Assembly: GCA_026936335.1 (NCBI GenBank)
Contig: JAPMXV010000029.1
Location: 62,001 to 126,000 of the forward strand
From: Mantamonas sphyraenae STR306
Lineage: Eukaryota > Protista > CRuMs
Length of the DNA stretch: 64,000 nt
Direction: 5' to 3'
Part shown: one piece after another, positions 1 to 64,000 of the stretch
Layout of the letters: each line of letters opens with the position of its first letter
How positions within the stretch are numbered: position 1 is the stretch's first letter
Program-made: the position numbers and the translations under genes
The notes under the pieces: model-generated
Seen by the model: the letters and a program-made list of their open reading frames with translations, nothing else
What the model was told of the DNA's origin: nothing
Database searches by the model: none

Positions 1-2628
1 ACTGCCGACTGCCATACCAGCCGGCGTGGTGCATGTCAACACGGTGTCACTCACCATGGTGGCACTCACCGACGATCCACCCCCGAATCTGCACTTGATG
101 AGCGCCGGGCTGTTGTCCGTCAGGTTGAACCCATGCCCGTGAATGGTCACCACAGTACCACCACTTGTGGGTCCCCACAACGGCGATATGCTGTCCACAC
201 GGAAGAATCGCAACTCTTTCCACGGGCTCCATTGCTGCCCATTGAGCGCGATGCCCACTTCAGCATATCCGCTTGCGGGGATCGCCGGCAGCGTAGCACG
301 CACAAGCACGTTGCTGACCCAGGTGCCCGTCACAGTTACCACCGTGTTGCCACTGCTACGCACTCGTGCACGTATCTCCACACCCGTGTTTGCAAATTGC
401 TTTCCTCCGTCCGGAGCCAAGTCCAAAGAGATGCCTGACGTGGACACTGGCAACGTCCGTGGAGTGGCTCCAGCCAGCCCATGATCTCCGTACAACCCAA
501 ACGAAATGGACCCTCCTACATACTGCACGCCATTGGGTGCAACCGTGACTTGTGTTGCGTGGGTCGCTCCGGGATCTAGCGCTGGGATGTTGAACGCAGG
601 TGTCGTCACCAGAATTCCACTGCCCACAAACGCTGCGTTCGGCTGCTTTGCGGCGGTCGTTCCGGTGGGATCCATGTTCACCACAGGCGTGTCCCCTCCG
701 TTTGTGAACGATGTCCCAGACAAGGTGATCACGGTGCCTCCACTGCTCAGGCCGCTGTACACCGTCGATGTCGTCAGTGTCATTGCGGACGTGTAAACGA
801 GAAATCCAGGCGACTGCACCACAGAGTACTGCTGTCCGTTCAGGGTCACGTAGACAAGGCCACGTTGTGCATGCGCTGTGGCTGGCGAGGTGGTGCATTG
901 CACCACCGTCCCTGAGGCCGATACAGTGGCCGCTACAGACACGTTTGTCGCCCCGCCGTTGGTTTCAAAAACACACTTGGAGGCTGCAGGCACGTGTCCG
1001 GTCGCGTTTTGAGCGTGGATGTCAACGACGGTGTTTCCAGACGATGGTCCGCTCACGGGGCTCAGCGCCAGCATATCTCCAGAGTAAAAGGAGAATGTGG
1101 GCGGCACGAACAACGGGCTGGTATTGTTCGACAGGATACTGACTGTGGCGCGTGCAGGATGGTCAAACGAAGGAGAGCGGCAAACCAGCTTGGATGAGCT
1201 CACCAGTTCGCACTGCGTCGACGCATGCTGGATTCCGCCAGAGACAAACGTCGGTTTGTCCGACGCGTCAAACACGCCGCCGACAATGGTTATCAGAGTG
1301 TCTCCACTTGTAGGACCGGCTTCAGGAGTGATGCCATTGACAACGGGGAAGGTTGCGTTGCACACGGTCGAACCCGGCAAAAAGTTTGCTGATCCCTCTG
1401 GGCAACTTGCACACGAGGTCACTCCGGTTGTGTTGGCAAAGGTGCCCGCCCGGCAGAGAGGACAGTCCACCAGACCGTTGTCTCCCGTCACAGCGGTTTG
1501 CAGGACGGAACCTGAAAAGGTGCCCACCTGTGTGCAGTTGAACACGGACTTGGTCATGCTCAGCACAGAGTCGATCCCGCCATTGTTGGCACTACTGAGT
1601 GCGCCCGAAGTGTACCCGGCCACAAAAACCATGCCTGTGGCGGATACGGCAACGGCACGGCCAAAATCGTCCGCAGCTGTGCCCCACACCTTGGTCCACA
1701 CAGTGGTCCCAGCCGAGTTCAGCTTCACGACAAAGATGTCCTTCAGCCCGGCATTGACTTGGCCACCCAAGTTTCCCGTGGTGATGCCAACGACGTAGAT
1801 GTCGTGCGCGGTGGACACGGCTACACCGTACGCCACTTCGTTGCCCGACGTGCCGATTTGTCTCGTCCACTGTCGTCCTCCGGTTGCGTTCCACTTGGTG
1901 ACAAACGCGTCGTCGCCCCCATGAAACTGTTGTCCGTCCAACGATGCTGACGTGTAGCCGGCAACATAGGCGTCACCCGAGGCAGACACAGCCACATCCT
2001 GCCCAGACTCCTCGCCGGGACTTGACAGCTCTCGAGCCCACAGCAATTGACCCATCGCATTCCAGCGGGCCAGAAACACGTCGTTCGCTCCGTTGACGTC
2101 TCCTGTGACCAAAATGTCACCGTTGGACGCAACCGCCACTCCGTTGCCGTTGTCGTTTTGTGCTCCACCGTACAGACCGCTGGCGTTGGCGCTCAACTCG
2201 CCACCGGGAGGCAGATACACAAAAAAGGCGTCCAGGCCTCCATTCGGCTGGTTTCCGTACAATGCAGACGATCGTGATCCGGCAATCACGACTCCTTGGT
2301 CAGGAGCGGTGGCGATGGCACGGATGTCGGCAAAGTTGCGACTCCAAACAGTCACTCCCTTCTTGTCCAACTTGAGCAGCGGACCGGCCGTGGTTGCTGT
2401 GTACAAGCTATCGTTGCTGCTTGAAACGTACTGGCTGTCCATAGGAGCGACCGACGGCTGACGTTGGCCAGCAGGTGTCACTCGTGCCAGTTCCCGGTTG
2501 GAGCCGACCACAATGTTTCCATCCTCCTCAATGGCCACCGACATCGCCATGTCGTCGTTCGACGTTCCCCACTGTTCGGTCCAGTCGGCACAAACAGACC
2601 CACACAGACACAGCACGATCAGGGCCAT
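1..2628 (-). CDS. Secreted/cell-surface protein: signal peptide, SBBP-type beta-propeller repeats, Cys-rich CxxC linker, multiple IPT/TIG repeats; runs off left edge (>=876 aa)
   Basis: Manual translation gives an unbroken minus frame from ATG 2628 to base 1 (absent from the ORF track because there is no stop). MALIVLCLCGSVCA signal; repeats such as GQDVAVSASGDAYVAGYT, DAFVTKWNATGGRQWTRQIGT, DIFVVKLNSAGTTVWTK; CPLCRAGTF..SCASCPEGS; IPT starts ITPEAGPTSGDTLITIVG and ISPLWGPTSGGTVVTIHGHGF. Confidence 0.85.
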   Translation of the reverse strand, partial: MALIVLCLCGSVCADWTEQWGTSNDDMAMSVAIEEDGNIVVGSNRELARVTPAGQRQPSVAPMDSQYVSSSNDSLYTATTAGPLLKLDKKGVTVWSRNFADIRAIATAPDQGVVIAGSRSSALYGNQPNGGLDAFFVYLPPGGELSANASGLYGGAQNDNGNGVAVASNGDILVTGDVNGANDVFLARWNAMGQLLWARELSSPGEESGQDVAVSASGDAYVAGYTSASLDGQQFHGGDDAFVTKWNATGGRQWTRQIGTSGNEVAYGVAVSTAHDIYVVGITTGNLGGQVNAGLKDIFVVKLNSAGTTVWTKVWGTAADDFGRAVAVSATGMVFVAGYTSGALSSANNGGIDSVLSMTKSVFNCTQVGTFSGSVLQTAVTGDNGLVDCPLCRAGTFANTTGVTSCASCPEGSANFLPGSTVCNATFPVVNGITPEAGPTSGDTLITIVGGVFDASDKPTFVSGGIQHASTQCELVSSSKLVCRSPSFDHPARATVSILSNNTSPLFVPPTFSFYSGDMLALSPVSGPSSGNTVVDIHAQNATGHVPAASKCVFETNGGATNVSVAATVSASGTVVQCTTSPATAHAQRGLVYVTLNGQQYSVVQSPGFLVYTSAMTLTTSTVYSGLSSGGTVITLSGTSFTNGGDTPVVNMDPTGTTAAKQPNAAFVGSGILVTTPAFNIPALDPGATHATQVTVAPNGVQYVGGSISFGLYGDHGLAGATPRTLPVSTSGISLDLAPDGGKQFANTGVEIRARVRSSGNTVVTVTGTWVSNVLVRATLPAIPASGYAEVGIALNGQQWSPWKELRFFRVDSISPLWGPTSGGTVVTIHGHGFNLTDNSPALIKCRFGGGSSVSATMVSDTVLTCTTPAGMAVGS

Positions 2629-3179
2629 CGCCAAAACACGCTGCAGAATCCACACACAATTTTGTCAGCAGAGCCCGAACCAGCTGCGATCCTGCTGCAA
2701 AAACGAAAGGAATTCGTGCTGGGACTTTGAGAAGACATTGCATGCAACACAACAGCAGACACACACATGAAATCCCGGGAAACTCCACTGACCTGGTTGC
2801 GAGAGCGAGAGGGAGGGACGTTTTCACATGCCTTTTTTGGAAATGTCCAGTGGTGGCTCCCGGAGCCGCTTGGTATGGGGTCCTGCAACGAAAACGAAGC
2901 GTGCAAAAAATGCGCACCCCCGTGAATAGTTGGGTTTGCCCGAGAGAGAAGCCCCTTTGGGCTCCCCCGTGCTGAGAAAGTGGCATTGGGCGCCCCAGGA
3001 GGGCCCGGGTGTACCGAGCGAAGCGCGTCGCTGCCGTTCGCTTGTTTTAACGTTTCAGTCATCGTACGTGGATCGTGATGAAGGTTGACGTTGGTGAAAT
3101 GACCTGGCTCAAAAGCGGCAGTCATTTTCGTTGTGGCTCCAAGCGCAGGGTCGAGGTGTAGTGAGCGGCCTGCGCCATC

Positions 3180-3500
3180 GCGCCACACTCGAACATCGCC
3201 TCCCTCTCCTCACCATTCATCACCAACGCCACCTCTATCGCCTCGTCCACCTGGGCACCCCGCCCATCTGCCTTTAACCAAAATATCACCAACACCCACA
3301 GCGTACCACCACCACCACCCCCATGGACCAAGACTGCTCAAGCACTACGAAGCAACAGCACACAGCGTGCGTTCTGCCTTCCACTCCGTTTTTCTGACTG
3401 CCCGGTTCTGCCATGTCTCCGTCGCTTCCCTGCACTCCTCCCCTGCGTTTCCACTTTCCCATCACCACCGTTGCTGCCTTCTCCGCTCTTTCTCCCACCC
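3180..3500 (-). pseudogene. Relic of the LRR/ankyrin/F-box gene C-terminal region plus flanking sequence shared with 42120-42440
   Basis: Encodes AQVDEAIEVALVMNGEEREAMFECG, near-identical to the 5550-7044 product. 3250-3495 aligns by eye with the reverse complement of about 42125-42430 (aaccaaaatatcaccaacacccaca, gccttccactccgtttt, ccatcaccac..ttgctgccttctccgctct). Confidence 0.75.
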
Positions 3501-5549
3501 CCACTCGGCTGCTGCCCACCCGAATGCCTCCCCACCCCCCGTCCATCCAACAGGCCCAGGTCACTCCACCCACGCGACTGCAGTCACACCCACCCACACA
3601 TACCGCGCACTGCGACAACCACCCACAGGATGCGCCCCATATCACCCACGCCAAGTTTAATGTCACCATTCCCCCTTTGCAGCCCCTGCTTACTCCTTTC
3701 TACTCTCCTCCTCTCCTTCTCTCTGTTCCATCTGATCCTACCATGGCACAGGAGGAGGAGCTGTGGTCCCGCCCAACACGATGCACATCCCCGTCAAACC
3801 ACACACCATGACCCGAGGATTTCTCCATGGACAGTGTGTGATGGTGTCGACCACCCCGCTGTGATGCGATGATGGGCCAGAACAGGTTCGCGTCTGGCGT
3901 CACCAACACACTCACACAGTGGGTCATGACACGCACCGAATCGACCGAAAGTCGCCCACCGTCCTTCCTCTCATACCACTTCACCTGTGAGCAAGCCCAT
4001 CGTCGTCTCGCTCCCTGTGTCTCCCAAACACCCTTGCCGACCTTGGCAAACACAGACTGGCTCCGTCAACCAACCGCCCCACCTCCTTGCCGGTGTCCAC
4101 TTTGCCTTCAACATGCCACTTGTGTGCCCTTCCTTGACCCCAGACGACTGCGTCGGCTTGCCACTTGGGTTCCACTCCCCGTAATGGCCCACAAGTTCGC
4201 GCCAGGATCAACCCCTCCCCAAATGGTCCCACACGCCACTCCTTGACCAGCAATCCACCCTGCTTCCCACCACCCATAACACTCCCTCCTGCGCCAACCT
4301 CTTGACTCTACAGCCCCCTTCAACCACACATCCCCTGTCCCACAGACACCCCGACCCCCTCTTCGTTGCCCACAAACACCAGTGTGCACCAGAATGGGTT
4401 CACAATGGGATGGCCATGGCCATGTCAACCTCCATCCCCGTTGGTGTGGTCGTTGTTGCCCTTGCTTTGCAGTACACCGCCCCTCAGCAGTATCGACACC
4501 CTCCTTCCTTCAGACCCGCATCCACAGGCAGCAGACCCTGTCTCTGGTCCACCAGTTGGGTCCCGAGCAGCCATTGCGAATCATTGTGGACGCGCTTTGA
4601 AGACGGGTGTGGCCACACGTGCGTCCTCGGCGGTTCTTGCTCTCACCCACCACAACCACCATGCACCCTCCCATGGCATCCCAACCCCACTGTTTACATC
4701 CACCAGCGCAGTGTGTGTGCGTTTCTTCAGTACGTTGGTACGACTCAAGCGCACACAGAGGGTGAAACAAGCACCCAAGAACCACCGCCTCCTGGTTCCC
4801 GTTGGCCACCTTGCACACAACCACCCCCCTGTGCACCCACTGCCAAGCGGGGCGTTGCCCACTTTACAAAAGCACTCCAGCCTGGGCTGATTACCCTGTC
4901 CACTGCCATGTCCCCTGACACTCTGACTACGGCGCCTCCACGCGCCATATTCCTTCCCGCCAACAAACACCCTCCACCACGCCCACGTCCCTTTTCACAC
5001 ATCATGGTTCCACTGTGGTCAATTCCAGCTCAACTCTGCATGATTGTGGATGCATCCATGGACGGTTGGACAGCGCATCGATGTGTTCAGCCCGTGCTTC
5101 GTCTCCCTTAGCCCACCGTCCCCGCGACCCAGCCTCCCGTCTCCATTCCCGCATTGTACACAAAGTGCCACTGTGCAATGTTTACCCAATCAACATTTCC
5201 ATCACACGGGCAGTGAACATGGCCATGCACTGCATTCACTTGCCACTCACTGCGCCACTCTCAGCTCCTCCTCCTCTTCCTCCCTCCCCGCACACGCCTG
5301 TGCCGTGTCCTCACATCTCACAACAACGCAATCGTTGCCATGGTTGCCCCCACATGCGACACTCGCTCCCTGGCTATCCCCTCACCCTCCCCTTCCTCTG
5401 AATCCACCAAGTCACCCTCCTTCCTGCTTCAAAGGAACGTCCATTCCTCCTGCTAATCACACCCCAATCGTCACTCCTCCACACGTTGCCTCTTCTCCAT
5501 CTCTCCTTTCTCCTCCTCTTCAGCCTCATCTCCCTCACGCTTCCTCGTC

Positions 5550-7044
5550 TCACCTGGGCGCAGCACCCCTCCCCACCCACTCAATCACCCTCTCCATCAC
5601 CTCATCCGGCAGTGTCATCCACTGTGCAGTCGGTTCATACTCCTCCATCCCTCCACACTCAAACATTGCCTCCCGCTCCTCCCCATTCATCACCAACGCC
5701 ACCTCCATCGCCTCATCCACCTGCCCACCCCATCCGATCCAATGCCACGCCTTCCTCCACCCTTCCTCCCTCACCATCTCCACCGTTTCCATCCTCGGCC
5801 AGGCACCCCACGCCCGCAACACCTCCACAATCCTCTCATCCCCTCGCTTCACGGCTCGCTCCAGCGCCGTAGACCTCTCAAACTGTCGCCCCTCTGCAAA
5901 CGTGTCCACAGGCACCCCCCACTCCCTCAACGCAGCCATCTTCTCCACATCCCCACACTCCACAAACTCCACGTGCTGCGTCCTGTTTCTCTTTAGGAGC
6001 GACTCCAAAGCGTCATCGAAAACGCCCAGGATATCCCAACACGACCGATTGACCTCCATTGCCATGGCCAGAGCTGCTGCCCCTTCGTCCCCGATGTCGT
6101 TGTTTCTGAGGTGCAGTGTCTGCAAGCTGTTGTTCTCACTCAGCCCCTGCGCCAGTGCTGCTGCTCCTGGGTCCCCAATGCTGTTGTACGCAACTTGCAG
6201 TGTCTGCAAGTTGCTGTTCTTACTCAGTGCCTGTGCAAGTGCCGTTGCTCCTTCTGCACCGATGCTGTTGCGGCTGAGTTTCAGAGTCTGCAAGCTGCTG
6301 TTTACACCCAGTGCCTGGCCCAGTGCTGCTGCTCCTTCTGCCCCGATGCTGTTGTTGTAAAGGATCAGCGTCTGCAGGGAACTGTTGTCAGCCATCGCCT
6401 GCCCCAGTGCTGCTGCTCCTTCGTCCCCGATCATGTTGTCGTAAAGGTTCAGCCTCTGCAGGCTACTGTTCTCTCTCAGTGCCTGCCCCAGAGCTGATGC
6501 ACCTTTGTCACCGATGCTGTTGTGGCCGAGGTTCAGTGTCTGCAAGCTGCAGTTCCCATTCAGTGCCTGCGCCAGTGCTGCAGCTCCTTCTGCCTCGATG
6601 CCGTTGATGCTGAGATCCAATGTTTGCAAGGTGTTGTTGACACACAGTGCCCGCGCCACTGCTGCTGCCCCCACTGCCCCGATCCTGTTGCGACCAAGTA
6701 CCAGTTCCTGCAGGCTTTTGTTGATACTCAGTGCCTGTGCCAATGATGCTGCTTCTTCTGCCCCGATGTTGTTCAACTGGAGCGTCAACGTTGTCAGGCT
6801 GGTGTTCGCAGCCAGCGCCTTGGCCAGTGCTACTGCCACATTGTCTTCTAACTGCTTTTGATTAATGCGCAACCGCTGTGAACCACGTAACGTGTCAGTA
6901 CACGCTCCACTCTTGCCCTTCACCCGCTTCTTTCCCGCTCTTCCTTGCGTTCCGGTCCCAGCCTACCTGTCCCTGTGCCTCCAGTGCACTACAAATCTGT
7001 GCATGGTCCCCGTTCTTAAGCAGATCAATCCAATCGGTATTCAT
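5550..7044 (-). CDS. Ribonuclease-inhibitor-type LRR protein (9-10 x 28 aa) + ~2 ankyrin repeats + C-terminal F-box-like motif; predicted intron 6876-6966
   Basis: Repeats NSSLQTLxLxxNSIGxEGAAALxQAL; ankyrin-like STALERAVKRGDERIVEVLRAWGA; WMTLPDEVMERVIEWV. A cag|gtaggc ... ttcacag| intron joins MNTDWIDLL..AQGQ in frame to RLRINQKQL. A one-base shift near 5553 would extend the protein to RKRE..EKRQRVEE* (stop at 5471). Confidence 0.8.
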
Positions 7045-8987
7045 CTGTGTGCCCAATCTGTGTCTGCTCTCCGTTGTGAGCGTCGTGTGCACCACGCGCC
7101 CACTCTCCCTCCCACAGCGACCGCCCCCCCTTCCATTCCTCCCCTCAACAACCCAATAACCGTTTGTTCTCCACCCAGTCACCTCACTTACCCTGAGATT
7201 CCTGTTCAATGTCACCGATTCCAAAATGCGTTGCGTCGTTCCGCGCCTTCACCGCCACGCTCCGCCCAATATCCTCTCCTCGTACGCTGCATACTCCCAA
7301 TTCCCACTCCTCTGGGAGTCTTGAAGCCCCTTCTGTGCATCCATGTCCACCATGTCACCCATGACACACGTGATAGACTCGGCAGGAAAATTCTTGTCTG
7401 ACACGTTGGTCCTCCTCCTCCGTTGAGTTGCGCTGTTGGCTGCTACCTTCGGGTTGACTCATAATGTTCGGGGTCCATCATCCGTTCCCAAAATGTGAAC
7501 GGCGTTCTTTTTCTCCACCTCTTCGAGTCAGGAAAATCTCATAGCTGCACGTGAGACTCAACAGAGACCAAAGAACCGCCTTGGATGACTCACCCATCCA
7601 TCACGACCCCACTGGTGGCGTCCCTGTCGCCCACACGTTCTCAATCATCCACACAGGTCGGTCGAAAATAGCAAGGCGTTTCACATCGCACTTGAAATGG
7701 TCGCAGATGGGAACACACATCACCAGCTTCATCCATTGGGATACCCGTGCATGTGTGTGCACCCACACTGAAGTTGTGGTCCTGGGGACACATGCACACA
7801 CCCACCCGCCGAGTTGCGCCTTTGCACCCACCAGAGTTCCCGCCCCCCTCCAACATCGTGGAACAGTAGTGAGAATGACGTTGCACCAACACATGCACCA
7901 ACATATGTGCGGTGGCGTACTGTCGTCAAAGTCGGTTCGAATGTCCTCCCTGCCTCTGTGATGGGATTCTGGCAGACGGCGACCAAGGCGCCCGTCGACA
8001 CGACCGGCAACCGAGGCCGCGTTCAACACCATGGGCGCCTTATCACACCTTGGAACCGGACAGATGCACCAATCCCACGTCTGAGGGGCCTGTGGCACCA
8101 TCCCCAGTCGTGCCTCGGATGTCCTCCGTGGCACACGTCACGCTTTTGGCGGCCCGTGCGCTCCGGCTTGTTCTCGCGCTTCAGACGCACTCTCAAGCCG
8201 CCTCTGTGGCTGCAGACACAACTCGCACGCACGCGAGAACAACCTCATGATCAGTTGGGTCAAGGCTAGGTCAACCCAGTCCGAAGCCAAAGGGAAGCCA
8301 CGCACGCACAGGCGTGTGTGTGACACGTGGAAAGTTCGCGCGTGAAAAAGGCGCTGCTCGCCCCGACCCAAGGAGAGAGAAGTCGCCACAGAGGGAGAAC
8401 AAAGGGATGGACAAACCGCAGAACGTGTGCATCCACCCATGAAGAGAAACACAGGGTGTTTGCGTGGTGGACGTGAGGAGGGTGCGAGTGTGTGTGGAGC
8501 AGTGCGCGGGAGTGTGGGCGCGTCTCCAGGAACCCCCCCTCTCCCCCGGGGGACGTGTTCTGTGGGTCCGTTCCAGTGTCCATCGGCCATGGGCTTTGGC
8601 AAGCCAGAAGTGGACGCAGCATGGAGGCGCTGGTTGGAGGATGAAAGGGGGAGACAAGCGTAGCAGCAGGCAGCTGGAGGCCACGTCGACGTGCGACGCG
8701 CCAAGTTGCAACCACAACCACAACGACAATGACAACGAAGAAGATGGAACTGGGTACGTGGAAGGGGCATGGTGGAGGGTGGGTAACCCCCCATCCCATC
8801 CCAACGACCCTCCCTCACCCAACAACGGGGACGGAGGACGGTGGAGGGCAGACTCAGAAGAGGACAATCCCGCCATGGAACACGAGTGACCGCGCATGGT
8901 GTGTGGGTGTCCAAACGAGGAACCTGCTTTGCATGTGCAGTGACGACACTACCAAGCAAGAGGACTCGACTGAATGCCCTCCAATAA

Positions 8988-10046
8988 GTATCGTGGCGTT
9001 CAGCGCGCTGTGGTCAGCAACGCAAAAAGACCTTCAAAACGAATGCAACGGGTGGGTCATACATCCACGGCAAAGCCTTTTCGGCGGACAATCGAGAATG
9101 CATTCTCTTTCACTACCAATCCAGCCTGCGTCCTTCGTGCAGAGGCACAGCGGAGGCTCTCGGTGTGTCTCCTTCCGTCGTGTCCAAGTTTGTACGTCAA
9201 CACCGAGCCATGGGCCATGTACGCCCTCTTGTGGCCCAACCACCGTCCAGGCGTCTCCTGGATGCCAATGACGACCAGTTCATTGCTGAACAGGTGGCCG
9301 GTGATCCGCGACTGTACCTGGACGAGTTGCAAGTAGCCGTTGCTCTTCATCGCAACAAGGTGGTATCTCTGTCCACAATTCGCCGTTCTTGTGCGCCCAT
9401 GGGACTGAATCGCAAGAAGGTGAGTGCTATCGCCAAGCAACGGTTCAGGGAATCCACCGTGGCGCGCACACGCGAGTTTACTCGAGCAATGAGGATTCGC
9501 GGTGTGTTCCGAGCGCCGAACGTGGTCTTCTTGGACGAAACTGCAGTGAACAACAGAGTGTGCTACAGGAGATATGGTCGTGCGAAACGTGGGCAACCAG
9601 CGGTCGTTGTGGAGAACCATCCCAAGCAAAAGCGCATCAGCGTGCTGGCGGCCATCAGCACCGGTGGGCGCTCGCCGCTGGTAGCGTACACAATGCGAGA
9701 GGGGTCATACAACCGGCAGCTGTTTATGGAGTTCCTGGAGCAAGATCTCTTGCCCCGCATGCGAGATTGCCGCCAAACAGTTTTGGTCATGGACAACTGC
9801 TCCATCCACAAAGGCGATGCTGTACGCCAGCTGTGCACCTGGTATGGGGTGGATGTCGAGTTTCTCCCGCCTTACACACCTACGCTCAACCCCATCGAGC
9901 TCATGTTTAGCAAGTTCAAGGCGGTCCTCCGCAGGGAATTTCATCGAGTGGATATTTGCACATTCGCGGCGATCTGTACTGCATTGGGGCATGTTACGGC
10001 TGCTGATGTGAGGAACTGGGTCCATCACTGCGGGTACCGCATGTAG
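8988..10046 (+). mobile_element. IS630/Tc1/mariner-superfamily DD34E transposase with paired-like N-terminal HTH; start codon and TIRs unresolved
   Basis: VVFLDET, VLVMDNCSIHK, FLPPYTPTLNPIELMFSKFK with 34 residues between the second D and the E. Frame is open from 8988: NATGGSYIHGKAFS..RPSCRGTAEALGVSPSVVSKFVRQHRAMGHVRP. Confidence 0.92.
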
Positions 10047-11361
10047 GATCGTGGAGCGTAGCCATTCAGGGCGCACGCTGGTGCTGGAAAACCCGTACTC
10101 CCAATGCCATCTTTGTGTCGGGGGGGGCTCAAAGAGAAGCAGGGAGGGCTAAGTGGGGCACCTACAAGGCGTGGAGAGTGCCCACCTCCCCTGGCAGCAG
10201 TCACCCGAGTCAGGAGCGACGGCCTTGCAACCGGGCTTTGCGAACAGTACCATGCGCCCCGTGCATAAACAATCCATGGAACGCCTGCATACAGTCATCA
10301 TGCCACATGGTCCTCTGGTTTTGGCTCCAACACCCGTGGGAGGAGCAGCATGCAGGTTGACGCCGTTGAGATGCACCCCTTCACAACCAGTACAATTATT
10401 GTGCACATGCGTCTCCCCTCAGCAGACCCATGTCCCAATATGTATCTACAAACACCATGAGACAGCCTGTGAAGCCCGATACCGTGGATTCACAACCTGA
10501 TTTTCACGTAGCCTGACAAGGCGGTTCTTTGTGTCGTCGAGGACGGCCAAGGCCCCACGGCAAGGGGCGCTTCCTGCTGTAGTGTCTTGGTGTGGTCGCA
10601 CAGCCTTTCCACTTGACTCTGTTTGGTTCCTGTGGACGTGTCCCACTTGCTGGTTACGCGACGGCAACGAAGCATCACCCTTTGCCCGTGCGGTGCCCAG
10701 CGCTGCGTCTGCCGGTTTGGTGGGCAATCGGGCGTCGTACACGGAGCATACTGAAAACGGGGACAGCACATCACACCCACATTTGCATGTAGAGGCGACG
10801 ACGCAGCGCGACGACGCGGCAACTTCACGCCACTCATCAATTTCTTGGCGTTGTGGCCATGCCTCCTACCTTTCAACCCCTCCTCGGTGATCTATCTCCT
10901 GCTGGATTGAGTTTGCCAGGTACAAAACAGCCGAGACTCTATTGTGACGTGCAACGCCTGCGAAAGCAGCACCCCACCTTCCTCGCCCTCCTGGTCGTCC
11001 AGGTCCAGGCTCTGTTCCCTCTGTTCCTCAACATCGTTACATGGGCCACTGTGCTCCTCAGTGAATGTGAACTGCAGGATCTCAACTCTCTGTGCCGGCA
11101 AACGGCCAACGTGCGTTTCGATGTTCTCGTCGGCAACGGCGTGCGCGGGGCCCTTCCAGAGCAGCAAGTGACGTGGGTAGGGCTGTGGAGGATGGGGCTT
11201 GTGAACTGTGTGCAAGTGCTCGGGGGCGTCGGAGAGGGCAACAAGCTTTCTGTGGCATTTGACAGCGAGGCGCGAGGCTTGACGTTTGACAACTGACCTG
11301 CTCTGAAAAGCGGCGGCTCGCCCAAGTGCGCGGGTGGAGTCAATAGTTTCAAGAGTGTACA

Positions 11362-14300
11362 ATGTCGATTCTGAAGTGTCAGCACCATAGCTGCAACAAC
11401 GAGACAGTGCTCATGGTGTGCTGGGTAACGTCAGCCGAACCTCACGTGTCGCTGGTGTGTCCGACCTGTGTGGCCGACAACGAGTCGATTTCCCTGTACA
11501 CACCACGAACAAAACTACCTGCAAATCTGGGCGAGCCCGAAGGTGACATGCAAGGGTACGCCAACGTCAACGGTGTCAACCCCGCGAAGGTGGCATGCTG
11601 GGTGTCGTCCTATACCACCGCCGTGCGCGCCTCTCCACCTCTGCGAACGTCCATGTGCAAGTACCTTATCGCATGGCTGGAGGCAACGGCAGGCGGGAAC
11701 GACCCGACCCAGTTGGGGCCTGAGCCTGGGGAGCAAGGTAAGCTCAAACCGCACTCAATCCCGCTGACAGGAGAGTGGAGATTGCTCACCCGCCCTCTTT
11801 GCGCCGGCACACACAGACCCCAGCGTCGTCAACACGGCCCTTCTGCGGCAGACCTGGTGCATGGCCATGTTCTGTGACGACGACATGTATGCCGTGGCCT
11901 GCAACGATCTCTTCCTTGCCGCTACAGTGCTGGCAGGCGGCGACGACCTGTGGGGTGACTCGGCAGATTTCCATCACCGCCTCGAGGTCGCATTCGACTC
12001 TGACTTCCCCATCCAGATGTTGCATGGTGGTACCCCCCCGCCAGCGGACGCCGCAGGGGTTGCAAAGCTCGCGATGCAAGAAGCACTCCAGCAGGAGCAG
12101 CAAGTGCCCTTCGGGGTGCTCTGTTTCCAAGGGGAGCACTACACGGCATGGCTTCCACTGGCGGAAGGGAAATTCCGTGTGTACAATGACCTTGCGCAGC
12201 AGCTGACTGACGAGGAGTGGCCCGCGCCTGAGCGTGCGCCCACGGGTTTCAAGCTGGTCTTTCTCAAGTCTCAACCGGAAGAGGATTGGACGTTGCCGTC
12301 TGCCATGGGCACCATGGATCTCGACAACAAATCAAGCGTGTTCCGCAAGCCCATGGCCATCAAGGGCCCGCGAGTTGTGATGCAGAGCAAGGAGAGCTCC
12401 ACCTCAGCTGCTGGAAGGCGTTTGTACGCGCACGCTGCACGGGCTCGAGGGACAACGCCAGCGCCTCAAGGACGGCCACCTTCGACCCGGGTGCAGGTTG
12501 CTGGGTCAACCGCATCTGTGCGTGGGCTCCGTTTCAACCGTGTGCCTGCAAAGCAGACATCAGCGGGCCAGTTTGCATCGCTGCCCACTGCCGGCAAGAC
12601 GCCCGTGACCGCCAAGTGTCTGGACGTGTTGAACGACAACTGGCAACCCCCACCTTTGGCTGACTCTGCTGTCAACGAGGGCGTGGAGGGTGGTGTGCAG
12701 TGTGGCGTCGGTGGGTCGGGGGGAAACTGCCTCGCCACAGTGCACGTTGGCCTCAGCAGCCTCGCCGCTCGCTACTTGCACCTCTCCGACCATACCATCA
12801 CGCATCCCGCCCCGTTTCCGAACATGCTGCCCGTCTCTGGCGTACAAAACCCGTACCAGCACCCACAACCACCCATCATCTGGGGCAATGTCAACACCCA
12901 TCCCCAGCAGCAGCACCACGCGGATGCTCATCAGGGCCACCCATACTACACCCACCCTCCTCCGCCTCCTCCTCAGCCGCGACAAACCGCCCAGGTGCAC
13001 TTTGCTCAGCCTCCGTCGCACCCTCCACCTGCTCAACGCACCACAAACCACAACCGCGTCCCGAAACGCATCAGCCCTGCCTTTGTCGGCATCACACGGA
13101 CCACATCCACCACCACATCGTCGTCCTCCTCCCACCAGGCCACACGGCAGACTGGAGACAGCGACGACGACGCAGAACAGGACACACACATACTTGACAA
13201 CGTTGACGTGGAGGACCTGATGTTCCTGAACTTTGGCCACATTGAGCCACTGTCCATCTCTAGCAACCCAGAGTGGATGACCACCTCATGGATGGAGGCG
13301 TACGAGGTAGACGGCGAGGCAACCCAGCAGCACGTGGACGACGAGGTGGAAACTGGGGGTTCATTCAGGTTTGCAGACACCGGTGATGCCATGGATGAGG
13401 AGTACATGCCGCAAGACGACAGCGACGACGACACAGACGACATGGAGCAGGAGGGCGCGGACGAGTGGCAGCCGAGACGCACGAGACGAGGCCGCGCACA
13501 ACGACGCAGAGGCCACATCAACCGTCGTACTGGCAGTGGCACCGAGACAGGAACGTCGAGCACACGGGCAAGGAGGGCCAAGAACGGAGACACCGGCGCA
13601 CGGAAGAAAACAGGCGTGAACAAGGAGAACAAGTTGCCAGATGGTGTTGTGCGCAAAGGGTGGACAGCGAGAATCAGTGACGAGCGCAGCCACAGCAACA
13701 AGAAGGAGCACACGGGACTGCTGAAGCACATGCGTACCTTGGCCAACGAACATCCCATCGACGACATCCCCGACCTCATGACCCTGCAGGCGCGTGTTGT
13801 GGTCTGCCATGGCACCCTGAACACGCTGGTCCGACAGATTCAGCTCGCTCTGGGCAACATTCCTCTCTCCAAGGGCGACATGGCCTTGTGCCTCACGCTC
13901 CTCGGCCGTGACGTGGATCAACATGCGTGCAGTGCTGCCATCCGTGACTCTGGTCTGGCCACGGGTGTGACAAAGGCTGGGTTGAAGGTGTGCTGGCTGG
14001 AGGAGCCACACGACTACGGCGACCCCAGCTACGCCCTCCTCCACCTGCTCATGACAGAGATGGACACTCTCGGCCACAGGCCCCATCCCACCACCTGGAA
14101 GGAGCACAAGCAGACCCGGCTGTCGCTGCAGGAAGCACGACGCCCTGCTGACAACGACAGCGACCCACACTGGACACAGTGCGACTACGACCACCACCTC
14201 ACCACCGCCGAGGTGGAAGAGTGGCATCCAGAGTCTGTGCGCAGTGGCTGGGCAAGGCACAATCCCAACGACGAGCGTGGCAGCTGCACGACGCGGGAGT

Positions 14301-17300
14301 TCCAGACGCTGCTGGCACACATGAAGGCACGCGCAGCCAAGCACCCTCGCCATCAGCACGCACACGAGCTCCGTGCACTTCGTGAGCTGATCAACAACGG
14401 CAGTGTGAACTCCCTGGTGCGACACATCGTCCTGGCGCTGGGCAACGTTGGCGTGCCGCCTGTCGACCTGGCCTTCTTTGTCCGCCTCCTCAGGCCACAC
14501 CTCACCTACCAGCAGGTGGTTGGTGCCATCAACCACACCCTCAGCCGCGGGGTCACCTCCCTCTCCCTCAAGATCGCCTGGCTCGACAACCCCAAACGCG
14601 ACGACGCCACACTGCACACCCTCGTCCACACCCTCATCGACCGCATCACACCCCACATCACCGCACGCCCCACCACTGTCGACGCCGTCAACGCCCTCGA
14701 CATCCCTGAACTTGTTCTGCCCGAAGCAACAGAGGAGGAGATGATGGCCGCTGAGGATGGACTGCCAGATGGCGTTGTGCGCAGTGGCTGGAAGAGGTGG
14801 CGCAGGAACGACCGCAGCCACAGCAACAAGAAGGAGCACACGGCACTGCTGAAGCACATGCACACTCTGGCCAACGAGCATCCTCTCGACAGTATCCCAG
14901 ACCTCATGAACCTGCAGGCGCGTGTTGTGGTCTGCCATGGCACCACGTTGACGCTGATCCGACAGATTCAGCTCGCTCTGGGCAACATTCCTCTCTCCAA
15001 GGGTGACATGGCCTTCTGTCTCACGCTTCTCGGCCGTGACATGGATCAAAATGCGTGCAGCATTGCCATCAACTACGCTGGTCTGGCCATGGGTGTGACA
15101 GAGGCTGGGTTGAAGGTGTGCTGGCTGGAGGAGCCACACGACCACGGCGACCCCAACTATGCCCTCCTCAACCTGCTCATGACAGAGATGGACACGCTTG
15201 GCGACAGGCCCCATCCCACCACCAGGGAGGAGCACAAGCAGACCCGGCTGTGGCTGCAGGAAGCACGACGCCCTGCTGACAACGACGGCGACCCACACTG
15301 GACACAATGCGACTATGACCACCACCTGAACACCACCGAGGTGGAAGAGTGGCATCCTGAGTCTGTGCGCAGTGGCTGGGCAGCGCAGAATTCCAGCGAC
15401 GAGCGTGGCAGCTGCACGGGGCGGGAGTTCCAGACGCTGCTGGCACACATGAAGGATCGCGCAGCTAAGCATCCTCGCCATCAGTACACACATGAGAACC
15501 AGGCACTGCGTGAGCTGATCATCCACGGCGACCTGGAGTCCCTGCTGCGACACATCATCCTGGCACTGGGCAACGTTGGCGTGCCGCCTGTCGACCTGGC
15601 CTTCTTTGTCCGCCTCCTCAGACCACACCTCACCTACCAGCAGGTGCAACAGGCCATCAACCACACCCTCACCCGCGGCGTCACCTCCCTCTCCCTCAAG
15701 ATCGCCTGGCTCGACAACCCCAAACCCAGCGACGCCACACTGCACACCCTCCTCCACACCCTCATCGACCACATCACACCCCACATCACCACCCGCCCAA
15801 CCACCACCGCACTCGTCAACGCCCTCGACATCCCCGAGCTTGTTCTGCCCGAGCCCACCGAGGAGGAGTTGATGGCCATGGAGGGACTGCCAGACGGTGT
15901 TGTGCGCAGTGGCTGGAAGAGGTGGCGCAGGCGCAGCCACAGCAACAAGAAGGAGCACACGGCACTGCTGAAGCACATGCACATTCTGGCCAACCAGCAT
16001 CCTACCGACGACACCCCAGACATCATGAACCTGTACGCCCGCGTTGTGATCTGCAATGCATCCATGTCCGGGCTGGTCCGACAGATTCAGCTTGCTCTGG
16101 GCAGCATTCCCCTCTCCCAGGGCGACATGGCCCTCTTCCTCACCCTTCTCGGCCGTGACATGGATCAACAGGCGTGCAGTGCTGCCATCATCGGCGCTGG
16201 TCTGGCCACGGGTGTGACAGAGGCTGGGTTGAAGGTGTGCTGGCTGGAGGAGCCACGCGACCACGGCGACCCCGACTATGCCCTCCTCCACCTGCTCATC
16301 ACAGAGATGCGCACTCTCGGCGACAGGGCCCATCCCACCACCTGGAAGGAGCACAAGCAGACCCGGCTGTGGCTGCAGGAAGCACGACGCCCTGCTGACA
16401 ACGACAGCGACCCACACTGGACACACTGCGACGATGTCTCGCCGCCCACCACCGACGTGCGCTTGCGACGCAATAGCAAGTCGGCACTTCTCAGAATTGC
16501 GCGCAAGATGGCGGAAACGAATACTCCCGTCCAACCCGAAGTCTGGCTGGTCGACTGTGGGTACTATACGTTCCTCACGCTCAGGCGTATGCATTGGGGT
16601 ACCCTTGCAGAGACCCCCAAAACGCGCGTGGAAAACGCCATGAAATCATTGCAGGCTGAGCTCGACCACAGGCTTGAGCCCTGCCCACGCGAGGCCATCT
16701 TCTTTACCGAACATCCCGGGACGGACGATGACCTGCTGCTGCTGTGCGGCGGCGCGGGATACAAGAGCCGATCTTGGTTCGTGGACCTCATGAGACGTAT
16801 GGCGAATGGCATTCGCAAGAATGGCCCTCGCGATCTCCTTAAACAAAGCAAGGCGATTCGGTACAGGCTTTGTGCCGCTGCCTTGGTCAATTCCGGGAGG
16901 AGTGTCATGGTGCCTGAGGACCAATCGCGTATGGCAGAGGCAGACACATTGCTGGTCGACTGGATCGCCACGGAGGTGTCCGACGATGTCGCCTGCTTGG
17001 GTGTCGTGGCTGAGGACAGCGACGATCTGACATGCGTGGCGAGTGCCGGCCTCTCGCGGCCGTTGGTTTATCGCAGCGCGAGAAACCCAGAGGAAAGCCT
17101 TTCGCTGACGACAGAGGACCAGCAACGGCTCCTCCATCTCTCGTTGCTGGCACTGACGGATGTGCCTCATCCGGATGACTGGAGTGAAGAGCAAGAGGTG
17201 CTACGTTTTATGCGGGCACATCTGTACGAAAGCAGCGCATTGGATGTCCAGCTCCCAGACACCGCCTACGTTGCCGAGAACCGCCGCAATCGTCACGCCT

Positions 17301-20300
17301 TCGACAACAACAAGAGTCGCAAGAGAGACCGTCCAGTCCCCTTGACCAAAAAGCGCGCCAAGCAGGAGGTGGACGCGGTGGAGATATTGGTTGAGGCCTA
17401 CAACCGGGCAAGCGACAAAAACATGCCTGGCTGCACTGAAGACGACTCTGGACGAGTACGAGGAGAATCATGCTGACCTGGACGTGTTGAAGAGATTTCT
17501 GAATCGGAAAAGCCAAGGATGGAATCAATCAGTCCCCGAGGGCGAGCTGGTAGGCTTGGAGGGGGTGACGTTGCTTCTGGGTGTACGAACTGCCCTGAAG
17601 ATTCTGGGCGGGGTCCGGCCAAAGAAGGTTGCGAACTTGGCAGCGACGATCTGCAATGAGGCCTTTGACCGTGGCGAGTATGGCCCTCTGGAACTGCATC
17701 CCTATTTTCTGATGAACAAGGTGTTGGAGCAAGAGAAGAGGAAGCGCAAGAACGAACAGGAGGAGGATGAGGAGGGAGGAGAGGTGGAGAAGAGGCAACG
17801 TGTGGAGGAGGTGTGTCCCCTTTCATCTTCCCAGAGCTACGGGTACATGGTCCCTCCCATGGCTGCCCAGCCGTTTCCGAACACGCTGCCCGTCTCTGGC
17901 GTACAAAACCCGTACCAGCACCCACAACCACCCATCATCTGGGCCCCTGTCAACACCCATCCCCAGCAACACCACGGATACGCTCATCAGGGCCACCCAT
18001 ACTACGCCTACCCTCCTCCGCCTCCTCCTCAGCCGCGACAAACCGCCCAGGTGCACTTTGCTCAGCCTCCGTCGCACCCTCCGCCTGCTCAACCCACCAC
18101 GAACCACAACCGCGTCCCCAAACGCATCAGCCCTGCGTTTGTCGGCATCACACGGACCACATCCACCACCACATCGTCGTCGTCTTCCCACCAGGACATC
18201 CGGCAGACTGGAGACAGCGACGACGACGACGCATACCAGGACACACACACACATGACACTGGTGACGTGGAGGACCTGATGTTCCTGAACTTTGGCCACC
18301 TTGAACCACTGTCCATCTCCAGCAACCCAGAGTGGATGAGCAGCTCATGGATGGAGGCGTACGAAGAAGACGGCGAGGCATACGACCCAATCTTGCTGCA
18401 CATGGACGACGAGATGGAAACTCAGGGCGCACTCAGCTTTGCAGACACTGGTGATGCCATGGATGAGGAGTACATGCCGCAAGACGACAGCGACGACGAC
18501 ACAGACGACATGGAGCAGGAGGGCGCGGACGAATGGCAGCCGAGAGGCAACGGTAGAGGGCACGCTCGCCGTCGTACTGGTCCACAGAAGATGAAAGGCA
18601 GCGGACAGCGCAGGCGCAGGGTCACGGCTGGCAGTGGCACAGAGACAGGAACGTCGAGCAAACGGGGAAGGAGGGCCAAGAACGGAGACACCGGCGCACG
18701 GAAGAAAGCAGGCATGAACAAGAAGATCAAGTTGCCAGATGGTGTTGTGCGCAGTGGCTGGACAATGGGACACAGTGACGAGCGCAGCCACAGCAACAAG
18801 AAGGAGCACACGGCACTGCTGAAGCACATGCACACCCTGGCCAATGAGCATCCCATCGACAACATCCCAGACCTCATGACACTGCAAGCGCGTGTTGTGG
18901 TCTGCCATGGCACTACGACCACGCTTGTCCGACAGATTCAGCTTGCTCTGGGCAACATTCCCCTCTCCCAGGGCGACATGGCCCTCTGCCTCACCCTTCT
19001 CGGCCGTGACATGGATCAACAGGCGTGCAGCGTTTCCATCATCAACGCTGGTCTGGCCACAGGTGTGACAGAGGCTGGGTTGAAGGTGTGCTGGCTGGAG
19101 GAGCCACACGACCACGGCGACCCCAACTATGCCCTCCTCAACCTGCTCATGACAGAGATGGACACTCTCGGCAACAGGCCCCATCCCAGCACCTGGAAGG
19201 AGCACGAGCAGACCCAGCTGTTGCTGCAGAAAGCACGACGCCCTGCTGACAACGACAGCGACCCACACTGGACACAGTGCGACTACGACCACCACCTCAC
19301 CACCGCCGAGGTGGAAGAGTGGCACCCTGAGTCTGTACGCAGTGGCTGGAGCAGGGGAACTCCCAGCGACGAGCGTGCCAGCTGCACGGCGCAGGAGTAC
19401 CAGTCGCTGCTGGCACACATGAAGGCACGCGAAGCCAATTATCCTCGCCATCAGCACGCACACGAGCTCCGTGCACTTCGTGAGCTGATCAACAACGGCG
19501 ACCTGAATTCCCTGCTGCGACACATCGTCCTGGCGCTGGGCAACGTTGGCGTGCCGCCTGTCGACCTGATCTTCTTTGTCCGCCTCATCAGGCCACGCCT
19601 CACCTGCAAACAGGTGCAAAAGGCCATCACCACCATCCTCACCCGCGGCGTCACCTCCCTCTCCCTCAGGATCGCCTGGCTCGACAACCCCCGACCCAGC
19701 GACGCCACACTGCACACCCTCCTCCACACCCTCATCGACCGCATCGCACCCCACATCACCACCCGCCCCACCACCACCGCACTCGTCAACACCCTCGACA
19801 TCACCGCGCTTGTTCTGCCCGAGCCAACGAAGGAGGAGGAAGTGGTGGCCGTTGAGGATGGACTGCCAGATGGCGTTGTGGGCAGTGGCTGGACCAACTG
19901 GCGCAAGAGCGAGCGCATGCACAGCAACAAGAAGGAGCACACGGCACTGCTGAACCATATGCACAGCCTGGCCAACGAGCATGCCATGGACGACATCCCA
20001 GACCTCATGACCCTGCAGGCGCGTGTTATGGTCTGCCATGGCACCCTGACCACGCTCGTCCGACAGATTCAGCTCGTTCTAGGCAACATTCCCCTCTCCC
20101 AGGGCGACATGGCCCTCTGTCTCACCCTTCTCGGCCGTGACGTGGATCAAAGCGCGTGCAGACTCGCCATCCAGAGCGCTGGTCTGGCCATGGGTGTGAC
20201 AAAGGCTGGGTTGAAGGTGTGCTGGCTGGAGGAGCCACACGACCACGGCGACCCCAACTACGCCCTCCTCCACCTGCTTGTGACAGAGATGGACACTTTC

Positions 20301-23300
20301 GGCAACAGGCCCCATCCCACCACCTGGAAGGAGCACAAGCAGACCCGGCTGCGGCTGCAGGAAGCACGACGCCCTGCTGACAACGACAGCGACCCACACT
20401 GGACACAATATGACTACGACCACCACCTTGCCACCGCCGAGGTGGAAGAGTGGCATCCTGAGTCAGTGCGCAGTGGCTGGAGCAAGACCGGAGACGAGCG
20501 TGGCAGCTGCACGGCGCGGGAGTTCCAGACGCTGCTGGCACACATGAAGGCACGCGCAGCCAATTATCCTCGCCATCAGCACACACACGAGCACCAGGCA
20601 CTGCGTGTGCTGATCAACAACGGCAGCAAGCTGTCTCTGGTGCGACACATCATCCTGGCGCTGGGCAACGTTGGCGTGCCGCCTGTCGACCTGGCCTTCT
20701 TTGTCCGCCTCCTCAGGCCACACCTCACCTACCAGCAAGTTCAACTTGCCATCAGCGCCACCCTCAGCCGCGGTGTCACCTCCCTCTCCCTCAAGATCGC
20801 CTGGCTCGACAACCCCCCACCCAGCGACGCCACACTGCACACCCTCCTCCACACCCTCATCGACCGCATCACACCCCACATCACCACCCGCCCCACCACC
20901 ACCGACGCCGTGAACACCCTCGACATCCCCAAGCTTGTTCTGCCCGAGCCCACAGAGGAGGAGACGATGGTCGTGGAGGGTGGACTGCCAGATGGCGTTG
21001 GGCGCAAGAGCGAGCGCAGCCACCAAGGCACACGGCAGACTGGAGACAGCGACGACGACGACGCAGACGAGGACACACAAACACATGACACTGGTGACGT
21101 GGAAGACCTGATGTTCCTGAACTTTGGTCACCGTGAACCACGGTCAATCTCCAGCGTCTCATCATGGATGGAGGCGTACGGAGAAGACGGTGTGGCAAAC
21201 GACACAACTCAGCAGCACGTGGACGACGTGTTGGACCTCCAGGACCCACTCAGCTTTGCAGACACTGGTGATGCCATGGATGAGGAGTACATGCCGCAAG
21301 ACGACAGCGACGACGACACAGACGACATGGAGCAGGAGGACACGGACGAATGGCAGCCGAGGCGCACAAGTAGAGGCCACACGCGACGACGCAGAGCCCA
21401 CAACAGCCGTCGCAAGGGTCCACACACGATGAAAGGCAGCGGACAGCGCAGGCGCAGGGTCACGGCTGGCAGTGGCACAGAGACAGGAACGTCCAGCACA
21501 CGGGCAAGAAGGGCCAAGAATGGAGACAACGGTGCACGGAAGAAAGCAGGCGTGGACAAGACGAATAAGTTGCCAGATGGTGTTGTGCGCAAAGGGTGGA
21601 CAACAGGACACAGTGACGAGCGCAGCTACAGCAACAAGAAGGAGCACACGGCACTGCTGAACCACATGCACACCCTGGCCAACGAGCATCCCATCGACGA
21701 CATCCCAGACCTCATGACCCTGCAAGCGCGTGTTATGGTCTGCCATGGCACCCTGACCACGCTTGTCCGACAGATTCGGCTCGCTCTGGGCAACGTGCCG
21801 CTCTCCCAGGGCGACATGGCCCTCTGCCTCACCCTTCTCGGTCGTGATGTCGATCAACAGACATGCAACAGTGCCATCCACGACGCTGGTCTGGCCATGG
21901 GTGTGACAAAGGCTGGGCTGAAGGTGTGCTGGCTGGAGGATCCACTCGACCACGGCAACCCCGACTACGCCCTCCTCCACCTGCTCATGACCGAGATGGA
22001 CACTCTCGGCAACAGGCCCCATCCCACCACCTGGAAGGAGCACGAGCAGACCCGGCTGTCGCTGCAGAAAGCACGACGCCCTGCTGACAACAACAGCGAC
22101 CCACACTGGACACAGTGCGACTACGACCACCACCTCACCACCGCCGAGGTGGAAGAGTGGCACCCTGAGTCTGTACGCAGTGGCTGGAGCAGGGGAACTC
22201 CCAGCGACGAGCGTGCCAGCTGCACGGCGCGGGAGTTCCAGACGTTGCTGGCACACATGAAGGCACGCGCAGCCAAGCACCCTCGCCATCAGCACACACA
22301 CGAGCTCCGTGCACTTCGTGAGCTGATCAACAACGGCGACCTGAATTCCCTGCTGCGACACATCGTCCTGGCGCTGGGCAACGTTGGCGTGCCGCCTGTC
22401 GATCTGGCCTTCTTTGTCCGCCTCATCAGGCCTCACCTCACCTACAAGAAGGTTCAAGTTGCCATCACCGCCACCCTCACCCGCGGCGTCACCTCCCTCT
22501 CCCTCAAGATCGCCTGGCTCGACAACCCCAAACCCAGCGACGCCACACTGCACACCCTCCTCCACACCCTCATCGACCGCATCACACCCCACATCACCAC
22601 CCGACCCACCACCACCGACGCCGTGAACACCCTCGACATCCCCGAGCTTGTTCTGCCCGAGCCAACGAAGGAGGAGGAAGTGGTGGCCGTTGAGGATGGA
22701 CTGGCAGATGGCGTTGTGCGCAGTGGCTGGACTCGCTGGCGTAGCGACGAGCGCAGCCACAGCAACAAGAAGGAGCACACTGCCCTGCTGAAGCACATGC
22801 ACACCCTGGCCAACGAGCATGCCATGGACGACATCCCAGACCTCATGACCCTGCAGGCGCGTGTTATGGTCTGCCATGGCACCCTGACCACGCTCGTCCG
22901 ACAGATTCAGCTCGTTCTAGGCAACATTCCCCTCTCCCAGGGTGACATGGCCCTCTGTCTCACCCTTCTCGGCCGCAACATGGATCAACATGCGTGCAGC
23001 AAAGTCATCATCAAGGCTGGTCTGGCCACAGGTGTGACCAAGGCTGGGTTGAAGGTGTGCTGGCTGGAGGAACCACACGACCACGGCGACCCCAACTACG
23101 CCCTCCTCCACCTGCTCATCACAGAGATGAGCACTCTCGGCGACAGGGCCCATCCCACCACCTGGAAGGAGCACGAGCAGACCCAGCTGTTGCTACAGGA
23201 AGCACGACGCCCTGCTGACAACGACAGTGACCCACACTGGACACAATGCGACTACGACCACCACCTTGCCACCGCCGAGGTGGAACAGTGGCATCCCGAG

Positions 23301-23864
23301 TCAGTGCGCAGTGGCTGGAGCAAGTCGCGGGGTGACGCGACCGACGAGCGTGGCAGCAGCACGGCAAGGGAGTTCCAGACGCTGCTTGCACACATGAAGG
23401 CACGCGCAGCCAAGCACCCTCGCCATCAGCACACACACGAGCACCAGGCACTGCGTGAGCTGATCAACAGCGGCAGTCTGCTGTCCCTTGTGCGACACAT
23501 CATCCTGGCGCTGGGCAACGTTGGCGTGCCGCCGGTCGACCTGGCCTTCTTTGTCCGCCTCCTCAGGCCACACCTCACCTACAAGCATGTGCAAGGTGCC
23601 ATCAAGGACACCCTCACCCGTGGTGTCACCTCCCTCTCCCTCAAGATCGCCTGGCTCGACAAACCCCAACCCAGCGACGCCACACTGCACACCCTCCTCC
23701 ACACCCTCATCGACCGCATCACACCCCACATCACCACCCGCCCCACCACCGTCGAACTCGTCAACGCCTACCCCATCCCCGCCTTCACCCTGCCCAAGCG
23801 CAAAGACCCTTCCTCCTCCTCCTCCTCCTCCTCCTCCTCCTCCAAACGCCAGCGCCTCGAATGA
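11362..23864 (+). CDS. Giant modular protein copy 1 (~4140 aa): Cys-pair N-terminus, USP-like protease, P/Q-rich, acidic and basic modules, 13 variable A/B repeats, FEN1/XPG-like nuclease, NLSs; intron 11738-11816, +1 frameshift at 17417-17421
   Basis: ORFs 11362-11877 and 11861-17476 join via a g|gtaagc...acacag| intron (gives GEQDPSVV). ORFs 11861-17476 and 17391-23864 join via an A5 tract that is A4 in the paralog (36161-36164). Colinear with the uninterrupted ORF 32568-42176. Confidence 0.85.
11548..12270 (+). other. Divergent, compact USP/UCH (C19-like) cysteine protease domain within giant gene 1
   Basis: Cys box-like GYANVNGVNPAKVACWVSS; QQD box-like GEQDPS (formed by splicing); His box-like GVLCFQGEHYTAWLPLAEGKFRVYNDL. 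Confidence 0.6.
13631..23790 (+). repeat. Coding tandem repeats: 7 A-type and 6 B-type units (AB period about 1128 nt / 376 aa) in three blocks
   Basis: A units (LPDGVVRSGW...) start near 13634, 14762, 15887, 18732, 19863, 21570, 22701. B units (WHPESVRSGW...) start near 14222, 15349, 19320, 20450, 22158, 23289. Confidence 0.97.
16500..17230 (+). other. FEN1/XPG-family (PIN-like) nuclease domain within giant gene 1
   Basis: Ordered motifs VWLVDCGYYTFL, AIFFTEHPG, MAEADTLL, GVVAEDSDDL, LSLLALTDV match the AID, VFDG, EAE/EAD, TEDxD and LLGxD motifs of FEN1/XPG. Confidence 0.7.
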
Positions 23865-25016
23865 ACCCCCCTCTTCCCATTCCCATCCACTCCATCATTT
23901 GCTGCCCTTCACACATCGAATTCCGTTCCCTTCTTCACACAGTGCCTCGATCCGAAGCCCCGGTTTCCGACCCCACAGACACCGAAGTGATCATCTTGGA
24001 TTGTCCCCTGCTCAGCATCGACATCGCCGTCACGTTGGTGGTGCTGCTGGTGTTGGTGTTGTTTGCGCTGTTGCTCATCACCGTCGCGATGTTGATGTTG
24101 GTGTTGGAGCCCATTCTGCACTCCTCGTCCTCGTCCTGTCACCCGACGCGTTTACCCATGCACTGCCACCTTGCAAATGACACCCTCTCGTCCCAATCAC
24201 GCTCATCACCTGAAGAATGCCCCCATTCTGGAATGTGTGTGCCTTGTTGTGCCACAGGGCGCACCAAGTCGACCCTGATCCATATGACAAACACAGAGGC
24301 CGTGATGACCCACACGACACACACGGGTCAATTGATGCATGCTGCCCGATCGCAGCCAAATGTTCGCACGCAGGGTGTCCAAGCGAGGAGGCACCTCGCT
24401 AGGACGAAGCTTTCGTAGGGGCACTGCACGTCACTGATCATCATAACACGATACATCCTCGACACGACGTGGCTGTGGGTGCCAGTTTGCATGCGACCCG
24501 GTCGTGGCATGGCAGGAACACATCGTCCTCGTCATCACTCTAGATCAACGGCACAGCCGCTGTCGTGCAGCGATGCAGCATGTCCACAGCCACTGTCAGT
24601 GCTGAGAGGTCGTTCTTGGAGACCAGGAGCAAGCTGAACAAGCGTGAGGAGGGCCTGGAGAGCTTGCGCGACCGTGTAGAGTCGTTGTCCGCAGAACTTG
24701 GTCAACCGTTGCGCCCCACCATGCCTCCAGCCCACCCTTGACCCTCTTCCACCACCACCACCACCACCACACATGCATGAATCACACCTTTCCTCTTCAC
24801 TTTACGACCCCCACACCTCCCTCGTCCTCCCAGGAGCGCCTGCCACGACGTGCCATCATCATCGGTTGGCCCTTGTCTGCCTCCACGGCCCATACATGCC
24901 CTCTTTCCCAGTGCATCCACGACCTGTTCCCATTCTCCAGAGTGTTGCACACAACATTCTGTCTTTCTATTGCCGGATACTGTACTGTAGCTGGACCTTT
25001 CTCCACCCCGCGGAGA

Positions 25017-25170
25017 TCACTCGCCCTTCCTCTGCAAATACGCAGGTCGGACGCCAATCAAACAATACGACAGTGCCACCAGTCCGATGTTCAACGCACC
25101 GTTCTCGTCTCTGTCCATGCAGCGCCCACTGTCCTGGGTAGCAGCAAAAGTGGCCAACGCATCTCCCCGG
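25017..25170 (-). pseudogene. Fanzor/TnpB C-terminal remnant (RuvC-III region)
   Basis: GRCMDRDENGALNIGLVALSYCLIGVRPAYLQRKGE* matches the DRDxN(A/G)AxNI motif and the G-x-RP-x-x-L-x-R tail typical of Fanzor1. Upstream sequence is not recognisable in frame. Confidence 0.75.
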
Positions 25171-25345
25171 CTGCTGCTCGACGACGAGCTTGAGCCACCG
25201 CTGCGTGCATACTTGCGGCTGGGCGCAAGGTTGGGTGTGGCCTTGCTCGATTTGGCCTCCATCAAACCACCCAGGTGCTTGCACACCCATTGCTGCACAC
25301 GTGCAGCGCTTGCACGGTACGACGCAGGCGAGGATGATGACTGTT

Positions 25346-28300
25346 TCATTGTGATGCAAGCAACCCTTGTGTCCCATGCGCTTCCTCAGTCTCGCTGTCG
25401 TTGTCATGCGTGTCCTCCTCGTCGCCACTGTTGGTCGCAGAGACAATGTCGTCGAGCTCGATGGCGTCGACTGTCGACTTGGTGGTGGAGGTCGTTGTCT
25501 TGGGAGCACGCTGCTTGACCTTGTACCGCATGATGAGAATCTGCACAAGGAGAAGACAGAGAAACATGGCCAGCAGGACGAGGACCGGAGAGAGGAGATC
25601 GGCGTCTGGCGAGATGAGGTCCATGCCTTTGACCTTATATGCGTACACAGCCGGGTGCTGTTCAAGGAAACACCAGAGGTTGCCAATCGACGTGTCGCCC
25701 AGTCGACACATGTACGAGCCGTGCTTGTCCATTTCTGCTCGAAGCATGCCCAAAAATGTGAATCTGATCGGGGACAAATTTGTGAAATGCATGAGCACGC
25801 CTTCGCGCACGCGTACGTAGAAGCCAGCCAGGAGGACTGTCGTTTGCAAGACTAGCGTGGCCACCACAATGCCAAGCGGGACTGCCTGCGTGAGCATGCC
25901 GCACACAATGCCGATCTGTGCGTACACAATCAGATTGAGCGACAACATCAGGCCATGGTACAGAAGCGTTCCTGCCTTCAGTCCAATGCCAGCCATTGGA
26001 AATGCCACAATGACAAAGACAAAGGGACCGGCAAACTCGCCAGCAGCGTACACCAGGTTCTCCGCCACGACCGAGGCCGCCGAAGAGCCTTTGCCGTTTC
26101 TGATCCTCGCCACGGTCGCCTGCGTCCTGACCGCTGCTCTGGCGCAGCAGGAAAAGGCTCGAGGGAACGTCGCCAGTGTCAGGGCGAAGAAGAGCAACGA
26201 GATGGTCTCATTCACTCCACGGGCCCACGGAGTTTCGCCGATCTGGAAGAAAATCGCTCCACAGACCAGGGCAAGGCCCACCACCTCGACCACCCTAGCA
26301 ATGTTCAACACTTCTGGGCGATAGCTCTTCCACTCTTGCTTAAACAGAGCTGCCACGAGAGTGAAAAAGTTGCTGCGACGTGTCGTCGCCGTTGACGATT
26401 CGTCTCCTCGAGCTGCGTCGGAGGCCTCTGCCGCCTCAACCATGTCCTTCTCCTCCTTTGACACACGAGCCTGCCAAACGGCAGCGTCCCACTCCTCCGT
26501 CTCTCCTGCCTGGTGTTCACCGAGATCACCGGCCCACCGGACTACGCCGTTGCCCTCGAGCCACACCAGCCTGGCGCCAGGAGCAACATCACGCACGTGT
26601 TGGGGCACGTCTCGCATGCTCACAATCACTGCCGCTTGCGTGCGCTCCGCGTAGTCCACAAGGGCGCGCATGAGCTGCTCCAGAGTGGCCGAGTCCTGAA
26701 AGGCATCGACGTCGTCCACAAGGAGCACGGGGCGTGCAAACAGCAGCTGCACACCCACACGCACCAGCTGCTGCTCTCCACGTGATAGTTGACCAAATGC
26801 AACCTGTTTCTTGTGCGCAAGCTCCAGTGCATCCAGCGTCGTGTCGATCAGCTCCTCCAGCATCCCCTTGCTGACCCCATTCTGGATGCGCTGCCGCGCC
26901 AACAGATTGCCATGGAAGCGCATGATGCCCGCCACACTCTCTTTCGGGTCAAAGACAGTCGTGTCGGTGCCCACATATGCGGCCGTGCTCCCGAGCTGCT
27001 TGCGATTCAGTTTCAAAATGTTTCGCCCGCACACGTGTACTCTGGAAGCAGTGGATATGCTCAGTCCTTGCATGTCCACCCCGCACACGTGTTTCAACAG
27101 AGCGGTCTTGCCGCATCCACAGCCGCCTGCGACGATGAGCACAGTGCCGCCTCGGAGCGAGCCCTGGCTGTTGACAACGGTGCCCTGGGCAGAATCGACA
27201 CGCAGGTGCCAGGAAAGCCCCACGCCATCTGCAGTGTTGACATTGGCGCGAGCGACGTCGGCACGCTCTTGCGCTGTGACGGGTTTGGCGACAACCGCCG
27301 TAGACGACTTGCCGGCCGCGCGTCGTCGTGCTACACACAGGCCGCACACGATGACGAGCAAAACGCCCACCACAATCACAGAAAACACCCAGCTGGGCAC
27401 GTCGCCTTGCTGATGGGCTGTGATGCCCAGCGGGTAGAGGGGCTTGATCTTTTCGCGGAGGAACGGGGCGTACGCAGGGTCGTGTCTGCAGAGCGCATCC
27501 GATGAGCACCGGAATCCACGCGGGAGGATTGGACCAAAGACCGCGTCTTCGTCTGCGAAACACTCACATGCAGGGAACGAAGGGAAGGGGAGTTGATCGG
27601 GATGCTCCGGTCCCGGTGGGTACGTCGGTGGCAAATCGGCTTGAGTGTACGTGGGAGGGTCGCCCACCTTGATGATAAACGCCATTCCGTCCTCTCTGTG
27701 GATGTCGATGTGACAGTGAGCGAAGAACACGCCAGGCTCAGTGGTGACGAGGGCGACCGCGACGGCTCCTCCCGCGGGGATCACAAAGGTATCGAGCAGA
27801 GCGGAAGTCCCCATCACTGCCTTTTTCTTCAACCGTGCCGTCGCCTCGGGTGTGGTTAGGTCCGTGTTCAGTCGACATCCCACGAGCGTGCAGTCGCGCT
27901 CGACATCGGGCACCGCGACTTCCAATACACGGAAGTGGATGCCGTGCAGGTGTATGTTGTGTGGGAAGGATGTACGCGAGCGAAACACAATAATGACCGT
28001 TGTGTTCTGGCGCAGCTCCAGAACTTGGGAGTGCGGGTGCAGATCGCGGTCGGCGGAGAAATTGGCGAGCAGCATCGGCTTGACTGGGTTCCGGTGCTGT
28101 GTAAACGGGCCGCCGTCGATGGCCACGAAGTGGCCGTAACTGGGTGATGGGTAAAAATCAAAGTCGACTCGCTTTTCTTGAAACCCGTGGGCAGTCGGAG
28201 ATTCGGGGGCATCCTCGAGATCAGGCCGCGTCTCCAGTGCTGTCGTACGCAGACACAGCGACGGGTCGAGGGAGATTTGCCAGCAGTTGAAGGTCTTTAG

Positions 28301-29579
28301 TTTCAGCGGGTCAGGACGCTCGCTGTGCTGTGGCTCGGGCACAGCGCTGTCCGGAACGGGCGTCCCTCCTGCAGTCACATACAGAATGCCCCGTACTTCG
28401 TGCAAATACCCCTGCTTCGGGTTCTCCAGTGTGCGCGCACGGATGTAAAATGCCGTGTCCGTCTGAACAGTGGGAACGGTGAACTCAAGATCAAACCGCT
28501 CGGCGGTGTGCAGTGACACTGCTTGCACCCGCAAAGGGATGTGATCGGAGCCGTCTGCAGCCACCACATCAAACTCGGGCACTCCATCGATCGTTACAGT
28601 GAAGGCGAATACTGCGCCCATGTTGATCAATCGCAAGCGGATCTTCTCGCCAGATTGCGCGCGCACAATGGCCCTCTCCTTCCCGTTCATCAGGCCTCCG
28701 TGCCATGCGACGGTGGCGACACGCATGCCATCCACGTCTTTGGCCACGGAGCCTTCGAGGCCGCCCACATTCTGCCAGAAAAGGAGACTGGCAGGGTAGG
28801 GGAAGTAGTCCTGCAACGTCAGGATCCGTTCGCCTGCACCCCACGCAAAGGCGTCCCCGCCGATGACAGAGGCTGCAGAGGTGTTTGCAGGATGGATGAT
28901 TAGTGGGCCGTGCACCAGATTCTGCCCGGTGGTCTCCAGGCCGCTGTGGGTCTGTGTGGGGCAGACAAAGAAGAGTGTGGCGCATTCGAGAGTCAGCGGC
29001 GGCAGAGGAGGCGGTTTGGCTGGGGCGGAGGCGGAGGAGATGCCTCATGTCGGCGCCTGCCAACTCTGCCATGGGCGAGCTCGGCACAGGCCCGTGCTCC
29101 GCTGGGGCGGAGGAGTTGCCTGGGCCTCTTGCTGCCATGGGCGAGCTGCCTTTGGGGCGCGCGCATGCGCCAGATCCGGGACGTGCCGCAAGTCCGCTGC
29201 AGATGTCACTCACATGGTACCAGTATGTGCCGGGCCGTTCGTGCAGCGTGTTGAACTTGTAATTCATACAGTGCCCAGGTGGGATACCCCATTGCGTCAG
29301 GCCAACCACACCGTCGAAAAGCAGGTTCCCGCGCATCTCCAGGCCGTGCCAATGCAGACTGAGAATTTCCTCCAGGTTGTTGCGCACGGTGACCTCCAGC
29401 GTGTCGCCTTTGCGCACGTGGATCGCCGGTGCCGTCATCCTGTTGTTTATCCAGGCCACTCGCAGCTTCTCCCCGCCGATGTGGTGCAGTCCGTTGGTTA
29501 CGTTAAACTCGTAACGCACCAGAGCACCATGCGTCGACACCACACAGACCAAGCACAGCAACAGAGTCCACTTGATCAT
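25346..29579 (-). CDS. Multicopper oxidase (laccase-like) - TM - ABCG half-transporter fusion, about 1323 aa; intron 28952-29213
   Basis: Signal MIKWTLLLCLVCVVSTHG; copper ligands SLHWHG, WYH|THS (completed by a cat|gtgagt...cacag| splice), PHNIHLHG, FAHCHIDIHREDGM; TM WVFSVIVVGVLLVIVCGLCV-ARRR; Walker A GGCGCGKT, LSRGEQQ, VLLVDD; ABC2-type membrane domain. No stop between oxidase and transporter. Confidence 0.9.
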
Positions 29580-29637
29580 TACCTTGCCCCCCCCGGCGCG
29601 GAAGAAAACCAAGCGCAGCCGCACAACCAACCCATTC

Positions 29638-30266
29638 ATGAGCGACACAGACGCAAGCGACATCCACATGGTGTCAGACGGCATGGCGGTGAACATCGTA
29701 CGTCCACCCCCTTCCTCCCCCCCTCCCTCCATCCCTAACCCCCCCCCCCCCACCCCCCCACACAGACCGCCAAGCACAACCGCAAGCTCCTGGGCGCACT
29801 TGCAGCCACGGCAGCCGTCGTCCTGGTGTTTCTGATCCTAATCATGGCTCAAGTGGGCGTGCTTGAAGCACGTTTGAAGCCCGCACCCTGCGCACGCATC
29901 ACAGGCGCCCAATTGGCCGACGGCGAGCGGGGTGTGTCGACTCATGTTCTGGATGTTGCTGCCGGCCTACCGGGCAGCAACATCACCGTCACGCTGTACA
30001 AGAAGGGCAGCAACGGCGCCTACGCCGTCGTGGGCTCCGGCGCAACGGGCAGCGACGGACGCGCCGACCTCATGGCGGCCAGCCAGATGAGTGCCAACAC
30101 GACGTACAAGCTGCACTTTGCGCTCGAGGCGTACTTTGCAGCCACCGGCACCCCGGTCGTGTTTCCAGAGGCGGAGGTGGTGTTTCGCGTCGGCGGCGCC
30201 GTCGAGCATTATCACATGCCGCTGCTGCTGAGCCCCGGCGGCTACACGACGTACAGGGGGTCTTGA
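29638..30266 (+). CDS. URAH: 5-hydroxyisourate hydrolase (transthyretin-like) with N-terminal signal-anchor; intron 29698-29765
   Basis: STHVLD, DGR, HYHMPLLLSPGGYTTYRGS* signature. An atc|gtacgt...ccctaac...cacag| intron gives MSDTDASDIHMVSDGMAVNI-TAKHNRKLLGALAATAAVVLVFLILIMAQVGVL in frame. Confidence 0.93.
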
Positions 30267-30792
30267 GCGGGCTGGTGTCGTTGGATGGCACATACGCAGA
30301 TACAACAGCAGGGTGTGGGAACGCAGGCGTGTCGCATGTCATGTGGGATGACGAAAGTACCAAGCGTGGCACACTGCGAGTCCTTCACGGTGTCGTCCCG
30401 ACTGGCGCTCAACGTGAACTCCCCGTTGCGCTCTACCCCTGGTTACAACTACCAACTGCCAGCACGCATGGTTCACTACTATGGACTGCCTGTGTGCATC
30501 AAATCAAATGAACCCCCTCCGTCGGCCACACCGGCCCGCTGCGTTGCCCCACCCAACATGACCGCGTCACCGCCAGTGCGTTGCACCCCTTTCCCCTCTT
30601 TCCACTCCTCCCACACCCCTTCTCCCCTGCCCACCCCGCGCCGCCTGGTCCCCTTCCCTCTCTGGCCGTCCACCTGCTCGTGTCCCAACGACACAATCAC
30701 GGACCCGTCCCACTCCGCATCCACCGTGAGCGATGTCCAACATGCTGGCAGCACACGCTGGTTGCGCCATGGCACAACAGCCCGCCCGTGTG

Positions 30793-32324
30793 ATGGCCTT
30801 CCGAGTGTGTGCCTGTGCGGCCGATGGTGCGGCTGCTTGTCCAGAAACGGTTAAACCCTGCCCCCCCGCCTCCTCGCCTCGTGACGACGACCCATGCGTG
30901 GCAGACCTCACTGACCCTCCCCGTCGTCGCTATCTCTCCAGGCTGCCCCCTCGTCGACTGAAAAGGGCGATGCCCTGACGCCTACAAAGGGAGGCAACAA
31001 ACGGGTGAATGTGCTCATCATGACAAACGCCATGCTCCAGATCTTCCTCACAGGAGGTGTTGTGTACGGTTTCCCGTCCCTTGTGGCCAAGGCAAGCAAG
31101 GAGGGTGTGCTGTCGTCTGTGTGTGCCAACCCGGTGCGCGGAGAGCTGTGCACCGAGCAGAACGTGATTCTGAACCTGAGCTATGTCCTGGGGGGTCTTG
31201 TGACACAGGCGTCGCGCCTGTGGGTTGGCGCTGCGCAGGACTACTTTTCTGCCACGCGAGAGAACCCGTACATGGTCATGGGAATTGGCGTGCTCGTGCC
31301 GCACATCCTGGCAGCGATCACGCTTGCGTTTGCGACCGAGAGCGCGTTCCTGTTTTATCTGGGCGTTATGCTGCTCGGCTTTTCTGGGCCAGGGACGCAG
31401 ACGATTGCGGTGCAGCTCGCGAGCCACGAAGAGTTTGCCGACCGCAAGGACTTGCTTGTTGGTGTTTCCGTGACCTTCTTTGCGGCGTCATCTGCCGTGT
31501 TTCTGGTCATGGAGCGGGTTGTGGCCTCGTGGACAGTGTGCTTCCTTGTGTACGCCGGCATACTTGTGCTGATGGCGGTTGTGTCTGCGCTGGTGTACGG
31601 ACAGGAAAGTCCGATTCTGAAAGTGAGGGCAAACGACAACGAGGTGCGGGTCGTGCGGTCCACATACGATCGTGACGCGCAGCCACTCGCCCGCATCGTC
31701 TTTGGGCGCGAGTTTGCGATGTTCCTCCTCGGCTGGAAGACCACTGTCCTCGTTTTTTCACAGGGGTTGTTGGGGACGGTTCCAACGTATCTTCTGCAGG
31801 CCGGGTTGTCCAATGCGCAGGTTATCGAGTACTCGGCTGTTCTCACTGCCATCAACTCTGCCAGTGGAGTGTTGGCGCCGCTGCACGGCTTGCTCATAAG
31901 GCGGTTTGGGCACCGCGCGGGAATGCTCACCGTGGCGTTGGCAAACCTGGCCAGTGGGGTGCTGCTGCTCACAAGCACTGCTCCGGTCTCTTTCTACTTG
32001 TTTTCAATCACGTTCTCTTATGGGAGACGAGGCCTCTTCACCAGCGGCATTGCCTATAGCGGGTCCTTCTCGAACCTGCACTTGGGAAAGGTTATCGGCG
32101 TGGCACTGTCTGCAAGTGCGTTTGTGGCGGCTGCAGCGCAAGCTGGCATGGTCGCATGGGGTCTGGGAGTGGGCAGTTTCGTCGGACCCTACGCTGTCAT
32201 GCTGGGGCTTGTCGGCGTTGCTCTGATCTACGCATCCATCACAAACGTCAGTGGTCACGTGATTGAACCAGTGGAGACGGCCGAGTTGGTTACAGTCGCT
32301 GCAGTGCGCCGGGACTCGCCATAG
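30793..32324 (+). CDS. MFS transporter, SLC43/Fmp42-like (about 12 TM); 5' exon 30793-30849 tentative, alternative start 31020
   Basis: GGVVYGFPSL..KEGVLSSVC...C.EQNVILNLSYVLG matches the SLC43 TM1/Cys-loop pattern; many hydrophobic helices; acceptor ctctccag| at 30941. Confidence 0.75.
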
Positions 32325-32379
32325 ATGCACGGTGACAAAATACAGTACATTGTGGATGGTGGACACCGCGGAAGGGTGA

Positions 32380-32537
32380 CGAGGTGTTCTGGATGGGATG
32401 GAAGTGGTGGGGATGTGATGGTGATGAATAGGGAGGAGCGGGAGGCGCATGTGGAGGAGAGAGGGTGGGAAGGATGGATGACACTTCCGGATGAGGTACT
32501 GGAGAGGGTGATTAGGAGGGTGGAGAGAGGGGGGTGA
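32380..32537 (+). pseudogene. Relic of the F-box-like C-terminal tail, tail-to-tail with giant gene 2
   Basis: VMNREEREA..GWMTLPDEVLERVIRRVERGG* resembles VMNGEEREA..WMTLPDEVMERVIEWVGRG in the 5550-7044 product. Confidence 0.75.
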
Positions 32538-32567
32538 CTGGAAAGGGTGTGGGAATGTAGGGCTGGT

Positions 32568-35500
32568 TCATTCGAGGCGCTGGCGTTTGGAGGAGGAGGA
32601 GGAGGAGGAGGAGGAGGAGGAAGGGTTTTTGCGCTTGGGGAGGGTGAACGAGGGGATAGGGTAGGCGTTGACGAGTGCGATGGTGGTGGGTCGGGTGGTG
32701 ATGTGGGGTGTGATGCGGTCGATGAGGGTGTGGAGGAGGGTGTGCAGTGTGGCGTCGCTGGGTTTGGGGTTGTCGAGCCAGGCGATCTTGAGGGAGAGGG
32801 AGGTGACGCCGCGGGTGAGGGTAGTGCTGATGGCAGGTTGCACCTGCTGATAGGTGGTGTGTGGTCTGAGGAGGCGGACAAAGAAGGCCAGGTCGACAGG
32901 CGGCACGCCAACGTTGCCCAGCGCCAGGATGATGTGTCGCACCAGAGACAGCAGGTCGCCGTGGATGATCAACTCACGCAGTGCCTGGTGCTCGTGCGCG
33001 TACTGATGGCGAGGGTACTTGGCTGAGCGTGCCTTCATGTATGCCAGCAGCGTCTGGAACTCCCGCGCCGTGCAGCTGCCACGCTCGTCGCTTGTTCTCT
33101 GCACTGCCCAGCCACTGCGCACAGACTCGGGATGCCACTTGTCCACCTCGGTGATGGTGAGGTGGTGGTCATAGTCGCATTGAATCCAGTGCGGGTCGCT
33201 GTCGCTATCAGCAGGGCGTCGTGCTTTCTGCAGCCACAGCTGGGTCTGCTCGTGCTCCTTCCAGGTGGTGGGATGGGGTCTGTCGCCGAGAGTGTCCATC
33301 TCTGTCATGAGCAGGTGGAGGAGGGCGTAGTTGGGGTCGCCGTGGTCGTGTGGCTCCTCCAGCCAGCACACCTTCAACTCAGCCTTGGTCACACCCATGG
33401 CCAGGCCAGCGTGGAGGATGGCATGGCTGCACGCCGTTTGATCCATCTCACGGCCGTGAAGGGTGAGGCAGAGTGCCATGTCGCCCTGGGAGAGGGGAAT
33501 GTTGCCCAGAGCGAGCTGAATCTGTCGGACAAGCGTCAGCAGCGTGCCATGACAGACCACAACACGTGCCTGCAGGGTCATGAGGTCGGAGATGTCGTCG
33601 AGAGGATGCTCGTTGGCCAGGGTGTGCATGTGCTTCAGCAGTGCCGTGTGCTCCTCCTTGTTGCTGTGGCTGCGCCTGCGCCACCTCTTCCAGCCACAGC
33701 GCACAACGCCATCTGGCAGTCCATCCTCCACGGCCATCTTCTCCTCCTCTGTGGGCTCGGGCAGAACTAGCTTGGGGATGTCGAGGGTGTTGACGGCGTC
33801 AGTGGTGGTGGGGCGGGTGGTGATGTGGGGTGTGATGCGGTCGATGAGGGTGTGGAGGAGGGTGTGCAGTGTGGCGTCGTTGCGTTTGGGGTTGTCGAGC
33901 CAGGCGATCTTGAGGGAGAGGGAGGTGACACCGTGGCTGAGGGTGATGCCGATGGCACCTTGCACCTGCTGGTAGGTGAGGTTTGGCCTGAGGAGGCGGA
34001 CAAAGAAGGCCAGGTCGACAGGCGGCACGCCAACGTTGCCCAGCGCCAGGATGACGTGTCGCACAAGGGACTGCTGGTTTCCATTGTTGATCAGCTCACG
34101 CAGTGCATGGAGCTCGTGTGTGTGCTGATGGCGAGGGTGCTTGGCTGCACGTGTCTTCATGTGTGCCAGCAGCGTCTGGAACTCTCGCGCCGTGCAGCTG
34201 CCACGCTCGTCGCTGGGAGTACCCTTGGTCCAGCCACTGCGCACAGACTCTGGATGCCACTTGTCCACCTTGATGGTGGTATCGAGATGGTGGTCGTAGT
34301 CACATTGTGTCCAGTGTGGGTCGCTGTCGTTGTCAGCAGGGCGTCGTGCTTTCTGCAGCACCAGTTGGGTCTGCTCGTGCTCCTTCCAGGTGGTGGGGTG
34401 GGGCCTGTCGCCGAGAGTGTCCATCTCGCTCATGAGGAGGTGGAGGAGGGCGTAGTTGGGGTCGCCGTAGTCGTGTGGCTCCTCCAGCCAGCACACCTTC
34501 AACCCAGCCTTTGTCACACCCATGGCCAGACCAGCGGCGTGGATGGCACTGCTGCACGCCATTTGATCCATGCCACGGCCGAGAAGGGTGAGGCACAAGG
34601 CCATGTCGCCCTGGGAGAGAGGAATGTTGCCCAAAGCGAGCTGAATCTGTCGGACCAGCGTGCGCAGGGTGCCATGGCAGACCACAACACGCGCCTGCAG
34701 GGTCATGAGATCGGTGATGTCGTCGATGGGATGCTCATTGGCCAGGGTGTGCATGTGCTTCAGCAGTGCCGTGTGCTCCTTCTTGTTGCTGTGGCTGCGC
34801 TCGTCACTGGGCCCCATTGTCCAGCCACTGCGCACAACACCATCTGGCAACTTGATCTTCTTGTCCACGCCTGCTTTCTTCCGTGCGCCGGTGTCTCCGT
34901 TCATGGCACTCCTTGCCCGTGTGCTCGACGTTCCTGTCTCGGTGCCACTGCCAGCCGTGACCCTGCGCCTGCGCTGTCCGTTGCCTTTCATCTTCTGTGG
35001 ACCAGTACGACGGCGAGCGTGCCCTCTACCGTTGCCTCTCGGCTGCCACTCGTCCGCGCCCTCCTGCTCCATGTCGTCGCTGTCGTCGTCGCTGTCATCT
35101 TCCGGCATGTACTCCTCATCCATGGCATCACCAGCGTCTGCAAACCTGAATGAACCCCCAGTTTCCACCTCGTCGTCCACGGGCTGCTGGGGTGCGTCGT
35201 TTGCCTCGCCGTCTACCTCGTACGCCTCCATCCATGAGCTGCTCATCCACTCTGAGTTACTGGAGGGTGACCGTGGTTCAATGTGGCCAAAGTTCAGTAC
35301 CATCAGGTCCTCCACGTCACCAGTGTCATGTGTGTGCGTATCCTGGTCTGCGTCGTCGTCGTCGTCGCTGTCTCCAGTCTGCCGTGTGGCCTGGTGGGAG
35401 GAGGAGGACGATGTGGTGGTGGTGGATGTGGTCCGTGTGATGCCGACAAACGCAGGGCTGATGCGTTTGGGGACGCGGTTGTGGTTCGTGGTGGGTTGAG

Positions 35501-38500
35501 CAGGCGGAGGGTGCGACGGAGGCTGAGCGAAGCGCATCTGGGCGGTTTGTCGCGGCTGAGGAGGAGGCGGAGGAGGATAGGCGTAGTATGGGTGGCCCTG
35601 ATGAGCATAAGCGTGGTGTTGCTGCTGGGGATAGGTGTTGACAGGGACCCAGATGATGGGTGGTTGTGGGTGCTGGTACGGGTTTTGTACGCCAGAGACG
35701 GGCGGCATGTTCGGAAACGGCTGGGCAGCCATGGGAGGGACCATGTACGCATCGCTGTGGGAAGATGAAAGGGGACACACCTCCTCTTCCACACGTTGCC
35801 TCTTCTCCACCTCATCCTCCTCCTGTTCGTTCTTGCGCTTCCTCTTCTCTTGCTCCACCACCTTGTTCATCAGAAAGTACGGATGCAGCTCCAGAGGGCC
35901 ATACTCGCCACGGCCGAAGGCCTCATTGCAGATCGTCACTGCCAAGTTCGCAACCTTCTTTGCCCGGACCTCCCCCAGAATCCCCAGGGCAGTGTGTACA
36001 CCCAGAAGCAACGTCACCCCAGTCAAGTCTTGCAGCTCGCCCTCGGGGACTGATTGATTCCATCCTTGGCTGTTCTGATTCAGAAATGTCTTCAACCCGT
36101 CCAGGTCAGCATGATTCTTCTCGTACTCGTCCAGAGTCGTCTTCAGTGCAGCCAGGCATGTTTTGTCGCATGCCCGGTTGTAGGCCTTAACCAATTCCAC
36201 CACCGCGTTCACCTCCTGCTTGGCGCGCTCTCTGGTCAAGGGGACTGGACGGTCTCTCTTGTCACTGTTGTTGCCGAAAGCGTGACGATTGCGGTGGTTC
36301 TCAGCAACGTAGGCGGTGTCTGGGAGCTGGACATCCAATGCGCTGCTTTCGTACAGATGTGCCCGCATAAAACGTAGCACCTCTTGCTCTTCACTCCAGT
36401 CATCCGGATGAGGCACATCCGTCAGTGCCAGCAACGAGAGATGGAGGAGCCGTTGCTGGTCCTCTGTCGTCAGCGAAATGCTTTCCTCTGGGTTCTTCGC
36501 GCTGCGATAAACCAACGGCAGCGAGAGGCCGGCACTCGCCACGCATGTAAGATCGTCGCTGTCCTCCGCCACGACACCCAAGCACGCGTAATCGGACCCC
36601 TCCGTGGCGATCCAGTCGACCAGCAATGTGTCTGCCTCTGCCATACGCGATTGGTCCTCAGGCACCATGACACTCCTCCCAGAATTGACCAAGGCAGCAG
36701 CACAAAGCCTGTACCGAATCGCCTTGCTTTGTTGAAGGAGATCGCGCGTCCGGGACGCCGTTCTCAGCGTCTCGACGAACCACGTTCGGCTCTTGTATCC
36801 CGCGCCGCCGCACAGTAGCAGCAGGTCATCGTCCGTCCCGGGATGTTCGGTAAAGAAAATGGCCTCGCGTGGGCAGGGCTCAAGGCTGCGTTCGAGCTCA
36901 GCCTGCAATGATTTCATGGCGTTTTCCACGCGCGTTTCGCTGTCCTCTGCAAGGGTACCCCAATGCATACGCCTGAGCGTGAGGAACGTGTAGAGCCCGC
37001 AGTCGACCAGCCAGACTTCGGGTTGGACCGGAGTATTCGTTTCGGCCATCTTGCGCGCAATTTTGAGAAGTGCAGACTTGCTATTGCGTCGCAAGCGCAC
37101 GTCGGTGGTGGGCGGCGGGACATCGTCGCAGTGTGTCCAGTGTGGGTCGCTGTCGTTGTCAGCAGGGCGTCGTGCTTCCTGCAGCCACAGCTGGGTCTGC
37201 TTGTGCTCCTTCCAGGTGGTGGGATGGGGCCTGTTGCCAAGGGTGTCCATCTCTGCCATGAGCAGGTGGAGAAGGGCGTAGTTGGGGTCGCCGTGGTCGT
37301 GTGGCTCCTCCAGCCAGCCCACCTTCAACCTAGCCTTTGTCACACCCACGGCCAGACCAGCGCCGGTGATGGCATTGCTGCATGCACGTGGATCCATGTC
37401 ACGGCCGAGAAGCGTGAGAAAGAAGGCCATGTCGCCCTGGGAGAGGGGAATGTTGCCCAGAGCGAGCTGGATCTGTCGGACCAGCCCGGACATGGATGCA
37501 TTGCAGATCACAACACGGGCATACAGGTTCATGATGTCGCGGGTGACGTCGGTAGGACGCTGGTTGGCCAAAGTGTGCATGTGGTTCAGCAGTGTCGTGT
37601 GTTCCTTCTTGTTGCTGTGGCTGCGCCTGCGCCACCCCTTCCAGCCACTGCGCACAACGCCGTCTGGCAGTCCTTCCATGGCCATCAACTCCTCCTCTGT
37701 GGGCTCGGGCAGAACAAGCGCGGTGATGTCGAGGGCGTTGACGGCAGCGACAGTGGTGGGGCGGGTGGTGATGTGGGGTGTGATGCGGTCGATGAGGGTG
37801 TGGAGGAGGGTGTGCAGTGTGGCGTCGCTGGGTTGGAGGCTGTCGAGCCAGGCGATCTTGAGGGAGAGGGAGGTGACCCCGCGGGCGAGGGTGGCGCTGA
37901 TGGAAGAAATGACCTCGTTGTAAGTGAGGCGTGGCCTGATGAGGCGGACAAAGAAGGCCAGGTCGACAGGCGGCACGCCCACGTTGCCCAGTGCCAGGAT
38001 GATGTGTCGCACCAGGGACAGCAGGTCGCCGTGGATGATCAGCTCACGCAGTGCCTGGTTCTCATGTGTGTACTGATGGCGAGGATGCTTAGCTGCGCGA
38101 TCCTTCAGGTGTGCCAGCAGCGTCTGGAACTCCCGCACCGTGCAGCTGCCACGCTCGTCGCTGGAATTCTGCGCTGCCCAGCCACTGCGCACAGACGCAG
38201 GATGCCACTTTCCCCCCTCGGTGGTATCGAGATGGTGGTCGTAGTCACATTGTGTCCAGTGTGGGTCGCTGTCGTTGTCAGCAGGGCGGCGTGCTTCCTG
38301 CAGCCACAGTTGGGTCTGCTCGTGCTCCTCCCTGGTGGTGGGGTGGGTCCTGTCGCCGAGAGTGTCCATCTCTGTCATGAGGAGGTGGAGGAGGGCGTAG
38401 TTGGGGTCGCCGTGGTCGTGTGGCTCCTCCAGCCAGCACACCTTCAACCCAGCCTTGGTCACACCCATGGCCAGGCCAGCGTGGAGGATGGCATGGCTGC

Positions 38501-41500
38501 ACGCCTGTTGATCCATGTCACGGCCGAGAAGGGTGAGGCAGAGGGCCATGTCACCCTGGGAGAGGGGAATGTTGCCCAGAGCGAGCTGAATCTGTCGGAC
38601 AAGCGTCAACAGGGTGCCATGGCAGACCACAACCCGCGCCTGCAGGGTCATCAGGTCGGGGATGTCGTCGATGGGATGCTCGTTGGCCAGGACGTGCATG
38701 TGGTTCAGTAGTGCCGTGTGCTCCTTCTTGTTGCTGTGGCTGCGCTCATTGCTACGCCAGGTTGTCCAGCCACTGCGCACGACGCCATCTGGCAGTCCAC
38801 CCACCACTTCCATCTCCTCCTCCTCGGTGGGCTCGGGCAGAACTAGCTCGGGGATGTCGAGGGTGTTGACGGCGTCGATGGTGGTGGGGCGGGTATTGAT
38901 GTGGGGTATGATGCGGTCGATGAGGGTGTGGAGGAGGGTGTGCAGTGTGGCGTCGCTGGGTTGGAGGCTGTCGAGCCAGGCGATCTTGAGGGAGAGGGAA
39001 GTGACGCCGCGGGTGAGGGTGGTGTTGACGGCAGATTGCACCTGCTGATAGGTGAGTTGTGGCCTGAGGAGGCGGACAAAGAAGGCCAGGTCGACAGGCG
39101 GCACGCCAACGTTGCCCAGCGCCAGGATGATGTGTCGCACCAGGGACTTCAGGTCGCCGTGGATGATCAGCTCACGCAGTGCATGGTTCTCGTGTGCATG
39201 CTGATGGCGAGGGTGCTTGGCTGCGCGATCCTTCATGTGTGCCAGCAGCGTCTGGAACTCCCGCGTCGTACAGCTGCCTCGCTCGTCTGCGGTGTTGCTC
39301 CAGCCACTGCGCACAGACACAGGATGCCACTTGTCCACCTTGGTGGTGGTGGCAAGGTGGTGGTCGTAGTCGCATTGCGTCCAATGGGGGTCGCTGTCGT
39401 TGTCAGCAGGGCGTCGTGCTTTCTGCAGCCACAGCTGGGTCTCCTCGTGCTCCTTCCAGGTGGTGGGATGGGGCCTGTCGCCGAGCATGTCCATCTCTGT
39501 CATGAGCAGGTGGAGGAGGGCGTAGTTGGGGTCGCCGTGGTCGTGTGGCTCCTCCAGCCAGCACACCTTCAACCCAGCCTTTGTCACACCCATGGCCAGA
39601 CCAGCGTGGGGGATGGCATTGCTGCATGCGTATTGATCCACGTCACGGCCGAGAAGGGTGAGGCAGAAGGCCATGTCGCCCTGGGAGAGGTGAATGTTGC
39701 CCAGAGCGAGCTGAATCTGTCGGACAAGCGTCAACAGAGTGCCATGGCAGACCACAACACGCGCCTGCAGGGTCATGAGGTCGGGGATGTCGTCGATGGG
39801 ATGCTCGTTGGCCAGGGCGTGCATGTGGTTCAGCAGTGCCGTGTGCTCCTTCTTGTTGCTGCGGCTGCGCTCGTCACTGTGTCCCATTGTCCAGCCACTG
39901 CGCACGACGCCACCTGGCACTCCATCCTCCACGGCCAACTTCTCCTCCTTCGTTGGCTCGGGCAGAACTAGCTCGGGGATGTCGAGGGTGTTCACGGCGT
40001 CGAAGGTGGTGGGGCGGGTGGTGATGTGGGGTGTGATGCGGTCGATGAGGGTGTGGAGGAGGGTGTGCAGTGTGGCGTCGCTGGGTTTGGGGTTGTCGAG
40101 CCAGGCGATCTTGAGGGAGAGGGAGGTGACGCCGCGGGTGAGGGTGTCCTTGATGGCAGTTTGCACCTGTTTGCAGGTGAGGTGTGGCCTGAGGAGGCGG
40201 ACAAAGAAGACCAGGTCGACAGGCGGCACGCCAACGTTGCCCAGTGCCAGGGTGATGTGTCGCACCAGGGACTTCAGGCTGCCGTTGTTGATCAGCTCAC
40301 GGAGTGCATCGTGCTCGTGTGTGTGCTGATGGCGTGGGTACTTGGCTGCACGTGTCTTCATGTGTGCCAGCAGTGTCTGGAATTCACGCGCCGTGCAGCT
40401 GGCACGCTCGTCGCTGGGACCTTTGGTCCAGCCACTGCACGCTGACTCAGGATGCCACTTGTCCACCTTGGTGGTGGTGGCAAGGTGGTGGTCGTAGTCG
40501 CATTGTGTCCAGTGTGGGTCGCCGTCGTTGTCAGCAGGGCGTCGTGCTTCCTGCAGCAACAGCTGGGTCTGCTTGTGCTCCTCCCTGGTGGTGGGATGGG
40601 GCCTGTCGCCGAGAGTGTCCATCTCTGTCATGAGCAGGTGGAGGAGGGCGTAGTTGGGGTCGCCGTGGTCGTGTGGCTCCTCCAGCCAACACACCTTCAA
40701 CCCAGCGTTTGTCACTCCCATGGCCAGACCAGCGCATCGGATGGCATTGCTGCACGCATGTTGATCCATATCGCGGCCGAGAACGGTGAGGCAGAAGGCC
40801 ATCTCACCCTTGGAGAGGGGAATGTTGCCCAGAGCGAGCTGAATCTGTCGGACCAGCGTCAACAGGGTGCCATGGCAGACCACAACACGCGCCTGCAGGG
40901 TCATGAGGTCGGGGATGTCGTCGATGGGATGCTCGTTGGCCAGAGTGTGCATGTGCTTCAGCAGCAGAGCCGTGTGCTCCTGGTTGTTGCTGCGGGTGCG
41001 CTCATCCCTGCGTCCCGCTCTCCACCCTTTGCGCACAACACCATCTGGCAACTTGTTCTTCTTGTCATCGCCTGCGTTCTTCCGTGCGCCGTTGTCTCCG
41101 TTCATGGCCATCCTAGCCAGTGTGCTCGACGTTCCTGTCTCTGTGCCACTGCCAGCCGTGACCCTGCCCCTGCGCTGTCCGCTGCCTTTTTGTGAACCAG
41201 TACGATGGCTGGTGTGGCCTCCACTTGTGCGACTCGGCTGCCACTCGTCCGCGCCCTCCTGCTCCATGTCGTCTGTGTCGTCGTCGCTGTCGTCTTGCGG
41301 CAAGTACTCCTCATCCATGGCATCACCAGTGTCTGCAAACCTGAATGAACCCCCCGTTTCCACCTCGTCGTCCACGTGCTGCTGGGTTGCGTCTTCTGCC
41401 CCACCGTCTTCTTCGTACGCCTCCATCCATGAGCTGCTCATCCACTCTGGGTTGCTGGAGATTGACAGTGGCTCAAGGTGGCCAAAGTTCAGTACCATCA

Positions 41501-42176
41501 GGTCCTCCACGTCGCCGGTGTCATGTGTGTGTGTGTCCTGGTATGCGTCGTCGTCGTCGTCGCTGTCTCCAGTCTGCTGGATGTCCTGGTGGGAAGACGA
41601 CGACGATGTGGTGGTGGATGTGGTCCGTGTGATGCCGACAAACGCAGGGCTGATGCGTTTGGGGACGCGGTTGTGGTTCGTGGTGGGTTGAGCAGGCGGA
41701 GGCTGCAACGGAGGCTGAGCGAAGCGCATCTGGGCGGTTTGTCGCGGCTGAGGAGGAGGCGGAGGAGGATAGGCGTAGTATGGGTGGCCCTGATGAGCAT
41801 ATGCGTGGTGTTGCTTCTGGGGATAGGTGTTGACAGGGACCCAGATGATGGGTGGTTGTGGGTGCTGGTACGGGTTTTGTACGCCAGAGGCGGGCAGCAT
41901 GTTCGGAAACGGCTGGGCAGCCATGGGAGGGACCATGTACCCGTAGCTGTGGGGAGAAGGGGAGGGTGGCAAGGCGGGGTGGGAACGGCGAGACGAAGGC
42001 GGAATGGGCGCTGTCAGAGCATAGCCAGGGGTGAATGGAGGCTGGAACGAGCAGAGAGGGAAAAACGAAGGAGATTGGCTGACCGGGAAACTGGCAACGG
42101 GGAGGGCAGTGACAGGGGAGAGGGGATCGGAGAAGAGCGGAGAAGGCAGCAAAGGTGGTGATGGGGAAGTGGACAT
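32568..42176 (-). CDS. Giant modular protein copy 2 (3202-aa ORF; likely start 41936 MVPPMAAQPF): P/Q-acidic-basic module, ABABABA, FEN1/XPG-like nuclease, NLS, second module, ABAB, NLS
   Basis: Uninterrupted ORF with 6 A and 5 B repeats. Nuclease motifs VWLVDCG, AIFFTE, AEADTLL, AEDSDDL, LALTDV at about 36410-37020. Ends KRKNPSSSSSSSSSSSKRQRLE*. Confidence 0.92.
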   Translation of the reverse strand: MSTSPSPPLLPSPLFSDPLSPVTALPVASFPVSQSPSFFPLCSFQPPFTPGYALTAPIPPSSRRSHPALPPSPSPHSYGYMVPPMAAQPFPNMLPASGVQNPYQHPQPPIIWVPVNTYPQKQHHAYAHQGHPYYAYPPPPPPQPRQTAQMRFAQPPLQPPPAQPTTNHNRVPKRISPAFVGITRTTSTTTSSSSSHQDIQQTGDSDDDDDAYQDTHTHDTGDVEDLMVLNFGHLEPLSISSNPEWMSSSWMEAYEEDGGAEDATQQHVDDEVETGGSFRFADTGDAMDEEYLPQDDSDDDTDDMEQEGADEWQPSRTSGGHTSHRTGSQKGSGQRRGRVTAGSGTETGTSSTLARMAMNGDNGARKNAGDDKKNKLPDGVVRKGWRAGRRDERTRSNNQEHTALLLKHMHTLANEHPIDDIPDLMTLQARVVVCHGTLLTLVRQIQLALGNIPLSKGEMAFCLTVLGRDMDQHACSNAIRCAGLAMGVTNAGLKVCWLEEPHDHGDPNYALLHLLMTEMDTLGDRPHPTTREEHKQTQLLLQEARRPADNDGDPHWTQCDYDHHLATTTKVDKWHPESACSGWTKGPSDERASCTAREFQTLLAHMKTRAAKYPRHQHTHEHDALRELINNGSLKSLVRHITLALGNVGVPPVDLVFFVRLLRPHLTCKQVQTAIKDTLTRGVTSLSLKIAWLDNPKPSDATLHTLLHTLIDRITPHITTRPTTFDAVNTLDIPELVLPEPTKEEKLAVEDGVPGGVVRSGWTMGHSDERSRSNKKEHTALLNHMHALANEHPIDDIPDLMTLQARVVVCHGTLLTLVRQIQLALGNIHLSQGDMAFCLTLLGRDVDQYACSNAIPHAGLAMGVTKAGLKVCWLEEPHDHGDPNYALLHLLMTEMDMLGDRPHPTTWKEHEETQLWLQKARRPADNDSDPHWTQCDYDHHLATTTKVDKWHPVSVRSGWSNTADERGSCTTREFQTLLAHMKDRAAKHPRHQHAHENHALRELIIHGDLKSLVRHIILALGNVGVPPVDLAFFVRLLRPQLTYQQVQSAVNTTLTRGVTSLSLKIAWLDSLQPSDATLHTLLHTLIDRIIPHINTRPTTIDAVNTLDIPELVLPEPTEEEEMEVVGGLPDGVVRSGWTTWRSNERSHSNKKEHTALLNHMHVLANEHPIDDIPDLMTLQARVVVCHGTLLTLVRQIQLALGNIPLSQGDMALCLTLLGRDMDQQACSHAILHAGLAMGVTKAGLKVCWLEEPHDHGDPNYALLHLLMTEMDTLGDRTHPTTREEHEQTQLWLQEARRPADNDSDPHWTQCDYDHHLDTTEGGKWHPASVRSGWAAQNSSDERGSCTVREFQTLLAHLKDRAAKHPRHQYTHENQALRELIIHGDLLSLVRHIILALGNVGVPPVDLAFFVRLIRPRLTYNEVISSISATLARGVTSLSLKIAWLDSLQPSDATLHTLLHTLIDRITPHITTRPTTVAAVNALDITALVLPEPTEEELMAMEGLPDGVVRSGWKGWRRRSHSNKKEHTTLLNHMHTLANQRPTDVTRDIMNLYARVVICNASMSGLVRQIQLALGNIPLSQGDMAFFLTLLGRDMDPRACSNAITGAGLAVGVTKARLKVGWLEEPHDHGDPNYALLHLLMAEMDTLGNRPHPTTWKEHKQTQLWLQEARRPADNDSDPHWTHCDDVPPPTTDVRLRRNSKSALLKIARKMAETNTPVQPEVWLVDCGLYTFLTLRRMHWGTLAEDSETRVENAMKSLQAELERSLEPCPREAIFFTEHPGTDDDLLLLCGGAGYKSRTWFVETLRTASRTRDLLQQSKAIRYRLCAAALVNSGRSVMVPEDQSRMAEADTLLVDWIATEGSDYACLGVVAEDSDDLTCVASAGLSLPLVYRSAKNPEESISLTTEDQQRLLHLSLLALTDVPHPDDWSEEQEVLRFMRAHLYESSALDVQLPDTAYVAENHRNRHAFGNNSDKRDRPVPLTRERAKQEVNAVVELVKAYNRACDKTCLAALKTTLDEYEKNHADLDGLKTFLNQNSQGWNQSVPEGELQDLTGVTLLLGVHTALGILGEVRAKKVANLAVTICNEAFGRGEYGPLELHPYFLMNKVVEQEKRKRKNEQEEDEVEKRQRVEEEVCPLSSSHSDAYMVPPMAAQPFPNMPPVSGVQNPYQHPQPPIIWVPVNTYPQQQHHAYAHQGHPYYAYPPPPPPQPRQTAQMRFAQPPSHPPPAQPTTNHNRVPKRISPAFVGITRTTSTTTTSSSSSHQATRQTGDSDDDDDADQDTHTHDTGDVEDLMVLNFGHIEPRSPSSNSEWMSSSWMEAYEVDGEANDAPQQPVDDEVETGGSFRFADAGDAMDEEYMPEDDSDDDSDDMEQEGADEWQPRGNGRGHARRRTGPQKMKGNGQRRRRVTAGSGTETGTSSTRARSAMNGDTGARKKAGVDKKIKLPDGVVRSGWTMGPSDERSHSNKKEHTALLKHMHTLANEHPIDDITDLMTLQARVVVCHGTLRTLVRQIQLALGNIPLSQGDMALCLTLLGRGMDQMACSSAIHAAGLAMGVTKAGLKVCWLEEPHDYGDPNYALLHLLMSEMDTLGDRPHPTTWKEHEQTQLVLQKARRPADNDSDPHWTQCDYDHHLDTTIKVDKWHPESVRSGWTKGTPSDERGSCTAREFQTLLAHMKTRAAKHPRHQHTHELHALRELINNGNQQSLVRHVILALGNVGVPPVDLAFFVRLLRPNLTYQQVQGAIGITLSHGVTSLSLKIAWLDNPKRNDATLHTLLHTLIDRITPHITTRPTTTDAVNTLDIPKLVLPEPTEEEKMAVEDGLPDGVVRCGWKRWRRRSHSNKEEHTALLKHMHTLANEHPLDDISDLMTLQARVVVCHGTLLTLVRQIQLALGNIPLSQGDMALCLTLHGREMDQTACSHAILHAGLAMGVTKAELKVCWLEEPHDHGDPNYALLHLLMTEMDTLGDRPHPTTWKEHEQTQLWLQKARRPADSDSDPHWIQCDYDHHLTITEVDKWHPESVRSGWAVQRTSDERGSCTAREFQTLLAYMKARSAKYPRHQYAHEHQALRELIIHGDLLSLVRHIILALGNVGVPPVDLAFFVRLLRPHTTYQQVQPAISTTLTRGVTSLSLKIAWLDNPKPSDATLHTLLHTLIDRITPHITTRPTTIALVNAYPIPSFTLPKRKNPSSSSSSSSSSSKRQRLE

Positions 42177-42419
42177 GCAGGGGAGGAATGGAGGAAAGCG
42201 ACGGAGGCATGGAGGAGGCGTGGAAGCGAGAGAAGCGGGCAGTCAGAAAACGGAGTGGAAGGCACAACGCACGCTGGGTAGGTGTTGGGTGTGTGTTGTT
42301 GCTTGGGAGTGCTTGAGTAGTCGTTGTCCATGGCGGTGGTGGTACTGAAGTGCATGTGGGTTGTGTTGGACTGTTGGAGGGTGTTGTGGGTGTTGGTGAT
42401 ATTTTGGTTGAAGGCGGAC

Positions 42420-42960
42420 GGGTGGGGTGCACAGGTGGACGAGGATAAAGGGTGGTGAATGGGGGAGAAGGATGCGATGTTGGGGTGTGGTGGGATGGAG
42501 GGGTATGTGGAGGAGAGAGGGTGGGAAGGATGGATGACACTTCCGGATGAGGTACTGGAGAGGGTGACTAGGAGGGTGGAGAGAGGAGGGTGACTGGAAA
42601 GGGTGTGGGAATGGAGGGCTGGTTCATTCGAGGCGCTGACGTTTGGAGGAGGAGGAGGAGGAGAAGGAGGAGGAAGAGGAGGCAGGGTCTTTGCGCTTGG
42701 GCAGGGTGAAGGAGGGGATGGGGTAGGCGTTGATGGCGTCGACGGTGGTCAGGCGTGTGGTGATGTGGGGTGTGATGCGGTCGATGACGATGTGCAAATG
42801 GGTGTGCAGTGTGGCGTCGCTGGGCTTGGGGTTGTCCAACCAGGCGATCTTGAGGGAGAGGGCGGAGTGCCAAAGATGAGTCGGCGGCCAGATAGACAGG
42901 CGGCACGCCGACGTTGCCCAGCGCCAGGATGACGCTGCCGTTGTCGATCAGCTCTCACGC
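42420..42960 (-). pseudogene. Truncated third copy: F-box-tail relic plus last B repeat/NLS of the giant gene; direct repeat of about 32450-32980
   Basis: Same WMTLPDEVLERV...tcattcgaggcgctg junction as at 32450-32600, about 10.06 kb away. Encodes DNPKPSDATLHTHLH...KRQRLE*, with deletions upstream. Confidence 0.85.
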
Positions 42961-43947
42961 AGCGGCACAGCTCTGCGCATTGTCTTTGGCCGCACAATTG
43001 AAACGGACCAACAAACAACAATGATGGTCACCATGCGCCCGTGATGCTGGGTGTGTTGGGTCAGAGTGAGCCGTTTGCGAGTGAGATCCACACGATGGCT
43101 GCGACCCGTTGCCGCTTTCTTAAGCACCCAAACCCCTGAGCATCGCACAGTGGCAGCCCATTCCAGACGAACCTCGTCCACAACATGCACTTGGCGCTTG
43201 TCCAGTGACACCCTAGAGTGCGCAGGACTGTGACACGACTGGGAACGAAGGTCGCGTTCACCCGGTATACACGCACACTTTTTGCAACTGGCCGCATTCG
43301 TTTGTTCCAGTGGTGCAGGCTGATGTGACCGCGTGAACAGCCCACATTGTGACTGACGATTGTGGTGTGGCTCGTACATCTCTACCCGGTTGTCTTTCCT
43401 GGCGAAAAGACGCGCATTCAGATTCTCAGATTCTTTCTCCTACGAACACGACTCGACGACCTTTTCGCCGCAGAGGCTCGCCAAAGCCGCGCACATCGCA
43501 GTGTGTTTGTCACTACCACGTGTGTCAAGTGATACCAAACAGGATGAGCGCGTGAACCGTCTCGACCACAAGCACGCCGTTCTGGAGCTTCGTCTGATGA
43601 TTTTTTTTTTCGAGGAGGACCCGCCCCCGCAAGGAAGCAGCGCGGGCCAGCCCAAGAAAGGGAGGACACACCCTCAGACATTTACATTGCTCCACGCAAT
43701 GTCACCGAGGCCAAGGGCATGAGCAACCTTGCCATGCGCAAACGGCCGGTTCACGCGCAACCTAGCGACGCGTTTGCAGCCCGGAGCAGCCGCGCCTGCA
43801 ACACACACGCCCAACGACTTGTTTCGATGTGTGTGTGTGTCGAAAGTGCGTGGTGTGACAACTCGTACGTCCCCTGCACCACGCTGCACGCTCGCAGCCA
43901 CCGAAACAACGAGGCATTCCCCAACCCACCCACCCACCCACCCACCC

Positions 43948-45459
43948 ATGTCTGTCAAAGTGATTGTTTTGGTGCTGCTGGCCGCTGTCTGCATGGCCGA
44001 AGTGAACACGTGCTCCATCGTGCCCGCGTGCAAACCGCGCAATCGCCACCCGTGCGAACCAGGCTCTGCCACCTGTGGACCCTGTCTGGACGGCTTCACC
44101 ACGTCCGCCGGCACTGGTGCAGCCAACACGCCGTGCGAAAAGGCGACGAGCGAGGACGAAAAGGCCGTCTCGGACCTGGAGCTGCCCGTCATTGACGTCT
44201 CGATCTTCATCGACGAGACCAATGCCAGCGCCGAGGAAAAGGCCAAAGAGGCCAAGCGTCTGTTGGAAGCCGCCACTGGCCCTGGCTTTATGTTTCTCAA
44301 CGTGACGCGCACAGGTACGTTGCCGCAGGAAAAGTTGTGTGTGTGCATTCCCTCTTTGTGGCGCGCCTGCTTCCCGCCTATGGCCTCGCCTGTGCACTCC
44401 CGTGTGTGCATGGGCATGTGCAGGGCATAGAGCATGTGTTGCCGACATCACGGGACACACGGGGTGTGGCGCTGGGGGCGCCGTTTGGACGGTTGGGACG
44501 CGAGCGTCCCACATCCGGCTGCTGGTTTGGGAGCTCGGGTGTGGACGCAACGGGTGCGAGGCACTGACACGCATGTTGACAGGCATCACGGAGGAGCTAG
44601 TTTCATCGACGTTTGCCGATGTGGCTCAGTTCTTTGATCTCCCGCTCTCTGCCAAGATGGAGCTTGCGTACAAGGACAACACGGCCAACACGGGCTATGT
44701 GGCGGTCGGTGCGGAGGCACTGGACAGCGACGCGGCGGAAGGCGACCCGAAGGAGAGCCTGGACATCTCGCTGCAGTACCTGAAAGAGACCGAGGCGATC
44801 AACAGCTCTGCGCTGGTGTCGTACTGGAGCGCGATGGAAAGGGTCAAGGACGCGTTTCTGACGGGCCTGGGCCTGTCGCTGGAGCTGGACGACCCGGCCT
44901 ACTTTGTCGAGAGGCACAACAAGCAGGACAACAACCTGCGGATTTTGCATTGTACGTTGTTTCCTGTAACCGTGCCGCCTTGCCGTTGCGCTGACACCGT
45001 GGTACAGACCCGCCGACGGCAACCAAGCCGCTGTACCGTGCGGGGCCCCACACAGACTATGGCAGCATTACGCTGTTGATGCTGAAGGAGGGCGAACGGG
45101 GCCTGGAGGTGTTTGATCGCAGGAGCGGAGGATGGGCAGAGGTGGAGCCGATTAGCGGCACGGTTGTGGTCAACATTGCCGATCTGTTGCAGCGCTGGTC
45201 GAGCGACCTGGTGCAGTCGACGGTGCACCGCGTGGTGTCGATGGGCGACTCGCACACGCGCTCGCGGTACAGCATCCCGTACTTTGTGAACCCCAACTTT
45301 GACCACGTGGTGAGCTCGTCGGAGCTTGCGGCCATCAGCCCCAAGATCGACGCGTCGCTCGCTGAGCAGGCCTACCCGGACATCCTCAGCCTGGACTACC
45401 TGACGCAGCGCCTCAGTGCCACGATCCCGGTCGAGGACAACGACAAGGATGAACTTTGA
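43948..45459 (+). CDS. 2-oxoglutarate/Fe(II) dioxygenase (IPNS/DIOX_N type) with signal peptide, Cys-rich domain and C-terminal KDEL; introns 44315-44582 and 44952-45007
   Basis: MSVKVIVLVLLAAVCMA; C..CKPRNRHPC..TCGPCLDGF..C; LPVIDVS, GFMFL, GDPKESL, LRILH|YPP, HTDYGSITLL, STVHRVV, RYSIPYF, DKDEL*. Both gtacgt..cag introns restore the frame. Confidence 0.92.
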
Positions 45460-46380
45460 TGCAATGAACGCTCATCTCTGCGCCCCCCACAAACACCAAC
45501 GGCGCCCCAAGATCGACGCCTCGCTCGCCGAGCAGGCCTAGTGCCACGATCCCGGTCGAGGACGATGAACTTTGATGCAATGAACGCTCATCTCTGCGCC
45601 CCCCACAAACACCGACGGCGCCCCAAGATCGACGCCTCGCTCGCCGAGCAGGCCTACCCGGACATCCTCAGCCTGGACTACCTGACGCAGCGCCTCAGTG
45701 CCACGATCCCGGTCGAGGACAACGACAAGGATAAACTTTGATCAATGAACGCTCATCTCTGCGCCCCCCACAAACACCAACGGCGCCCCAAGATCGACGC
45801 CTCGCTCGCCGAGCAGGCCTAGTGCCACGATCCCGGTCGAGGACGATGAACTTTGATATGAACGCTCATCTCTGCGCCCCCCACAAACACCAACGGCGCC
45901 CCAAGATCGACGCCTCGCTCGCCGAGCAGGCCTCGTGCCACGATCCCGGTCGAGGACAACGACAAGGATAAACTTTGATGCAATGAACGCTCATCTCTGC
46001 GCCCCCCACAAACACCAACGGCGCCCCAAGATCGACGCCTCCCTCGCCGAGCAGGCCTAGTGCCACGATCCCGGTCGAGGACGATGAACTTTGATGCAAT
46101 GAACGCTCATCTCTGCGCCCCCCACAAACACCAACGGCGCCCCAAGATCGACGCCTCCCTCGCCGAGCAGGCCTAGTGCCACGATCCCGGTCGAGGACGA
46201 TGAACTTTGATGCAATGAACGCTCATCTCTGCGCCCCCCACAAACACCAACGGCGCCCCAAGATCGACGCCTCGCTCGCCGAGCAGGCCTACCCGGACAT
46301 CCTCAGCCTGGACTACCTGACGCAGCGCCTCAGTGCCACGATCCCGGTCGAGGACGATGAACTTTGATGCAATGAACGCT
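45340..46380. repeat. Tandem array (gene copy + 7 extra copies, 114-165 bp units) of the dioxygenase 3' end and adjacent junction
   Basis: Repeated cccaagatcgacgcctcgctcgccgagcaggcc...gatgaactttgatgcaatgaacgctcatctctgcgccccccacaaacaccaacggcgc, in long and internally deleted forms. Confidence 0.95.
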
Positions 46381-46520
46381 CACCCACCTACCCCCCCCCC
46401 CCACCCTTCCACCCCCCCCACCCTTCCACCCCCCCCCACCCTTCCACACCCCCCCTAACCCACCCCCCACCCCACCCTTCCCCCCCCTACCCCCCTACCC
46501 CCCCCTACCTCCCCCCCCCC

Positions 46521-47853
46521 TCACCTCTGCGCCACAAACACCAACGCCGTCCCCAGCAGCGACGCCGTCTGCGCGAGCATGGCCGACGTCACACGCAGCA
46601 CGCCAAACAACCTCACCGCAACTGTGCGGCCGCGCAGCGTCTCTACGAGCAGCGACACGTCCTTTGCATCGACACACTGGCCCAACTCCCACGCTTCGAG
46701 CTGCAGCTGGTCGCGTTCACCCTCCCTGCCCACGACGCTGTCCACCACGACTTGACCATCCCCGCAGACGTCGACGCCGTTGCACACGGCTTCCGCCAGG
46801 AGGAGGGAGCCCGTGTGCAGCCTGCCCATGGGCAACAGCTCGATGACCATGACCACGAGGGTGGAGAGCAGGAACCAGGCCTGGCCCAGCAGGGAGGTCA
46901 CGGGCAGCGACTGCGACGTCAGGATGGACAGCGCCATGGTGACGACGAGCAGCCCGCCAAAGACATTCTTGAGCGACAGGGTCCACGCGAGGACGCCCTG
47001 GAAGCCCTGGATGTCCTGGACGACGCCACGATGCATGCGTGAGAGCCAGCGGACGCGCGGCGTGGTCAGGCTGGCAAACGACGCCATGATGGACGACACC
47101 TGCGCCAGCCGGCTGGCCAGCGTGAGGAGAAAGAGCGGGGCGAGAGCAGGCGTCAACGTGAGGATGGCGCTGTCTTGCAGGGCAAAGGGAAAATCGACCA
47201 GGACGATGGACGACGGGAGCGGCCACGAAAACGCCTCGTCGGTGCCTTGGTCGAGCACGATGGTAAACACCACCACGACAAAGATGCTGATGGCAAACGT
47301 CGACAGGGCCAGGACCCAGCACCACCAGGCCAGGGTCTCGAGACGGCTGCGCTGGGCCGCTTCGACGGCCTCGCCTTGCTCGGACGTGGCGGCCATCTGC
47401 GCCAGCTCTTTGGCAAAGAGGCCAGTCTGTGTGCGGTAGGCAAGGCCGACTGCCCAGCCGCGAGGGAGCACAAATGCCATCATGAGGTGTGTGACCGTGA
47501 GCTGTGTCTGGACACGGTGTCAGCGGAGCGGAGGACGCGCGCGCTGCCTGCCCATACGGTACCTTCCACAGCGTCGCTGCGACCTGCAGCGCCCAGTCAC
47601 TCCCTCGGCCATAGATAAAGGCGCGAATGATAAAGAGTGCACAGCGGGCCAGCTGGACGACGAGGAGGGCGCGGACGACAAAGGTCTGCCGGGCGCCACC
47701 GCGCGGCTCGAGGCCGACAAACCAAAACAGGTCGCACAGGCGGCCGAGAGACGGGAGCAGCTGTGCACGCTTGCTTTGGATGGGGTCAACGATCTGGACA
47801 AGGTCGTCGTCGTCCTCCTCCGCGGTAACGTCGACCAGCTCGGGTTCCTTCAT
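46521..47853 (-). CDS. Gustatory-receptor-like 7TM protein (putative 7TM ion channel superfamily), about 425 aa; intron 47508-47562
   Basis: An aag|gtaccg...gctgac...tccag| intron joins the two ORFs in frame. About 7 hydrophobic segments and no signal peptide. C-terminus VAVRLFGVLRVTSAMLAQTASLLGTALVFVAQR* resembles the GR/GRL TM7 signature (G-h-h-x-h...T-Y-h-h-h-h-h-Q). Confidence 0.65.
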
Positions 47854-47888
47854 CGCGTTGCCTGCGCCCGTGGGTGCACTTGATCACC

Positions 47889-50800
47889 ATGCTCTACGTG
47901 AACGGCAAACGGCACGATCTGACGGGCACTGAGCCTACGACTACGCTGCTGGAGTACCTGCGCGCAAACCGGCTCGTGGGCACCAAGCTGGGGTGCGGCG
48001 AGGGAGGATGCGGAGCATGCACGGTCTTGCTGCAGACGCTGGTTGACGAGACGGTGCACACGCGGTCGTGCAACGCTTGCTTGACGCCTGTGTGGGCTGC
48101 AGAGGGCTGCGCCGTGATTACCATCGAAGGGCTGGGCAACACAAAGGAGATGCACCCGCTGCAGGAAGCGTTGGCAAAGGGCCACGGCAGCCAGTGTGGG
48201 TTCTGCAGCCCGGGGATCGTCATGAGCATGGCCGCCGCCCTGCGCAACAACCCCAAGGCCACCATGCTGGAACTGGAAGAGGCACTGGACGGTAGGTGGG
48301 GGTTCTGGGGAGATTTGTGCACATTGGGAGGTTGCTGACGTATTTTTTTTCTGGGTGCCCACAGGAAACCTGTGCCGCTGCACGGGCTACCGTCCCATTG
48401 TCGACGCGTACAAGCCCTTTGCGAGCGACTACTCGGGGGCGTGCTGCTCGTCGTCGTCGTCGTGCTCGTCGGGCGGATGCTGCGGCGGTGGCAAGGGAAA
48501 AGACGGCTGCGAGCAGCGGCTGAGCGAGCCGATCTTTCCGTCAAAGCTGCGGTCGTACGAGCGGGGCGAGCTGGAGGTGCGCTCACAAGCAGGAGACACG
48601 ACGTGGTACCGGCCTGCGTCGCTAGAGTCGCTGCTCGCGCTGCGTGCGGAGCACGGAGAGGCGCTGCGGGTGGTCATGGGAAACACAGAGCTCGGCATCG
48701 AGACTCGTTTGAAGGGCGCGCACGTCGCTGCGTATGCACACCCGGTACTGATCCCGGAGCTGCAGGAGCTGTCGCATGCCGACTCGACCTTGACCATTGG
48801 CAGCGCCACCACCCTCAGCACGCTCAAGTCGTACCTGGAGACGGAGCTGGGCGAGGATGCAGTGGCTGCGGCCATGGCCGACCAGCTGCGCTGGTTTGCA
48901 GGCAACCAGGTGCGCAACATGGCGAGCATCGGAGGCAACATCATCACGGCGTCGCCCATCAGTGATCTGATCCCTCTCCTCGTGGCCGCAGGCGCCACAT
49001 TCCGCCTCATCGACACCGACGGCAAAGTCGACGATGTGCCCTCGGGCGACTTTTTCCTGGCGTACCGCAAGACGGCCCTCAAGGCCAACCAGCTGCTGCA
49101 CAGCGTGCTTGTGCCGCTGACCGGACCCAACGACCACTTTGCCAACTTTAAGCAGTCGCGGCGCAAGGACGACGACATTGCGATCGTGAGCGCGGGCATG
49201 CGCGTCACAGTGAGCGACGGTGTCGTGACGGCGGCCACGCTGGCGTACGGCGGCATGGCAGCCACCGTCATGACGGCCAAGCTGGCAGGCGAGGCGTTGG
49301 TGGGCCAGCCCTGGACGATCGAGACGGTGCGTGCGGCCATGGAGCTGCTGGACACCGACATGCCGCTGGGAGAGAAAGCACCGGGAGGCATGGTGCCATA
49401 CCGTCGCCGCCTGGCGGCCGTCTTCTTGTACAAGTTCTTCCTGCGCACCCAAGGCCACCCAGAGATGGAGGAGCCGGAGCGGGCGCCCATGAAGGGAGAG
49501 CAGGTGTACTTTGTGGACGACGAAGAAGCTGGTCCCGTGCACAAACCGCTGGTCCATGCATCGGCCTATCAACAATGTACGGGACAGGCGTCGTACACGA
49601 ATGACACTGTTCCCACTGTGGGCGAACTGCACGCGTTTCCGGTGCAGTCAACGTGCCCGAGCGGCAGGATTCTGAGCGTCGACGTCGAGGAGGCGCTCGC
49701 CATGCCTGGCGTGGTGGAGTGGGTGTGCGCAGAGGATGTGCCCTTCAACGTGACGGGCGAGGTGGTGAAGGACGAAGAGGTGTTTGCCAGCGAGCGGGTG
49801 ACACATGTGGGCCAGTGGCTCGGTTTGGTCGTGGCCAAATCTCACAACGAGGCACGGGCGGCCGCAAGTCGAGTCAAGGTGCAGTACGACGCAGACGCGG
49901 AGCCCATCCTGACGATCCAGCAAGCGATTGAAGCCAAGAGTTTCATTCCATGCTCGGAGCGGACGCTGGCGTGTGGTGATGTTGATGCCGTGTTTGCACA
50001 TGCGGATCATGTACTGGAAGGACGCCTCGCCCAAGGACCGCAAGAACACTTCGCCCTAGAGCCCGTTGCAATCGTTGTTTCCCCAGGAGAGGACGGGGAA
50101 AAAATGGATGTGCAAGCGTCTGTGCAGGGTCCCATGATGGTGCAGAAAGCGGTTTCCGAGGCCCTCGGCATTTCCGCAAATCGCGTCAATGCTTTCGTTA
50201 AAAAATTAGGCGGGGGCTTCGGTGGAAAGGAAACCCGGCCTGCAGTGCTTGCCGCTGGTGTCGCTGTTGCTGCGCACAAGACGGGGACGGTGTGCAGGCT
50301 GGTGCTGGATCGAGACGTGGACATGAGCACAACCGGCAGACGCGGCGGCCTGCTGGCGGACTACAAGGTCGCCTTTGACTCCGACGGTACCATCACGGCC
50401 GTGGAGCTTGCTATGTATGTGGACGCCGGCTGCAGCACCGACCTGAGCGCGGCTGTTTTGGAACGCGCCATTCTGCACTGCACAAATGCGTCCGGCATCG
50501 AGTCCGTGAGAGCCAAAGGCGTGTGTGTCAGGACCGCAACGGCGTCAAACACGGCCTTTAGGGGCTTCGGAGGGCCAGAGGCGATGGTGATCTGGGAGCG
50601 CGTCGTCGAGCACGTGGCCGACAGGCTCGGTGTCCGGCCCGAAGTGATCCGCGAGGTCAACATGCTGCAGGTGGGCGCAAAGACGATCTATGGGCAGGAG
50701 GTGGAGAACAACGCAGTGCCTGCCATGTGGGAGTCGCTGAAGGAAAAAATGAGGTGGGAAGAGCTGCTGCAAGAGACGGCCGAGTTTAATGCGTCGCACG

Positions 50801-51795
50801 AGTACCTGAAGCGCGGCGTGTCCATGATGCAAACATGCTATGGGCTCGCTTACGGACATCTCGCACTCAATCAAGGGACTGCCGTGGTTTCAATTCAGCA
50901 GATTGACGGCACTGTGCTGGTGAGCTGTGGCGGCGTGGAAATGGGGCAGGGCTTGTTCAGCAAGGTCCTTGCCGTGGCGGCCCAGACCCTTGGCGTGGAC
51001 GTCGACATGGTGTTTATCAAAGAGACCTCGACGGCAACGATTTCAAACGCGTCTGCGACCGCAGCGAGCATGGGCAGCGACATCCACGGAGCCGCCGTCC
51101 AAGCCGCCTGCTTGAAGCTGATCGAGAGGCTGCAACCATACTTGGATGCGGCAAACGGCGACTGGAAAAAGGCAGTCAAGAGTGCGTACCTGGCGCGGGT
51201 GTCGCTCATGGAGCTAGCCTTCCACAAGGTACCGTTGTCGGGCTACTCCTGGCAGACGGGCGAGGGTACGCCGTACGTCTACCATACCACGGGTGTCGGT
51301 GCATCTGTGGTCGAAGTGGATGTGCTGACAGGCGAGTCCCGCATTCTGGACGTCAAGCTCATCATGGACGTGGGCACATCGATCAATCCGGCGATTGATG
51401 GCGGGCAAATCGAGGGAGCCTTTGCGCAAGGCGTTGGCCTGTATACATTGGAGGAAGTTGTGGCAGGCGCCCGAGATGAGCACAGTTGGTTGCCGCCTGG
51501 CAAGATTCACACTCTGGGCCCTGGCACATACAAGCTGCCCACGGTGGGCAGCATGCCTCGCGAGCTGGACGTCGAGCTCTGGCGCAGCGATGGCAATCCA
51601 AGAGCAGTGTATGGTTCCAAGGGTGTTGGTGAGCCCCCGCTGGCGCTTGCCATGGTGGTGTACTTGGCAATGAGGGACGTGGTACGTGAGGTGCGGAAGG
51701 AGAAGGGCTTGGATGCAGAGTTTGTTTTGGAAACTCCAGCGACGTGCGAGCGTGTGGCCATGGCCATGGTGGGAGAGGCAGAGATGAGTGTATGA
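47889..51795 (+). CDS. XDH: Xanthine dehydrogenase (2Fe-2S, FAD, molybdopterin domains), about 1277 aa; intron 48292-48364
   Basis: GTKLGCGEGGCGACTV, QCGFCSPG, DG|NLCRCTGY, FAGNQVRNMASIGGNI, RRKDDDIA, GGGFGGKET, LERAILH, TAFRGFGGP, GVEMGQGL, GQIEGAFAQG, SKGVGEPP. Confidence 0.95.
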
Positions 51796-52139
51796 ATGGA
51801 TGAGGGTTGATCCCTGGGTGCACTCTTTCTTGTGTGTCCTCCACTCCCCGCCCCCTTTCCACCCACCCCACCCCCCTTCCCCCCAACCCCCCCAACCCAC
51901 CAACCCACCATGACCTACCCAATCCCCCATCCACGACCCACTCCATTGACCCCCCTCCCCCCACCACACCCCCACCCCCCTCCCCCCCCCCTCTCTCTCT
52001 CAATCTTCCGGACGCTCCCCACACGTCTCGCCGTCTCCCACACACAACCCACAAAACCAACCACCCACCCCTCCTACCTCCCACCCAACCCAACCCACCT
52101 TCCCCAACCCACCTCTCCCCAACCCACCTCCCCCCCCAT

Positions 52140-54248
52140 GACCACGACAACCCCCCTCACACGCCCCTCCCTTCCGCGTCCTCTCCACCCCCTCCGACCT
52201 CCCCCGAGGCCCTTGTCCACCACATCCTCAACAACCTGCCCACGCCTCTCCCTCCGGCGAAAACCGCCTCCCTCACCGACGCCCTCCACGCCATCCTCCG
52301 CGACGCCTTTCACCCGTCCTCGCCCCTCTCTGCCGACGCCGCGCGCCACCAGGCCGTCGCGCGCATCCACACCGCCCTCACCGACGCCGCCTGCGACCCC
52401 GACCCTCTCGCCCCGTTTGCCGACCTCTACGACCGCCTCGTCCACCTCGACGCCTCCTCCCTCGCCGAGCCCGCCACAGACGCCTCCTCCATCCTTGTCA
52501 CGCCGGTCCCGCCTCCGCTGGCCACCCGCGTCCGCGCCTACCTCTTTAACCTCCTCGCCATTGCCCACTGGCTGCCTCGCTACACACGCGACGACCTGCA
52601 GAACGACCTCATTGCCGGCCTCACCATCGGCATCATGCTTGTGCCCCAGGGCATGGCCTACGCCCTCCTTGCAAACATGCCTCCCATCTACGGCCTCTAC
52701 TCGTCCTTTGTGCCCCTCATCATCTACGCGTGCTTTGGCACGTCGCGCCAGCTCAGTGTCGGCCCTGTGGCTCTGGTTTCGCTTCTCATTGCCGAGAGTG
52801 TGTCGCTGATCACCCCTCCGGGCACCGAGCTTTTTGTACAGCTGAGCATTGCGCTTGCGCTCCTTGTTGGACTCTTGCAGATCGCCATGGGGCTCCTTCG
52901 CCTGGGCATCCTGGTCTCCTTCCTCTCGCACCCGGTCATCAGCGGCTTTACCAGTGCCAGCGCGCTGATCATCGGCGCCAGCCAGCTGAAGCACCTGTTT
53001 GACGTCAAGCTGCCGACCACACACAACTTTTGGGAGCTGCTGTACGTCATTGCCGAGCGCCTGCCGCAGTCCAACTGGATTTCCATCCTGGTTGGCCTCG
53101 GCGGCGTCGCGATCCTGCTTGCGCTCAAGATGCACCCCAAGCTGAAGCGCGTCCCGGGCGGTCTGGTCGTCGTCATCATCGGCACCCTGGTCGGCTGGGG
53201 CATTGTGTCTTCGGGGGCCCGCCTGCGTGTGCTTGGGCCCATTCCGGCGGGCCTGCCGCTCCCGGCTGCGCCTGCCTTTACCTGGGAGCAGCTGGGCGAG
53301 CTGGTCCCTGCGGCCGTCACCATCAGCTTTGTCTCGTTCCTCGAGAGCATTGCTGTGGCCAAGCGCTTTGCCAGTGCCCACGACTACGACATCGACAGCA
53401 ACCAGGAGCTGGTTGGCCTGGGGGCGGCCAATCTCGTCGGCGCCTTTTTCCGCGCCTTTCCCACGACGGGCGGCTTCTCTCGCACGGCGGTCAACGACGC
53501 CGCCGGCGCCCGGACGCCCATGGCCCAGGTGTTTGGTGCGCTCGTCATCATGCTCACCCTCCTGTTTCTCACGCCCCTCTTTTACTACCTGCCCACCGCG
53601 GTCCTTGCCGCCATGGTCCTCGTTGCCGTGCGCAACCTGATCAACCTGCGTGAGCCGCGTGAGCTGTGGCACAGCAGCAAACAGGACTTTGCGATGCTGC
53701 TGCTGGCCTTTCTGGCCACGTTGTCCATCGGCGTCGAGCAGGGCATCCTGATTGCGATGGCTGTGTCCTTGCTGCTCGTCGTGCTGCGCGTGGCCCGCCC
53801 GCACAGCGCGGTGCTCGGGCGCCTCCCGGGCACGGTGGCGTACCGCAACGTGAAGCGGTACCCGCACGTCGAGACGTTTGCGCACATTGCCATCCTCCGC
53901 GTCGACGCACCCCTGTTTTTCTTCAACATGGACTGGTTCCAGGCCAAGGTCGATCGCATTGTGCGCCGCCTCCACCCGGAGCTGTACACGCTCATCATCG
54001 ATGCCAGCGCAATCAACGACGTCGACAGCGTCGCCCTGCACACCATCGAGCACCTTGCCGACGACTTTGCGGCCAGCAATCGCCGCATTGTCTTTGCCGC
54101 CCTCAAGGGCCCTGTGCGCGACAAGTTTGACCTCCACGGCATGGACTGCATCCCTGCCGATGCGCGATACCTCACTCTCCACGACGCCGTGGTGGCCGAG
54201 TGCCAGAAGCGCCCTGACGAGCACGAGCACAGCGACGAGGAGGTGTAG
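52140..54248 (+). CDS. SLC26/SulP anion transporter with STAS domain; 5' end uncertain in C-rich low-complexity sequence
   Basis: DLIAGLTIGIMLVPQGMAYALLA..PPIYGLYSSF..GTSRQLSVGP, NQELVGLG, GGFSRTAVN; STAS IIDASAINDVDSVA. Confidence 0.93.
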   Translation, partial: DHDNPPHTPLPSASSPPPPTSPEALVHHILNNLPTPLPPAKTASLTDALHAILRDAFHPSSPLSADAARHQAVARIHTALTDAACDPDPLAPFADLYDRLVHLDASSLAEPATDASSILVTPVPPPLATRVRAYLFNLLAIAHWLPRYTRDDLQNDLIAGLTIGIMLVPQGMAYALLANMPPIYGLYSSFVPLIIYACFGTSRQLSVGPVALVSLLIAESVSLITPPGTELFVQLSIALALLVGLLQIAMGLLRLGILVSFLSHPVISGFTSASALIIGASQLKHLFDVKLPTTHNFWELLYVIAERLPQSNWISILVGLGGVAILLALKMHPKLKRVPGGLVVVIIGTLVGWGIVSSGARLRVLGPIPAGLPLPAAPAFTWEQLGELVPAAVTISFVSFLESIAVAKRFASAHDYDIDSNQELVGLGAANLVGAFFRAFPTTGGFSRTAVNDAAGARTPMAQVFGALVIMLTLLFLTPLFYYLPTAVLAAMVLVAVRNLINLREPRELWHSSKQDFAMLLLAFLATLSIGVEQGILIAMAVSLLLVVLRVARPHSAVLGRLPGTVAYRNVKRYPHVETFAHIAILRVDAPLFFFNMDWFQAKVDRIVRRLHPELYTLIIDASAINDVDSVALHTIEHLADDFAASNRRIVFAALKGPVRDKFDLHGMDCIPADARYLTLHDAVVAECQKRPDEHEHSDEEV

Positions 54249-55048
54249 ATATGAAATGAAGGCATGCACATGCTCGCCCCTGCGGCGGAAACCTCAACGA
54301 ACGACTTGAGCGTCGCGGGACACGTAGGAGTGGTGGTGGTGCTGATGCTGGAGGAATTTGCACGCGGCGATTTGATTTCCCAACGTCTCTGCAGTGCTGT
54401 GGGTGGCGAGATTGCAGACTTGAGGCATACGTCCGCAGGTCCATATGTGTGGCGGTGAAACTGAGCAAGACTCAACTCGTTTTTGGCAACTCTGTTCTTT
54501 TTTTTCTCAATCGTGCTCGTTCCCATCTTTACCATGCATGTTCATGCCCATCTTGTCACTCTTCAATCCCATGCTACCTTCTCCAGCATCCTCCAAGGGG
54601 GAAGGGGGAGGTGGGGGGTGGTGAGAACTCGTTCTCGCTTTGCATGGTGACGTGGCTGGATGTGCCAGTGCCAGTGGAGTGCGGTCCATTGTACCTCCAT
54701 TGCAGTTGGTGGATGGGGTGTGGTGATGGGGGAGGTGAGGGTAGGGAGGATGAGCCTGGGTGTGGGCGGCCAAGGCAACCTTGGACGACTGGCATGGCAC
54801 GTGTGTGTACCGTTCACCCTGTCAGGCACGTGGCATGGATGGATTGAGTCGTAGCTTGTTCTGGTGGTGTTTATGGGTTTGGTCGGCGGGTTGGTGGCGA
54901 AGTGGTCTCCACGGGCCTCTGGTTGATGCTGTGCGTGGTGGAAACTATGGTGACCCGTTGGCCCTTGGTGACACCTTGGCTGTATCAATGACACGGGCGC
55001 GAGTGAGGAACAACAGCACTCGCTGGACCCTGCGACTGGAGCATCGCT

Positions 55049-57930
55049 CATGAGTCTCGCCTTCAATTCGCTGACATGCAGACGTCTAGGGAAACAAAGA
55101 GGGCGACGATGGATCGGAGTGGGGTCGCACACCCCGGATTGCAGAGCTGGCACAAGGTGGATGCATCCGCCAATGTGAAGCAGCCCAGGGTGCGTGATTC
55201 CCACGTGCAGTGGGTGCATACCATTCAAAGTGTCCATCCTCCAGCGGTCTGTGCCCATTGCACAAGATGGATCAAGACATGAGCAGGGATGGGGTACCAG
55301 AGAGCGGGGGCATGCGGGTGTGCATTGGCTGTGTGTGTGTGTGTGGCAGGCGCCGCCTCATCGTCGCAGGTTGGGATGTCGGTCCTGGATGGTGCGCAGC
55401 ATCTGGGCTGCCCGAGGGTTGTGGGACGTGGATGGGTCATGGATGGTGTAGTTGAGCCATCGTCGCTCACCGGGACTCAGGATGGTCCGATGGTGGTTGT
55501 CGTCCTGCTGCCGGTAGTGGGCAGCGAGTCCTCGCTGGTGGGCAGTGGACCCGATTGTGAAGCGGTATGGGTTGGTGGACATGGTGGGGGTTGTCAGTTG
55601 GGTTGGCTGACTCTGTGCACATGGCAGCCGCGCCCTGTCTTTTGTGATGGCCACTGCATGCAGACAACTGCGTGCCGTCGTCGAGGGAGGATGCAAGGGA
55701 GGATGCAGGGCGTGTGGAGCGGAGGGAACGCGTGTGCAACATAGGGAGGATTGCAAGCACAGAGACCAGTGCAAGGTCCACCACTGCTACCAGCAAGGAG
55801 CAGAGTGGGATGGCCTTCCTGCACCCAATGTGAGCACAGGATGTGTCTGGACTGTGCCAGGATGGACATTGCAGCGCAGATGGAGTCGTGGGCGGGTGGG
55901 AAGGGGCAAAAGAAGAAGGAGGTGAGAGTGTCGACCAAGACGGCGATGAGGGTGCTGCAGAGCAAGCGGGACAAGGAAGCGCTGGCCAAGCTGGCATGGG
56001 ATGTGCACACAGCCAAGTGGCATGCGCGTGTGACGCCAGACTGCGAGGGCAAGGTGGATCCTGTGGTGGCACAGAGACAGGGCAGCGCATGATGCGAGTG
56101 TGAGCGATGTGGCGCGAGTGAGGAACAACAGCACTCGCTGGACACTGCAACTGGAGCATCACTCCGCAAAGTCGGTTTCATGAGTCTCGCCTTCAATTCG
56201 CTGACATGCAGACGTCCAGGAAAACGAAGAGGGCGACGATGGATCGGAGTGGGGTCGCACACCCCGGATTGCAGAGCTGGCACAAGGTGGATGCATCCGC
56301 CAATGTGAAGCAGCCCAGGGTGCGTGATTCCCACGTGCAGTGGGTGCACACCATTCAAAGTGTCCATCCTCCAGCGGTCTGTGCACATTGCACAAGATGG
56401 ATCAAGACATGAGCAGGGATGGGGTAGCAGAGAGAGGGGGCATGCGGGTGTGCATTGGCTGTGTGTGTGTGGCAGGCGCCGCCTCATCGTCGCAGGTTGG
56501 GATGTCGGTCCTGGATGGTGCGCAGCATCTGGGCTGCCCGAGGGTTGTGGGACGTGGATGGGTCATGGATGGTGTAGTTGAGCCATCGTCGCTCACCGGG
56601 ACTCAGGATGGTCCGATGGTGGTTGTCGTCCTGCTGCCGGTAGTTGGCAGCGAGTCCTCGCTGGTGGGCAGTGGACCCGATTGTGAAGCGGTATGGGTTG
56701 GTGGACATGGTGGGGGTTGTCAGTTGGGTTGGCTGACTCTGTGCACGTGGCAGCCGCGCCCTGTCTTTTGTGATGGCCACTGCATGCAGACAACTGCGTG
56801 CCGTCGTCGAGGGAGGATGCAAGGGAGGATGGAGGGAACGCGTGTGCAACATAGGGAGGATTGCAAGCACAGAGACCAGTGCAAGGTCCACCACTGCTAC
56901 CAGCAAGGAGCAGAGTGGGACAGCCTTCCTGGGCACCCGACGTGAGCACAGGATGTGTCTGGACTGTGCCAGGATGGACATTGCAGCGCAGATGGAGTCG
57001 TGGGCGGGTGGGAAGGGGCAAAAGAAGAAGGAGGTGAGAGTGTCGACCAAGACGGCGATGAGGGCGCTGCAGAGCAAGCGGGACAAGGAAGCGCTGGCCA
57101 AGCTGGCATGGGATGTGCACACAGCCAAGTGGCATGCGTGCGTGACGCCAGACTGCGAGGGCAAGGTGGATCCTGTGGTGGCACAGAGACAGGGCAGCGC
57201 ATGATGCGAGTGTGAGCGATGTGGCGCGAGTGAGGAACAGCAGCACTCGCTGGACACTGCAACTGGAGCATCACTCCGCAAAGTCGGTTTCATGAGTCTC
57301 GCCTTCAATTCGCTGACATGCAGACGTCTAGGGAAACAAAGAGGGCGACGATGGATCGGAGTGGGGTCGCACACCCCGGATTGCAGAGCTGGCACAAGGT
57401 GGATGCAACCGCCAATGTGAAGCAGCCCAGGGTGCGTGATTCCCACGTGCAGTGGGTGCACACCATTCAAAGTGTCCATCCTCCAGCGGTCTGTGCCCAT
57501 TGCACAAGATGGATCAAGACATGAGCAGGGATGGGGTACCAGAGAGAGGGGGCATGCGGGTGTGCATTGGCTGTGTGTGTGTGTGTGGCGGGCGCTGCCT
57601 CATCGTCGCAGGTTGGGATGTCGGTCCTGGATGGTGCGCAGCATCTGGGCTGCCCGAGGGTTGTGGGACGTGGATGGGTCATGGATGGTGTAGTTGAGCC
57701 ATCGTCGCTCACCGGGACTCAGGATGGTCCGATGGTGGTTGTCGTCCTGCTGCCGGTAGTGGGCAGCGAGTCCTCGCTGGTGGGCAGTGGACCCGATTGT
57801 GAAGCGGTATGGGTTGGTGGACATGGTGGGGGTTGTCAGTTGGGTTGGCTGACTCTGTGCACATGGCAGCCGCGCCCTGTCTTTTGTGATGGCCACTGCA
57901 CGCAGTCAACTGCGTGCCGTCGTCGCCATC
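55049..57930. repeat. About 1.12-kb tandem repeat (2.6 copies), a mosaic of the 59310-59860 block and deleted fragments of the RBR gene
   Basis: catgagtctcgccttcaattcgctgacatgcagacg recurs at about 55049, 56180 and 57292. 55690-56110 and 56812-57222 match 61870-62342 with deletions. Confidence 0.93.
55358..55582 (-). CDS. 74-aa hypothetical microprotein, copy 1 (others at 56484-56708, 57600-57824, 59543-59761)
   Basis: MSTNPYRFTIGSTAHQRGLAAHYRQQDDNHHRTILSPGERRWLNYTIHDPSTSHNPRAAQMLRTIQDRHPNLRR*. The frame is preserved in the diverged copy at 59543-59761, including a frame-preserving indel. Confidence 0.45.
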   Translation of the reverse strand: MSTNPYRFTIGSTAHQRGLAAHYRQQDDNHHRTILSPGERRWLNYTIHDPSTSHNPRAAQMLRTIQDRHPNLRR

Positions 57931-58624
57931 CAAGTGGGCGGTGGGTGGCCTTGCTGGGTTGAATTCCCTGACCAGCGTGTCTCTCGCACGAACAGTTACC
58001 AGTGGCCACTGTCCATTTGTGCGTGTGTGTACACTGTGCCAGAGTTTAGTCTCGGCGAGAACGGAACAGCACGGGTGAAAGTGGGAATGTGGACGGCCAG
58101 CTTCCGTGGCCGATTTTCCATCGTCATTGACACAATGGCTTGATAGAGCGTCGTTCCCACCCCCTTCTTCGTAATACACACACGCTGGGTTTATCCAAAC
58201 TCCTGGCTATTGCTCATCTCGTAGTTCGGGCGTTCGCATCTTTTTGCGCAAGTCTGAGCGTGCTCCTCCTGATCGTTGGTAGTGCACCCATTGGGTGGAA
58301 GATGGCATCGCACGAGAGACATGTTGAACTGATACTGGCTGGTGGTGTCGTAGATATCGATTCCGCCTGGGCGAGCTTGCAGGGCCGGAAAACACGTCAA
58401 GGGTGCAGCAGAGGTAGATTGTGCCCAGTTCTTCCGGCAGTGACCTGTTCTGAATACGATGGAAGTGGTGGAGATGTGCTGGTGGACATTGTGGAAGGGG
58501 GACTGGGGGGTCATGCGTTGTGGATTCAGGTGGCACTTGAGAGTCGCGCTTGCATGTGCGGTGGTGGCCACAGAGGACCCTCCTCGGTGGAGAACAACGT
58601 TGTCTTTCGGGCGTTCTTTGTTGG

Positions 58625-59233
58625 TCAGGACCAATCAAAACAGTTGTCATGGCCTTCCAACGATGCAACCCATGCCCCCTTGTTGGGTTCCACCCACTCC
58701 GAGTAATTCCCCTCACCGTTGGTGTTGCATGAACGGCACGTGGGGAGGATGAACTGAAGCCGATCTTTGTCTCCGGACTTTGCCTCGATGACGTACCGTT
58801 CGCTCTTCACGTACACATGTGCTCCGACCTGAGCCTCGTTGCCGCAGCCTTTGATTTGGCATTTGGATGGCCAGCTGAGTTCAACAATCTTGATCCAGTA
58901 CTGCTTCCAGTTCTTTTTGTGCATCGAGGACCCGTTGACGTGGGCAACAAGGTCTTCTTCATCCAGTTGCACCGGCACCTTTGCAGGCAATGCCTTGCCC
59001 TTGGGAATCTCAAAGATCTTTCGATTCCCACTTACGCTTGCGTACGCTTTGACGTACTCACTTGCGGAGCTGTTCGACGACAGGCTCAGCTCGCCGAGGG
59101 CAACTTCCAAAGACTCCACAGAGCCTCCTCCTTTGTTCTCGCAGTTGGTACATCCGCACGAGTTGCCACATACATCGCCATTGCGAACGCACGTGCAGCG
59201 TTTGTTCTTGCACCCGCTTTTGCAATTGCACAT
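58625..59233 (-). CDS. Tesmin/TSO1-like CXC domain + HNH/His-Me-finger-like domain protein (202 aa)
   Basis: MCNCKSGCKNKRCTCVRNGDVCGNSCGCTNCEN; WPSKCQIKGC...VGAHV...FILPTCRSCN. Confidence 0.7.
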   Translation of the reverse strand: MCNCKSGCKNKRCTCVRNGDVCGNSCGCTNCENKGGGSVESLEVALGELSLSSNSSASEYVKAYASVSGNRKIFEIPKGKALPAKVPVQLDEEDLVAHVNGSSMHKKNWKQYWIKIVELSWPSKCQIKGCGNEAQVGAHVYVKSERYVIEAKSGDKDRLQFILPTCRSCNTNGEGNYSEWVEPNKGAWVASLEGHDNCFDWS

Positions 59234-59542
59234 GGGTACAATCTGGACAAGGGTGGGCGCGTCTGGGCCTCGGGCAGTCGTCCATACACTCGTGCATTCT
59301 ATGCATCCCACACCATTCAAAGTGTCCATCTATGCACACATGGAACCCAATGGATGACCACATGGATGTGGTCTCGCCCTTCTCCTCCAGTGGTGTGTGC
59401 ACTTTCGCACAAGTTGGATCATGACATGAGCAAGAGAACGTGTGCCCATGGGTTGGGATGGGTTACAGAGAGTGGAGGGTGTTGGGGGCATGTGGGTGTG
59501 CATTGGGTGTGTGGGTGGGTGGGTGTGGGTGGCGGGCGCTGC

Positions 59543-59761
59543 TCATCGTCGCAGGTTGGGATGTCGGTCCTGGATGGTGCGCAGCATCTGCTCTACCCGA
59601 GGGTTGTGGGACGTGGATGGGTCATGGATGGCGTAGTTGACCCATCGTCGCTCACCGGGACTCAGGATGGTCCGCTGGTGGTTGTCGTCCTGCTGCCGGT
59701 AGTGAGCAGCCAATCCTCGCTGGTAGGCAGTGGATCCTCGCTGGTATGGGTTGCCGGACAT
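59543..59761 (-). CDS. 72-aa hypothetical microprotein, diverged copy
   Basis: MSGNPYQRGSTAYQRGLAAHYRQQDDNHQRTILSPGERRWVNYAIHDPSTSHNPRVEQMLRTIQDRHPNLRR*. Confidence 0.45.
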   Translation of the reverse strand: MSGNPYQRGSTAYQRGLAAHYRQQDDNHQRTILSPGERRWVNYAIHDPSTSHNPRVEQMLRTIQDRHPNLRR

Positions 59762-60233
59762 GGTGGGTGGTTGTCAGTTGGGTTGGCTGACTCTGTGCAC
59801 ATGGCAGCCGCACCCTGTCTTTTGTGATGGCCACTGCATGCAGTCAACTGCGTGCCGTCGTCGCCATCCAAGGGGGCGGTGGGTGGCCATTGCTGGGTTG
59901 GATGCTGATTTGGTTGCCACCCCCCATAGCCTCGAACAGGTGCCAATATGGCCATTGTCCATGTGTGTGTGTGTGTGGATGCTGTGCCCTGGGTGTGTCG
60001 AGGCAGTGGAACATGGAGTCGTGTGCCACAGACACCCGAGTGCTCAGAGGTAAAGTGATGTCTTTACCCTGCCATTTGGGACGCGTGTGTGTGGCGATTG
60101 GCCCAACCCCAGTTTTCCATCTCCACACACATGCCCATCCGTACCCATTGCAAGTGTCCAAATACACACCTCCTCCTCCTCCCTCTACCTCTCTGCATGA
60201 ATGTGTGTGTGTGTGCCATTCTCCTGCATTTCT

Positions 60234-61259
60234 TCACTTCCTCCCACTGCCCTCCCCATCGTCCTTGACCCTTCGCTGGCCAATCACCTTGCGCCTGCGT
60301 CGCTCGCGCACATGCACCTTGACCTCCCTGTCCTCCTGCACCATCTGCTCCACCACCATCGTGCTGATCCGCTTCAGATGCGTGCCCAGATCCTCTGCGT
60401 CCTTGCTGTGCCACATGCGTGTGTGTGTCCACGCCTTGCACATGCTGGCATACCTTGCCCCCGTCCTCCTGTCCAGCCCCACTCCCACAAAGTGCATGTG
60501 AAAGTTGCGGATGCCACTCGCCCCCAGCTTGGCTGTCACGTCCCTGGCCCCAGCCTGCACCGACGCCGTGTCCTCCCCATCGGTGATCACCACCAGGTTG
60601 GCGCCTGCACTCTTTCCTGCGTTGCTCCGTGTCTGCCACTGTGCCATGGCGTCCATCACCGTGTCCATGCCGTCGTACAGCGCCGTGTATCCGTCCGGCT
60701 GGAAGGCACTGCTGCCTGCCTGATCCCGCAACACCCTCGCCAGATCCTCGTCCGTCATCCGTGCCTGCAGCAACTGCTCCACCCCACTGCCATGGCTGCC
60801 ACACGCCTCCTCCAGCGTGCCCACCGCCTTGTCCAGATCCACCTTGGCTGCCTTGAGTGGCCCAAACACCCTCCTCACCTTGTCCGCAAAGGTGTACAGG
60901 CTCACCCGGTCGCAATCGCGCAGGGCACCCACAACGGCGCGGAACCCAGCGGCGGCTGCAGACATGCGATCGCCCTGCATGGACGTGCTCGTGTCGACCA
61001 GGAAGACCAGGTCAAACGGCGCCTTGGCCACTCGCTTCGTCTCCGTGGTGATCTTGCTGCATCGGTGGGTCATGCTCCTTCCTGGCTTTGCCTTGGTCGT
61101 CTTGGCGGCGGCGGCGGCGGTGTTGGGTGTGTTGGTGCTGGTGGTTGTGCAGTGGTGGTTGCGACACTGCTCGGGGCCAAATCGGCACCGTGTGCCCCAT
61201 GTGCAGTCCTGGGGCTTGTCCGTCTGTGTTCCGCATGTGTTGCATGTGCGTGTGCTCAT
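60234..61259 (-). CDS. von Willebrand factor A domain protein with N-terminal Cys/His zinc finger (341 aa)
   Basis: MSTRTCNTC...CTWGTRCRFGPEQCRNHHC; MIDAS motifs DLVFLVDTSTSMQG, GYTALYDG, LVVITDGED. Confidence 0.88.
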   Translation of the reverse strand: MSTRTCNTCGTQTDKPQDCTWGTRCRFGPEQCRNHHCTTTSTNTPNTAAAAAKTTKAKPGRSMTHRCSKITTETKRVAKAPFDLVFLVDTSTSMQGDRMSAAAAGFRAVVGALRDCDRVSLYTFADKVRRVFGPLKAAKVDLDKAVGTLEEACGSHGSGVEQLLQARMTDEDLARVLRDQAGSSAFQPDGYTALYDGMDTVMDAMAQWQTRSNAGKSAGANLVVITDGEDTASVQAGARDVTAKLGASGIRNFHMHFVGVGLDRRTGARYASMCKAWTHTRMWHSKDAEDLGTHLKRISTMVVEQMVQEDREVKVHVRERRRRKVIGQRRVKDDGEGSGRK

Positions 61260-61468
61260 GGTTGTGTGTGTGTGTGTGTTGGGTTGGGTTGGGTTGGGTT
61301 GGGTGGGTGGGGGCAGTGGGCGGTGGGCGGATTTTTGAACAGGGCCCCAGGAAATTCGGCAACTGCACACAAACACTGCACTCTCCGCAACTGCACACAC
61401 ACACTCACACTGCAAAGGGAAAAGCGACCAGGATGGCGATGCGATGTCCACACCAACTCAATCCCAGG

Positions 61469-62650
61469 ATGAGCACACGCACATGCAACACATGCGGAAC
61501 ACAGACGGACAAGCCGAAGAACTGCACCTGGGGCACACGGTGCCGATTTGGCGCCGGGGAGTGTCGCAACCACCACTGCACAACCACCAGCACCACAGAC
61601 ACAGACAAGGAGCAGACACAGCACAAGAGCAGCAGCAGCAGCAGCACCAGGAGGATGAGGGTGTGTGGGACATGCAGGGCAAAGACGACCAAGGACAAGA
61701 ACTGCACATGGGGCGAGAAGTGTCGGTACGGCCCAGAGCGATGCCGCGACCACCACTGCGTGACGCAGGTGCACATGGGACGGAGCACAGTGACACTGAG
61801 CACACGGGCAGGCAGCAAGACACAGGTGGAGATGAGCAAGAACAAGAACAGGAGCAAGAGCAAGAGCAAGGGAGGATGCAAGGCGTGTGGGGCCGAGGGA
61901 GTGCGTGTGTGCAAGCATGGGGCGGATTGCAAGCACGGAGACCAGTGCAAGTTCCACCACTGCTACCCTTGCGCTGTGTCCGAGGAGAGCAAGGAGCAGA
62001 GTGGGATGGCCTTTCTGGGCACCCGATGTGAGCACAGGATGTGTCTGGACTGTGCCAGGATGGACATTGCAGCGCAGGTGGAGTCGCGGATGATGCCTCT
62101 GCGCTGTCGCATGTGCTGGGCGGGTGGGAAGGGGCAGCAGAAGAAGAAGGAGGTGAGGGTGTCGACCAAGACGGCGATGAGGGTGCTGCAGAGCAAGCGG
62201 GACAAGGAGGCACTGGCCAAGCTGGCATGGGATGTGCGCACAGCCAAGTGGCATGCGTGTGTGACGCCAGACTGCGAGGGCAAGGTGGATCCTGCGGTGG
62301 CACGGAGACAGGGCAGCACACGATGCGAGTGTGAGCGATGTGGCAAGGCGTGGTGCCACGGGTGCAAGGTGCACTGGGATGACGACGGAAGGGGCAACCA
62401 TGACTGTCGCAAGTACCAGCAGTGGGCAAGGGACAACCGACGTGGGGATGAGCTGCTGGGGATGCTGTGGCGAGGCAGTGGGTGGAGGCAGTGTCCCACT
62501 TGTGGGCATGGGCTGGCCAAGGAGAGCGGATGCAACCATGTGGCGTGTGTGTGTGGCACCCATGTGTGCTACAAGTGTGGTATTGGCTTCACCAGAAGTG
62601 CGGCCACGTATGACCACATGCGGGAGGCACATGGTGGGCACAGCACATGA
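61469..62650 (+). CDS. RBR (RING1-IBR-RING2) E3 ubiquitin ligase with three N-terminal Cys/His zinc fingers (393 aa)
   Basis: CEHRMCLDC..PLRCRMC; WHACVTPDC..CERCGKAWCHGCKVHW..HDC; RQCPTCGHGLAKESGCNHVACVCGTHVCYKCG with the catalytic GCNH motif. Confidence 0.9.
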   Translation: MSTRTCNTCGTQTDKPKNCTWGTRCRFGAGECRNHHCTTTSTTDTDKEQTQHKSSSSSSTRRMRVCGTCRAKTTKDKNCTWGEKCRYGPERCRDHHCVTQVHMGRSTVTLSTRAGSKTQVEMSKNKNRSKSKSKGGCKACGAEGVRVCKHGADCKHGDQCKFHHCYPCAVSEESKEQSGMAFLGTRCEHRMCLDCARMDIAAQVESRMMPLRCRMCWAGGKGQQKKKEVRVSTKTAMRVLQSKRDKEALAKLAWDVRTAKWHACVTPDCEGKVDPAVARRQGSTRCECERCGKAWCHGCKVHWDDDGRGNHDCRKYQQWARDNRRGDELLGMLWRGSGWRQCPTCGHGLAKESGCNHVACVCGTHVCYKCGIGFTRSAATYDHMREAHGGHST

Positions 62651-63309
62651 CGCGGGGGGGGGGGGGGGGGAGGGGGGGCAATGAAGGTGTGAGGGTGACA
62701 CAAAACCATTTCAATCGTTGTTGTTGGCACAAAAGAGAAGGAGAGGGAGGGTGTTGCACAAGGGGGGAATGGGGTTGGATGGGAGTGGGGTCTTGTGTCA
62801 CAAGTGGATGACATGGATGCCCAGGATGATCTGTCTTGCAAGGTTGTGGATAAATAATGGAGGATTACATGGTGTGCTGTTGTCACTTCCCTCGTCCAGG
62901 GATGTGGCCCATGTGGGCATGGAACGCGGTTGTTGTCGAGTTTCAGCGGGCCTGTTCCCGATGCCGTCACTCCTCCGCTCTCGAGATGGGTGATTATGAG
63001 ATGCAGCAGGTGCAGTGTGGAGAGCAGGGGCCGTCGAATGGAACTGTCTGCTGCCATGCACCGACATGGCTTTTTGCTCGTTCAGCACGTGCCAGACCAC
63101 CTCAGACACCGTTGCAAGGCACCGTAAGCCACTCTTCCAACTCCCATGATCGTTCACATCGACATCTTGGATGGATTCAGTGCATGCGGAGCGGGCTCGT
63201 GGAGGAGAGCCGATGACGGGGTGTGGCAGGCATGGATTTGGTGAACATCAGGATTGTGCGTGCTTCATCATCAGAGACACAGTGATGGTACAGAATCCCT
63301 TCATTGGTC

Positions 63310-64000
63310 CTATGGTGTGGGCACAATGGTCATCTTGGAATTCCAGCAGCTGAAAGCAGGGTACCATGTGCCGTCAGCAATGTTGTCGATGGTGACGTCG
63401 ACATTGCCATTGCGGGAGAAGGTCAGTGTGTGGGCCGTGGTGTCCAGCTCCACCGTCACAATGTCGCCTTGTTTGAAGCGCGTGTTGATTCCGGTGTAAC
63501 TTCCATTTTGGTACAACCGTGCCGAACTGTACGAGTACCAGCTGTGGCTTCCCTGCTTGTCCCCTGTGAGCCATTTGGTGTCAGTACTCGGTGTATGGTG
63601 TCTCTGAGATGTGATGACTTACCAACAAAGGTGCTTCTGAGATCACAGGTGCTGTTGCAGATCCCGATCATGATATCGGACAATCGGTCCACTCGCACGC
63701 TCCATCGCTGTCCCGAGCGCAGCTTCTTCTTGCCAACCCATGTTGCCCATCTCCCTGCAGTCTCCTCCAGGCTGTCCTCTGTGAATGTTCCTCGGCTTTG
63801 GTCGACCCGGTCCCAATCAAGACACGGGCCTTTGAAGAAATCTCGTTTCTTGCTGTTGACTGGTTCCTGGCCCTTGCTCATGCGGTGCATATCTGCCATA
63901 CCATCCATCAACACCACCCAGTCCACATAACGCGTGACCCATTCTCCGTCCACCTTCATCCCGTACAGACGTTCCGGACTAAGCAACCCAAACCGCACAC
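63310..64000 (-). CDS. 3' part of a SPRY/B30.2-domain protein, probably BTB-BACK-SPRY; intron 63564-63622; starts beyond right edge
   Basis: VRFGLLSPERL (BACK-end-like); WSVRVD..IMIGIC..FVG|DKQGSHSW..FKQGDIVTVELDTTAHTLTFSRNG..WYPAFS. A g|gtaagt...ctcacag| intron joins the two ORFs. Confidence 0.8.

Follow-up and report, generated by a model that had tools for sequence, protein, structure and literature searches.

Giant chimeric genes of Mantamonas sphyraenae may join putative winged-helix reader modules to a candidate FEN-type nuclease domain

To our knowledge, animal zinc-finger arrays and bacterial TAL effectors are almost the only known examples of large, diversifying sets of modular DNA readers. 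TAL effectors and TALENs share with the Mantamonas sphyraenae genes described here focal hypervariable positions within an array, an NLS, an acidic region, and a joined nuclease. However, they have 33- to 35-aa repeats, a two-residue one-base code, and a superhelix, none of which was found in the Mantamonas units, and the TALEN nuclease is FokI, whereas the nuclease candidate of Mantamonas, here called domain X, is of predicted FEN type. TALEN fusions are engineered. In FokI and the I-TevI-type homing endonucleases, HTH or winged-helix recognition modules are tethered to a separate nuclease, and in type I HsdS shuffling the exchange of recognition domains changes the target. These systems differ from the present one in being prokaryotic or phage, in their PD-(D/E)XK or GIY-YIG catalysis, and in having two to three modules, compared with up to 13 in the Mantamonas genes. 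The C2H2 zinc-finger arrays (KRAB-ZNF and fish FiNZ-ZNF; PMC10547256) have in common with the Mantamonas genes a large lineage-specific family of tandem readers, a constant scaffold with a positively selected recognition helix, a constant accessory leader, and a transposon-rich genome. The pattern reported for the base-contacting residues of zinc-finger arrays against transposons is also like that of the variable sites in the Mantamonas units (PMC10547256). In contrast to zinc fingers, the Mantamonas module is an unrelated domain of ~190 aa, a predicted winged helix that alternates between two types (A and B), and the genes sit behind telomeres, some with a candidate nuclease, in a reader role that is predicted.

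The MARF1/Limkain-b1 proteins, with their PIN-OST-HTH architecture, likewise combine a nuclease of the PIN superfamily with winged-helix domains, and such proteins have been linked to retrotransposon surveillance (PMC5499597). Nevertheless, the MARF1 nuclease is NYN-type, whereas the acid pattern of X is FEN-type, with no NYN match in Pfam; the OST-HTH domains are ~70 aa, RNA-binding, and not hypervariable, with no match to the Mantamonas units; and no 180-gene reservoir of nuclease-free paralogues accompanies them. The FEN-like PIN nucleases (FEN1, EXO1, XPG, GEN1, Asteroid, Pox G5, and VHS; PMC5499597) resemble X in the order and spacing of seven acids, the strand-then-Asp pattern, and the ESM Atlas neighborhood, but X lacks an HMM or structure match to them and is embedded among reader modules. 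The TLO genes of Candida albicans (PMC4214616, PMC5908203) are a telomere-adjacent expansion of nuclear regulators with diverging paralogues, but they encode 10-15 Med2 subunits, with no repeat modules, recognition helices, or nuclease. In architecture, the MARF1/PIN-OST-HTH proteins are nearest to the Mantamonas genes, whose working resembles a zinc-finger or TALE repertoire; they are members of neither.

Mantamonas sphyraenae is a diploid CRuMs flagellate, a marine, deep-branching protist, which was sequenced in three DNA runs and one poly-A RNA run (PMC10492846). The source assembly has 25,061,354 bases in 78 contigs (the longest of 751,365 bases), with TTAGGG telomere tracts at most contig ends. 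The window analyzed here is the 64,000-nucleotide stretch at positions 62001-126000 of contig C29, and positions below are those of the window unless a contig is named. It also contains a fusion of a multicopper oxidase with an ABCG-type half transporter (25346-29777, minus strand), 116-bp tandem units of 93-98% identity (45448-46291), and an RBR-type E3 ligase gene with CCCH-like fingers (61088-62650). An earlier note on this DNA had described two giant genes of shared layout as a candidate natural TALEN-like system. The alternation of A and B units around a single X, the leaders, and the NLS clusters are indeed shared; the numbers of units and the leaders differ. The likeness to TALENs does not hold, since the units are globular domains of 180-196 aa, not one-base repeats of 33-35 aa, and a nuclease of the predicted FEN type would not be FokI-like.

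The A unit comprises 196 aa and the B unit 180 aa. They alternate, as had been proposed, and are homologous to each other at ~28% identity. A model of the A unit, built on an alignment of A, B, and diverged units from a gene on contig C69, reached a pLDDT of 83 and a pTM of 0.81. As seen in this model, helices at residues 62-72, 80-89, and 96-105 are followed by strands at 108-113 and 117-122 (pLDDT ~90), the predicted order being that of a winged helix, a three-helix core and then a beta-hairpin wing. For residues ~60-125, the top matches were winged helices in three fold libraries (Foldseek, VIA, and Atlas): Foldseek gave MarR types at E 0.03 and weaker, and VIA gave Fur, F-93, and Fox, with a best Z of 5.5 and an rmsd of 1.7 over 60 residues. 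The Z-scores are middling, yet the matches agree on one fold in one region. Modeling of an AB unit had been proposed earlier, and for the A unit the outcome points to a winged helix. Winged-helix folds can bind RNA or protein too.

The variability of the units was evaluated on 68 A and 66 B units. About ten sites per unit are variable, in three patches: a loop (residues 11-16), the start of helix 1 (63), and the recognition helix (97, 100/101, and 104/105), which is the element that enters the DNA major groove. The hypervariable positions noticed earlier are real and common to A and B, whose per-site variability is correlated (Spearman 0.37, p=1.6e-4), and six-site signatures were distinct in 64 of the 68 and 63 of the 66 units. 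The dN/dS at the variable sites was 1.4 (p=0.018) and 1.6 (p=0.004), compared with 0.40 and 0.47 for the scaffold, values to be read knowing that the sites were picked after inspection of the data and that recombination can push up such counts when they are made on one tree. Residues at these sites are polar or basic in 64-71%, hydrophobic in 15-24%, and acidic in 3-4% of cases. Four-gamete violations in 50-72% of site pairs indicate pervasive recombination, which, together with one telomeric-type unit in the C69 gene, bears out the earlier suggestion of repeat shuffling. With a modeled winged helix and a positively selected, mostly polar or basic recognition helix, the units look like diversifying nucleic-acid-reading modules, as the earlier note had supposed.

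An AB query matched at least 109 places in the genome, almost all of them ~1.7 kb from a contig end, and the terminal 20-mer of the family genes occurred 176 times genome-wide (control, 0). The family therefore has at least 176 genes (~180), with 1-3 of them directly behind nearly every TTAGGG telomere; among the first 100 sites listed, the only two clear internal ones lie in this window. The genome-wide check that had been proposed thus returned a large family, but one that is almost entirely telomeric and without X. A nuclease as the family core, as first imagined, does not fit: X was found in 3 of ~180 genes (genes 1 and 2 and one on C69), and the probable RNA run yielded no contig across it. 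Twenty left chromosome ends were analyzed in sequence and the right ends by their coordinates. A gene of the form N-(AB)2-3-tail, N being the leader block, was present at 19 of the 20 left ends, often in tandem; it starts a few hundred bases in from the (CCCTAA)n tract and points toward the chromosome interior. An NLS-like motif closes every family gene, and in most nuclease-free copies the frames have stayed open under purifying selection. Judged by its sequence, the typical product, with its acidic leader, NLS, and four modules, resembles a nuclear factor. Variable LRR and ankyrin genes are found in the same subtelomeres, and on contig C3 a telomerase reverse transcriptase-like ORF (L004:6798-9686, minus strand), the sole RVT_1 match in the genome, adjoins two family genes on their inner side, at ~7 kb from the telomere.

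Beyond M. sphyraenae, no relatives of X or the units turned up in word searches, in viral and metagenome contigs, or in Pfam, NCBIfam, PHROGs, and PDB sequences; AB had none in the Atlas, BFVD folds yielded none, and a profile search of 1.84 billion proteins gave no true relative of X or the units. Three hits of that search were rejected as unrelated repeat proteins in which weak stretches had been summed, as were the Pfam rows DUF3349 and DUF5552, which fell below the cut-off. In paper searches, no description of the winged-helix array family or its X-bearing members was found. The family therefore appears to be an orphan, specific to Mantamonas.

Domain X occupies 16457-17732 in gene 1 (plus strand) and 35850-37100 in gene 2 (minus strand), as a candidate FEN-like PIN core with a helical extension. 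The motifs LVD, FFTE, AEAD, AEDSDD, and LALTD, reported earlier for both copies, occur in that order in these and in the third copy on C69. Their seven acids (D33, E85, E155/D157, D180/D182, and D228) are conserved in all three copies, at the spacing of FEN1, in agreement with the earlier assignment as FEN-type carboxylates; we take their FEN1 counterparts to be D34, D86, E158/E160, D179/D181, and D233. After S2, a Glu takes the place of the Asp. The codons lie at about 16553, 16709, 16937, 17015, and 17159 in gene 1 and start at 37004, 36848, 36638, 36632, 36563, 36557, and 36419 in gene 2. The FEN group is defined by acids after S1, S2, and S4, before H5, and two before H4, plus an Asp of the H2TH/H3TH (PMC5499597), and this set of acids was found in all three copies. 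After the core, a helix leads to Thr-Asp in the position expected for it (in C69, Gly-Tyr-Thr-Asp); the Gly-rich turn of the H2TH/H3TH is not evident. A loose FEN pattern arose in 0.3-0.4% of 20,000 shuffles.

Profile and structure searches with X came out negative or uninformative and did not confirm a PIN alpha/beta/alpha fold with its helical arch. It had no HMM match to XPG_N, XPG_I, or 5_3_exonuc, nor any match in Pfam or PDB; HHalign was at chance level against nine 5' exonucleases, all of them phage or bacterial; and the model, built from 5 alignment rows, had a pLDDT of 36.6 and no Foldseek or VIA match. The ESM Atlas neighbors of X were Asteroid, FAM120, XPG_I, Pox G5, and VHS (0.87-0.89), nine of ten in one clan, a placement that we treat as a lead only. 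Five ordinary XPG_I loci exist elsewhere in the genome, separate from X. The C69 copy is 44% identical to those of the giant genes (dN 0.59, with a dN/dS ratio of ~0.14 at saturated dS), and by this comparison X was long conserved. Between genes 1 and 2, dN/dS was 0.6 and 1.0 at ~10% synonymous divergence. Overall, X is very probably of FEN-type identity.

Gene 2 (minus strand) has the layout N-(AB)3A-X-N-(AB)2 and is one intact ORF of 3202 aa (42176-32568). Its leader block N (41052-42176) contains the first family-type ATG at residue 81 of the ORF, which is open from 42176. The array A-B-A-B-A-B-A (37101-41051) precedes X, which is followed by an NLS-like cluster with a second leader N (34851-35849) and by the array A-B-A-B with a poly-Ser tail, a terminal NLS-like motif, and the stop (32568-34850). 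A direct repeat of 181 nt, comprising gene tail and spacer, is present at 32441-32621 and, at 96% identity, at 42497-42677, the second copy being continued by a decayed B-unit remnant (42497-42940, minus strand). The repeat is explained by the position of gene 2 behind the decayed tail of another copy, and 42497-42940 would be what is left of the end of an upstream tandem copy since lost, an arrangement like that of the telomeric tandem arrays. The third X-bearing gene, on C69, is a frame of 2165 codons with eight mostly diverged units, then X and the end of the protein; one unit is 80% identical to the telomeric type and the others 20-55%. A long tandem-repeat array (C69:270465-274456) lies directly upstream of this gene, and two paralogous ORFs of ~800-900 codons lie downstream of that array.

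Gene 1 (plus strand) has the layout USP-like-N-(AB)2A-X-N-(AB)2-partial N-(AB)2, with five units before X, eight after it, an additional partial leader, and the stop at 23864. It begins within a Tc1/IS630-type transposon, whose 5' part (8988-12816, plus strand) carries the gene 1 graft and is found again, at 95-97%, in six other internal loci, with two further ones at 90%, the copies being compared by coordinates. The element is placed in Tc1/IS630 by a DDE transposase ORF of 293 aa (9165-10046, plus strand; Pfam DDE_3, E=3.7e-27) inside a dispersed multicopy unit. Its left end has no second match in the window as a terminal inverted repeat, allowing up to 3 mismatches, and no right end that would enclose gene 1 as cargo was found there. 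A dispersed repeat of at least 1.57 kb (7400-8968), with copies on C29, C75, and C76 at 92-96%, adjoins this left end. Exon 1 of gene 1 (11362-11737) encodes a Cys cluster and a Cys-box-like motif of a USP-like protease, the transposon cargo, and has 11 related loci; the region has no Pfam match, and the USP label is based on motifs. A predicted GT..AG intron of 79 nt (11738-11816), its phase checked by coordinates, links this frame to the remaining USP-like domain, which by its sequence has a His-box-like motif and a linker (11817-12811). Database searches with the spliced USP-like model, and with gene 1 across its frameshift, were made piece by piece. The stretch 11362-12816, formerly counted as part of the family, thus belongs to the transposon.

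In the other copies of the element, the USP-like cargo frame runs for 1750-2060 codons; in gene 1, it changes to the family leader across a 5-base overlap. Since none of the listed run contigs bridges this junction, it rests on the long-read assembly. PF07282 had no match inside the other copies. About 35 TnpB/Fanzor zinc-ribbon matches were found genome-wide, in giant frames of 1500-2090 codons. The stretch 11817-12811 contains an antisense B-unit remnant of 56 bp (12667-12722), within a decayed minus-strand piece (12667-12790) that is 84-87% identical over the 56 bp. It falls inside the stretch common to other Tc1/IS630 copies, hinting at an earlier exchange between the transposon and the reader family. 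Downstream follow a leader block N of telomeric-family type, P/Q-rich, acidic, and basic (12812-13633), the array A-B-A-B-A of predicted winged-helix modules (13634-16456), X, and an NLS-like cluster with a second leader N, where the fused telomere-type gene would begin (17733-18731). The array A-B-A-B (18732-20984), a partial third leader block, acidic and basic (20985-21569), and a last A-B-A-B with poly-Ser tail, terminal NLS-like KRQRLE, and stop (21570-23864) complete the gene, and the DNA behind it (23865-24705) is common to the subtelomeres of C17, C30, and C69. Gene 1 had been taken for a single gene; it is a family array, but in the assembly it is split by one extra A at 17417, a 1-base frameshift past the catalytic core. 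This base is absent from every run contig at the site in both Illumina DNA runs (depth 21.7/21.7 and 20.2/20.2), and the gene 2 substitution at 17411 is not listed for those contigs. On these grounds, the break is probably an assembly error or a single allele.

Apart from X, telomeric-family DNA covers genes 1 and 2 at 84-89% identity, so that each consists of an array-X gene and a telomere-type gene fused in frame. The X-adjacent units of the two genes are mutual closest relatives, and most of the distal ones are closest, by small margins, to various telomeric copies. Both giant genes are recombinants, gene 1 being additionally grafted onto the protease ORF of the Tc1/IS630 element. The arrays on both sides of X, which the earlier note had read as a design, are a product of in-frame fusion: the C69 protein ends after X, and the second halves of the giant genes are fused telomere-type genes. 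We regard the chimeric junctions as established, together with the architecture, copy number, and telomeric position of the family, its predicted unit fold, and the selection pattern. The left end of C29 (C29:1-10000) carries no family gene, and subtelomere-type DNA, with an LRR gene, spacers, and both giant genes, lies 65-105 kb inside this contig (window 3175-7094, 23865-24705, and 32410-42940). A terminal inversion or an end fusion could be the cause of this arrangement.

We favor, at a probability of roughly 45%, a repertoire of winged-helix reader modules of which rare members tether a 5' nuclease, and not a FokI-like cutter. The A and B units would be the modules of a repertoire, particular to Mantamonas and at least 176 genes strong, that diversifies its recognition helices and swaps modules by recombination. 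Genes 1 and 2 and the older C69 gene would be rare members with a FEN1/EXO1-type 5' nuclease, and the two giant genes may thus be natural retargetable nucleases. The modules may bind particular sequences, of DNA more likely than of RNA, and the likely target would be invading or mobile DNA. FEN-type enzymes are 5' structure-specific nucleases that act on 5' flaps, nicks, ends, or RNA; trimming or resection by a tethered enzyme would suit such habits better than double-strand cleavage in the manner of FokI. The modules would hold the nuclease at the site, where 5' ends, flaps, or nicks might be trimmed, with no double-strand cut by it alone. We infer nucleic-acid binding, nuclease activity, the target, and the continued use of genes 1 and 2. 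The ~35 giant TnpB/Fanzor-type ORFs are a plausible adversary and donor.

The closest rival, which we consider rather improbable but well ahead of the others, is that genes 1 and 2 are silent by-products of recombination, that nuclease-free telomeric readers, transcription-factor-like, do the work, and that X is used at most by the C69 gene. It draws on expression. Three of the runs (X1 to X3) have contigs across all of the gene 1 and gene 2 regions, X included, and the fourth (X4) is deep on leaders and units, but lacks contigs on X and has hardly any on the transposon part. This leaves X4 as the probable poly-A RNA run, in which case the nuclease-free family would be transcribed and genes 1 and 2 would have no detectable transcripts in culture, so that the X-bearing members may be quiet. 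X is also weakly constrained between the two genes, the rest of each matches telomeric copies at 84-89%, gene 1 is chimeric with a transposon and possibly a broken allele, and gene 2 stands behind a decayed tandem remnant. On the other hand, the ORF of gene 2 is intact over 3202 aa, and the seven acids have been retained in both copies through the ~10% synonymous divergence. Moreover, the single culture condition leaves room for induced expression, the run type was assigned by elimination, and rare transcripts get lost from run contigs.

A bolder form of the reader-nuclease idea, which we hold to be unlikely, is that the internal FEN-type genes take modules by gene conversion from the ~180 telomeric genes and are so reprogrammed, cassette by cassette, against foreign or mobile DNA. 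The user would be the cell or, for gene 1, where the array-nuclease stands in place of the usual cargo, a transposon, and targeting would be programmed by protein through a new modular code.

Two further readings turn on what the variable surface touches, and each seems to us quite unlikely. One is that the modules read viral or transposon RNA, which X degrades as herpes VHS does. RNA decay by tandem winged helices with a PIN-like nuclease has precedents (PMC5499597), the Atlas neighbors of X include VHS and FAM120, and Roquin ROQ is weakly present in the fold list of the units. Nevertheless, every gene has an NLS-like end in addition to an acidic leader, none of 26 units matched OST-HTH/LOTUS in Pfam, and the variation falls on the recognition helix, a DNA major-groove element. 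The other is that the surface binds proteins, such as viral ones, the products being intracellular sensors with X as the effector in a few. The hydrophobic share at the variable sites and the net acidity of the A units (-6, with a neutral winged helix) would suit this, as would the variable LRR and ankyrin genes in the same subtelomeres; however, acidic residues are nearly absent at these sites, the winged helix of B is basic (+4.5), and the products carry nuclear signals.

Least probable of all is a selfish telomere cassette, in which arrays bind the ends and a few X-bearing "master" copies resect them so that the cassette is copied between subtelomeres: the fixed position and orientation right after the telomere in 19 of 20 left ends, the frequent tandem copies, and the few X-bearing beside many nuclease-free copies recall autonomous and nonautonomous elements, but inverted ends, poly-A, and target duplications are missing, 3' boundaries are ragged, the sole RVT_1 match is telomerase, a constant telomeric target needs no diversified recognition helices, and most nuclease-free copies have open frames under purifying selection. 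Ragged 3' ends with no poly-A or fixed 3' boundary also depart from telomere-targeted retroelements. A retroelement was rejected, with no reverse transcriptase, as was an endogenous virus, with no viral matches and host metabolic genes as neighbors.

What may be new, then, are the three X-bearing members of the winged-helix repertoire, their chimeric origin, the transposon graft, and the signs of their being quiet. If the X copies are dead, they still record the building of giant chimeric genes by telomeric recombination and a transposon. If the favored reading is true, such readers arose independently once more, with winged helices as a third scaffold and in a lineage near the root of eukaryotes, and their hundreds of natural variants open the recognition code to direct tests. 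The X-bearing members would then be nature's equivalent of engineered reader-nuclease fusions and might be a response to the load of Fanzor-bearing transposons in this genome.

Follow-up and report, generated by a model that had tools for sequence, protein, structure and literature searches.

A subtelomeric gene family of hypervariable, putative winged-helix readers in Mantamonas sphyraenae, joined in three genes to a predicted FEN1/XPG-like domain

What do long arrays of nearly identical protein modules recognize when their differences are concentrated in a few patches? The question is raised by a 64,000-nucleotide stretch (the window) of the genome of Mantamonas sphyraenae STR306, a deep-branching protist from the sea. 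The stretch carries two giant convergent genes, G1 on the plus strand and G2 on the minus strand. An earlier note on this DNA had described 13 A and 11 B repeats, and all 24 were recovered where it had placed them, in three long frames (11768-17476 and 17346-23864 on the plus strand, 32568-42242 on the minus strand). The two genes and their surroundings are composed as follows.

10360-12816, plus strand: 5' portion of a multi-copy element, in-frame fusion with G1 (94-96% identity)
11861-23864, plus strand: gene G1, ~4,000 codons, in two frames in the assembly
12811-13648, plus strand: leader cassette, Pro/Gln-rich, acidic and basic, common to telomeric genes
13649-16432, plus strand: G1 modules A B A B A'
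16442-17302, plus strand: G1 PIN/FEN1-like domain, 7/7 acidic residues, from sequence motifs
17300-17760, plus strand: G1 domain D, directly after the PIN-like domain
18747-23800, plus strand: G1 modules ABAB, acidic cassette, ABAB
19605-19637, plus strand: helix 3 of the modelled B module, the putative recognition helix with patch iii
23865-24705, plus strand: G1 3' flank, common to 8 chromosome-end loci at 75-85% identity
32568-42176, minus strand: gene G2, single open frame, 3,202 codons
32640-34835, minus strand: G2 C-terminal modules ABAB
35850-36270, minus strand: G2 domain D, after the PIN-like domain
36273-37115, minus strand: G2 PIN/FEN1-like domain, from sequence motifs
37004, 36848, 36794/36788 and 36638/36632, minus strand: G2 PIN-like motif residues D38, E90, K108/R110 and E160/D162
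36563/36557 and 36419, minus strand: G2 PIN-like motif residues D185/D187 and D233
37130-41036, minus strand: G2 modules A B A B A B A'
42497-42960, minus strand: decayed 3' end of another copy of the family, upstream of G2

In both genes the nuclease-like domain and the helical domain D, neither of them mentioned in the earlier note, interrupt the A/B arrays. G1 reads [element-derived N-terminus]-leader-ABABA'-PIN-D-leader-ABAB-acidic cassette-ABAB-Ser run-KRQRLE, and G2 reads leader-ABABABA'-PIN-D-leader-ABAB-Ser run-KRQRLE, probably from a start of the family type at 41936. Domain D has three copies in the genome, found only behind the PIN-like domain. The frame of G1 breaks near 17417, probably through an assembly error, since one base at that position is missing, at full listed depth, from two public-run contig sets. 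The decayed copy upstream of G2 accounts for a 181-nt direct repeat shared with 32441-32621 and is similar to the tandem junctions found at chromosome ends.

Up to 12816, the element at the 5' end of G1 matches four other loci at 94-96% identity; beyond that point the similarity is gone. The element has at least 10 copies and a ~2,000-amino-acid ORF, is joined to G1 at a short microhomology, and is the source of the USP-like His-box region of G1. Its identity as a Fanzor was not confirmed, as TnpB/Fanzor zinc-ribbon matches numbered 39 in the genome and zero in its ORFs. A relation between its PIN-like region and the PIN-like domain was sought and none was found. An Rfam search gave zero matches.

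The modules, of which one gene holds up to 13, are 180 to 196 residues long and alternate between A and B. The two types are homologous, as the earlier note had proposed (hhalign probability 99.2%, E = 1e-19, 35% identity over 127 columns), and every variant it had quoted for three variable patches (i to iii) is present in the modules. In A, patch iii occupies alignment columns 94, 98, 101 and 102, the i, i+4, i+7, i+8 spacing given in the note; the same helix positions vary in B, together with column 98. The description of the framework as almost invariant did not stand: DNA identity between modules is 91-93%, with a pN/pS of 0.4-0.6. Recombination among modules is extreme.

A structure model of a B module, built on an alignment of 50 module rows, was confident (pLDDT 88.7, pTM 0.84) and predicts a winged helix, with three helices (57-67, 75-85 and 91-101) followed by a hairpin of two strands (103-106 and 111-115), all at pLDDT >90. 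Nearly all of the top 50 VIA matches were winged helices covering residues 54-119, many at an rmsd of 2-3 Å, and an Atlas search agreed. A three-helix core with a beta wing is also the plan of Fur, BlaI, MarR and forkhead winged helices. The modules thus in all likelihood adopt the winged-helix-like fold that had been suggested from the sequence. In the model, patch ii marks the start of helix 1 and patch iii the exposed face of helix 3, where K92, Q95, K96, T99 and T100 vary and V94, A97 and I98 are conserved, in line with the proposal of a single variable face on a recognition helix.

Diversifying selection on these sites, also proposed earlier, was supported by site-wise codon models and by a tree-free test, despite the heavy recombination. 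The codon models, which were our own mixture models rather than codeml, gave 2dL values of 88 and 86 for the window A and B modules and 312 and 303 for the telomeric ones, peaking at sites 8, 60, 94, 98, 101 and 102 in A and 7, 60, 98, 99 and 103 in B. The signal stayed positive (22-150) when synonymous rates were allowed to vary by site. In the tree-free test, heterozygosity at codon positions 1 and 2 of patch iii was 0.53/0.46, compared with 0.11/0.12 for four-fold sites (P of about 1e-4 or lower). At the most variable codons, positions 1 and 2 show three or four bases while the third is mostly constant, as had been noticed; column 102 is NNC in 12 of 13 window A modules.

The family comprises well over 100 copies, mostly subtelomeric, and more than 140 natural variants were sampled. 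At all 20 left chromosome ends examined, the first gene inside the telomere is a family copy facing inward, a placement absent from the earlier note, and tandem and truncated copies also occur. Most copies are ABAB genes whose leader is acidic and Pro/Gln-rich and whose tails are basic; the G1 leader cassette is 83% identical in DNA to theirs. G1 and G2 carry subtelomeric flanks, one of them sitting in a mobile element and the other in a purine-catabolism cluster.

Subtelomeric hypervariable families are often interaction genes, and it is conceivable, if unlikely, that the variable surface is a protein-protein interface by which the modules recognize or escape proteins of viruses, parasites or transposons, with the winged helix a mere scaffold. 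The subtelomeric, hypervariable character of this family would fit, as would the Gly/Pro or hydrophobic residues that make up 26-29% of the variable sites, the neutral core of A, and the use of winged helices in protein binding (a cullin WHB is among the VIA matches). Against such an interface, helix positions 2, 6, 9 and 10 are polar or charged in 71-74% of cases, no signal peptide or membrane segment was seen, and the fusion to a nuclease-like domain suits nucleic-acid targets.

That domain, of ~280 residues, is present in three genes only in the genome (G1, G2 and the C69 copy), all of them internal rather than subtelomeric genes. Seven acidic residues (D38, E90, E160, D162, D185, D187 and D233) and a YKxR motif are invariant across the copies at 45% identity, and dN/dS is 0.47 for G1 against G2 and ~0.25 in comparison with the C69 copy. 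In FEN-like PIN domains, acidic residues follow S1, S2 and S4 and precede H5, with two before H4 and one from the H2TH (PMC5499597). The acidic residues here follow the FEN order and spacing: the pattern was found in 73 of 84 FENs, in 3 of 3 copies and in at most 1 of 5,000 shuffles, an optimistic shuffle rate, since the pattern was set with our own sequences known and widened after it had first matched 2 of 84 FENs. The S2 residue is Glu, in a Thr-Glu pair, one position off the canonical Asp. The YKxR, a candidate helical-arch motif, lies 18-20 residues past E90; the structure model of the domain was poor (pLDDT 40). A helix followed by TD at 232-233 aligns with the FEN GxDY; the Gly-rich loop that follows there is absent, and beyond the Asp no H2TH is recognizable. 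In hhalign, the domain beat 100 shuffles against four host FENs and did not beat 60 shuffles against an 84-sequence profile. Atlas leads (0.82-0.86) were Pox G5, XPG_N, Asteroid and NYN. On the strength of the motifs and the language-model neighbours, a PIN/FEN fold is likely. The domain shares with FEN1, XPG, Asteroid and Pox G5 (PMC5499597) the acidic order and spacing, the putative arch Lys/Arg motif and the predicted strand-helix order, but differs in its S2 and H2TH regions, in having no significant profile match and in being fused to arrays.

MARF1/Limkain-b1, which combines an NYN/PIN endoribonuclease with eight winged-helix LOTUS domains and limits retrotransposons, likewise unites a PIN-superfamily nuclease and tandem winged helices in one protein (PMC6294520, PMC2848206). 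By analogy, RNA or RNA-protein particles might be what the modules bind, with the PIN domain degrading transposon or viral transcripts; Foldseek ranked Roquin ROQ first and Oskar LOTUS 42nd for the module, and the C69 domain maps to NYN clusters. We consider this reading, too, improbable. No OST-HTH/LOTUS or ROQ Pfam match was found in 50 modules, variation is maximal on helix 3, which classically reads the major groove, the tails are basic and NLS-like, and the seven-acid site with its YKxR motif is FEN-like, unlike the four-acid NYN type. The family also differs from MARF1 in having no RRM, in placing the nuclease between arrays, and in its hypervariable modules and many genes.

The chromosome-end positions, inward orientation and tandem and truncated copies, together with the insertions of the window genes, could instead mark a selfish or telomere-maintenance element that moves between ends, with nuclease copies autonomous, ABAB copies non-autonomous and variable helices following changing targets. 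This seems slightly less likely still: the genes lack a transposase and any reverse transcriptase, Gag or helicase Pfam match, no poly(A) tail or target-site duplication was seen at gene ends, telomeres are canonical TTAGGG, and ordinary subtelomeric exchange accounts for the distribution. Least probable, and already largely refuted, is that selection is mimicked by gene conversion, by local hypermutation or by a diversity-generating retroelement (DGR), for which the extreme recombination, somewhat raised local pS in the patches and third positions fixed as C or T, as in DGR codons, would speak, but third positions of the most variable codons are mostly constant beside the variable first two, intervening buried codons are quiet, adenine is not enriched at the most variable positions (15/72 at B99 position 2) and neither an invariant template nor a reverse transcriptase was seen in the window.

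Searches with the AB unit against 1.84 billion representatives, with the module alignment and with the nuclease-like domain found no homologues outside this genome, and searches of Pfam, PHROGs, NCBIfam and PDB sequences yielded no usable match. The family fits the definition of no known family. KRAB-ZNF and PRDM9 are tandem readers with a constant frame, helix-face variation, recombination shuffling, lineage-specific expansion and an attached effector. The present family is similar in all of these respects, but its putative readers are alternating A/B modules of unrelated fold, far from 28-residue C2H2 repeats, and it is subtelomeric with a nuclease-like effector. A PRDM9- or zinc-finger-like combinatorial specificity is plausible. 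TALE and STAR proteins (PMC11417379) share near-identical repeats with focal variable residues, but theirs are solenoid repeats of 34 (33-35) residues with a two-residue RVD, one per base, as opposed to large domains that carry three patches; winged-helix repeats are not mentioned in the survey cited. A code of one residue per base, as in TALEs, is unlikely, given the module size and the many Gly, Pro, Leu and Ala residues at variable sites.

We tentatively favor a lineage-specific family of modular readers of nucleic acids, shaped by an arms race, in which a few members also carry a predicted 5' nuclease. In each module, two helices would precede the winged-helix core and one would close it; selection would have diversified helix 3, the N-terminal loop and the opening turn of helix 1, with recombination reshuffling them across copies. 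From the fold, the helix positions and the NLS-like tails, we lean toward DNA as the ligand. The ABAB copies may be binders or regulators. In the three internal genes, two of them in the window, the array would select a site for the added FEN1/XPG-like domain to cut or trim. Such a protein-guided nuclease, if catalytically active, may serve in defence, its likeliest opponents being the mobile elements of which the genome is full. A natural eukaryotic protein-programmed nuclease, in which swappable winged-helix modules steer a FEN-like enzyme and the 100-plus telomeric copies form a reservoir of specificities, is a further-reaching and less probable reading.

To our knowledge, only a few natural scaffolds serve swappable nucleic-acid reading, namely zinc fingers, TALEs, PPR and PUF. 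If borne out, the modules would join zinc fingers and TALEs as a new scaffold for such reading, their variants would supply a built-in training set for a specificity map, and the nuclease fusion would be nature's parallel to engineered ZFNs and TALENs. The working logic, if confirmed, would resemble that of KRAB-ZNF and PRDM9 in an unrelated fold, and the family would allow a test of whether arms races of the zinc-finger kind against mobile DNA have had a separate origin in a deep-branching eukaryote.

Thirteen A and 11 B modules were found in the window, spread over three long frames, in agreement with the 24 repeats counted in the earlier note. As it had claimed, A and B are homologous to each other (probability 99.2%); spacing is ~196 residues from A to B and ~180 residues from B to A. 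For the analysis of variation, 74 modules of type A and 72 of type B were taken from the window and from chromosome ends of the assembly (78 contigs, 25,061,354 bases; the window lies on the longest, of 751,365 bases). Entropy was maximal at alignment columns 8, 60, 94, 98, 101, and 102 in the 74 A modules and at columns 7-13, 60, 98, 99, and 103 in the 72 B modules. Patch iii, one of three variable spots, had 57 distinct signatures among the 74 A modules and 64 among the 72 B modules. The framework, described previously as almost invariant, is conserved yet does vary, with DNA identity of 91-93%. A distinct subtype, A', was found among the 74 A modules only beside the nuclease-like domain of the two giant genes, G1 and G2, and may pack against it:
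15902-16327, + strand, A' module adjoining the nuclease-like domain of G1
37230-37655, - strand, A' module adjoining the nuclease-like domain of G2

The modules are under diversifying selection. Pairwise pN in patch iii was 3-4.9 times the framework pS, and framework pN/pS was 0.4-0.6. Our codon mixture models preferred omega >1 in the window sets (2dL of 88 and 86) and in telomeric sets outside the material of the earlier note (2dL of 312 and 303), and did so still when the synonymous rate varied by site (2dL of 22-150). Since recombination is heavy, with linkage decaying inside ~30 bases, tree-based values may be inflated. In a tree-free test, heterozygosity was 0.53 and 0.46 at codon positions 1-2 of patch iii versus 0.11 and 0.12 at four-fold sites. 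The two approaches agree on the diversifying selection proposed earlier, for which site-wise dN/dS after recombination testing had been suggested.

A structure model reached a pLDDT of 88.7 on an alignment of 50 rows, in which A and B modules were joined by divergent modules of contig C69. Nearly all top hits to residues 54-119 of the model were winged helices, with Z at or below 6.2 throughout, and the model supports the winged-helix-like fold suggested before. In the model, patch i is an N-terminal loop, patch ii the first turn of helix 1, and patch iii helix 3, in which positions 2, 5/6, 9, and 10 vary and hydrophobic positions 4, 7, and 8 are conserved. In HTH proteins, helix-3 positions of this kind are exposed and face DNA. 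Patch iii would occupy one face of a recognition helix, as anticipated.

In both G1 and G2, the module arrays are separated by the nuclease-like domain, 280 residues long, and by a domain D. Genome-wide, the pair occurs in only three places, the third being a C69 frame:
C69, ~264170-270670, - strand, frame of 2,165 codons holding some eight degenerate modules, the same nuclease-like domain, and domain D

The modules of this frame, a single diverged paralogue and candidate ancestral form of the family, are far more diverged than those of the window genes, and its end carries three KRQRVEE repeats. At 45% identity, all three copies retain D38, E90, YKxR, E160, D162, D185, D187, and D233, and FEN-like active sites have acidic residues in the same order and spacing (PMC5499597). 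The host FEN family aligned colinearly with the 280-residue domain over 223 columns, key residues in register and E90 off by one. Language-model neighbors of two copies (Pox G5, XPG_N, Asteroid, and NYN; lead-level scores) all belong to the PIN superfamily. Purifying selection acts on the domain (dN/dS of 0.47 between G1 and G2, P 0.008). Counting against a PIN/FEN assignment, a deeper FEN1 profile gave no significant match and a structure model of the domain failed. On these sequence comparisons the assignment is likely, and the predicted nuclease activity is favored less firmly.

By comparison with G2, the frame break of G1 is one extra A near 17417. This base was absent from two contig sets of public runs, at full listed depth, so G1 is probably a single frame of ~4,000 codons; there is a slight chance that those contigs derive from G2 instead. 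Run X1 contained 95% of the words of the G2 nuclease region and nothing of the G1 nuclease region, although the shared module was covered very deeply. By elimination against the four runs of the genome paper (PMC10492846), X1, which is labeled "DNA?", is probably RNA, in which case the module family and the G2 nuclease region would be transcribed.

The AB unit had at least 109 genome matches, nearly all inward-facing and 1.7-2.9 kb from contig ends. At 20 of 20 left ends examined, telomere repeats precede a gene composed of a leader, ABAB, and a Ser-KRQRLE tail. The consulted passages of the genome paper (PMC10492846) do not mention subtelomeric genes. Despite an internal location, 73-104 kb away from the end, G1 and G2 have subtelomeric flanks. 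Upstream of G2 is the decayed 3' end of another family copy, and G2 is located among purine-catabolism genes:
29826-30266, HIU hydrolase-like gene flanking G2
44339-45079, 2OG-oxygenase-like gene flanking G2
47850-51795, xanthine dehydrogenase gene flanking G2

Family remnants (leader and 3' flank) and an LRR gene of 84-base period are found at 3175-3521 and 5550-6923. The LRR gene resembles those adjoining the module family at chromosome ends, and the whole region looks like an internalized subtelomere. The window also holds a 116-base tandem array (45448-46291; copies 93-98% identical) and a multicopper oxidase and ABCG-type half transporter in one frame (25346-28915, - strand).

At position 12816, the 5' end of G1 is joined, in frame, with the front part of a multi-copy element:
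10360-12816, also at loci L131-L134, element family of at least 10 ORFs of ~2,000 amino acids

These ORFs have a PIN-like acidic pattern as well as a USP-like His box, and their frames gave no match to the TnpB zinc ribbon. The B-module end, in reverse complement, shares 85-87% identity with a 56-base stretch of the element (12667-12722), which may reflect chance, capture, or a target site. Directly upstream of the element fragment lies an IS630/Tc1-type DDE transposase (DDE_3, E 4e-27; 9165-10046, + strand). Positions 25009-25165, a predicted Fanzor-type remnant, match sites bearing TnpB zinc-ribbon matches on contigs C43 and C49 at 95-97%. The genome contains 39 TnpB/Fanzor-type matches.

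The module family falls outside the zinc-finger, TALE, LOTUS, and DGR families. No relatives outside this genome were found in the protein and contig collections searched, and our literature search found no paper describing the module family. As far as look-ups showed, the nuclease-like fusion and its three-gene distribution are new. Rival explanations are RNA targeting in the manner of MARF1, protein recognition by the modules, and a self-spreading telomeric element. A further rival is a mutational artefact; a hotspot is argued against by the most variable codons, whose third positions are mostly constant, as noted earlier (NNC at A102 in 12 of 13 A modules).

We conclude that the module family is real, under selection, of predicted winged-helix fold, and probably nuclease-fused. 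As a proposal for its function, helix 3 of each module most likely docks on nucleic acid, and arrays of modules would supply combinatorial specificity. Patches would be shuffled through subtelomeric recombination and new variants kept by selection from a moving target, with a few genes joining arrays to a 5' nuclease. TnpB/Fanzor-type elements, being many in the genome, are a plausible opponent.

Follow-up and report, generated by a model that had tools for sequence, protein, structure and literature searches.

A multicopper oxidase fused to an ABCG-type half-transporter in Mantamonas sphyraenae, with urate as a possible substrate

In the marine flagellate Mantamonas sphyraenae, a multicopper oxidase appears to be followed in the same gene by the nucleotide-binding (NBD) and membrane domains of an ABCG half-transporter. 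This raises the questions of whether the two are truly made as one protein and what such a protein would do. Both halves come from well-studied families, but as a single chain they form an uncharacterised architecture, one found repeatedly in different eukaryotic supergroups. The fusion offers a natural experiment in which transport across a membrane is coupled to a reaction on its far side. The window analyzed here is a stretch of 64,000 nucleotides from contig JAPMXV010000029.1 (positions 62,001 to 126,000 of the forward strand), and all coordinates refer to it (Table 1).

Gene structure and domain architecture

The gene consists of two exons on the minus strand and its product has approximately 1323 residues, which comprise a signal peptide (MIKWTLLLCLVCVVSTHG), a three-domain multicopper oxidase, a Cys-rich stalk, a transmembrane helix (TM0) followed by RRR, the NBD and an ABCG-type membrane domain. 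Searches were run exon by exon, and the Pfam matches were, in order, Cu-oxidase_3 (4e-26), Cu-oxidase (4e-12), Cu-oxidase_2 (9e-21), ABC_tran (4e-10) and ABC2_membrane (2e-13). Exon 1 terminates in ...YWYH, the His of which is the first His of the second copper motif. Since the gene span of 4234 nt is not a multiple of three, the intron must be removed; its removal restores both the frame and the HxH motif and yields the exact family consensus YWYHxHxxL-9-GxLIV. The earlier note had placed the whole protein in one reading frame. A single gene was confirmed, read from two exons rather than literally in one frame, and the elements listed for it (signal peptide, four copper motifs with an axial Met, a TM helix followed by RRR, and an NBD ahead of the membrane domain) were all seen on the minus strand between 25346 and 29579.

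Table 1. Coordinates of the fusion gene, its domains and neighbouring features in the window.
Feature	Position	Strand	Details
Exon 1	29214..29579	-	122 aa; signal peptide (~residues 1-18) and cupredoxin domain 1 with HWHG; Cu-oxidase_3, E 4e-26
Intron	28952..29213	-	262 nt, GT-AG, GTGAGT...CACAG, polypyrimidine tract; inside second copper motif
Exon 2	25346..28951	-	1201 aa plus stop; remaining oxidase, stalk, TM0, NBD, membrane domain, acidic tail; single open frame
Oxidase domains 2-3	27632..28951	-	Exon-2 residues 1-440
Juxtamembrane Cys-rich stalk	27389..27631	-	Exon-2 residues 441-521; C462, C464, C482 and C488 invariant in 23/23 aligned family members
TM0 helix	27332..27388	-	Exon-2 residues 522-540; Kyte-Doolittle 3.17; then ARRR, cytosolic side; helix 21-52 of structure model
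NBD	26552..27199	-	Exon-2 residues 585-800; ABC_tran match 596-747
ABCG-type membrane domain	25517..26359	-	Exon-2 residues 865-1145; six helices; ABC2_membrane match 865-1071
Acidic cytosolic C-terminal tail	25349..25516	-	Exon-2 residues 1146-1201; stop codon 25346-25348
Divergent gap	29580..29637		58 nt between two start codons; putative shared promoter
HIU hydrolase gene	29638..30266	+	Head-to-head with fusion gene; exon 1 29638-29697, intron 29698-29765 (68 nt), exon 2 29766-30266
Xanthine dehydrogenase (XDH) gene	47874..51795	+	2Fe-2S, FAD and Moco domains; urate-forming; 18 kb from fusion gene

The same picture could in principle arise as an artefact, from two neighbouring genes or a chimeric assembly taken for a single gene. 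This is barely credible here: exon 2 is continuous over 1201 codons and has no stop and no Met from the oxidase T1 site (M423) to beyond Walker A, so that the halves are separated by neither a stop nor a start codon. TM0 is exactly what the topology demands, and the same fusion with the same invariant linker was found in transcriptomes and uninterrupted ORFs of unrelated organisms. Chance is far from sufficient to account for an open frame of 1189 codons with five Pfam domains in order; judged from the sequence, one real two-exon gene encodes the oxidase and ABC halves. The architecture as described is in our view nearly certain.

The oxidase has three cupredoxin domains, all three Cu-oxidase matches exceeding their Pfam cut-offs. 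Its copper motifs are complete: HWHG, WYH|TH across the intron, HNIHLHG, and HCHIDIHREDGM with the axial Met. In exon-2 numbering the ligands are H2, H331/H334/H336, H412-C413-H414, H418 and the axial M423, by which the enzyme is predicted to be catalytically complete, with a T1 and a trinuclear site. N-glycosylation sequons are predicted in the oxidase at exon-2 residues 23, 297 and 316. The nearest solved structures are fungal laccases (E 8.5e-18), and the oxidase half stayed under every NCBIfam equivalog cut-off. A coherent topology emerges in which the oxidase and stalk would be extracytosolic (luminal or extracellular), TM0 would be oriented by the positive-inside RRR, and the NBD would be cytosolic, giving a seven-helix membrane protein.

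The ABC half matched ABCG1, ABCG5 and ABCG8 among solved structures by sequence, and the external loop of its membrane domain carries the conserved C1082 and C1094. In the structure model (pLDDT 80) the NBD fold was confidently predicted, and every one of the best 50 Foldseek matches was an ABCG or PDR protein (lowest E 2e-20; ~600 aligned columns), with global TM-scores of only 0.34-0.46. The best NCBIfam match was the pigment precursor permease family, which includes White and Scarlet, with a score of 93 bits, far below the cut-off of 736 for that family; the ESM Atlas gave ordinary ABCG clusters only. A homodimer model of the membrane domain (TM2/TM5-type) scored 0.62 against 0.00 for the best control, a value that may reflect memory of ABCG structures. 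Among solved structures, 21 of 30 homodimers and none of 23 monomers attained the mark applied; runs agreed to 86% or more, with pLDDT of 73 or higher.

Within the NBD, Walker A (G609-T616) is intact, the Walker B Asp (D746) is kept and the signature reads LSRGE. The Q-loop Gln, the catalytic Glu and the H-loop His are replaced by T662, D747 and R780, respectively. ATP-driven pumping appears doubtful, because the ATPase motifs are degenerate here and lost in the nearest relatives. With Walker A and the Walker B Asp retained, the protein may nevertheless bind ATP or form a heterodimer with another ABCG, of which the genome encodes ~10. The earlier suggestion of a luminal or extracellular oxidase coupled to transport therefore agrees with the topology; active, ATP-driven coupling is doubtful, given the replaced NBD residues and the nearest relatives that have no NBD.

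A fusion family across eukaryotes

Sequence searches showed that the fusion is not unique to M. sphyraenae. A word-indexed search with the whole exon-2 protein gave no matches, and relatives surfaced by exhaustive search: the same architecture in choanoflagellate and euglenid transcripts, NBD-poor versions in a diatom and a dictyochophyte, and ~20 marine metagenome contigs. A complete Salpingoeca transcript ORF (P0012) aligned as a single stretch over residues 3-1147, and another member (P0002) is one unbroken fusion ORF on three contigs. The earlier note knew of no laccase-ABCG fusion. This holds for the literature, where our searches returned no paper describing an oxidase-ABCG fusion, but not for the databases, in which unreviewed examples exist (Eutreptiella UniRef100_A0A7S4CDM0 and the complete ORF of a Salpingoeca infusionum transcript). 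The fusion thus belongs to a family without published description that is spread over several eukaryotic supergroups, mostly in marine protists. The other multicopper oxidase of the M. sphyraenae genome (contig 15) is of a two-domain type, lies beside ankyrin genes and is not fused.

The hallmark of the family is the combination, in one chain, of the oxidase, a CxC...CSxxxLC stalk, TM0 and an ABC2-type membrane domain, all present in the M. sphyraenae protein. Invariant across the family are structural cysteines and a few membrane-domain glycines, with Q1036, G1014 and G1043 conserved. The M. sphyraenae protein falls in a clade with 100* support, whose 11 other members have no NBD or none of its motifs, several of them with the copper ligands kept. 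The family shows an ABC membrane domain that persists while its ATPase decays or vanishes. Copper ligands are in turn lost in several members (Salpingoeca, Skeletonema, P0024), so catalysis is not constant family-wide.

Urate-related neighbourhood and candidate functions

The hydroxyisourate (HIU) hydrolase encoded head-to-head with the fusion gene scored 106.6 bits against the TIGR02962 equivalog cut-off of 87.45 and is the sole transthyretin-family match in the genome. KHNRK and a TM anchor (type II) precede its HIUase domain and its C-terminus reads ...TYRGS; the HIUase relatives found are short and anchor-less (106-120 aa). The adjacent MFS gene could encode the actual carrier of urate or allantoin. 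No uricase was found in the genome with two models, in six-frame searches that can miss intron-rich genes. Nor was an HpxO-grade hydroxylase, the best match reaching 43 bits against a cut-off of 500; the FAD monooxygenase candidates considered (COQ6, a VioC/kynurenine-monooxygenase-like gene and generic enzymes) were not credible as HpxO. A urate oxidase of the PuuD or HpyO type could be present. OHCU decarboxylase and allantoinase were not found in the genome, in line with a pathway that ends in excretion. At 87 related loci the flanks held no homologue of HIUase, XDH, MFS or dioxygenase, so the urate link rests on one genome, and local gene density is high, so that short divergent gaps may be common. 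The idea of urate as substrate is accordingly backed by genomic context (the only HIUase as divergent neighbour, XDH nearby, no uricase found) and not by conserved synteny.

We propose that two membrane domains pair in the manner of ABCG proteins to make a conduit, through which a small substrate would leave the cytosol to be oxidised at once by the tethered oxidase, O2 being reduced to water. Flux would be sustained by oxidation on the far side and not by ATP hydrolysis, so that the protein would mirror the Fet3/Ftr1 oxidase-permease in the outward direction. Urate produced by the nearby XDH would be the likeliest substrate in Mantamonas, and the HIU hydrolase, anchored in the membrane and encoded by the divergent gene, would then hydrolyse the resulting 5-hydroxyisourate on the side where it is formed. 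The fusion would in this way take the place of the missing uricase in an excretory route to allantoin. ABCG2 exports urate, and we know of no natural multicopper oxidase that serves as a physiological urate oxidase. Our literature searches returned nothing relevant on urate catabolism by copper oxidases, and a passage in PMC2864295, citing Shin et al. 2007, reports that urate acts on multicopper oxidase cathodes. The reading as a whole, a conduit with a tethered oxidase and urate as the substrate, best explains the observations, with a probability of roughly 0.4. Its parts differ in strength: the coupling of conduit and oxidase has a slightly better than even chance, and urate as the substrate somewhat less than an even chance. 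More tentative is the full scheme, in which a copper oxidase replaced uricase, exported urate through its own conduit, passed 5-hydroxyisourate formed without H2O2 to the anchored HIU hydrolase, and drove export by oxidation.

The same parts could be put to other uses. In plants, laccases polymerise monolignols and wall precursors that ABCGs have exported, and the ABCG part of the fusion might likewise release phenolic or aminophenol precursors (monolignol-like compounds, or melanin or ommochrome precursors such as 3-hydroxykynurenine), which the tethered laccase-type oxidase would couple or polymerise to build a coat on the cell surface, a cyst wall or a pigment granule. The affinity of the oxidase to fungal laccases among solved structures, that of the ABC part to the pigment precursor permeases and the VioC/kynurenine-monooxygenase-like gene in the genome all favour such a role, which would apply family-wide with no need of a Mantamonas-specific cluster. 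We nevertheless consider it unlikely, as it leaves the head-to-head HIUase, the nearby XDH and the missing uricase unexplained, no phenolic-pathway genes lie beside the fusion gene here or in relatives, and the axial Met would point to a T1 site of low potential, a poorer match for hard phenols. Rather unlikely, too, is that transport has decayed altogether, the ABC half being a mere anchor and dimerisation scaffold for a surface oxidase acting on an external substrate. The NBD is indeed degenerate here and repeatedly lost in the family, invariance is confined to structural cysteines and a few glycines of the membrane domain, and the dimer model of that domain outscores its best control. However, Fet3 and hephaestin show that one TM helix is anchor enough for an oxidase; a six-helix domain in which Q1036, G1014 and G1043 are conserved across supergroups argues for a membrane function; and the NBD fold is here still predicted with confidence.

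Metal handling was considered as well. A single-chain counterpart of Fet3/Ftr1 would act on Fe(II), Mn(II) or Cu(I) as a surface oxidase and pass the metal to the membrane domain or detoxify it. The layout is Fet3-like (signal peptide, three domains, TM helix, cytosolic tail), and most of the family comes from marine protists, a diatom and a dictyochophyte among them, a setting in which iron uptake that depends on copper is known. The genome gave no PF03239 match for an FTR1 permease, and hence offers no conventional permease partner. ABCG cavities, however, are hydrophobic and carry lipids and organic anions rather than metal ions; Fet3 was absent among the 49 solved relatives of the oxidase at E<=0.001, while laccases were present; and the gene cluster points to purine catabolism rather than metal handling. 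Taken together, this role is improbable.

Should urate export with far-side oxidation prove correct, it would explain how urate is handled with XDH and HIU hydrolase but without uricase, by a copper-dependent, peroxide-free route of purine catabolism outside peroxisomes, and would add a new type of enzyme for urate sensing or lowering. If a copper oxidase has replaced uricase, the fusion would add a fourth type to the urate oxidases, unrelated to the others, and would be the earliest example of an ABC-fold transporter pulled by an oxidase.

Comparison with known systems

The oxidase half has three cupredoxin domains and four copper motifs in common with laccases, bilirubin oxidase and CotA, and its axial Met is as in the latter two; unlike all of these, it is membrane-tethered and carries family-specific disulfide cysteines. 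Yeast Fet3p/Ftr1p and hephaestin resemble it as type I membrane multicopper oxidases with an external catalytic domain, one TM helix and a functional tie to a transporter. It differs from Fet3p/Ftr1p in being one polypeptide, in having an ABCG-fold domain as partner instead of an FTR1 permease, in its likely outward direction and in its axial Met ligand.

With ABCG half-transporters (ABCG2, ABCG1, ABCG5/G8, White/Scarlet; TC 3.A.1.204) the fusion shares the NBD-then-membrane-domain order, the six-helix ABC2_membrane domain and the external-loop cysteines, but its N-terminus is longer by ~660 residues, which make up the signal peptide, oxidase, stalk and TM0, and its NBD has substitutions at the Q-loop Gln, the catalytic Glu and the H-loop His. 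Yeast Adp1-type ABCGs likewise place an extracytosolic domain and an additional TM helix on the N-terminal side of the NBD. Two Adp1-type genes of the M. sphyraenae genome (C13 and C23) match ABC2_membrane_7 and have no oxidase; the fusion protein has no Pfam match to this domain (PF19055) and represents a separate family with its own Cys-rich stalk.

Known urate oxidases comprise the cofactor-less uricase, the HpxO/HpyO flavoenzymes and PuuD, to none of which the fusion protein is homologous. It resembles them in its proposed product, 5-hydroxyisourate, which would feed HIU hydrolase, and in the position of its gene beside HIUase and near XDH. Unlike them, the proposed copper oxidase would yield water instead of H2O2, and would act outside the cytosol rather than in peroxisomes.

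Gene structure and domain layout of the fusion

The fusion locus is covered by two overlapping minus-strand open reading frames in different frames (25346..28915 and 28569..29777). In the upstream frame, a signal peptide leads into the first cupredoxin domain, which runs to ...PGTYWYH and is followed by out-of-frame residues; the long frame then picks up at ...GPLIIHP. Splicing gives a product that reads YWYH followed by THSGLETTGQNLVHGPLIIH across the exon junction, matching the family consensus YWYHxHxxL-(9)-GxLIV at every residue, and the gene was therefore defined as exon 1 plus exon 2, ~1323 residues in total. The "one reading frame" of an earlier note is split into two exons by an intron. 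Searches and folding were made for the two exons separately. Between M423, which belongs to the T1 copper site, and M627, which lies past Walker A (exon-2 numbering throughout), neither a stop codon nor a Met is found, so the ABC half could not be translated alone with an intact P-loop. Taking sequence and homologues together, a single-gene oxidase-ABCG fusion is nearly certain. The introns of this gene and of the neighbouring 5-hydroxyisourate (HIU) hydrolase (29698-29765) both finish ...CCCCACACAG behind C-rich tracts, the latter being nearly pure C/T with a run of ~25 C. The G+C content of the window is ~59-62%.

Features of the fusion gene and its product, and xanthine dehydrogenase
Feature	Position	Strand	Remarks
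Fusion exon 1	29579..29214	-	122 aa
Fusion-gene intron	29213..28952	-	canonical, 262 nt, GTGAGT...polypyrimidine...CACAG
Fusion exon 2	28951..25346	-	1201 aa
Cys-rich stalk	exon-2 residues 441-521	-	
Strong TM helix (TM0)	exon-2 residues 522-540	-	followed by ARRR
NBD	exon-2 residues ~585-800	-	
Six-helix membrane domain (TMD)	exon-2 residues 865-1145	-	followed by acidic tail
Xanthine dehydrogenase	47874-51795		in window

Five Pfam domains follow in sequence: Cu-oxidase_3, Cu-oxidase, Cu-oxidase_2, ABC_tran and ABC2_membrane. The set of copper ligands is full (HWH, H-T-H, HNIHLH and HCHIDIHREDGM, including the axial Met), and the oxidase portion has four N-glycosylation sequons. All elements previously listed for 25346-29579, from signal peptide and copper motifs with axial Met to TM helix with RRR and NBD-then-TMD order, are present. 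The predicted layout, with the oxidase outside the cytosol and the NBD inside, is self-consistent.

Among solved structures, ABCG1, ABCG5 and ABCG8 are related by sequence, with both NBD and TMD matched. An AlphaFold2 model of TM0-NBD-TMD had a mean pLDDT of 80, and its best 50 structural matches were all ABCG or PDR (~600 columns aligned, E-values to 2e-20); global TM-scores were low (0.34-0.46), as the domains are oriented differently relative to each other. In the NBD, Walker A is kept (GGCGCGKT), as is the Asp of Walker B. The Q-loop Gln is replaced by T662, the catalytic Glu by D747 and the H-loop His by R780, and the signature reads LSRGE. Two Adp1-like ABCG genes (1350-1370 aa, ABC2_membrane_7) lie elsewhere in the genome, L090:4624-8730 (-) on contig 13 and L091:2404-6447 (+) on contig 23, both with canonical-scoring NBDs and a 700-800-residue N-terminal extension lacking a Pfam match.

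Distribution and decay within the fusion family

When 1.84 billion representatives were searched exhaustively with HMMER, 60 matches fell under 1e-30, several of them full-length fusions. The NBD-bearing P0012 (1329 aa), a complete transcript ORF of Salpingoeca infusionum, aligned in one stretch over residues 3-1147; further NBD-bearing matches were P0024, P0010 (NCBI GCA_020064125.1) and P0029, and Eutreptiella gymnastica P0051/P0161 (UniRef100_A0A7S4CDM0) was grouped among them. Oxidase and membrane domain with scant or no NBD were found in Skeletonema japonicum P0156 and Octactis speculum P0296 (UniRef100_A0A7S2BRS6). P0002 is one unbroken ORF on three independent eukaryotic contigs, and a metagenome scan added ~20 contigs with matches across both halves. 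The architecture exists, unremarked, in databases for Opisthokonta, Stramenopila, Discoba and CRuMs. The earlier note knew of no laccase-ABCG fusion; the HMMER search recovered the same fusion in S. infusionum and E. gymnastica. Our literature search found no description of this architecture.

The stalk cysteines C462, C464, C482 and C488 (CxC...CSxxxLC) are invariant in 23/23 aligned members, as are C223, C233, C354 and C359, which argues for a single origin of the fusion. Two giant proteins, P0036 (6257 aa) and P0071 (5038 aa), match the oxidase domain-3 region 13 and 9 separate times, respectively, and appear to be multi-copy cupredoxin arrays.

Canonical NBD motifs were found in P0010, P0057, P0029, P0024 and P0076, and degenerate ones in Mantamonas and Salpingoeca; the Eutreptiella clade has NBD motifs without Walker A. 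In P0001-P0004 and P0153 the NBD is absent, with just ~40 residues between TM0 and TMD. A quick maximum-likelihood tree placed the Mantamonas protein in a 12-member clade (support 100*), the other 11 members of which lack NBD motifs. Members with canonical NBDs stand at the base of different clades, and NBD loss was therefore repeated. Copper ligands are intact in Mantamonas and the NBD-less P0001-P0004. The T1/T3 motif HCH is lost in some members, being replaced by HSQ in P0012 (Salpingoeca), QGQ in P0005/P0156 (Skeletonema), SGQ in P0011/P0158 and NSH in P0024, which are predicted to be pseudo-oxidases on an ABC membrane domain. Judging from these motifs, the clade holding the Mantamonas gene has retained the oxidase and not the ATPase, which would favour an oxidation-pulled conduit over an ATP-driven pump.

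Genomic context and possible substrates

The HIU hydrolase gene (two exons, one 68-nt intron) starts 58 nt upstream of the fusion gene on the opposite strand. It encodes a KHNRK motif and TM anchor followed by a domain ending YRGS, which scores above the TIGR02962 equivalog cut-off; by the positive-inside rule, this catalytic domain would lie on the same side as the oxidase. The window also carries MFS transporter, 2OG dioxygenase and SulP/STAS permease genes. The permease ORF (51807-54248, +; weak MFS_MOT1 match) starts 12 nt past the xanthine dehydrogenase stop codon and may encode a molybdate or sulfate carrier next to a molybdenum-cofactor enzyme.

Genome-wide searches covered 25,061,354 bases in 78 contigs, in agreement with the published Mantamonas sphyraenae assembly (25.06 Mb, 78 contigs, 59.19% GC; PMC10492846). 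The ER-type HSP90 of the genome shares 76% identity with that of Mantamonas plastica and no more than 56% with any other sequence. The genome-wide searches gave exactly one transthyretin/HIUase match and only two multicopper oxidases, and no uricase (Pfam and TIGRFAM models), OHCU decarboxylase, allantoinase or credible HpxO (top match a VioC/KMO-like gene, 43 bits vs the 500 cut-off). The second multicopper oxidase (L092:4096-5499, -, contig 15) has two cupredoxin Pfam domains behind ~200 unassigned residues and adjoins two ankyrin-repeat genes.

Since urate is made and HIU hydrolase is kept, a urate oxidase is needed, and the fusion is the sole oxidase of the gene cluster. Our favoured reading, with a probability of roughly 40%, is a conduit with a tethered oxidase that has urate as its substrate in Mantamonas, in which flux through the membrane would be pulled by oxidation and not pumped by ATP. 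Several points count against urate: HIUase/XDH-type neighbours were seen at 0/87 related loci, gene density in this genome is high, and we know of no natural copper urate oxidase. One rival is phenolic or pigment polymerisation; the top NCBIfam family for the ABC half is pigment precursor permease, at 92.7 bits far under its 736 cut-off. Another is metal oxidation; no FTR1 was found genome-wide. The ABC half could also be a mere anchor. Its membrane domain was modelled as a homodimer with a score of 0.62 vs 0.00 for the best control, a mark attained by 21/30 solved homodimers and 0/23 solved monomers, which may be memory and denotes likeness only, because ABCG dimers have already been solved. 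At least 86% of contacts were shared between runs (pLDDT at least 73), with the interface at the TM1-2 and TM5 regions.

The tenth-ranked ESM Atlas match was a 64-member Ascomycota cluster of ~1297-aa ABCGs auto-named 'FAD-dependent urate hydroxylase', which could be a second case of an enzyme that oxidises urate being linked to an ABCG transporter, or an annotation artefact. Among known systems, ABCG2 is a urate exporter. One paper (PMC2864295) reports that urate acts on multicopper oxidase cathodes.

Follow-up and report, generated by a model that had tools for sequence, protein, structure and literature searches.

A gene cluster of Mantamonas sphyraenae that may handle urate outside the cytosol: a multicopper oxidase-ABC fusion beside an HIU hydrolase

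Canonical uricolysis uses a cofactor-free uricase (Uox), 5-hydroxyisourate (HIU) hydrolase and OHCU decarboxylase, and is peroxisomal in eukaryotes. Its course from xanthine dehydrogenase (XDH) to urate, HIU, OHCU and allantoin, which is the end product in most mammals, resembles what we propose below for a locus of Mantamonas sphyraenae. The conversion of urate to HIU has been reinvented with other cofactors by the flavin hydroxylases HpxO and HpyO and by the membrane cytochrome c oxidase PuuD; HIU hydrolase and OHCU decarboxylase are more widespread than Uox, which suggests that further oxidases exist (PMC4562309). HiuH (YedX) of E. coli and Salmonella, like the Mantamonas enzyme as predicted here, is an extracytoplasmic transthyretin-like hydrolase with a link to copper or oxidation, in an organism without uricase (PMC9302797; PMC13252058). 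E. coli hiuH shares an operon with msrPQ, under the control of CusSR and HprSR (PMC9302797). HiuH is, however, soluble and part of a two-component regulon, whereas the Mantamonas enzyme is predicted to be membrane-anchored, adjoins a multicopper oxidase (MCO) and is clustered with XDH.

Mantamonas sphyraenae is a deep-branching protist. Its FALCON assembly comprises 25.06 Mb in 78 contigs with 59.19% G+C, a BUSCO completeness of 91.4% and telomeres at both ends of 59 contigs (PMC10492846). The genome is compact, with about 2.7 kb per gene. The window analyzed here was a stretch of 64,000 nucleotides with a G+C content of about 60%, and the genome-wide searches were six-frame searches over 25,061,354 bases in 78 contigs. 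A sequence-only reading of the window had described a cluster at 25346-54248 consisting, apart from an inserted giant gene (about 32400-42960), of MCO-ABCG, HIU hydrolase, an SLC43-like protein, a 2OG dioxygenase, GRL, XDH and SulP. Pfam and sequence comparison confirmed this gene set and bore out the order and identities of its members, except that two labels (SLC43-like and GRL) proved weaker. The features of the locus are as follows.

25346..28951, minus strand: MCO-ABCG exon 2, encoding the remainder of the first cupredoxin domain, the second and third such domains and a TM helix, then the nucleotide-binding domain (NBD) and the ABC2-type membrane domain; stop at 25346
28952-29213, minus strand: MCO-ABCG intron, GTGAGT...CACAG
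29214..29579, minus strand: MCO-ABCG exon 1, encoding the signal peptide and the first part of cupredoxin domain 1 (Cu-oxidase_3, 89.6 bits)
29580..29637, no strand: divergent gap of 58 bp with the MCO-ABCG and HIU hydrolase start codons at its ends
29638..29697, plus strand: HIU hydrolase exon 1, 20 codons for the cytosolic tail, with ATG and an in-frame GTACGT donor
Between the two HIU hydrolase exons, plus strand: intron of 68 nt, C-rich, with a CACAG acceptor
29766..30266, plus strand: HIU hydrolase exon 2, encoding KHNRK, a TM helix (signal anchor), the transthyretin-like catalytic domain and the YRGS end
31020..32324, plus strand: MFS transporter, generic MFS_1; its open frame has the first ATG at 31020
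32571..42242, minus strand: giant repeat-rich gene 2, an open frame of 3224 codons lying between the MFS and 2OG oxygenase genes
43948..45459, plus strand: 2OG/Fe(II) oxygenase, a multi-exon gene whose product has a signal peptide, a Cys-rich stretch and KDEL at the C terminus
46521..47853, minus strand: GRL-like multi-pass membrane protein resembling gustatory receptors
47889..51795, plus strand: XDH paralogue, interrupted by an intron of 73 nt (48292-48364)
51804..54248, plus strand: SulP/SLC26 anion transporter (Sulfate_transp 382.9 bits, and STAS)

The HIU hydrolase is a typical member of its family. It matched PF00576 with 104.7 bits, the only gene match to this family in the whole genome, and alignment with bacterial HIU hydrolases showed that the catalytic His, Arg and His and the YRGS end were invariant, which identifies the enzyme at the level of sequence. 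Because this lone gene keeps every catalytic residue, some source must supply HIU or a closely related compound. The protein had been described as anchored, and the well-formed first exon and intron and the signal-anchor helix (Kyte-Doolittle score 2.9) agree with that description; the predicted topology is type II, with the catalytic domain facing away from the cytosol. The CACAG acceptor motif is common to the HIU hydrolase, MCO and XDH introns. An internal ATG is present at 29844, and initiation there would give a cytosolic enzyme. In contrast to the canonical peroxisomal pathway, the Mantamonas hydrolase has a signal anchor and no peroxisomal signal, and its step is predicted to occur outside the cytosol.

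A second departure from canonical uricolysis is that neither Uox nor OHCU decarboxylase was detected genome-wide. The sequence-only reading had seen neither enzyme in the window, and this held for the window and extended to the whole 25.06 Mb: the HMM search for Uox (PF01014) returned zero matches and not even a first-pass candidate, and the six-frame search for OHCU decarboxylase found none. Two known substitutes for Uox, HpxO and PuuD, were likewise not found in the genome. The best HpxO score (NF033623) was 41.9 bits, where the cut-off is 500, the flavin monooxygenases of M. sphyraenae resembling Coq6 or VioC/KMO types, and PuuD (PF06181) had no match. Six-frame searches of the genome also detected no allantoinase, allantoicase or AllC. 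Because these three enzymes and OHCU decarboxylase were all not found, the locus cannot serve to release nitrogen from purines, and the earlier label of a purine-degradation cluster fails in that sense. At most, it would take urate as far as allantoin, and do so outside the cytosol.

The product of the XDH gene would supply the urate for such a conversion. Its product contains the Pfam domains Fer2, Fer2_2, FAD_binding_5, CO_deh_flav_C, Ald_Xan_dh_C and MoCoBD_1/2, and scored 814 bits to rat XDH vs 691 to aldehyde oxidase. It retains the xanthine-specific residues Glu802, Arg880 and Glu1261 and the motifs GGKETR, FRGFGGP and GVGEP. By these sequence measures it is a true xanthine dehydrogenase, as had been claimed. 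A second xanthine-type XDH paralogue, overlooked earlier, lies on another contig. The HIU hydrolase gene is 17.6 kb from the cluster XDH, or 8 kb leaving out the recently duplicated giant gene.

The MCO-ABCG fusion contains the Pfam domains Cu-oxidase_3, Cu-oxidase, Cu-oxidase_2, ABC_tran and ABC2_membrane. The four copper motifs are all unbroken, and every copper ligand is kept; HWHG and WYH|TH bridge the splice junction between exons 1 and 2, and exon 2 holds HNIHLH and HCHIDIHREDGM. It is the sole three-domain MCO in the genome. The chain runs from a signal peptide through the MCO domains to a TM helix (residues 644-662), RRR and the NBD. Because of this layout, and of the signal-anchor helix in the hydrolase, both the MCO domain and the catalytic domain of the HIU hydrolase are predicted to be extracytoplasmic. 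The two genes diverge from the 58-bp gap, which probably contains a shared promoter. The GRL-like and XDH start codons are also head to head, 35 bp apart, a similarly tiny divergent gap; such very short gaps may merely reflect the compact genome.

Human ABCG2 is a urate exporter, and the fusion had been likened to it. Both place the NBD ahead of the membrane domain, in reverse order, have the ABC2_membrane fold and carry Cys in the loop that precedes the last helix; in the fusion, hydropathy maxima match most of the ABCG-type membrane-domain helices. The similarity is low, however (25-29 bits to the ABCG1, ABCG5 and ABCG8 structures), and although Walker A is intact, the catalytic Walker B Glu is replaced by Asp and the H-loop His by Arg. 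Because of these replacements, and because the nearest relatives lack Walker A, the analogy with ABCG2 is weakened and the proposed ATP-driven urate export doubtful. With the catalytic Glu and switch His substituted, the ABCG module probably forms a platform in the membrane, or a slow conduit gated by ATP, and not a fast pump.

Fusions of MCO and ABC domains that share the copper motif HCHxxxHREDGM with the Mantamonas protein also occur in diatoms and metagenomes. Those of the diatoms Pseudo-nitzschia multistriata and Thalassiosira exigua and of uncultured protists have the same MCO-ABC2 architecture and 31-37% identity to the Mantamonas protein; the closest relatives lack Walker A, and more distant members have a canonical NBD. 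Our literature search found no published description of the MCO-ABC2 fusion. Diatom MCOs are usually treated as Fet3-like ferroxidases (PMC4460010). In M. sphyraenae, however, the FTR1 permease was not found in the genome, which argues against a Fet3/Ftr1-type role in iron uptake. The synteny of MCO-ABCG with HIU hydrolase expected from the sequence-only reading was not seen in the contexts examined. None of six genomic contexts of fusion relatives, from diatoms and metagenomes, had an HIU hydrolase neighbor, and for this reason the general job of the fusion family is probably something other than urate oxidation. Among 160 prokaryotic HIU hydrolase loci, one had an MCO within its flanks, no more than chance, and 51 contained an XDH subunit. 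The linkage of XDH with HIU hydrolase is thus a genuine pathway signature.

We propose, tentatively and at well below even confidence, that the genes form a cluster specific to this lineage, which deals with urate outside the cytosol and does not salvage nitrogen. The XDH paralogue, judged by its family and conserved residues, would form urate in the cytosol, and the urate would reach the endomembrane lumen or the cell surface. There a cluster-encoded oxidase would turn urate into HIU; that such a luminal oxidase feeds the HIU hydrolase is a possibility we take seriously while holding it short of even. The leading candidate is the MCO domain of the fusion, although its identity as that oxidase is in itself rather doubtful. 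One-electron oxidation of urate leads to the urate radical, dehydrourate and HIU. The type 1 copper of the MCO would take single electrons from urate, one by one; two urate radicals would disproportionate to give dehydrourate, which with water would form HIU, and the MCO would reduce O2 to water without releasing H2O2. The anchored HIU hydrolase, transcribed from the same 58-bp gap and predicted to lie on the same side, would convert HIU to OHCU. Spontaneous decay of OHCU would yield allantoin, the likely end product because OHCU decarboxylase and allantoin-degrading enzymes were not found. No MCO is known to act as a physiological urate oxidase. Urate nevertheless interacts with enzymes of this class, for it inhibits laccase or bilirubin oxidase cathodes (PMC2864295, citing Shin, Kang and Heller 2007).

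Thus the earlier suggestion that an MCO stands in place of uricase gains from the failure to find Uox, HpxO or PuuD, from the shared predicted membrane side and from the 58-bp gap, and loses from the altered ATPase residues, the absence of HIU hydrolase neighbors in relatives, the single MCO among the 160 prokaryotic loci and the second XDH on another contig. For the urate pathway as a whole, the lack of these three oxidases, the anchored hydrolase, the side of the MCO and the XDH stood, whereas nitrogen-yielding catabolism and synteny did not, and export became doubtful.

A somewhat unlikely alternative is that the HIU hydrolase acts as an orphan enzyme, detoxifying HIU or urate hydroperoxide that arises with no dedicated enzyme, and that the job of MCO-ABCG is unrelated. 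Such products would then come, for example, from reactive oxygen species or metal catalysis inside food vacuoles or at the surface of the cell, with urate from XDH as a sacrificial antioxidant; MCO-ABCG would oxidize copper, iron, manganese or phenols, or export or polymerize surface material, and would have at most a stress-responsive promoter in common with the hydrolase. E. coli hiuH is induced about 190-fold by copper via CusSR, and also by HOCl via HprSR (PMC9302797), and a preprint from 2026 describes specific breakdown of urate hydroperoxide by HiuH in the periplasm (PMC13252058); in Mantamonas, too, the HIU hydrolase is predicted to be extracytoplasmic and no uricase was detected. The wide occurrence of the fusion family without HIU hydrolase neighbors fits this alternative, and the missing OHCU decarboxylase and allantoin-degrading enzymes suit detoxification better than catabolism. 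A free-living marine flagellate, however, has no obvious external urate or peroxidase-made urate hydroperoxide, and the pairing of the hydrolase with the sole three-domain oxidase, in matching topology, would be left as coincidence.

It is unlikely that HIU hydrolase, MCO-ABCG, MFS, 2OG oxygenase, GRL and SulP are neighbors by chance and share no function, in which case the proposed pathway would be a post hoc construction from the genes present in the window. The failure to find the synteny in the relatives' contexts examined and the repeat- and transposon-rich nature of the region are consistent with chance, as is the composition of the cluster, three of whose seven genes (MFS, GRL and SulP) have no demonstrable purine link. 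The MFS carrier is generic by Pfam (MFS_1), its PDB search was blank and its Atlas matches were generic MFS clusters, so the SLC43-like label was not sustained. The GRL-like protein had neither a Pfam nor a PDB match; Atlas language-model features placed it at 0.95 to 7tm_7, Trehalose_recp and DUF3537 clusters, which keeps the GRL label as a lead to kinship with the 7tm_7/DUF3537 families. The SulP identity holds, and we found no supporting evidence for its suggested link to cofactor supply; its open frame begins 9 nt past the XDH stop and has 277 codons without ATG. Giant gene 2, in which no Pfam family exceeded threshold, is a roughly 90% identical inverted paralogue of a second giant gene at 11768-23861 and is not part of the pathway. 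A DDE_3 transposase and the duplicated giant genes mark the surroundings as repeat- and transposon-rich. Against chance, the probability that the lone HIU hydrolase gene would lie within 17.6 kb of one of the two xanthine-type XDH genes in 25 Mb is about 0.003, and linkage of these two enzymes is a known pattern, as in the 51 prokaryotic loci above.

The secretory 2OG/Fe(II) oxygenase, overlooked in this role earlier, is a second candidate urate oxidase in the cluster, albeit an improbable one. It would use 2-oxoglutarate and O2 to hydroxylate C5 of urate, forming HIU in the ER or secretory lumen. The protein contains DIOX_N and 2OG-FeII_Oxy, an N-terminal hydrophobic stretch and a ...DKDEL end, and its signal peptide and C-terminal KDEL would place it on the same membrane side as the HIU hydrolase. 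The gene lies between HIU hydrolase and XDH; discounting giant gene 2, a recent duplicate, its distance to the MFS gene is about 1.6 kb. Among solved structures, its catalytic exon is closest to thymine dioxygenase, a nucleobase hydroxylase (86 bits vs 68 for the next match), but the likeness is confined to the C-terminal half, and the structure search found no solved relative of the N-terminal exon. Relatives of the oxygenase were present in none of the 160 prokaryotic HIU hydrolase loci, and the substrates of the DIOX_N family are very numerous. The fungal 2OG-dependent xanthine hydroxylase XanA, which replaces a molybdenum enzyme, provides a parallel; it belongs, however, to a different 2OG family, the TauD type. 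Finally, a canonical uricase overlooked by our search is very unlikely, because the assembly is largely telomere-to-telomere with a BUSCO completeness of 91%, and the HMM search gave no first-pass candidate.

If either the MCO, as we tentatively favor, or the 2OG/Fe oxygenase does oxidize urate, it would represent a further, undescribed kind of urate oxidase.

The window holds a real, unusual urate cluster in a genome in which the urate oxidases Uox, HpxO and PuuD were not found. The identities given by the sequence-only reading to five of its genes held: the MCO-ABCG fusion, in which a three-domain multicopper oxidase (MCO) is joined to an ABCG-type half-transporter, the 5-hydroxyisourate (HIU) hydrolase, the 2-oxoglutarate (2OG) oxygenase, xanthine dehydrogenase (XDH), and the SulP carrier. 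The label SLC43-like for the MFS carrier was not supported; the protein matched only MFS_1, it had no solved relative at E<=1, and its Atlas neighbors were generic MFS or Nodulin-like proteins.

Genes of the cluster and the giant genes beside them (window positions)
11768-23861, plus: giant gene (3200-4000 codons, as is the second), with no Pfam family above threshold
28951-25346, minus: MCO-ABCG exon 2, resuming at THSG
29579-29214, minus: MCO-ABCG exon 1, signal peptide and first cupredoxin domain up to WYH
29638-29697, plus: HIU hydrolase exon 1, 20 codons, ending at a GTACGT donor
29766-30266, plus: HIU hydrolase exon 2, KHNRK, hydrophobic helix of about 26 residues, transthyretin-like domain, end YRGS
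Downstream of the HIU hydrolase: MFS carrier, generic MFS_1
32571-42242, minus: second giant gene, with no Pfam family above threshold
43948-45459, plus: 2OG/Fe(II) oxygenase of DIOX_N type, signal peptide, Cys-rich stretch, C-terminal KDEL
46521-47853, minus: GRL-like membrane protein, no Pfam or PDB match, language-model features 0.95 to gustatory-receptor families
47889 (start), plus: XDH
Last gene of the series: SulP carrier

The giant genes are about 90% identical to each other, inverted, and each consists of units of about 1.1 kb repeated in tandem; they lie on either side of the block of MCO-ABCG, HIU hydrolase, and MFS carrier like long inverted repeats. Elsewhere in the window about 1.8 kb is duplicated in tandem (54996-57925; 96% identity, copies offset by about 1.1 kb), and an intact-looking DDE_3 transposase open frame (8988-10043, plus strand; 94.8 bits) marks a mobile element in the region. 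Within 51796-52640, the SulP open frame opens 9 nt past the XDH stop and runs for 277 proline-rich codons without an ATG. Its Sulfate_transp domain begins upstream of the first Met, and the true start may lie in an upstream exon or involve some form of read-through.

The gene inventory was determined by six-frame profile searches over the whole genome (25,061,354 bases in 78 contigs; the G+C content of the window is about 60%). The published FALCON assembly of M. sphyraenae has 25.06 Mb in 78 contigs with 59.19% G+C, is 91.4% complete by BUSCO, and has telomeres at both ends in 59 contigs (PMC10492846). Because this assembly is near-complete, the absence of a gene from it carries weight. Spliced models of MCO-ABCG and the HIU hydrolase were used locally for motif numbering, hydropathy, and seeding of a local HMM.

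Neither uricase nor OHCU decarboxylase had been visible in the window, and the whole-genome searches extended both absences: there was no candidate for Uox (PF01014), for which control genomes gave matches, and none for OHCU decarboxylase (PF09349). In a check of the genome for HpxO (NF033623), where the cut-off is 500 bits, no score exceeded 41.9 bits, and the flavin monooxygenases of the genome were rejected as HpxO, since by NCBIfam comparison they look like Coq6 or VioC/KMO types. PuuD (PF06181) and the allantoate amidohydrolase AllC gave no match in the genome. Allantoinase (TIGR03178) gave only 22-24-bit matches within one 1187-codon frame; this frame probably encodes the dihydroorotase section of a multifunctional protein. 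Allantoicase was not found in the genome by a search that was weak, because the controls were silent as well. With these downstream enzymes missing, the cluster cannot serve purine degradation for nitrogen.

The HIU hydrolase is the sole transthyretin-family gene of the genome (six-frame search, 105.6 bits), and its domain exon scored 104.7 bits with PF00576, for which the curated cut-off is 25.3. HIU hydrolases are set apart from the hormone-binding transthyretins by a catalytic His, Arg, and His and by a C-terminal Tyr-Arg-Gly-Ser. When the Mantamonas protein was aligned with eight bacterial HIU hydrolases, H5, R44, H95, and Y108-R109-G110 were invariant. The gene model has one C-rich intron of 68 nt with the acceptor CACAG; the same acceptor occurs in the MCO and XDH introns, which supports the model. 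The hydrolase is predicted to be extracytoplasmic, held by a signal anchor. A word-indexed search for anchored eukaryotic relatives returned only bacterial proteins, of 40-50% identity.

The XDH of the cluster has the full set of seven Pfam domains and scored 814 bits with rat XDH vs 691 with aldehyde oxidase. It retains GGKETR, AFRGFGGP, and GVGEP, which contain (bovine numbering) the xanthine-binding residues Glu802 and Arg880 and the catalytic Glu1261. There are three XDH-family genes in the genome, on contigs C29 (the cluster), C53, and C35. The C53 enzyme is 60% identical to that of the cluster and keeps the xanthine residues; its neighbors are unrelated. The third gene (G000:C35:216541-221535, equal to L107:1042-6036; 1665 codons) is a divergent member of the XDH/aldehyde oxidase family that lacks the xanthine-binding motifs and has an N-terminal PB1 domain; we know of no other instance of this domain combination. 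The HIU hydrolase lies 17.6 kb from the cluster XDH, a distance with a chance of about 0.003 given two xanthine-type XDH genes in 25 Mb, and XDH, which served as the positive control in a survey of 160 prokaryotic HIU hydrolase loci, was present at 51 of them. On these two grounds we take the linkage of XDH and hydrolase as probably functional.

An intact, single-copy HIU hydrolase in a genome in which Uox, HpxO, and PuuD were not found implies another origin of HIU, or of a close relative (e.g., urate hydroperoxide). This compound would be formed at the site of the hydrolase, predicted to lie outside the cytosol, and the pathway would end with allantoin, to which OHCU decays spontaneously.

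One source would need no dedicated enzyme: the hydrolase may clean up urate oxidized by other means, while the MCO does another job. Escherichia coli has a periplasmic HIU hydrolase, HiuH, and no uricase, and its hiuH gene is induced by copper and HOCl (PMC9302797); according to a 2026 preprint, HiuH degrades urate hydroperoxide (PMC13252058). The Mantamonas hydrolase appears to be like HiuH in that it is predicted to be extracytoplasmic in an organism in which Uox, HpxO, and PuuD were not found. That some oxidase encoded in the cluster supplies the oxidation of urate instead is possible but, in our judgment, somewhat doubtful; the clean-up reading is its main rival. The form of this proposal that we tentatively put forward, with the same reserve, is that either the MCO domain or the ER-luminal 2OG oxygenase, each an enzyme kind new to the reaction, oxidizes urate together with the anchored HIU hydrolase, outside the cytoplasm and without producing peroxide.

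The predicted MCO-ABCG gene has one intron of 262 nt (GTGAGT...CACAG). Its product matched, in order, Cu-oxidase_3, Cu-oxidase, Cu-oxidase_2, ABC_tran, and ABC2_membrane, i.e., three cupredoxin domains and a transporter. A three-domain MCO was defined by three cupredoxin domains and the motifs HxHG, HxH, HxxHxH, and HCHxxxHxxxxM; the protein has the three domains, and each of the four copper-ligand motifs is intact in it (as HWHG, WYHTH, HNIHLH, and HCHIDIHREDGM). The nearest solved relatives of the oxidase are fungal laccases, at no more than 59 bits. ABC_tran (41 bits) precedes ABC2_membrane (51 bits), and this nucleotide-binding domain (NBD)-first order is that of ABCG half-transporters, with ABCG1, ABCG5, and ABCG8 themselves matched only weakly. 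A simple hydropathy scan (19-residue window, threshold 1.6) showed a signal peptide and a strong transmembrane helix at residues 644-662, followed by RRR and the NBD; beyond the NBD, hydrophobic segments account for most, not all, of the helices expected of an ABCG-type membrane domain, and a Cys-bearing loop precedes the last helix. This layout predicts an oxidase domain in a lumen or outside the cell and an NBD in the cytosol.

The NBD contains Walker A (GGCGCGKT) and signature (LSRGE) motifs. A competent ATPase would also have an Asp-Glu Walker B and an H-loop His; here Walker B is Asp-Asp, the Glu being lost, and the position aligned to the H-loop His is Arg. The nearest relatives of the fusion have no Walker A motif, and more distant relatives are canonical. 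Because of these losses, export of urate by MCO-ABCG in the manner of ABCG2, part of the pathway first imagined for the cluster, is doubtful.

The proposal that the MCO stands in for uricase is attractive, and part of its basis stood. MCO-ABCG is the only three-domain enzyme of the two MCO genes in the genome, and its copper motifs are intact. Its start codon lies 58 bp from that of the HIU hydrolase, in divergent orientation, and the two proteins are predicted to face one and the same side of the membrane. Oxidation by single electrons takes urate through dehydrourate to HIU. Urate inhibits biofuel-cell cathodes built on multicopper oxidases (PMC2864295). In the literature searched, no paper was found on a laccase acting as a urate oxidase; PMC13691922 cites a rice paper that links laccase with a transthyretin-like protein. 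The expected synteny in relatives failed: an HIU hydrolase neighbor was absent from all six MCO-ABC fusion contexts read (L002-L006 and L009) and from three short contigs of relatives with a full NBD (L103-L105). The fusion family is widespread, with members in diatoms and in uncultured protists that are 31-37% identical to MCO-ABCG, and its lack of a hydrolase neighbor in the contexts read argues against the MCO as the oxidase. The presence of an MCO at only 1 of the 160 prokaryotic loci counts against it as well, and such short divergent gaps may be typical of this compact genome (the GRL-like and XDH start codons, head to head, are 35 bp apart). We consider it unlikely, though testable, that the MCO is the missing urate oxidase.

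Among the metagenomic relatives, P0004, a fusion of MCO and ABC2-membrane domains, has as its last domain an isochorismatase-family hydrolase (residues 1132-1314), predicted to be cytosolic; the domain may be genuinely fused, or the gene call may have merged two genes. The literature searched contained no paper on MCO-ABC fusions.

The other candidate in the cluster, overlooked in the sequence-only reading, is the 2OG oxygenase, which could hydroxylate urate directly. Thymine dioxygenase, a nucleobase hydroxylase, is the best solved relative of its catalytic exon (86 bits), and its signal peptide and KDEL predict a luminal protein; however, no solved relative was found for its N-terminal exon, and its relatives occurred at 0 of the 160 prokaryotic HIU hydrolase loci. 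For oxygenases of the DIOX_N type, residence in the ER lumen is uncommon.

A role of the MCO as a Fet3/Ftr1-type ferroxidase is weakened because no FTR1 permease (PF03239) was found in the genome. The second MCO of the genome (G000:C15:196093-197499, equal to L014:4093-5499, minus strand) has two domains, Cu-oxidase_3 and Cu-oxidase_2, preceded by about 200 additional residues at the N terminus, and is possibly a relative of copper nitrite reductase; being two-domain and set among ankyrin-repeat genes, it was not considered relevant to the pathway.

The conversion of urate to HIU has been invented several times, by the cofactor-free Uox, by the flavin enzymes HpxO and HpyO, and by the membrane cytochrome c protein PuuD. 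HIU hydrolases are more widely distributed than the known urate oxidases, and unknown urate oxidases are therefore expected. The near-complete genome of M. sphyraenae, whose lineage lies close to the base of Amorphea, has retained XDH together with an intact HIU hydrolase, and Uox, HpxO, and PuuD were not found in it. Two candidate oxidases adjoin the hydrolase and are predicted to share its side of the membrane, so the question is directly testable. If either oxidized urate, urate oxidase would have been invented independently for a fifth time, and for the first time in a eukaryote outside the peroxisome; a peroxide-free copper urate oxidase would hold interest for the treatment of gout and tumor-lysis syndrome and for urate biosensors. 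If the hydrolase is instead a detoxifier, the recent finding on E. coli HiuH would reach free-living eukaryotes. Under either reading of the hydrolase, the widespread protist family of MCO-ABCG fusions, which has no assigned function, merits study.
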